Shown here: positions 1-17,308 of the stretch, piece by piece
Position numbering within the stretch: the stretch's first letter is position 1
Layout: every line of letters begins with the position of its first letter
NCBI GenBank assembly: GCA_964247135.1
Contig: CAXTTL010000092.1
Span: forward strand, 1 to 17,308
DNA: 17,308 bases
Reading direction: 5' to 3'
From: an uncultured Deinococcales bacterium
GTDB lineage: Bacteria > Deinococcota > Deinococci > Deinococcales > JAAFIG01
Made by a program: the position numbers and the translations under genes
The notes under the pieces: generated by a model
Seen by the model: only the letters and a program-made list of their open reading frames with translations
The model's database searches: none
Told to the model about the DNA's origin: nothing

Positions 1-690
1 AGCCCCCGATAACTCGAGAAGGCGCCGAATCACAGGATAGGATTCAAGCCTCAGCGATTTTGAATTGCGCACACCGCTCGAGAGTTCGGTGTTCCAACGG
101 TCCAGCGTCAAAACATCGTTTAAAGCCCGACAAAACGGGATCAGATCACCGACCACGCCCACCTCATAATCTGCCGCCTGGGCATAACTTGAGATCAAAG
201 CCACCAGCGCCTCGCTCGAGATTCGTTCGACATCGGCGGACAGCACGGCAATGTCGAGCCAAGGCAAGCCGACACAGACCGAATTCCAATTTCGCAACGC
301 GCATCGACCATTGACAAAACCCGCATTCTCGAGGCGACAATTTCCATGCACCACGCTCGAGAACAACCCTGACAGCGGTTCGGCAAGTTCTGCGATCATC
401 ACCCCAGCCTGCTCGAGAAGTTCGGTTTGAGCGACTGTGACCTGGTACTCGCCGCGCTCCGCCAGACTTGCCACTTCAGCCAAAACATATGGCGTCGCGC
501 GAGAAAACCATACCGCATCGCGCAGCTCGAGATCAGCAAAAGATTTGCCCTTAAACTCGAGGTGAAACGCCCCCAACGCGGTTCCAAACCTCGAGAAATC
601 ATCCAGACTCGAGTTAGCCTCGAGCGCCACAAAATCGGGTTCGAGCGCATTTGCGTAAAATGGGTGAAACTCGAGAAATTCGTTTATCAC
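1..690 (-). CDS. APH/phosphotransferase-like protein with degenerate catalytic motifs (runs off the window start; not in ORF track)
   Basis: Manual translation from GTG at 690 stays open to position 1 (MINEFLEFHPFY...FGTALGAFH...SVVHGNCRLENAGFVNGRCALRNWNSVCVGLPWLDIA...RRLLELSGA). Spacing matches the APH-family pattern LARLH ... HGDxxxxN ... IDW ... GxPxxDLA. An in-frame TAG at 706-708 bounds it upstream. Confidence 0.7.
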   Translation of the reverse strand, partial: MINEFLEFHPFYANALEPDFVALEANSSLDDFSRFGTALGAFHLEFKGKSFADLELRDAVWFSRATPYVLAEVASLAERGEYQVTVAQTELLEQAGVMIAELAEPLSGLFSSVVHGNCRLENAGFVNGRCALRNWNSVCVGLPWLDIAVLSADVERISSEALVALISSYAQAADYEVGVVGDLIPFCRALNDVLTLDRWNTELSSGVRNSKSLRLESYPVIRRLLELSGA

Positions 691-753
691 ATCGTGTACC
701 TGAATCTATGCTTGGGTTCGTTGCCAAAATTGAAACTTCTTGAAGTCATTGCC

Positions 754-1263
754 TTAATTTTGATCGGATAAGGCTCGCTCGATAATGACTTCATCAACGT
801 ATTTTCCATCGATTTTGGCATGGTTTTTGGCAATTCCAACTTGCGTAAATCCCTGCCCGAAATAAGCCTTCAAACCAGCAACATTATCGGCGCGAACATA
901 CGCGAAAAGTTTTTCAAACCCCTTGCTTCTGGCAGCTTGAAATGTCGCATGGAACAGGATTTTCCCCACGCCTTGCTGCTGGAAATTGATGCCAACAAAA
1001 GTACCAATAATGCCGACATGGTCAAAACTCGAGGTGTAAGCACCAAAAGGTTCAACGGTCTGAAACCCTGCAATCTTGCCTGCGCTTGTGACCGCAACGT
1101 TAAAAACACCTCGTTTGGGAAACTGGGTGATAAATTCACGTTCTTCTTGTTCGGTAAATTTCTTCGTGAACACAGAATTCGCTCGAGCTTCGATGATCGG
1201 GTTTAAAACGTCAATGATGCCGTTCGCATCTTCAACAGTGGCTTCCCGAACAAAAACATTCAT
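754..1263 (-). CDS. GNAT family N-acetyltransferase (YncA/phosphinothricin acetyltransferase-like)
   Basis: 169 aa. N-terminal VREATVED, acetyl-CoA motif A QQQGVGK, and C-terminal N...GF..VG...KIDGKYVDEVIIER. Overlaps the gcvPB stop codon. Confidence 0.9.
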   Translation of the reverse strand: MNVFVREATVEDANGIIDVLNPIIEARANSVFTKKFTEQEEREFITQFPKRGVFNVAVTSAGKIAGFQTVEPFGAYTSSFDHVGIIGTFVGINFQQQGVGKILFHATFQAARSKGFEKLFAYVRADNVAGLKAYFGQGFTQVGIAKNHAKIDGKYVDEVIIERALSDQN

Positions 1264-2777
1264 ACACTCTTGAGTTTCTTAAAACTCAAGACGGGTTTTT
1301 TGGCAGCCATCACCTCATCCAAACGTCGAACTGGCGTGTTGTACGGCGCGTGCTCGAGCCAGTCGGGATTGTCAGTGGCTCTGCGTAAAATCTCGCCCAA
1401 AACGTTGGCGTAATTGTCCAGCGTCTCGAGGCTTTCGGTTTCGGTCGGTTCCATCATCATGGCTTCTGGTACAACCAACGGAAAGTACACGGTCATCGGA
1501 TGAACGCCATAATCGAGCAAACCCTTGGCAACATCCAGCGTGTGAAGCTCGAGTTTCTCGCCGTCATGACCTATTTTTGGCGGCACCGCCACAAACTCGT
1601 GCATGTTCAGGCGGTCGTAGGCAATCGTGTAGCCTTGCTGTTGTACTTTCTTACGCAAGTAATTTGCGTTCAAGACCGCCATGCTCGAGACATCGTGCAA
1701 ACCCTCTGCGCCCAGGCTGCGAATGTAGGTGTAAGCCCGCACCAGGTTGCCAAAATTTCCGTAATGGCTGCGAACCCGACCGATGGTGTTTGGACGGTCA
1801 AAATCGAGGTTGAAGGTTTCGCCCGTTTTGACAATCACTGGCGTTGGCAAAAACGGCTCGAGGTGTGCTTTCACGCCGACAGGACCCGTTCCAGGACCGC
1901 CGCCGCCGTGCGGCACGGTGAAGGTTTTGTGCAAATTTAAATGGATCACGTCAAAGCCCATATCGCCTGGACGGGCGCGTCCGACAATCGCGTTGGTGTT
2001 CGCGCCGTCGTAATACAGTTGCACCCCAAATTCATGGGCGGCTTTGGCAATCTCGAGAATTCTGGTTTCAAAAATACCCAGGGTGTTCGGGTTGGTCAAC
2101 ATGATCGCGGCAACGTGATTTCCCAGCGCGGCTTTCAGCGCGTCAAAATCCACCTCGCCGCGCTCATTGCCAGGAATCTCGACCACTTCAAAACCCGCCA
2201 TCGCCGCCGTGGCTGGGTTCGTGCCGTGCGCCGCATCTGGGCAGATAACAACCCGCCTTTGCTCGAGTTCACCTCTCAAAGCAAAGTATTTGCGGATCAT
2301 CAAAATGCCCGTGAACTCGCCGTGCGCCCCTGCGGCGGGTTGCAACGTCACCGCGTCCATGCCCGTGATCTGTCCAAGGCTGCTGGCGAGGTTGTGGAGC
2401 AACTCGAGCGCCCCCTGCGCCGTGCTGGGGTCCTGGTACGGGTGCAAATCCGTGAACCAAGGTGCAACGGTTTCATGCACTTTGGGATTGTATTTCATGG
2501 TGCAACTGCCGAGCGGGTAAAAATTCGCATCGACGCTCATCTGACGGTTCGCCAAACCCGTGTAATGCCGTACCAGATCGAGTTCCGAAACCTCGGGCAG
2601 TTTTGGCGGACTCGAGCGCAAGTTCTCTGCGCCGAACAAATCCTCGAGATTCACGTTTTGGGCAAGCTTGGCTTGTGGCGGAATCACGCCGCGCCGTCCT
2701 GGTTTGGAGCGTTCAAAAATCAACGGAAAATCTGCATCTTCAAGACTGGCTTTGGGTTTCTCGAGCGTTAAGGTCAT
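1260..2777 (-). CDS. gcvPB: Glycine dehydrogenase (decarboxylating) subunit 2
   Basis: 505 aa with YPLGSCTMKYNP, LQPAAGAHGE, AHGTNPATA and the PLP-lysine motif HLNLHKTFTVPHGGGGPG. Confidence 0.97.
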   Translation of the reverse strand: MTLTLEKPKASLEDADFPLIFERSKPGRRGVIPPQAKLAQNVNLEDLFGAENLRSSPPKLPEVSELDLVRHYTGLANRQMSVDANFYPLGSCTMKYNPKVHETVAPWFTDLHPYQDPSTAQGALELLHNLASSLGQITGMDAVTLQPAAGAHGEFTGILMIRKYFALRGELEQRRVVICPDAAHGTNPATAAMAGFEVVEIPGNERGEVDFDALKAALGNHVAAIMLTNPNTLGIFETRILEIAKAAHEFGVQLYYDGANTNAIVGRARPGDMGFDVIHLNLHKTFTVPHGGGGPGTGPVGVKAHLEPFLPTPVIVKTGETFNLDFDRPNTIGRVRSHYGNFGNLVRAYTYIRSLGAEGLHDVSSMAVLNANYLRKKVQQQGYTIAYDRLNMHEFVAVPPKIGHDGEKLELHTLDVAKGLLDYGVHPMTVYFPLVVPEAMMMEPTETESLETLDNYANVLGEILRRATDNPDWLEHAPYNTPVRRLDEVMAAKKPVLSFKKLKSV

Positions 2778-4090
2778 GCCAGCACTTCCTTTAAAGCGGC
2801 AACAAGTTTTTCAATGTCTTCAACGGTGTTGAGTTCGGTGGCGCTGAACAATCCAGCCTTTCCAAAACCGTACTCGAGCGGCACAGGAACGCAGGCATGA
2901 ACACCCAATTGTGCAAGTCCTGCCCGAACTTCGGTTGCAGGCTTGGAAAGCTTGACCGCAAACTCATTAAAAAACTTGCCAACCGTCAAGACCTCGAGTC
3001 CAAATTCTCGCAATGCCTGCTCGAGTTCGCCCGCCATGACCGCGCTGGCAATCGCCACCTCGCGCAAGCCGTTTGGTCCAAGGCTCGCCAGGTAAATTGA
3101 GCTTTGCAACGCCATCAGCGCGTGGTTGCTGCAAATGTTGGATTTGGCTTTTGCCCGTCTGATGTGTTGCTCCCTGGCTTGCAAGGTCAGCACGAAGCCG
3201 CGTTTGCCGTCCACGTCCTTGGTTGCCCCGACAATGCGCCCAGGCAATTGCCGCATCAAGGCTTCACGCACGGCAATAAAGCCGTAACTCGGACCACCAA
3301 AATTGGCGGCGTTACCAATCGTTTGACCGTCGCCCACCGCAATATCCGCACCGTATTCGCCAGGAGATTTCAGCACCGCCAAACTTAGGGGGTCAACCAC
3401 CGCGATAAACAAGGCTCCAGCCTCATGCGCCGCCTTCGCCAGCGCCATCATGTCCTCCAGTGAGCCTAAAAAGTTTGGGCTTTGCACAATCACCGCGCCA
3501 ATATCAGATTCAACACTCGAGATTGGAGTTCGCGTGCCGTCCAACTCGAGCGTCAATAACTTGGCGTCAACGCATTCCAGAAAAGTTTGCAAGGTTTCTC
3601 GAGACTCTGGATGCACGCCCTTTGAGATCAAGACTTTATTGCGGTTCGTTTGCCTGAGCGCCAAAAGTGCCGCCTCAGCCACCGCCGTCGCACCGTCGTA
3701 CAAACTCGAGTTGGAAACATCCAAACCAGTCAGTTCCACGATCATGCTTTGATACTCGAACATCGCTTGCAGTTCGCCCTGCGCGACTTCGGGTTGATAC
3801 GGCGTGTACGCCGTGACGAACGCCGATTGAAAGGTCAGGGCATCGACCGCGCTCGGTTGAAAATGCCGCGCCATTCCACCGCCCAAGAAATTCGCGCCAT
3901 TGGTATTGTTCTTGTCCGCCAACGCCTTCATGTGCTGGGTGATGCCGTACTCGTCCAAACCAGCGGGAATATCAATCTTTGGGTTGCGAATCCCTTCAGG
4001 TAAATCGGTGAACAATTCATCGACGCTCGAGACGCCAATGACCGCCAGCGCCCGAGAGATGTCTTCAGGTGTATGGGGTGTATATTTCAT
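2774..4090 (-). CDS. gcvPA: Glycine dehydrogenase (decarboxylating) subunit 1
   Basis: 438 aa with TAYTPYQPEVAQG, NSSLYDGATAVAEA and LTLQAREQHIRRAKAKSNICSN. ATGA overlaps with both neighbours. Confidence 0.97.
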   Translation of the reverse strand: MKYTPHTPEDISRALAVIGVSSVDELFTDLPEGIRNPKIDIPAGLDEYGITQHMKALADKNNTNGANFLGGGMARHFQPSAVDALTFQSAFVTAYTPYQPEVAQGELQAMFEYQSMIVELTGLDVSNSSLYDGATAVAEAALLALRQTNRNKVLISKGVHPESRETLQTFLECVDAKLLTLELDGTRTPISSVESDIGAVIVQSPNFLGSLEDMMALAKAAHEAGALFIAVVDPLSLAVLKSPGEYGADIAVGDGQTIGNAANFGGPSYGFIAVREALMRQLPGRIVGATKDVDGKRGFVLTLQAREQHIRRAKAKSNICSNHALMALQSSIYLASLGPNGLREVAIASAVMAGELEQALREFGLEVLTVGKFFNEFAVKLSKPATEVRAGLAQLGVHACVPVPLEYGFGKAGLFSATELNTVEDIEKLVAALKEVLA

Positions 4091-4467
4091 GACTCTAGTT
4101 CAGCCACTTCTTGATACGCGCCGGCATCGAGCAGACCTGTTGGCTGACTCGAGATTCTGACCTTAAACAAAAACCCATTTCCGTAAGGGTCGGCGTTGAT
4201 GTTTTCGGGTTCTTCGACCAAACTCGAGTTCACCTCAATCACCTCGCCCGAGATTGGGCTGTAAATGTCGCTGGCGGTCTTGACGCTCTCAACCACGGCG
4301 GCGTTGTCGCCCTGCTTTAAAATTTTACCGACGGCTGGAAGTTCGACAAACACCACATCGCCCAGTTGATCCTGGGCAAAATCGGTGATGCCAACGGTGG
4401 CGATGTCACCCTCGAGACGCAGGTATTCGTGGGTTTTGAGGTATTGCAGGTTGCTTGGAATGTTCAT
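4087..4467 (-). CDS. gcvH: Glycine cleavage system H protein
   Basis: 126 aa with GITDFAQDQLGDVVFVELP and the lipoyl-lysine motif VESVKTASDIYSP. GAGAGG RBS upstream. Confidence 0.98.
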   Translation of the reverse strand: MNIPSNLQYLKTHEYLRLEGDIATVGITDFAQDQLGDVVFVELPAVGKILKQGDNAAVVESVKTASDIYSPISGEVIEVNSSLVEEPENINADPYGNGFLFKVRISSQPTGLLDAGAYQEVAELES

Positions 4468-4471
4468 AATT

Positions 4472-4654
4472 TTACCTCTCTTTGGAATCTGATAGAGTTT
4501 TGAAAATGTGTTGATTAAAGAAACCTTTTCTGGATTCGATATTATGATCTGAGTTATAATATGCTTTGAGATTTGAAATTATATTCAATAAAAATGATAT
4601 AAAAATAAAAATTGCCAATCTTAAGAATTTATCAAACACGTTGGAGTCAAGCAT
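4472..4654 (-). CDS. Small AT-rich hypothetical protein with one hydrophobic segment (possibly a gene remnant)
   Basis: 60 aa with LAIFIFISFLLNII and an upstream GAGGA. Much lower GC than flanking genes and no recognisable family. Confidence 0.3.
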   Translation of the reverse strand: MLDSNVFDKFLRLAIFIFISFLLNIISNLKAYYNSDHNIESRKGFFNQHIFKTLSDSKER

Positions 4655-4745
4655 AAGTTAACCATCCTCAAAATGCGTATTGGCATTTTATTTAGCGTCA
4701 CTGATTAGAGTCATGCTAAGAAGCTCACTACAGACATTGGTCATC

Positions 4746-5321
4746 TCATGACCATTCAATCGTATCTTCTGGGAATGCCAAACAGGTTATGGTTTGCCCT
4801 GCTTTTACCGTAAAACTGTTGGCATAACGTTCCTGCTCAGGATTGCGGTATACCTCGAGTTGGTTGTTGGTCAAATTAACAATCCAATATTCTTCAATCC
4901 CATCTCGAGCATAAAGTGATTGCTTGAAATTTCGATCTTGATGAATCGAACTTTCAGCGACTTCGATAATCAAGTAAATATCTTCAGGTTGTGGAGAATG
5001 TTCGTCAGTCACTGAGCCAAGTTTAAACAAGGCAATGTCTGGTAGCGGTCGCCCGTCGCTGGGCAGTTCAATTGGACTTTGCGCAAACACTTCGGCTCGA
5101 GCGGCAAACTGATTGTTCATGCGGTCATAAATGCGTTTGATTCGGTTGGCATGGGCTTGTTTCATGTCTGGTAGCGAAACCAGATAACCATCAAGAAGTT
5201 CAACTCGAGCATCGTCTGGCAGCACATTGGATTCCAGCATGGTTCGGAATTGTGAAAGCGTGAACCGAAATAGGTGCATCGGCTCTGGTAAATTTGGTCG
5301 TGGCTCAAAAGATGCGGTCAT
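4746..5321 (-). CDS. Uma2 family (DUF820) putative PD-(D/E)xK endonuclease
   Basis: 191 aa with RVELLDG, PLPDIALFK and LIIEVAESSIHQDRNFKQSLYARDGIEEYWIVNL, the typical Uma2 signature. Confidence 0.9.
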   Translation of the reverse strand: MTASFEPRPNLPEPMHLFRFTLSQFRTMLESNVLPDDARVELLDGYLVSLPDMKQAHANRIKRIYDRMNNQFAARAEVFAQSPIELPSDGRPLPDIALFKLGSVTDEHSPQPEDIYLIIEVAESSIHQDRNFKQSLYARDGIEEYWIVNLTNNQLEVYRNPEQERYANSFTVKAGQTITCLAFPEDTIEWS

Positions 5322-5325
5322 GGTT

Positions 5326-6432
5326 TTACTTTAGCAAATGCCTTACTGCCCCTGGAGCGTTCCTCGAGATAAACACGGCTTCGACAATCTGAGCTGGCAC
5401 GTCTGCCCCGCGAATCTCGAGATCAACTTTTGTTCCCATTTCAAGATCAACATCGACATAGGCTAGTGCAATTCCAACTTTTAAACTGGGTGACATCGTA
5501 CCGCTGGTGCAATGTCCAACGACGTGCCCCGCCAATTTAACCGGGAAACCTTCGCGCGGAATGCCGCGTCCTGAGACTTGAATGCCGACCAAAGCTCTGG
5601 TTTTTGGGGCTGTCATCATGGCGTCGCGCCCATAAAATTCTTTGTATTCCTTAACTGCCCACTTGAAGGGTGTCTCGAGCGGGTTGGTGCTCTCCGACCA
5701 TTCGTGACCGTAAAGCGGGTAACCAGCCTCCAAACGCAGCGTGTCTCGGGCGCCCAAACCGCAAGGCTCGAATTGAAGCTCGAGCAATCTGGTCCACAAA
5801 TCGGGTGCGTTGATCGGCGCACAGAAAATCTCGAAACCGTCCTCGCCCGTGTAACCCGTGCGTGCCATGCGAACCGAGTAACCAAACAGCGTGGTGTCAA
5901 AGACCGAATTCTTCTTGCGGCTCGAGAGTGATTCGGTGCAGTGGTCCTCGAGCATGGTTTGGGTCTTTGGTCCTTGTACGGCGATCAATGCCCAGTCGTT
6001 GGATTGATTCTCGAGGGTCACCTCAAACGCCCTGGTTAAATTCGAGAGGTGATTGAAGTCTTTTTCGATGTTTGAAGCGTTGACCACCATCAAATAGCGG
6101 CTTTCGCTTAATCTGTAAACATAAATATCATCGACCAAACCGCCGTTTTTGTTGGGCAGCATGTTGTACTGGGCACGTCCTGGTTTTAACTTGGACACGT
6201 CATTCACAGTCACGTATTGCAAAAACCCGAGCGCCTGAACACCACTGATGATGAATTCACCCATGTGTGAAACGTCAAACATGCCGGCGCGTTCGCGCAC
6301 CGCCAAATGTTCTTGAATCACGCCAGCGTATTGCACAGGCATCTCCCAACCGCCAAAGGGCACCATTCGTGCTTTTAGCTCGAGATGCTTGTGATACAAG
6401 GGCGTGCGCAGCAGTTCCGAGTGTTCAATCAT
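5326..6432 (-). CDS. gcvT: Glycine cleavage system aminomethyltransferase T
   Basis: RTPLY...MVPFGGWEMPVQY, FDVSHMGE, RTGYTGEDGFE and GLGARDTLRLEAG. Start moved from TTG 6468 to ATG 6432 because a TATGCT -10 lies 6 nt upstream of it. Confidence 0.96.
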   Translation of the reverse strand: MIEHSELLRTPLYHKHLELKARMVPFGGWEMPVQYAGVIQEHLAVRERAGMFDVSHMGEFIISGVQALGFLQYVTVNDVSKLKPGRAQYNMLPNKNGGLVDDIYVYRLSESRYLMVVNASNIEKDFNHLSNLTRAFEVTLENQSNDWALIAVQGPKTQTMLEDHCTESLSSRKKNSVFDTTLFGYSVRMARTGYTGEDGFEIFCAPINAPDLWTRLLELQFEPCGLGARDTLRLEAGYPLYGHEWSESTNPLETPFKWAVKEYKEFYGRDAMMTAPKTRALVGIQVSGRGIPREGFPVKLAGHVVGHCTSGTMSPSLKVGIALAYVDVDLEMGTKVDLEIRGADVPAQIVEAVFISRNAPGAVRHLLK

Positions 6433-6438
6433 GGCTTC

Positions 6439-6444
6439 AGCATA
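6439..6444 (-). promoter_or_regulatory. Putative -10 element of a leaderless gcvT transcript
   Basis: Minus strand reads TATGCT-GAAGCC-ATG (TAnnnT, 6 nt, start codon) with no Shine-Dalgarno. Confidence 0.55.
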
Positions 6445-6462
6445 GGCTACCAGAAAGCCGGC

Positions 6463-6516
6463 TTGCAAAGATTGCGTTTAAAGCTCGAGATTTGCATTTG
6501 TGCGCAACATCATTGC
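6463..6516. promoter_or_regulatory. Putative Lrp/AsnC operator array between gcvT and the regulator
   Basis: GCAAAGATTGC (6465-6475) and GCAACATCATTGC (6504-6516). TTGC recurs at 6472, 6492 and 6513, about two helical turns apart. Confidence 0.45.
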
Positions 6517-6530
6517 TTGAATTTTTGATT

Positions 6531-6536
6531 TAGTAT
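6531..6536 (+). promoter_or_regulatory. Putative -10 element of a leaderless Lrp regulator transcript
   Basis: TAGTAT, then 6 nt, then ATG 6543, with no Shine-Dalgarno. Confidence 0.5.
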
Positions 6537-6542
6537 TGTTTT

Positions 6543-7013
6543 ATGGCGCAAATAGCCCTTGATCCCATCGACCTTCAGATTCTCGAGGTTTTGGGGCGTA
6601 ATGCCCGAATTCCCAACACCGAACTTGCCGACGAGGTCGGATTAACCCCTGCGCCGTGTTTGCGTCGGGTCAAACGGCTCGAGGATTTGGGCGTGATCGA
6701 AGGGTATGGCGTTCGGGTGAATCCCTCGAGCCTGGGGCTTGGCTTGACGGTTTTTGTGTCGGTCACGTTAGACCGTCAAACCAAAGGCAGCTATGACACT
6801 TTCGCGCAGAACATAATTGTCCACCCTGAAGTGTGCGAGTGCTATTTGATGCTTGGCGAACGCGATTTTCTACTTAAAGTCATGGTTTCAGACCTCGAGG
6901 CGTACCAGCGGTTTTACCTCAAACACCTGACCACGCTTGCAGGGGTGCGTCACATCAACTCGAGCATCGTGGTCAAAGTAGAAAAGCGCGAAATCGGTTT
7001 TACGGCGCATTAA
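6543..7013 (+). CDS. Lrp/AsnC family transcriptional regulator
   Basis: 156 aa with LDPIDLQILEVL..NARIPNTELADEVGLTPAPCLRRVKRLEDLGVIEGY and a C-terminal RAM domain (PEVCECYLMLGERDFLLKV). Divergent from gcvT. Confidence 0.95.
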   Translation: MAQIALDPIDLQILEVLGRNARIPNTELADEVGLTPAPCLRRVKRLEDLGVIEGYGVRVNPSSLGLGLTVFVSVTLDRQTKGSYDTFAQNIIVHPEVCECYLMLGERDFLLKVMVSDLEAYQRFYLKHLTTLAGVRHINSSIVVKVEKREIGFTAH

Positions 7014-7027
7014 TGACTTGTCTTTAA

Positions 7028-7738
7028 TTACTCGTCTTTGTCGCGCAGACCGTAAATTACACCCTCGAGCGCCTTGGGTTTAAGCAGTGAAATCAAACCT
7101 GGGCGGGTCGAAATGATATCGTCATTCTCGAGGTCTTTTAAAACCCTGGTGATGGTTTCCCTGGAATTTCCGGTGCGGTTTGCCAGGTCTTGGTGCGTGA
7201 ACTCCAGGGTTGGGTTTCCCTCTTTGCCCGTTTTGAATGCGCCGCGCAGGTACAAGCCTTGCAGGGCATAAGCCACGCAGGCTTGGGTGCTCGCAAAGGA
7301 CAGCATTTCGACCTCGCGGTTCATGTCGGCAAGGCGTTTTGCCATGATTTGTGCCAGATTCCAAAGCACTTGCGAGTGACGGTCCAAAATCCCGCGCAGC
7401 TCGTCGCGGTAAATGGCAAGCGTTGTCACGTTGTCGATGCAGTGCGCGGTGGCGCTGCGTGGCAACTGAGAAACCAGTGCCATCTCGCCGACCACTTCCG
7501 GCGGCGTCAAAATCGTAAAAATCCGTTCTCGACCTTCAAGGTTCTCTCGAGAAACCTTGACCCTACCCTCGACCAGCACGTAGACGGCTTCGCCTGGGTC
7601 ATCTTCTCGAAAAATAGGGTTTCCTTGGGCAAACTTGCGCACGCTGGCGGCTTCGAGCGCCATGCTGAGCGCCGCCTCCGGTGCACCGTGAAAAAGCGGA
7701 CTGGCGCTTAATGCAGCTTTGATTTCGATGTTGGTCAT
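7028..7738 (-). CDS. Crp/Fnr family transcriptional regulator
   Basis: 236 aa with a cNMP-binding domain (IFREDDPGEAVYVLVEGRVKV, GEMAL...PRSATA) and the HTH THQDLANRTGNSRETITRVL. Confidence 0.95.
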   Translation of the reverse strand: MTNIEIKAALSASPLFHGAPEAALSMALEAASVRKFAQGNPIFREDDPGEAVYVLVEGRVKVSRENLEGRERIFTILTPPEVVGEMALVSQLPRSATAHCIDNVTTLAIYRDELRGILDRHSQVLWNLAQIMAKRLADMNREVEMLSFASTQACVAYALQGLYLRGAFKTGKEGNPTLEFTHQDLANRTGNSRETITRVLKDLENDDIISTRPGLISLLKPKALEGVIYGLRDKDE

Positions 7739-7903
7739 GGTTAAAACCTCAAAAGGTGTGATGCGGTCGGTGAATGGGGTGGCACAACGCGTGGCTACAG
7801 CTTACACGTTTAGGCTGGTTTCAATTCAATATCAAGTCTGGTTTTGAACTGGTTTTAGCCCGACGGTTTGGATTGATACGGCGCATATGTTAGCCTTTTT
7901 GCT

Positions 7904-8599
7904 GTGAATCCAGCCAGCGAGGGTGCTTCTTTTATTTTGGCACTCGAGGTTTTAAACTTAAAGCATTCGTTTCAAACCGATGCGGGAACGCTCGAGGTGT
8001 TAAAGGGTTTGAGTTTTTCGCTTGCTGCCGGTCGGGTTTTAGCGATTGTCGGTCCAAGTGGTTCGGGCAAATCGACTTTGCTGCATTTGCTTGGCGGTTT
8101 GGAGACGCCAACGTCAGGCGAACTGGTTTGGGGAGGCGTCAGCCTGGCTGGGGCATCTCAGGAGGTCTTGGCTTCAAGGCGGGCGCTCGAGGTTGGATTT
8201 GTCTTTCAACACCATTATTTATTAGAGGATTTGACGGCGCTCGAGAATGTTGGATTGCCTGGTTTGATCGCTTCCAAGCCCAATGATGCCCGTGCCATGG
8301 AACTTTTGGAACGGGTCGGCTTGCAAGACCGCGCCAATTTTTTTCCTCGAGCCTTGTCTGGCGGCGAGCGACAACGGGCTGCCATCGCGCGGGCGCTTTT
8401 GACAAAACCCCGTTTAATTTTAGCCGACGAACCCACCGGCAGTTTGGATCGCGCCAATGCCGATTTGGTCTTTGGAATGCTGGTCGAATTGGCGCGACTC
8501 GAGAATACGGCGGTGGTGGTGGTGACGCACGATGAAAGTCTGGTCTCGCGGGTGGATGAAGTGATTCGACTCGAGGATGGTCGAATGGTCTCGGTTTGA
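7904..8599 (+). CDS. ABC transporter ATP-binding protein, LolD/MacB-type
   Basis: Walker A GPSGSGKST, VGFVFQHHYLL, LSGGERQR, Walker B ILADEPTGSLD and VVTHD. The start codon is uncertain. Confidence 0.9.
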   Translation: MNPASEGASFILALEVLNLKHSFQTDAGTLEVLKGLSFSLAAGRVLAIVGPSGSGKSTLLHLLGGLETPTSGELVWGGVSLAGASQEVLASRRALEVGFVFQHHYLLEDLTALENVGLPGLIASKPNDARAMELLERVGLQDRANFFPRALSGGERQRAAIARALLTKPRLILADEPTGSLDRANADLVFGMLVELARLENTAVVVVTHDESLVSRVDEVIRLEDGRMVSV

Positions 8600-8709
8600 C
8601 GGTATTCAATGTGACTTAACCGTGATGCGGTGTTTTCAAATGGTGAAGAGCTGGTCACGAATGCCATCGGTGCTAAATTAGAATAAATTTTTCACGAACA
8701 TAAAATAAT

Positions 8710-8725
8710 CGTGATATATTTCACA
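8710..8725. promoter_or_regulatory. CRP-type binding site
   Basis: CGTGA-TATATT-TCACA, one mismatch from TGTGA-N6-TCACA, in AT-rich intergenic DNA about 150 bp upstream of smpB. Confidence 0.6.
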
Positions 8726-8873
8726 AGCACTGCCGCCAATAATAAGGGCTTTTTTATTGATTTTGCCCACATCTTCAAGGAATGAGTGACGTGCTCATGC
8801 AGGTGTGGGTACAATAACCAAGCACTCGAGACAGTTTTGGAAAAATATGTTTTACTCAGCAGGGGAGAAGTCA

Positions 8874-9299
8874 ATGTTCGAAAATCGACGTGCCAGATTT
8901 GAATACGAACTGCTTGAGCGTTTTGAGGCAGGTCTTGTCTTAAAAGGCACCGAAATCAAAAGCGTGCGGGTCAACGGTTTGGACTTCAGGGACAGCTTCG
9001 CTCGGTTTCAAAACAACGAACTTTTTTTGGAGAGTCTGTATATTCCCCCCCTCGAGAAAGCCTCATACAACAACCACGACCCGCGCCGCAACCGCAAATT
9101 ACTCTTGCACCGCAAAGAACTCGAGACACTGAAAGTCGCGGTTGCCCGCAAAGGTTTAAGCATCGTTCCAGTTAAAATGTATTTTAAAGAGGGACGCTTA
9201 AAGCTCGAGATTGCCCTCGCCAGGGGCAAGAAACTGCACGACAAGCGCGAGGCAGAAAAAACCAAAGAGGCAAAACGCGAAATGGAGCGTTTCCGATGA
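8874..9299 (+). CDS. smpB: SsrA-binding protein SmpB
   Basis: ENRRARFEYELLERFEAGLVLKGTEIKS, NHDPRRNRKLLLH and ARGKKLHDKRE. ATG 8874 is preceded by an AGGGGAG RBS, so it is preferred over the track start at 8805. Confidence 0.97.
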   Translation: MFENRRARFEYELLERFEAGLVLKGTEIKSVRVNGLDFRDSFARFQNNELFLESLYIPPLEKASYNNHDPRRNRKLLLHRKELETLKVAVARKGLSIVPVKMYFKEGRLKLEIALARGKKLHDKREAEKTKEAKREMERFR

Positions 9300-10765
9300 A
9301 GTTGCTCGGCAAAAAAATCTCGAGCCTGGTGCTCAGTCTGGTCATAATATTTCTGGCATTTGCGGTCGCGCAAAACGTTGCCCCCAGCAAAGTTTTGATG
9401 GTCGGGACAACGAAGCTCAAAGCAATTTTCCCTGGCGGAAACAACGTTGCCTACACCTCCGTCGCAGAATTTGCCACGGCTTTGGGTCTGGATTTAAATA
9501 TCACCAACGATTCGGTGATTTTGATTCAGGGCGGTCGGACCATTGGTTTGACCCTAATTGAATCTGCCAGCGACGCCAGCACCTATACCAAGGCGCTCGA
9601 GATCAACGGCATCAAATCAAAAGGGCAAGCCGCCGGGCGCAGTGTGAATACCGTTGTCGTGCCAGTCAAAGCCGTCGCCGAGGCGGCAGGCGCAAGCGTA
9701 TCGGATTCTGGCAATCAAATTGATGTCTTGATTGATCCCGCCATCCTCAAAGGCGTGGGCAAAGAGACTGGACTGACCTCGGACCGGGTGGCATTGTCAC
9801 TTTCTCGAGATGTCGGTTTTACCTCAAGGATCGAAGGCGATACCTTGGTGGTGTACTTGCGCAATACTGTGGGCGAAAACAACCCTTGGGAGGTGGGCGG
9901 CAAATACATTGATGTCTTAAACATCAACACCGTCGGCAATAAAGTCGAGGTTCGTACCAAACTCGCGCCAACCGTGGGTTACAACGTTTACGGTATCGCG
10001 GCGAGTGAAGGCAATGACGGTCAACCGATTCCGGCTCGGGTGGTGATCGACGTTGGCACGCGTTATGAGCGCATCACGACGGCTTTGGATTCGCATCCGA
10101 TATCGGTGGTTTTGGACCCTGGACACGGCGCCGATGATGTTGGGGTCAGAAATGAGAGCTTAAAAGAAAAAGACCTGACCTTGAGGTTCGCTCAACTGGT
10201 CGGCAAACTTCTGACCAGCAAAGGCATCAACGTCAAATACACCCGCACCAACGACAGCAACCCGAGTTTGGACGAGCGCCGCGAAATGAGCCTGACCAGC
10301 GACGTCTTCCTGAGTTTTCACGCCTCCAACTTGCCTGGCTCGAGCATCTCTGGGGTGCAGATTTACCACCTTGGCGCGGTTGCGCCCGACGGCATCGTCA
10401 AAGGCGCTCGAGAGGCGCTGGAAAAAGAGACCAATCCGTCCAACAAACGTCACCTCGAGGCGATTGTCGCCCCGAGCAATGCCAGTGGTGTGCTGGCAGA
10501 AGCCATCAGCTCGAATGTCATGACCAATCCAGATGTTTTTGCCAGCGTGCTCTCGGGGCAGTCTCAAGTCGTGCTCGAGCGGGCATCCAAAGCCGCGAAT
10601 TTGATCGAGTTGGGGTTCTTGTCTGACGTCAAAGACCGTGCCCGTTTGGAAGACCAGGTCGAACTCAAAAAACTGGCATTGACCGTTATGCGCGGCGTGA
10701 TGGCGTATTTGGCTCCGCAATTGGCAACGATCAAAAAGCCAATCAAACGGGCGGCGAACAAATGA
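9296..10765 (+). CDS. Secreted N-acetylmuramoyl-L-alanine amidase (Amidase_3) with N-terminal accessory domains
   Basis: Signal peptide plus a C-terminal catalytic domain retaining the Zn and catalytic residues: VVLDPGHG, EKDLTL, FLSFHA, LIELGF. ATGA overlap with smpB. Confidence 0.88.
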   Translation: MKLLGKKISSLVLSLVIIFLAFAVAQNVAPSKVLMVGTTKLKAIFPGGNNVAYTSVAEFATALGLDLNITNDSVILIQGGRTIGLTLIESASDASTYTKALEINGIKSKGQAAGRSVNTVVVPVKAVAEAAGASVSDSGNQIDVLIDPAILKGVGKETGLTSDRVALSLSRDVGFTSRIEGDTLVVYLRNTVGENNPWEVGGKYIDVLNINTVGNKVEVRTKLAPTVGYNVYGIAASEGNDGQPIPARVVIDVGTRYERITTALDSHPISVVLDPGHGADDVGVRNESLKEKDLTLRFAQLVGKLLTSKGINVKYTRTNDSNPSLDERREMSLTSDVFLSFHASNLPGSSISGVQIYHLGAVAPDGIVKGAREALEKETNPSNKRHLEAIVAPSNASGVLAEAISSNVMTNPDVFASVLSGQSQVVLERASKAANLIELGFLSDVKDRARLEDQVELKKLALTVMRGVMAYLAPQLATIKKPIKRAANK

Positions 10766-11364
10766 ACGTTTGGAAGTACCTCAAACGCATCCCTGGTTGG
10801 CTTGTGACCCCCTGGAACATCATTGCCCTGATGTTGTTTGTGGTGATGTTCTTGATTCGCACCTCGCAATTGCAACCCGTCATCGTCCAACTCGATCCGT
10901 CGCTCACCGGAGCGCAAGAAAAGGGCGATGTCCAACTCGAGATGAAATTGTATTACTCGAGTTTGGACGCCAAGCGTTTTGTGATCGAAACCCGCAACGC
11001 CAGGCTTGAAAGCGATGCCCTGACGATCCGAGCCAGCCGCACCGTCAACGAGTGGTTTGCTGGACCGAGCGGCAAAGAATCGTTCAGCCCTTTTCCGAGC
11101 AATCTCTCCGGTTTGGACGTGCAAAAACCGGTCGTGTTCGCCCGCAAAGACACGGTCTTCGTCAGCGTGCCCAAAGTCTGGCGCTCAATTCAACTGGGCA
11201 GCAACGGCGAATTGCTGCTGTATTGCGGTCTGGCGAACAGTTTACTCGACCTCAAGGATGTCAAAAACGTGCAGTTTCTCGAGGATGGGAAAAGAGTTGA
11301 AACCATCGGTGGGCACCTCAGCACCCTGCAACCGTTGACCCTCAAAGAATGTCGTGGTGGTTGA
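10762..11364 (+). CDS. Membrane-anchored GerMN-domain-like protein
   Basis: N-terminal TM segment, MKLYYS, then ELLLYCGLANSLLDLKDVKNVQFLEDGKRVETIGGH, which resembles the GerMN C-terminal motif. Overlaps the amidase stop codon. Confidence 0.7.
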   Translation: MNVWKYLKRIPGWLVTPWNIIALMLFVVMFLIRTSQLQPVIVQLDPSLTGAQEKGDVQLEMKLYYSSLDAKRFVIETRNARLESDALTIRASRTVNEWFAGPSGKESFSPFPSNLSGLDVQKPVVFARKDTVFVSVPKVWRSIQLGSNGELLLYCGLANSLLDLKDVKNVQFLEDGKRVETIGGHLSTLQPLTLKECRGG

Positions 11365-11367
11365 TTT

Positions 11368-14300
11368 GTGAGCGTGCGGGTGCGGTCGGTCACCATTGCC
11401 GGTTTTAAATCCTTTGGCGAAAAAGTCAGGCTCGAGTTTCACCCCAAAGTCAACGCGGTGATCGGACCGAACGGTTCGGGCAAGTCGAACGTCATTGAAG
11501 GGATTCGCTGGGCTTCACACACCGCCAGAACCAGGGAATTGCGGGTGCGTGAAAGCACCGAACTGATCTTTCACGGTTCACTCGGCAAGGCGCCGCTCGG
11601 CATGGCGGAGGTCGAACTCGAACTTGAGCAATTTGAGGGGGCAAACCTGAGCATTGCGCGGCGTTTGTACCGCGACGGCGACAGCGACCTCGAGTTGGCG
11701 GGCAAAACCATTCGGGTGCGGGATTTGCACGATGTCCTGCGCGGCTCTGGGCTTGGACCTGGCGGGCTGGCGGTCGTCGGTCAGGGCGAAATCGGCGCGG
11801 TGATCGGCGCCAACCCCGAAACCATGCTCGGTTACCTCGAGGAGGCGGCGGGTTTGTCGCGCGCCACGCACCGCCGCGCCCAAAGCATCGAGCGGCTCGA
11901 GCAGGCAAAGCTTCATTTGGAACGCGCAATGGATTTAAGCCTCGAGGTCAAGCAGCGCGTGTTGAAACTCGAGAAAGACGCGGGTGCCGCGCTCGAGGCG
12001 GCAAGCTTAAATTTGGAAGTCAAAACCCTTGAGGCAGCCATTCAACGCCAGCGCATTCGGACGTTGCGCGATGAAATTGCGGTGCTCGAGAGAGAAAGCC
12101 AGGAAACCCAGACGCTCTCAAACCAAGCCTCAACCAGCATTCAAGCTGCCAGCCAGGGACTCGAGCAAACACGAATCAAGCGCGAAACCGTCCAACTCGA
12201 GTTCGCCAAGCGCAGCGCCGAGGTCGCGCGACTTCAAGGCGAGGCGAGGGCGCTCCGTGAACGCGCCAGCGCCGCCGATTCCAACTTGCAGGGTTTAGAG
12301 CGCGAACAACAAAACCTCGAGGTTGAACAGCAAAACCTCGCAAAACTCGAGCCTCCAATGCCGCCAGCGACGCCCGAGGACAACCTTTCCAAGCTCGAGA
12401 AAGCGCTTGAAGATGCCCGTTTTGCCTTGCGGGATGCCGAGAGACAAGAATTGCAAGCGCGAAAAAATTACGGGGAAGCCCGAACACGGCGCGATTCTGA
12501 ATTGCAAGAATCCAGCCAACGCCGCGAGAAAATGGCAGCCATGACCGCCGAGCGCGAAACGATTCTGGTTGAGTTCAACACCTGCCAAACCGAACTGGAA
12601 ACCATTCAAAACGAACTTCTCAACGCGCAAAGCCACGCCGACGACGCTCGAGCCGAATTTGAAGCCTCGAACAAGATGCTCGACAAACTCGAGCGCGAAT
12701 CGAGCCTGGTTTCCGGTCGCATCTCCGAAAACGGCACTCGAGCCGCCGAGTTGCGGGCGGCGCGGACCCCGATTCAAAAAGAATACGCACGCCTCGAGGC
12801 GACCCGTCAATCTCGAGCCAATTTATCCGAAGGTCCGCGCAAAGCCCTCAATTCTAAAGTCGAGGGCATCATTGGACCGGTCGCCGATTTGATTGCTGTT
12901 CCCGAGTACCTCGAGACGGCGCTGGGCGCAGCCCTGGGTCGGCGCATCGAACAGATTGTGGTGCAAAATGGTGAGGTCGCCAAAACCGTGATCGAGCACC
13001 TCAAGCGCATCGGTGGACGCGCCACATTTTTGCCGCTCGAGATTTTGCGGGCGCGACCAAGACGCGAAAGCCCAATCTCGAGCGAAAAGGGCGTGCTGGG
13101 TTATGCCGCCGATTTGATCGGGTCCGAATACCGCATTGTGGTGGACACCTTGCTGGGCGATACGCTGGTGATCGAAAATCTGGACATCGCCCTCAAACTC
13201 GCCAAAAAACATCCGAACCGCCCGAGGCTGGTGACGCTCGAGGGTGAATTGCTCGAGGCGGGCGGCGCGGTCACCGGCGGTAAAGGACGTGACACGGCAG
13301 GGGAGACGTTCGCCGAAAATCGGCGTTTGTTTGAAGCCAAAGCCGAACTCGAGCGACTCGAGCAAGATTTAACCGCGATTGAGCAGATTTTGCTCGAAGA
13401 CCGCGACGCTGCCCAAAGCAGCCGCGAGGCGGTGGTCCGAGCCGATCAGCGCCTCAAGAACAACCGCGAACACCTTGACGCGACACGCGACAGCATTCTG
13501 GCGCTCGAAACCCGTCGGGACAGCCTGAACAGCCGTGTGGCGCAACTCGAGCTGAGGTTGAAAAACCTGCCGAGCACAGCGGAGAGCGAACTCGAGCCAG
13601 GAATTTCTGGCATTGACCTCTCGCCGCTCGAAAGCTTGATTGTCGCCGCCAGCGATAGCCTGGCGCACGCTCGAGAATTGGAGCGAAACGCCGACGCGAG
13701 TCTTCGTGAGGCGCGTCAAAAACTCGCGGTCTTTGCCGAACAACAACGCACCTTTGACATGGCGATGGCACGGTTTCAACAATCCAAATCGCGCCTCGAA
13801 CTCATCCGCACCAGGCTCGAGGAACTGCATTTGGCACAACTCGAGATTGAGCACCGATTGTCTGAAGCCAACCCAGAGATTTTGCGCTTGGAAGAACTCG
13901 CAAAATCCCTCGACCTCGACGTGAGCCGAGCCGAACTGACCAACCTCGAGACCGAGCGCAAACAGCTCGAAATTGAACTCGCCAACCAAACCCGTATTTT
14001 ATCCGAAACCCGCGAAAAACTCGAGGCGCAAAAACTTGCCAAGGCACGCCGTGAAGCCAACCTCGAGACATTGGTGCAAGAATTGCTGGGACGCGATCTT
14101 GAACCTGAACCCCCAACTGAAACCGAACTTCAAGCCTTGCTCGAGCAAGCCAACCCCGAAGGCACGCCGCGAACTTGGGCGGCTCGAGTCAACCAGATTC
14201 GCAGCCGACTGAGTGAGCTGGGTGCGGTCAACCCGCTCGCCAAAGACGAATTTGAAATTGAATCCAAACGCCTGATCGAGTTGGAAGCGGGCATCGCCGA

Positions 14301-14850
14301 TTCCAGCGCCGCCGTGATTGAGCTTGAAAGCGCCCTCGACCAACTCGAGCGCGAAGTCACCAGCAAACTCCGCGAAAGCATCAAACGCGTGACCGAAGCC
14401 TTCCGCGCCCATATCCTCGAGCTGCTGGGCGGCGAGGGCGAAGTCGAACTGGTGCGCGACGAGGCGGGGGCGCTCGAGGGTCTGGCGTTGCGCGTGACGC
14501 CTAAAGGCAAACGCACACGATCACTGCATTTGCTCTCCACCGGCGAACGCACGATGGCGGCACTCGGATTTTTGTTTGCCCTCGCCCAAGCGCCCGAGGA
14601 TTCTCGAGGCTTGCCGCTGGCGGTGCTCGATGAGGTTGACGCACCGCTCGACGAAGCCAACATTCGGCGCTTTACGCAATTTTTAAGGCTTCTTGCCGAC
14701 AAAGGCACACAGTTTATTTTGGTCACACACCAAAAAGCCACGATGGAAATTGCCGACGCGCTCTGGGGGGTGACCACGGATGCGGGCGGCGTCTCGAGGA
14801 CGTTTAGCATCCGAAATGAATCCATTGAAGCATATGCTGTTGCGCGATGA
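11368..14850 (+). CDS. smc: Chromosome segregation protein SMC
   Basis: 1160 aa with GFKSF, Walker A GPNGSGKSN, long coiled coils, a hinge (GRATFLPL, LVTLEGELLEAGGAVTGG), LGAVNPLA, signature LSTGE and Walker B/D-loop VLDEVDAPLDEAN. Confidence 0.95.
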   Translation: MSVRVRSVTIAGFKSFGEKVRLEFHPKVNAVIGPNGSGKSNVIEGIRWASHTARTRELRVRESTELIFHGSLGKAPLGMAEVELELEQFEGANLSIARRLYRDGDSDLELAGKTIRVRDLHDVLRGSGLGPGGLAVVGQGEIGAVIGANPETMLGYLEEAAGLSRATHRRAQSIERLEQAKLHLERAMDLSLEVKQRVLKLEKDAGAALEAASLNLEVKTLEAAIQRQRIRTLRDEIAVLERESQETQTLSNQASTSIQAASQGLEQTRIKRETVQLEFAKRSAEVARLQGEARALRERASAADSNLQGLEREQQNLEVEQQNLAKLEPPMPPATPEDNLSKLEKALEDARFALRDAERQELQARKNYGEARTRRDSELQESSQRREKMAAMTAERETILVEFNTCQTELETIQNELLNAQSHADDARAEFEASNKMLDKLERESSLVSGRISENGTRAAELRAARTPIQKEYARLEATRQSRANLSEGPRKALNSKVEGIIGPVADLIAVPEYLETALGAALGRRIEQIVVQNGEVAKTVIEHLKRIGGRATFLPLEILRARPRRESPISSEKGVLGYAADLIGSEYRIVVDTLLGDTLVIENLDIALKLAKKHPNRPRLVTLEGELLEAGGAVTGGKGRDTAGETFAENRRLFEAKAELERLEQDLTAIEQILLEDRDAAQSSREAVVRADQRLKNNREHLDATRDSILALETRRDSLNSRVAQLELRLKNLPSTAESELEPGISGIDLSPLESLIVAASDSLAHARELERNADASLREARQKLAVFAEQQRTFDMAMARFQQSKSRLELIRTRLEELHLAQLEIEHRLSEANPEILRLEELAKSLDLDVSRAELTNLETERKQLEIELANQTRILSETREKLEAQKLAKARREANLETLVQELLGRDLEPEPPTETELQALLEQANPEGTPRTWAARVNQIRSRLSELGAVNPLAKDEFEIESKRLIELEAGIADSSAAVIELESALDQLEREVTSKLRESIKRVTEAFRAHILELLGGEGEVELVRDEAGALEGLALRVTPKGKRTRSLHLLSTGERTMAALGFLFALAQAPEDSRGLPLAVLDEVDAPLDEANIRRFTQFLRLLADKGTQFILVTHQKATMEIADALWGVTTDAGGVSRTFSIRNESIEAYAVAR

Positions 14851-14896
14851 GGTTGTTTTCAGTGTAAGATTTTCGTCTTGAAGAACGGAGGTTGCC

Positions 14897-15745
14897 ATGA
14901 GCGAAAACAAGCAAGTCTGGCTGATCACGGGGGCGGGTCGCGGTCTGGGCGTAGACATCGCCAAGGCTGCTCTCGCCGCTGGACATGCCGTCGTTGCCAC
15001 TGGACGCGACCCGCAAAAGATCGCTACAGCCATCGGGGCGCATGACCATCTGCTCAGTGTCAAACTGGACGTGACCAACTCGGACGATGCTCAGGCTGCG
15101 GTGCGGTCTGCGGTTGAGCGCTTTGGTAGATTGGATGTGCTGGTGAACAATGCGGGAAACTTTTTCGCCGGATTTTTCGAGGAACTCAGCCCGCAGCAGG
15201 TTCGGAGCCAGATTGAAACATTGCTGTTTGGTCCGATGAATGTCACCCGTGCCGCCTTACCCGAAATGCGAAAACAGCGTTCCGGTTTGGTGATGACCAT
15301 CTCATCGACCGCTGGACTCCAGGGGCAGGCATTCTGTACAGCTTACGCGGCGGCAAAGTTTGGTATCGAAGGCTGGATGGAATCACTCACGCCTGAGATT
15401 GCCCCCTTCGGTCTCAAAACGATGCTGGTCGAACCAGGTTTTTTCCGAACAGAACTCCTCTCCGACGGTTCCACCACCTATGCCGAACCGCATCTGGAGG
15501 ACTACGCCGAGAAGACCAGGGAAACCGTCACCGCCTGGAATGGCATGAACGGTCAGCAGACCGGTGATCCCATCAAGCTCGCCCGCGCCCTGGTAAACCT
15601 CGCGGCGCGAGATGAGCCGCCTGTGCGCTTTGCCGCCGGCGCCGATGCCGTAGCCGTTTTCGAGCAGAAGGCAAAGGACTTGCTCGCTCAGGCGGGTGCT
15701 CACCGTGAACTCTCGAGCAGCCTTGCGCTCGAAGGTGAAGCATGA
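14897..15745 (+). CDS. Short-chain dehydrogenase/reductase (classical SDR)
   Basis: TGAGRGLG, DVLVNNAG, YAAAK catalytic motif and VEPGFFRT. GGAGG RBS upstream. Confidence 0.95.
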   Translation: MSENKQVWLITGAGRGLGVDIAKAALAAGHAVVATGRDPQKIATAIGAHDHLLSVKLDVTNSDDAQAAVRSAVERFGRLDVLVNNAGNFFAGFFEELSPQQVRSQIETLLFGPMNVTRAALPEMRKQRSGLVMTISSTAGLQGQAFCTAYAAAKFGIEGWMESLTPEIAPFGLKTMLVEPGFFRTELLSDGSTTYAEPHLEDYAEKTRETVTAWNGMNGQQTGDPIKLARALVNLAARDEPPVRFAAGADAVAVFEQKAKDLLAQAGAHRELSSSLALEGEA

Positions 15746-15834
15746 ATCCCACCGATTACGCCCGCTGAGGATTCGCCTTAATGCTCGAGAAGAAATAAAT
15801 CATTTGATATTGTTTTTCTAAAAATGAAAACCAG

Positions 15835-15850
15835 AAAAATTGCAATTTTT
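15835..15850. repeat. Perfect 16-bp palindrome AAAAATTGCAATTTTT
   Basis: Read directly from the sequence; self-complementary. Confidence 0.85.
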
Positions 15851-15888
15851 TATCGTCTGGCTGAAAAAACCGTGGCAGACGATAAAAA
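15847..15888. repeat. 13-bp perfect inverted repeat with 16-bp spacer
   Basis: TTTTTATCGTCTG (15847-15859) and CAGACGATAAAAA (15876-15888). Confidence 0.85.
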
Positions 15889-15919
15889 TCATCATTCACG
15901 CTAAAAGCCGTTTTAAGCC

Positions 15920-15961
15920 CCCTCGAGATTGGCTCGAGGGTTCTCACACCCTCTCACACCC
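15920..15961. repeat. Double-CTCGAG hairpin followed by a 10-bp tandem repeat
   Basis: CCCTCGAG-ATTGG-CTCGAGGG (15920-15940), then TCTCACACCC x2 (15942-15961), directly after the recombinase stop codon. Confidence 0.7.
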
Positions 15962-15972
15962 CAGAATTTTGG

Positions 15973-17031
15973 TTACCCTGCTTCATCACGCATCGATTCC
16001 ATCTTCTCGAGCGCCTCACGCCGAACGTCCATGTCCATTTTGGCGTAAATCGCGCTGGTGTTCACACTGGCATGACCGAGCACGTCGGCAACCACATGCA
16101 AATCCCTGGTGGCACGGTACAGGTGCGTGCCTGCCGTGCGGCGCAACGTGTGCAATCCCCACATGGCGGCGGGCAAACCCATGCTTTGATAATAACCTTT
16201 GGCAATAAACCTCGCCCCGTCGGTGGTTAATCGTTTGCCACCCGAGTCATTTCTCGAGACTGAAACCAACAACGCCGTTTCAGACGATGCGATTTCATTT
16301 CTTAAAACCATCCCGTGACGAACCTCGAGCCAGGATTTGAGCATTCCCACGATGTTTTTAGAGAGCGGAATAAAGCGTTGTTTGCCGCCCTTGCCCGATT
16401 TTACGGTCAATCGTTTGACACCCATTTCAATGTCACTCACGTTTAAACTGACAATTTCCATTGCCCGTAAACCCGCCGAACCACCCAAAGCCAACAGCAG
16501 CACATCTCGAGCGTGGCGGGCATCATCCACGCCGTACTTCAGGGCTGGAGCCTCAAGCAAATCGCGGTACAAGGCAGGGGAGAGCGCATTTTTTCTCGAG
16601 TGGGCGGGCGTTGGGTCTTTGGGCGGTCTGACCTCCCCCGCCGGATTGCCGCTGGCGGCTTTCGCCCAAATGAGGGCACGGTACATGGCGCGTAAGCCAT
16701 ACAAATAAGCGGCGATTGAACCTGGCGTCAAACCTTCCTGCTGCAAACCCACCATCCAGAATTCGATGTCTTCAGCCTCGAGCCGCGTCAATTCGAGCCT
16801 TGCGCCGTCCGTGTTGGCGAATTCGAGGAAACGCCGTACTGCCAGTTCGTACAGCCGTCTGGTGTCTGGCGAGGTGTCGGCTTTGCGCGAGCTTTTCAGC
16901 GTCAGATAATGGTTGAGAAGCTCGAGCAAGGTTTTTTCGTCTTGGTCGTGCGCGGCACGTACCGCTTCGCGTTTGCGGTTTTCGGAATTTTGAAACTTAG
17001 AAACCAGTTGAAGCTCGAATTTGCCGCTCAC
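15973..17031 (-). CDS. Tyrosine recombinase/integrase (XerC/D-like)
   Basis: 352 aa with a SAM-like N-domain (SPDTRRLY..AVRRF) and a complete catalytic set: GLRAMEI (R), SGKGGK (K), LHTLRR (HxxR), VLGHAS (H), SAIYA (Y). Confidence 0.93.
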   Translation of the reverse strand: MSGKFELQLVSKFQNSENRKREAVRAAHDQDEKTLLELLNHYLTLKSSRKADTSPDTRRLYELAVRRFLEFANTDGARLELTRLEAEDIEFWMVGLQQEGLTPGSIAAYLYGLRAMYRALIWAKAASGNPAGEVRPPKDPTPAHSRKNALSPALYRDLLEAPALKYGVDDARHARDVLLLALGGSAGLRAMEIVSLNVSDIEMGVKRLTVKSGKGGKQRFIPLSKNIVGMLKSWLEVRHGMVLRNEIASSETALLVSVSRNDSGGKRLTTDGARFIAKGYYQSMGLPAAMWGLHTLRRTAGTHLYRATRDLHVVADVLGHASVNTSAIYAKMDMDVRREALEKMESMRDEAG

Positions 17032-17201
17032 AATCTGGTTTTCCTGAATTGCAACAGTAACCCTATGGCGCTGATGCTTGAGACAATGAGAACACCAATG
17101 ACAAACACGGTTATGTCGATGACATTTGATAGCATCAATGCCACCAGGATCAGTAGCAAAATGATCTCAGGGATAACCCAAATCCAAGGAATTTTATTCA
17201 T
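17028..17201 (-). CDS. Small 57-aa protein with two predicted TM helices (not in ORF track)
   Basis: MNKIPWIWVIPEIILLLILVALMLSNVIDITVFVIGVLIVSSISAIGLLLQFRKTRL. Its TGA overlaps the recombinase GTG (GTGA). An extended -10 TGaTATACT lies 9 nt upstream of the ATG. Confidence 0.65.
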   Translation of the reverse strand: MNKIPWIWVIPEIILLLILVALMLSNVIDITVFVIGVLIVSSISAIGLLLQFRKTRL

Positions 17202-17210
17202 GGCTCGATC

Positions 17211-17219
17211 AGTATATCA
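17211..17219 (-). promoter_or_regulatory. Putative extended -10 promoter for the small ORF-recombinase unit
   Basis: Minus strand reads TG-A-TATACT. Confidence 0.5.
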
Positions 17220-17275
17220 TACTCGTGCTTAGTGCAATAAACATAAGTACAACAATGGTGCGAATTCAAATCAGA

Positions 17276-17299
17276 AACTGTTACGCCAACTGTTACGCC
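17276..17299. repeat. 12-bp tandem direct repeat AACTGTTACGCC x2
   Basis: Read directly: 17276-17287 and 17288-17299. Confidence 0.85.
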
Positions 17300-17308
17300 C
17301 CAAATTTA

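Follow-up and report, generated by a model that had tools for sequence, protein, structure and literature searches.

Our analysis shows that hyper-abundance of the palindrome CTCGAG is a trait of one uncultured Deinococcales family. The excess is genuine and family-wide, its sites are preserved, newly created and held at a steady density, it extends over three reading frames and non-coding DNA, and it shapes the proteome; taken jointly, these statements are in our judgment very nearly certain. By analogy with cyanobacterial HIP1 and with uptake sequences, we read CTCGAG as a genome tag recognized by a putative reader protein.

The window, i.e., the whole stretch of 17,308 nucleotides that was analyzed, contains 129 copies by exact count, beginning with one at 13-18 and ending with one at 16921-16926; 12 lie in the first 700 bp. 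Dinucleotide-preserving shuffles of the window (n = 200) gave a mean of 3.89 (standard deviation, 1.92; maximum, 11), and none of the 200 reached 129. An earlier note on this DNA, which had counted about 129 copies against 4 to 5 expected and 12 in the first 700 bp, was therefore accurate (exactly 129 versus 3.9). The features of the window considered below are as follows.

13..16926, unstranded: array of 129 dispersed CTCGAG copies, on average one per 134 bp, with no conserved flank and no extended palindrome
2774..4090, minus strand: gcvPA gene with 8 CTCGAG sites, used to follow turnover across the family
6484..6489, unstranded: CTCGAG site in the intergenic spacer between the starts of gcvT and the Lrp/AsnC regulator gene
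6725..6730, plus strand: CTCGAG read as nnC-TCG-AGn in the Lrp/AsnC gene, Ser-Ser of NPSS in the translation
6959..6964, plus strand: CTCGAG read as nnC-TCG-AGn in the Lrp/AsnC gene, Ser-Ser of INSS in the translation
8570..8575, plus strand: CTCGAG unique to this genome in a comparison of six species of the genus, the others having TTGGAG or TTGGAA
11368..14850, plus strand: SMC gene with 40 CTCGAG sites and 50 Leu-Glu dipeptides in 1,160 residues
13077..13082, plus strand: CTCGAG inside SMC in this genome only, five relatives having CGTCAG, CAGTAG or TTCCAG
15784..15789, unstranded: non-ORF CTCGAG site downstream of a short-chain dehydrogenase gene
15922..15938, unstranded: two non-ORF CTCGAG sites 11 bp apart (15922-15927 and 15933-15938), downstream of an integrase-family gene

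When the window is split by frame with open reading frames as a proxy for genes, 83 sites read CTC-GAG, 26 read nnC-TCG-AGn, 16 read nCT-CGA-Gnn, and 4 (6484, 15784, 15922 and 15933) fall outside ORFs. These four were among the five non-coding sites claimed previously; the fifth, at 8825, lies by the same proxy inside a GTG-started ORF (8805-9299). The Ser-Ser pairs of NPSS and INSS attributed to CTCGAG in the Lrp protein (Pfam AsnC_trans_reg and HTH_24) were found at 6725 and 6959, respectively. A Pfam scan of 10 window ORFs yielded no candidate driver gene, in agreement with the claim that the responsible gene is absent from the window.

The whole genome (5,091,702 bases) has 33,925 copies, about one per 150 bases or ~6,660 per Mb, compared with 1,369 expected from base composition (24.8 times), which makes CTCGAG its commonest hexamer. 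Information in the flanks is at most 0.07 bits per position, and therefore the unit is the hexamer with variable flanks, as the earlier note had held; extension of the palindrome arms beyond CTCGAG is at chance level. All 19 family genomes (mostly 74-94% complete; the genome under study 84%, G011 complete) carry 12,028 to 35,442 copies, or 4.3 to 6.8 per kb, whereas 22 genomes of four sister families have 128 to 7,001 and are without the trait. At the loci of six named relatives, which range from 43.5 to 58.7% GC, the observed/expected ratio is 19 to 34.

An origin of the excess as a side effect of codon usage, GC content or a preference for Leu-Glu, or as an artefact of assembly or library, is so improbable as to be negligible. 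Enrichments of 2 to 6 times do occur in high-GC relatives and in unrelated high-GC genomes, which fits the preference for CTC and GAG codons there, and the Leu-Glu frame holds 61% of the coding sites; nevertheless, the three frames, Leu-Glu first, contain 17,397 / 4,399 / 6,535 sites, compared with about 3,086 / 339 / 580 after synonymous shuffling, in which protein sequences and the codon usage of each gene are preserved. The enrichment thus survives codon and dipeptide control with an excess of 5.6 to 13 times, and it is not confined to the Leu-Glu frame. Non-coding DNA is the densest of all: the density is 7.5 per kb in non-ORF DNA (observed/expected, 34) and 8.7 per kb in short intergenic spacers (41), and genome-wide it is highest, at 11.9 per kb, within the 30 nucleotides that follow stop codons. 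Moreover, when the motif is set aside, Leu is encoded by CTC in only 15% of cases and Glu by GAG in only 32%, although CTC GAG spells 17,397 of the 22,628 Leu-Glu pairs. An artefact restricted to this contig is contradicted by all 297 contigs longer than 5 kb, each with 2.6 to 10.5 sites per kb (median, 6.8), and by the trait's presence in 19 independent assemblies from different projects at 43-59% GC. The by-product or artefact reading is accordingly refuted by the synonymous shuffle, the family-wide presence, Leu-Glu codon use, and the conservation of silent sites.

That conservation was seen in a comparison of two species with 85% overall DNA identity, in which 1,323 of 1,685 CTCGAG sites (78.5%) are conserved, rank 1 of 2,177 hexamers (median, 45%). 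Identity at the silent third position of CTC is 88.9% before GAG and 58.4% elsewhere, and for GAG it is 91.6% after CTC and 65.6% elsewhere; the silent third positions of TCG (86.7% in CTCGAG versus 68.9% elsewhere) and CGA (83.5% versus 60.1%) behave likewise, and 168 of 234 non-ORF sites are conserved compared with 33% expected. The rate at which existing copies disappear is several times lower than that of change in adjacent sequence. Losses between the two species are distributed evenly across the six positions, with no single position specially protected and no C showing an excess of C-to-T change. The codon-controlled excess, top-ranked conservation and silent-site protection all uphold the proposal that a DNA-level process creates and maintains CTCGAG. 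Under this force, Leu-Glu has more than doubled in frequency across the proteome (observed/expected, 2.38), and protein sequences have been reshaped as proposed: aligned positions hold 551 Leu-Glu pairs in this genome against 329 in the outgroup, where only 103 of 438 CTCGAG-encoded pairs are also Leu-Glu.

New CTCGAG sites keep arising, often by multi-base change within the six positions and often in parallel across species, and substitutions in related species converge on the motif. The counts are low and were obtained by parsimony on a star-like tree of draft genomes: of the 42 lineage-specific gains, 33 needed 2 to 4 base changes, compared with 20 of 104 losses (19%; Fisher p = 2.6e-11) and 29% of baseline changed hexamers. 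The site at 8570..8575 is a silent two-base recoding of Leu-Glu, and that at 13077..13082 differs from its relatives by 3 to 4 bases within the hexamer, with conserved flanks. Flanks of newly gained sites are conserved in general, and the 28 sites common to just two of six star-like lineages show no extra flank similarity. Single-step gains (9 of 500 one-off ancestors) occur at 1.1 times baseline, without acceleration, whereas multi-step gains are accelerated 4.5 to 16 times, the gain probability per ancestor reaching 12 to 16 times baseline at 3 to 4 differences. This pattern is predicted by no simple model; silent-site saturation and exhaustion of free one-off positions may partly account for it.

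One could imagine a purely mutational or repair-based writer that turns arbitrary hexamers into CTCGAG in one multi-nucleotide event, the sites themselves being functionless; the conversion would be templated or enzyme-directed. The multi-base gains confined to the hexamer, their rising probability with 3 to 4 differences, the parallel hits on the same positions in different species, and the many transversions among gains (transitions to transversions, 54 : 42, versus 99 : 29 in losses) all point that way. Even so, we hold such a writer to be very unlikely, as it would by itself leave the slow loss of existing sites unexplained, and local templating is not apparent, the best flank match to nearby copies being 0 to 5 nt apart from a single case of 7 nt. 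Furthermore, stepwise change could account for 19 of the 42 gains, which are silent recodings, given that the species compared are close to saturation at silent sites. We know of no enzyme that carries out such a conversion.

Copy number per gene stays constant while positions drift. Every family member has 7 to 12 sites in gcvPA. Members with 95-96% protein identity have 5 of 8 and 6 of 7 positions in common, but those with 71-80% only 1 to 3; outgroup genes have 1 to 4 sites, none at a shared position. Low-GC DNA of recent acquisition lacks CTCGAG: genes below 40% GC have 1.4 sites per kb compared with 6.6 to 7.0 in typical genes, and the longest CTCGAG-free gaps are 27-40% GC.

The earlier note had suggested an orphan XhoI/PaeR7I-like methyltransferase as the cause, for which support was not found. 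In this model, a CTCGAG-specific methyltransferase would mark the sites, and methylation-linked repair, by strand discrimination (Elhai's model for HIPs) or very-short-patch-like correction, would create and keep them. Cyanobacterial HIPs including HIP1 are reported to co-occur with methylases that recognize them (Elhai 2015, PMC4390886), and m5C methylation of CTCGAG exists in nature, at 533 of 560 sites in Halorubrum sp. BOL3-1 (PMC8112702). Family genomes are rich in methylases, some without an assigned specificity (e.g., C36:20010-21059 and G009:C11, 499 amino acids). However, an XhoI-family nuclease (PF04555) was found in none of the 19 family genomes, although the model works, because three outgroup genomes matched. 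Nor do the 19 genomes contain counterparts of the methylases linked to it in outgroups, one of the beta class and the other, with a TaqI_C domain, of the gamma class (the best matches reach 47% identity, over about 70 residues, and 27%). Methylases are also patchy: none of four profiled in this genome is conserved family-wide, close counterparts occurring in only 2 to 6 of 18 relatives; the complete genome G011 has zero PF01555 matches, G008 and G015 have no m5C methylase match at E <= 1e-10, and G015 matched no methylase query or family run over the relatives. Four methylases of this genome adjoin NgoPII-, Eco29kI-, NotI- and SacI-family nucleases, indicating ordinary restriction systems for other sites, while two others are MmeI-family and one is HsdM-like. 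Vsr was not found in this 84%-complete genome, and the deamination neighbors show no depletion (CTTGAG, 1,442 copies; CTCAAG, 1,436). The even losses described above also count against the model. Because some HIP1-rich strains are described as having no recognizable cognate methylase (PMC4390886), a missing match is not decisive, and in genomes that are mostly 74-94% complete an unrecognized enzyme could still methylate CTCGAG; we consider the methyltransferase model unlikely rather than negligible.

Two known systems bear comparison. (i) XhoI/PaeR7I restriction-modification shares the recognition site, and sister families within the order do possess XhoI-type systems: G021 and G033 encode both nuclease and methylase, and G031 combines an intact methylase with a nuclease that is broken. 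None of the 19 family genomes, however, yielded the nuclease or either linked methylase type, and restriction targets are normally avoided, whereas CTCGAG is enriched 25 times. (ii) Dcm/Vsr very-short-patch repair raises CCWGG in Escherichia coli and illustrates how a repair bias on a short palindrome can lift its genome-wide frequency; here, in contrast, no Vsr was found, the neighbors expected to be depleted are intact, protection extends beyond one position, and the effect is an order of magnitude larger.

We infer that the force targets the double-stranded hexamer itself and biases fixation weakly to moderately across the genome, rather than reflecting a function of individual sites. As the six positions are equally protected, the flanks carry no signal and the motif is a palindrome, its reader is probably a symmetric dimeric protein; this putative protein is neither a recognizable XhoI-type restriction system nor a conserved orphan methylase. 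An evenly constrained palindrome would also suit an abundant family-specific nucleoid or chromosome-organizing protein with CTCGAG as its binding site, natural selection for chromosome packing or segregation keeping the density up. The constant per-gene density with drifting positions fits, Xu et al. (2018, PMC5861425) argue for a role of HIP1 in chromosome architecture, and spacing is slightly evener than random (CV, 0.96; 902 gaps above 500 bp versus 1,152 expected), with a deficit of pairs 7 to 17 bp apart. Yet the evenness is weak, coding constraints and a ban on GAGCTC explain some of the deficit at short range, a candidate protein was not found, and per-site selection would need to be extremely weak although the genome is saturated. 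We therefore judge a nucleoid protein distinctly improbable.

The reading we prefer, with a probability of roughly 0.45, is that CTCGAG may serve as a self-DNA tag of the family for DNA exchange and recombinational repair. DNA richer in the motif would be preferentially taken up, processed or recombined, and tag-creating alleles would therefore replace tag-poor ones through molecular drive, possibly plus selection. Of the 19 family genomes, 18 have ComEC, and DprA occurs in the genome under study. The 22 outgroup genomes searched all possess competence genes as well, so that these permit an exchange tag without discriminating for it. Against the exchange tag, a hexamer offers little specificity per site. 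Moreover, a spread of sites through imported foreign alleles would predict flanks of foreign appearance around new sites, but that signal is weak (lineage-specific change of 15.6% versus 12.3% within 30 nt, fading by 100-300 nt). Thermus and Deinococcus are not known to select DNA by sequence during uptake.

The self-DNA tag would resemble the uptake sequences of Pasteurellaceae (USS) and Neisseriaceae (DUS), likewise short motifs with family-wide hyper-abundance, for which Findlay and Redfield (2009, PMC2817400) describe a rough doubling of the encoded peptides, absence from genes without homologs, and location at poorly conserved residues. CTCGAG shares the doubled peptides, the absence from recently acquired genes, the poorly conserved residues and accumulation after gene transfer, and its family has competence genes. 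USS and DUS are, however, non-palindromic 9- to 12-mers at about 0.4 to 0.9 per kb (copy counts from PMC2817400), compared with a palindromic hexamer at 6.7 per kb, and for CTCGAG both biased uptake and a receptor are hypothetical.

CTCGAG also resembles HIP1 (GCGATCGC) and other cyanobacterial HIPs, and the earlier claim of HIP1-like behavior is borne out by the clade-wide excess, in coding and non-coding DNA, and by conservation beyond codon constraint. HIPs as described by Elhai (PMC4390886) and Xu et al. (PMC5861425) are likewise short palindromes in great excess throughout a clade, in coding and non-coding DNA alike. They too are more conserved than codon and amino acid constraints explain, are low in atypical DNA, and coexist with strong avoidance of many other palindromes. 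The differences are that HIP1 is a cyanobacterial octamer and CTCGAG a Deinococcota hexamer of other sequence; that HIP1 usually occurs with GATC and CGATCG methylases, whereas no cognate methylase was found for CTCGAG; that HIP1 reaches 300 to 2,700 per Mb (Elhai, Table 2, PMC4390886) and CTCGAG about 6,660; and that one-off variants of HIP1 deviate mostly at the ends (PMC4390886), whereas the six positions of CTCGAG are equally constrained. HIP1 itself has been linked to transformation (bioRxiv 10.1101/2024.09.10.611283; PMC13756078).

In the window, CTCGAG occurs exactly 129 times, versus a mean of 3.89 copies (SD, 1.92; maximum, 11) in 200 dinucleotide-preserving shuffles, none of which reached 129. 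The estimate in the earlier note (about 129 copies against 4 to 5 expected) is thus confirmed, as are its 12 copies within the first 700 bp and the Ser-Ser pairs in NPSS and INSS of the Lrp protein; its list of five non-coding copies stood in part, with four clear sites outside open reading frames (ORFs). The genome containing the window, G000, is a draft of 5,091,702 bases in 386 contigs (52.7% GC, 84% completeness, and 1.8% contamination). It carries 33,925 CTCGAG sites, one per 150 bp, versus 1,369 expected from base composition (24.8 times), which exceeds genome-wide the threshold of about 15 times for palindromes like the cyanobacterial highly iterated palindrome (HIP). CTCGAG is its most frequent hexamer by more than 2 times, the next words overlap CTCGAG, and 62% of TCGA tetramers fall within it. 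The excess was judged against zero-order, dinucleotide-shuffle, and codon-preserving nulls; the highest-order Markov null is uninformative because the 5-mers CTCGA and TCGAG mostly come from CTCGAG itself.

Each flanking position of the motif carries at most 0.07 bits of information, and the palindrome arms extend no longer than by chance. Therefore, the unit is exactly the hexamer, as the earlier note had proposed from its variable flanks. An extended motif, GCTCGAGC, was rejected, as it accounts for just 6.5 to 14% of sites, a share that differs between genomes, and the flanks are uninformative. The gene-relative profile is flat at 6 to 7 sites per kb, with densities of 11.9 per kb in the 30 nt that follow stop codons and about 8.5 per kb just upstream of starts. 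Despite the raised density after stop codons, a role as the center of a hairpin or terminator was rejected on the chance length of the arms.

Our analysis shows that the enrichment is a property of the family. All 297 contigs of G000 longer than 5 kb have 2.6 to 10.5 sites per kb (median, 6.8), and all 19 family genomes, in five genera, have 12,028 to 35,442 sites (4.3 to 6.8 per kb). In four sister families, the genomes have 128 to 7,001 sites, none of the 22 reaches 3 per kb, and one genus is depleted of the motif. Because the enrichment is found in all 19 family genomes and not in the sister families, an assembly or library artifact restricted to this contig, which the earlier note had considered, is excluded. 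The top matches of the G000 glycine-cleavage P protein are metagenome-assembled genomes (MAGs) labelled Deinococcales/Deinococcota and then Trueperaceae (57 to 61% identity), which places G000 among uncultured Deinococcales. The loci of the six closest MAGs (43.5 to 58.7% GC) have 5.1 to 9.5 sites per kb (observed/expected, 19 to 34); the ratio is 2 to 6 in Trueperaceae and other high-GC genomes and near or below 1 in most others. The gene neighborhood in the window is as follows.

1260-6468, minus strand: glycine-cleavage cluster with gcvPB, gcvPA, a 126-aa ORF that may be gcvH, and gcvT
6543-7013: Lrp/AsnC regulator, divergent from the glycine-cleavage cluster, an ordinary arrangement

CTCGAG sites by reading frame in a proxy gene set (4,502 ORFs of at least 100 aa, 85.7% of G000), observed and in a synonymous shuffle that keeps per-protein sequence and codon usage
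Frame; observed; shuffle
CTC GAG; 17,397; about 3,086
nCT CGA Gnn; 4,399; about 339
nnC TCG AGn; 6,535; about 580

The excess over the synonymous shuffle is 5.6 to 13 times and is present in every frame. Counted outside CTCGAG, CTC makes up 15% of Leu codons and GAG 32% of Glu codons; of 22,628 Leu-Glu pairs, 17,397 are encoded as CTC GAG. Non-ORF DNA has 5,642 sites in 750,733 b (7.5 per kb; observed/expected, 34), and spacers of 20 to 300 b have 2,741 sites in 313,581 b (8.7 per kb; observed/expected, 41). Neither codon usage nor protein sequence accounts for the CTCGAG excess: with codons and dipeptides controlled for, as the earlier note had envisaged, it persists in all frames and in non-ORF DNA. 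The 66 tRNA genes of G000 contain 10 sites in 5.1 kb (e.g., C14:11589-11740 and C157:3282-3938), a density of 1.9 per kb that is under the genome average yet well over chance.

The motif is imprinted on the proteome. Leu-Glu is the most over-represented dipeptide of G000 (observed/expected, 2.38), and Ser-Ser reaches 1.63. In 115 alignments with one sister-family genome (34,337 aligned columns, 48% identity), Leu-Glu occurs 551 times in G000 versus 329 times in the relative and Ser-Ser 207 versus 111 times, while other dipeptides are alike. Just 103 of 438 Leu-Glu pairs encoded by CTCGAG are also Leu-Glu in the sister-family genome, and outgroup retention at motif-encoded positions is 52% for Leu and 40% for Glu, compared with 58% and 49% overall. 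Footprints of the uptake-sequence type are therefore present, in that dipeptides are about doubled, low-GC genes are motif poor, and poorly conserved residues are used.

A same-genus species, G005, was aligned to G000 over 334.9 kb (237,852 columns, 85.1% identity). CTCGAG is intact at 1,323 of 1,685 aligned sites (78.5%), versus 45% for the median hexamer and 40% under independent change, and it ranks first in conservation among 2,177 hexamers with at least 40 occurrences. Sites were lost by transitions evenly distributed across all six positions. Silent third positions are better conserved within the motif than elsewhere for each codon, and 168 of 234 non-ORF sites are kept in G005, versus 33% expected.

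Silent third-position identity between G000 and G005
Codon; within motif; elsewhere
CTC; 88.9% (n = 946); 58.4% (n = 1,071)
GAG; 91.6%; 65.6%
TCG; 86.7%; 68.9%
CGA; 83.5%; 60.1%
nCT; 82.1%; 55.4%

Over longer times, the density of CTCGAG is held while positions drift. The gcvPA gene has 7 to 12 sites in every family member; members at 95 to 96% protein identity have 5 of 8 and 6 of 7 positions in common with G000, and those at 71 to 80% identity have just 1 to 3 of up to 8. Outgroup gcvPA genes have 1 to 4 sites, none common with G000. Spacing in G000 is near geometric (mean, 148 bp; CV, 0.96), with a three-base rhythm from reading frames, a deficit at 7 to 17 bp, and slightly fewer long gaps than by chance. 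The longest gaps, of up to 2,644 bp, are islands of 27 to 40% GC. Those free of the motif, at 27 to 30% GC and 1.7 to 2.6 kb, are probably recently acquired genes.

C13:11893-14536: CTCGAG-free island
C13:4758-6745: CTCGAG-free island
C70:14168-16418: CTCGAG-free island
C20:7986-9673: CTCGAG-free island

Genes of less than 40% GC have 1.4 sites per kb, those of 40 to 45% GC have 3.7, and typical genes have 6.6 to 7.0. Because density is low in low-GC genes, incoming DNA seems to gain the motif with residence time. Contigs C42 (26.6 kb), C75 (19.4 kb), C137, and C78 have 3.3 to 3.7 sites per kb, about half the usual density, and no GAGCTC. C42 shows weak PHROG matches to a helicase, an HNH endonuclease, and an ATPase, and C75 shows a weak terminase match (E value, 8e-7); these contigs may be resident mobile elements part-way to the host motif density. 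Scans of IMG/VR for clustered CTCGAG returned high-GC phages with 0.4 to 6 sites per kb, none of which resembled the family; in the second scan, most phages were also rich in GAGCTC and GGCC.

Gain and loss of sites were followed in six species of the genus (G000 to G005), with four regions aligned and 38,857 hexamer windows covered by at least five genomes. The six species are nearly equidistant (all 15 pairs are 84.3 to 86.4% identical), a star-like radiation. A gain was defined as CTCGAG in exactly one genome (n = 42) and a loss as its absence from exactly one genome while the rest keep it (n = 104).

Gains and losses of CTCGAG by number of base differences, with the share of all changed hexamer windows (n = 74,752)
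Differences; gains; losses; all changed windows
1; 9; 84; 70.7%
2; 16; 16; 22.0%
3; 13; 4; 5.7%
4; 4; 0; 1.4%

Multi-step events are far more frequent in gains than in losses (Fisher P = 2.6e-11). In a clean example, five species read ...GCCGCCG TTTTTG TTGGGC... and one reads ...GCCGCCG CTCGAG TTGGGC.... Nineteen of the 42 gains are silent recodings, such as nCC AGG Gnn to nCT CGA Gnn (three times) and TTG GAA to CTC GAG; another 19 alter one to three amino acids (e.g., NKN to NSS), and 4 are non-coding. Per available ancestor, the probability of gain is 1.1, 4.5, 12, and 16 times the baseline per-target value at 1, 2, 3, and 4 differences, compared with 0.6, 1.4, 2.0, and 2.5 times for sixty abundant control words. 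Sites carried by all six genomes number 93, with 84 in five and 32 in four; a further 28 occur in just two species, the pairing varying widely, and 21 of these are at least 2 bases off from the other four species. Flank identity between the two carriers is 84.5%, versus 85.2% genome-wide, so that these sites show no extra likeness and recent transfer between carriers is ruled out. Local templated copying from nearby copies was rejected as well, as flank matches of new sites are not beyond chance.

Lineage-specific change around new sites is just slightly raised. We read the multi-base gains as the work of a directional force that is probably strong wherever proteins tolerate the motif, so that free positions one base off would already be exhausted and permissive positions converted repeatedly and in parallel; a concerted mechanism that makes CTCGAG sites by changing several bases together is also possible. 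Within the limits of small counts, parsimony polarity, draft genomes, and silent sites near saturation, we estimate loss from the carrier distribution at about 13% per site per lineage, with gains roughly offsetting losses. G000 has 22,412 one-off neighbors of CTCGAG, and, judging from the ratio of motif to one-off copies, fixation would favor gains over losses by about 27 to 1, which, if read as a single coefficient, would correspond to a scaled bias of about 3.

As for the enzymes of G000, its methylases comprise two m5C, several beta-class, one Dam-like, one HsdM-like, and two MmeI-family enzymes, along with an enzyme of 1,499 aa encoded on a contig of low motif density. Four adjoin nucleases of other specificities.

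C14:36040-37936: m5C methylase, adjoins an NgoPII-family nuclease
C178:2930-4752: m5C methylase, adjoins an Eco29kI-family nuclease
C207:21-1650: beta-class methylase, adjoins a NotI-like nuclease (weak match)
C320:1061-2985: Dam-like methylase, adjoins a SacI-family nuclease (PF09566; E value, 8e-7)

We take the recognition sites of the NgoPII-, Eco29kI-, and SacI-family nucleases to be GGCC, CCGCGG, and GAGCTC, respectively. GAGCTC is absent from the 5.09 Mb of G000, CCGCGG occurs 11 times, and GGCC-containing palindromes occur 1 to 125 times, a near-absence that fits the sites of the encoded nuclease families. Near-absent palindromes include GGGCCC (1 copy), CGGCCG (3), AGGCCT (4), CGTACG (5), GGATCC (7), and CAGCTG (15); HIP1 in cyanobacteria is likewise one hugely enriched palindrome amid strong avoidance of the rest. 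GAGCTC, which is CTCGAG read backwards, has 3 to 25 copies in most family genomes, and because it is banned, a spacing of exactly 6 bp between CTCGAG sites does not occur. Among other words of G000, the TA dinucleotide is under-represented (observed/expected, 0.39), AA and TT are high (1.45), and the A- or T-run words CAAAAA, GGTTTT, and AAAACC are 5 to 6 times over the composition expectation.

The earlier note had proposed an orphan XhoI/PaeR7I-like methyltransferase as one possible cause, a proposal that our searches do not support. No XhoI-family nuclease (PF04555) was detected in the 19 family genomes, while the same model does match three outgroup genomes. In two of these it lies beside a beta-class methylase (G021:C1:75199-76793 and G033:C11:167-1753); in the third (G031:C1:1093829-1096226), a stop-interrupted nuclease accompanies an intact 583-aa gamma-class methylase with a TaqI_C domain, which looks like an enzyme that is turning into an orphan. 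These three genomes have just 1.7 to 2.0 CTCGAG sites per kb. Counterparts of the XhoI-linked beta-class methylase (63 to 73% identity) and of the gamma-class methylase (51% identity) were found solely in outgroups, and family matches to both are remote. Profiling across 18 relatives, which covered methylases other than those on C207, C4 (C4:28577-29908), C189, and C112, showed a patchy distribution for each of the four enzymes profiled, with close counterparts in just 2 to 6 relatives (6 for the Dam-like methylase of C320). The methylases on C21 (C21:25623-28157) and C192 (C192:4855-7644) were rejected as candidates, being MmeI-family type IIL restriction-modification enzymes, one of which aligns with the solved MmeI structure along its entire length (E value, 3e-285); C169 and recurrent frames of about 500 aa in G005, G011, and G008 are type I HsdM subunits. 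Surveys of PF01555 and PF07669 revealed no methylase common to all family members, the complete relative G011 has no PF01555 match, and G015 has no match to any methylase query or family run across relatives. Thus, no cognate CTCGAG methylase was found in the family genomes, which are mostly incomplete drafts.

Very-short-patch repair was also rejected as a source of the motif: no Vsr (PF03852) match was found in G000 (84% complete), the deamination neighbors CTTGAG (1,442 copies) and CTCAAG (1,436 copies) are not depleted, and losses are equal at the six positions. ComEC is encoded by 18 of the 19 family genomes; G000 encodes DprA. The competence machinery is not discriminating, however, since all 22 outgroup genomes have ComEC too.

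HIP1 occurs at 300 to 2,700 copies per Mb (observed/expected, 55 to 228), and HIPs are tied to methylases, with methyl-directed mismatch repair proposed as a ratchet (Elhai 2015, PMC4390886). HIP1 is reported to be under selection, with kilobase periodicity (Xu et al. 2018, PMC5861425), and has been linked to natural transformation (bioRxiv 10.1101/2024.09.10.611283; PMC13756078). The available portions of Elhai 2015 and Xu et al. 2018 mention neither CTCGAG nor Deinococcus, and main texts outside the subscription journals yielded no report of CTCGAG over-representation in any prokaryotic genome. CTCGAG is like HIP in abundance, codon-independent excess, non-coding presence, silent-position conservation, and clade-wide spread. 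Uptake sequences leave proteome footprints (Findlay and Redfield 2009, PMC2817400), which those of CTCGAG match; however, uptake sequences are asymmetric and 9 to 12 bases long, whereas CTCGAG is a palindromic hexamer without an informative flank. In contrast to an XhoI/PaeR7I-type system, neither the nuclease nor a counterpart of the XhoI-linked methylases was found in the 19 family genomes.

The finding is real and striking: CTCGAG is a hyper-abundant, clade-specific palindrome that resembles HIP1, as the earlier note had held, and uptake sequences in its behavior. Tentatively, with a probability of roughly 30%, we suggest that it is the mark of an undescribed, family-specific system for self/foreign-DNA discrimination, and that the HIP1/uptake phenomenon originated independently in a second phylum. 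Such a system, other than a classical methylase or restriction pair, would distinguish own from foreign DNA in DNA exchange or break repair. A fixation bias would have filled nearly all protein-tolerated positions with CTCGAG and would drive different species to converge on the motif, by multi-base changes, at the same positions.

Hyper-abundant palindromes have puzzled researchers for three decades; to our knowledge, they are described from essentially one phylum, the cyanobacteria. CTCGAG provides an independent case, with another sequence and a denser distribution (about one site per 150 bp), and apparently without the usual methylase partner. It is thus a second data point on the purpose of such tags, and it either uncouples the tag from methylation as a required partner or predicts a new methylase. 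For the family, binning and host assignment gain a sharp signature, and XhoI, provided that the sites are unmodified, would cut the DNA about every 150 bp. Its imprint on the proteome is measurable (Leu-Glu 2.4 times and Ser-Ser 1.6 times over-represented), and protein alignments and codon models of the family are biased by a DNA-level force. The 19 family genomes give measurable dynamics of CTCGAG gain and loss; if the origin in a second phylum was indeed independent, the purpose of such tags could become testable by comparison.
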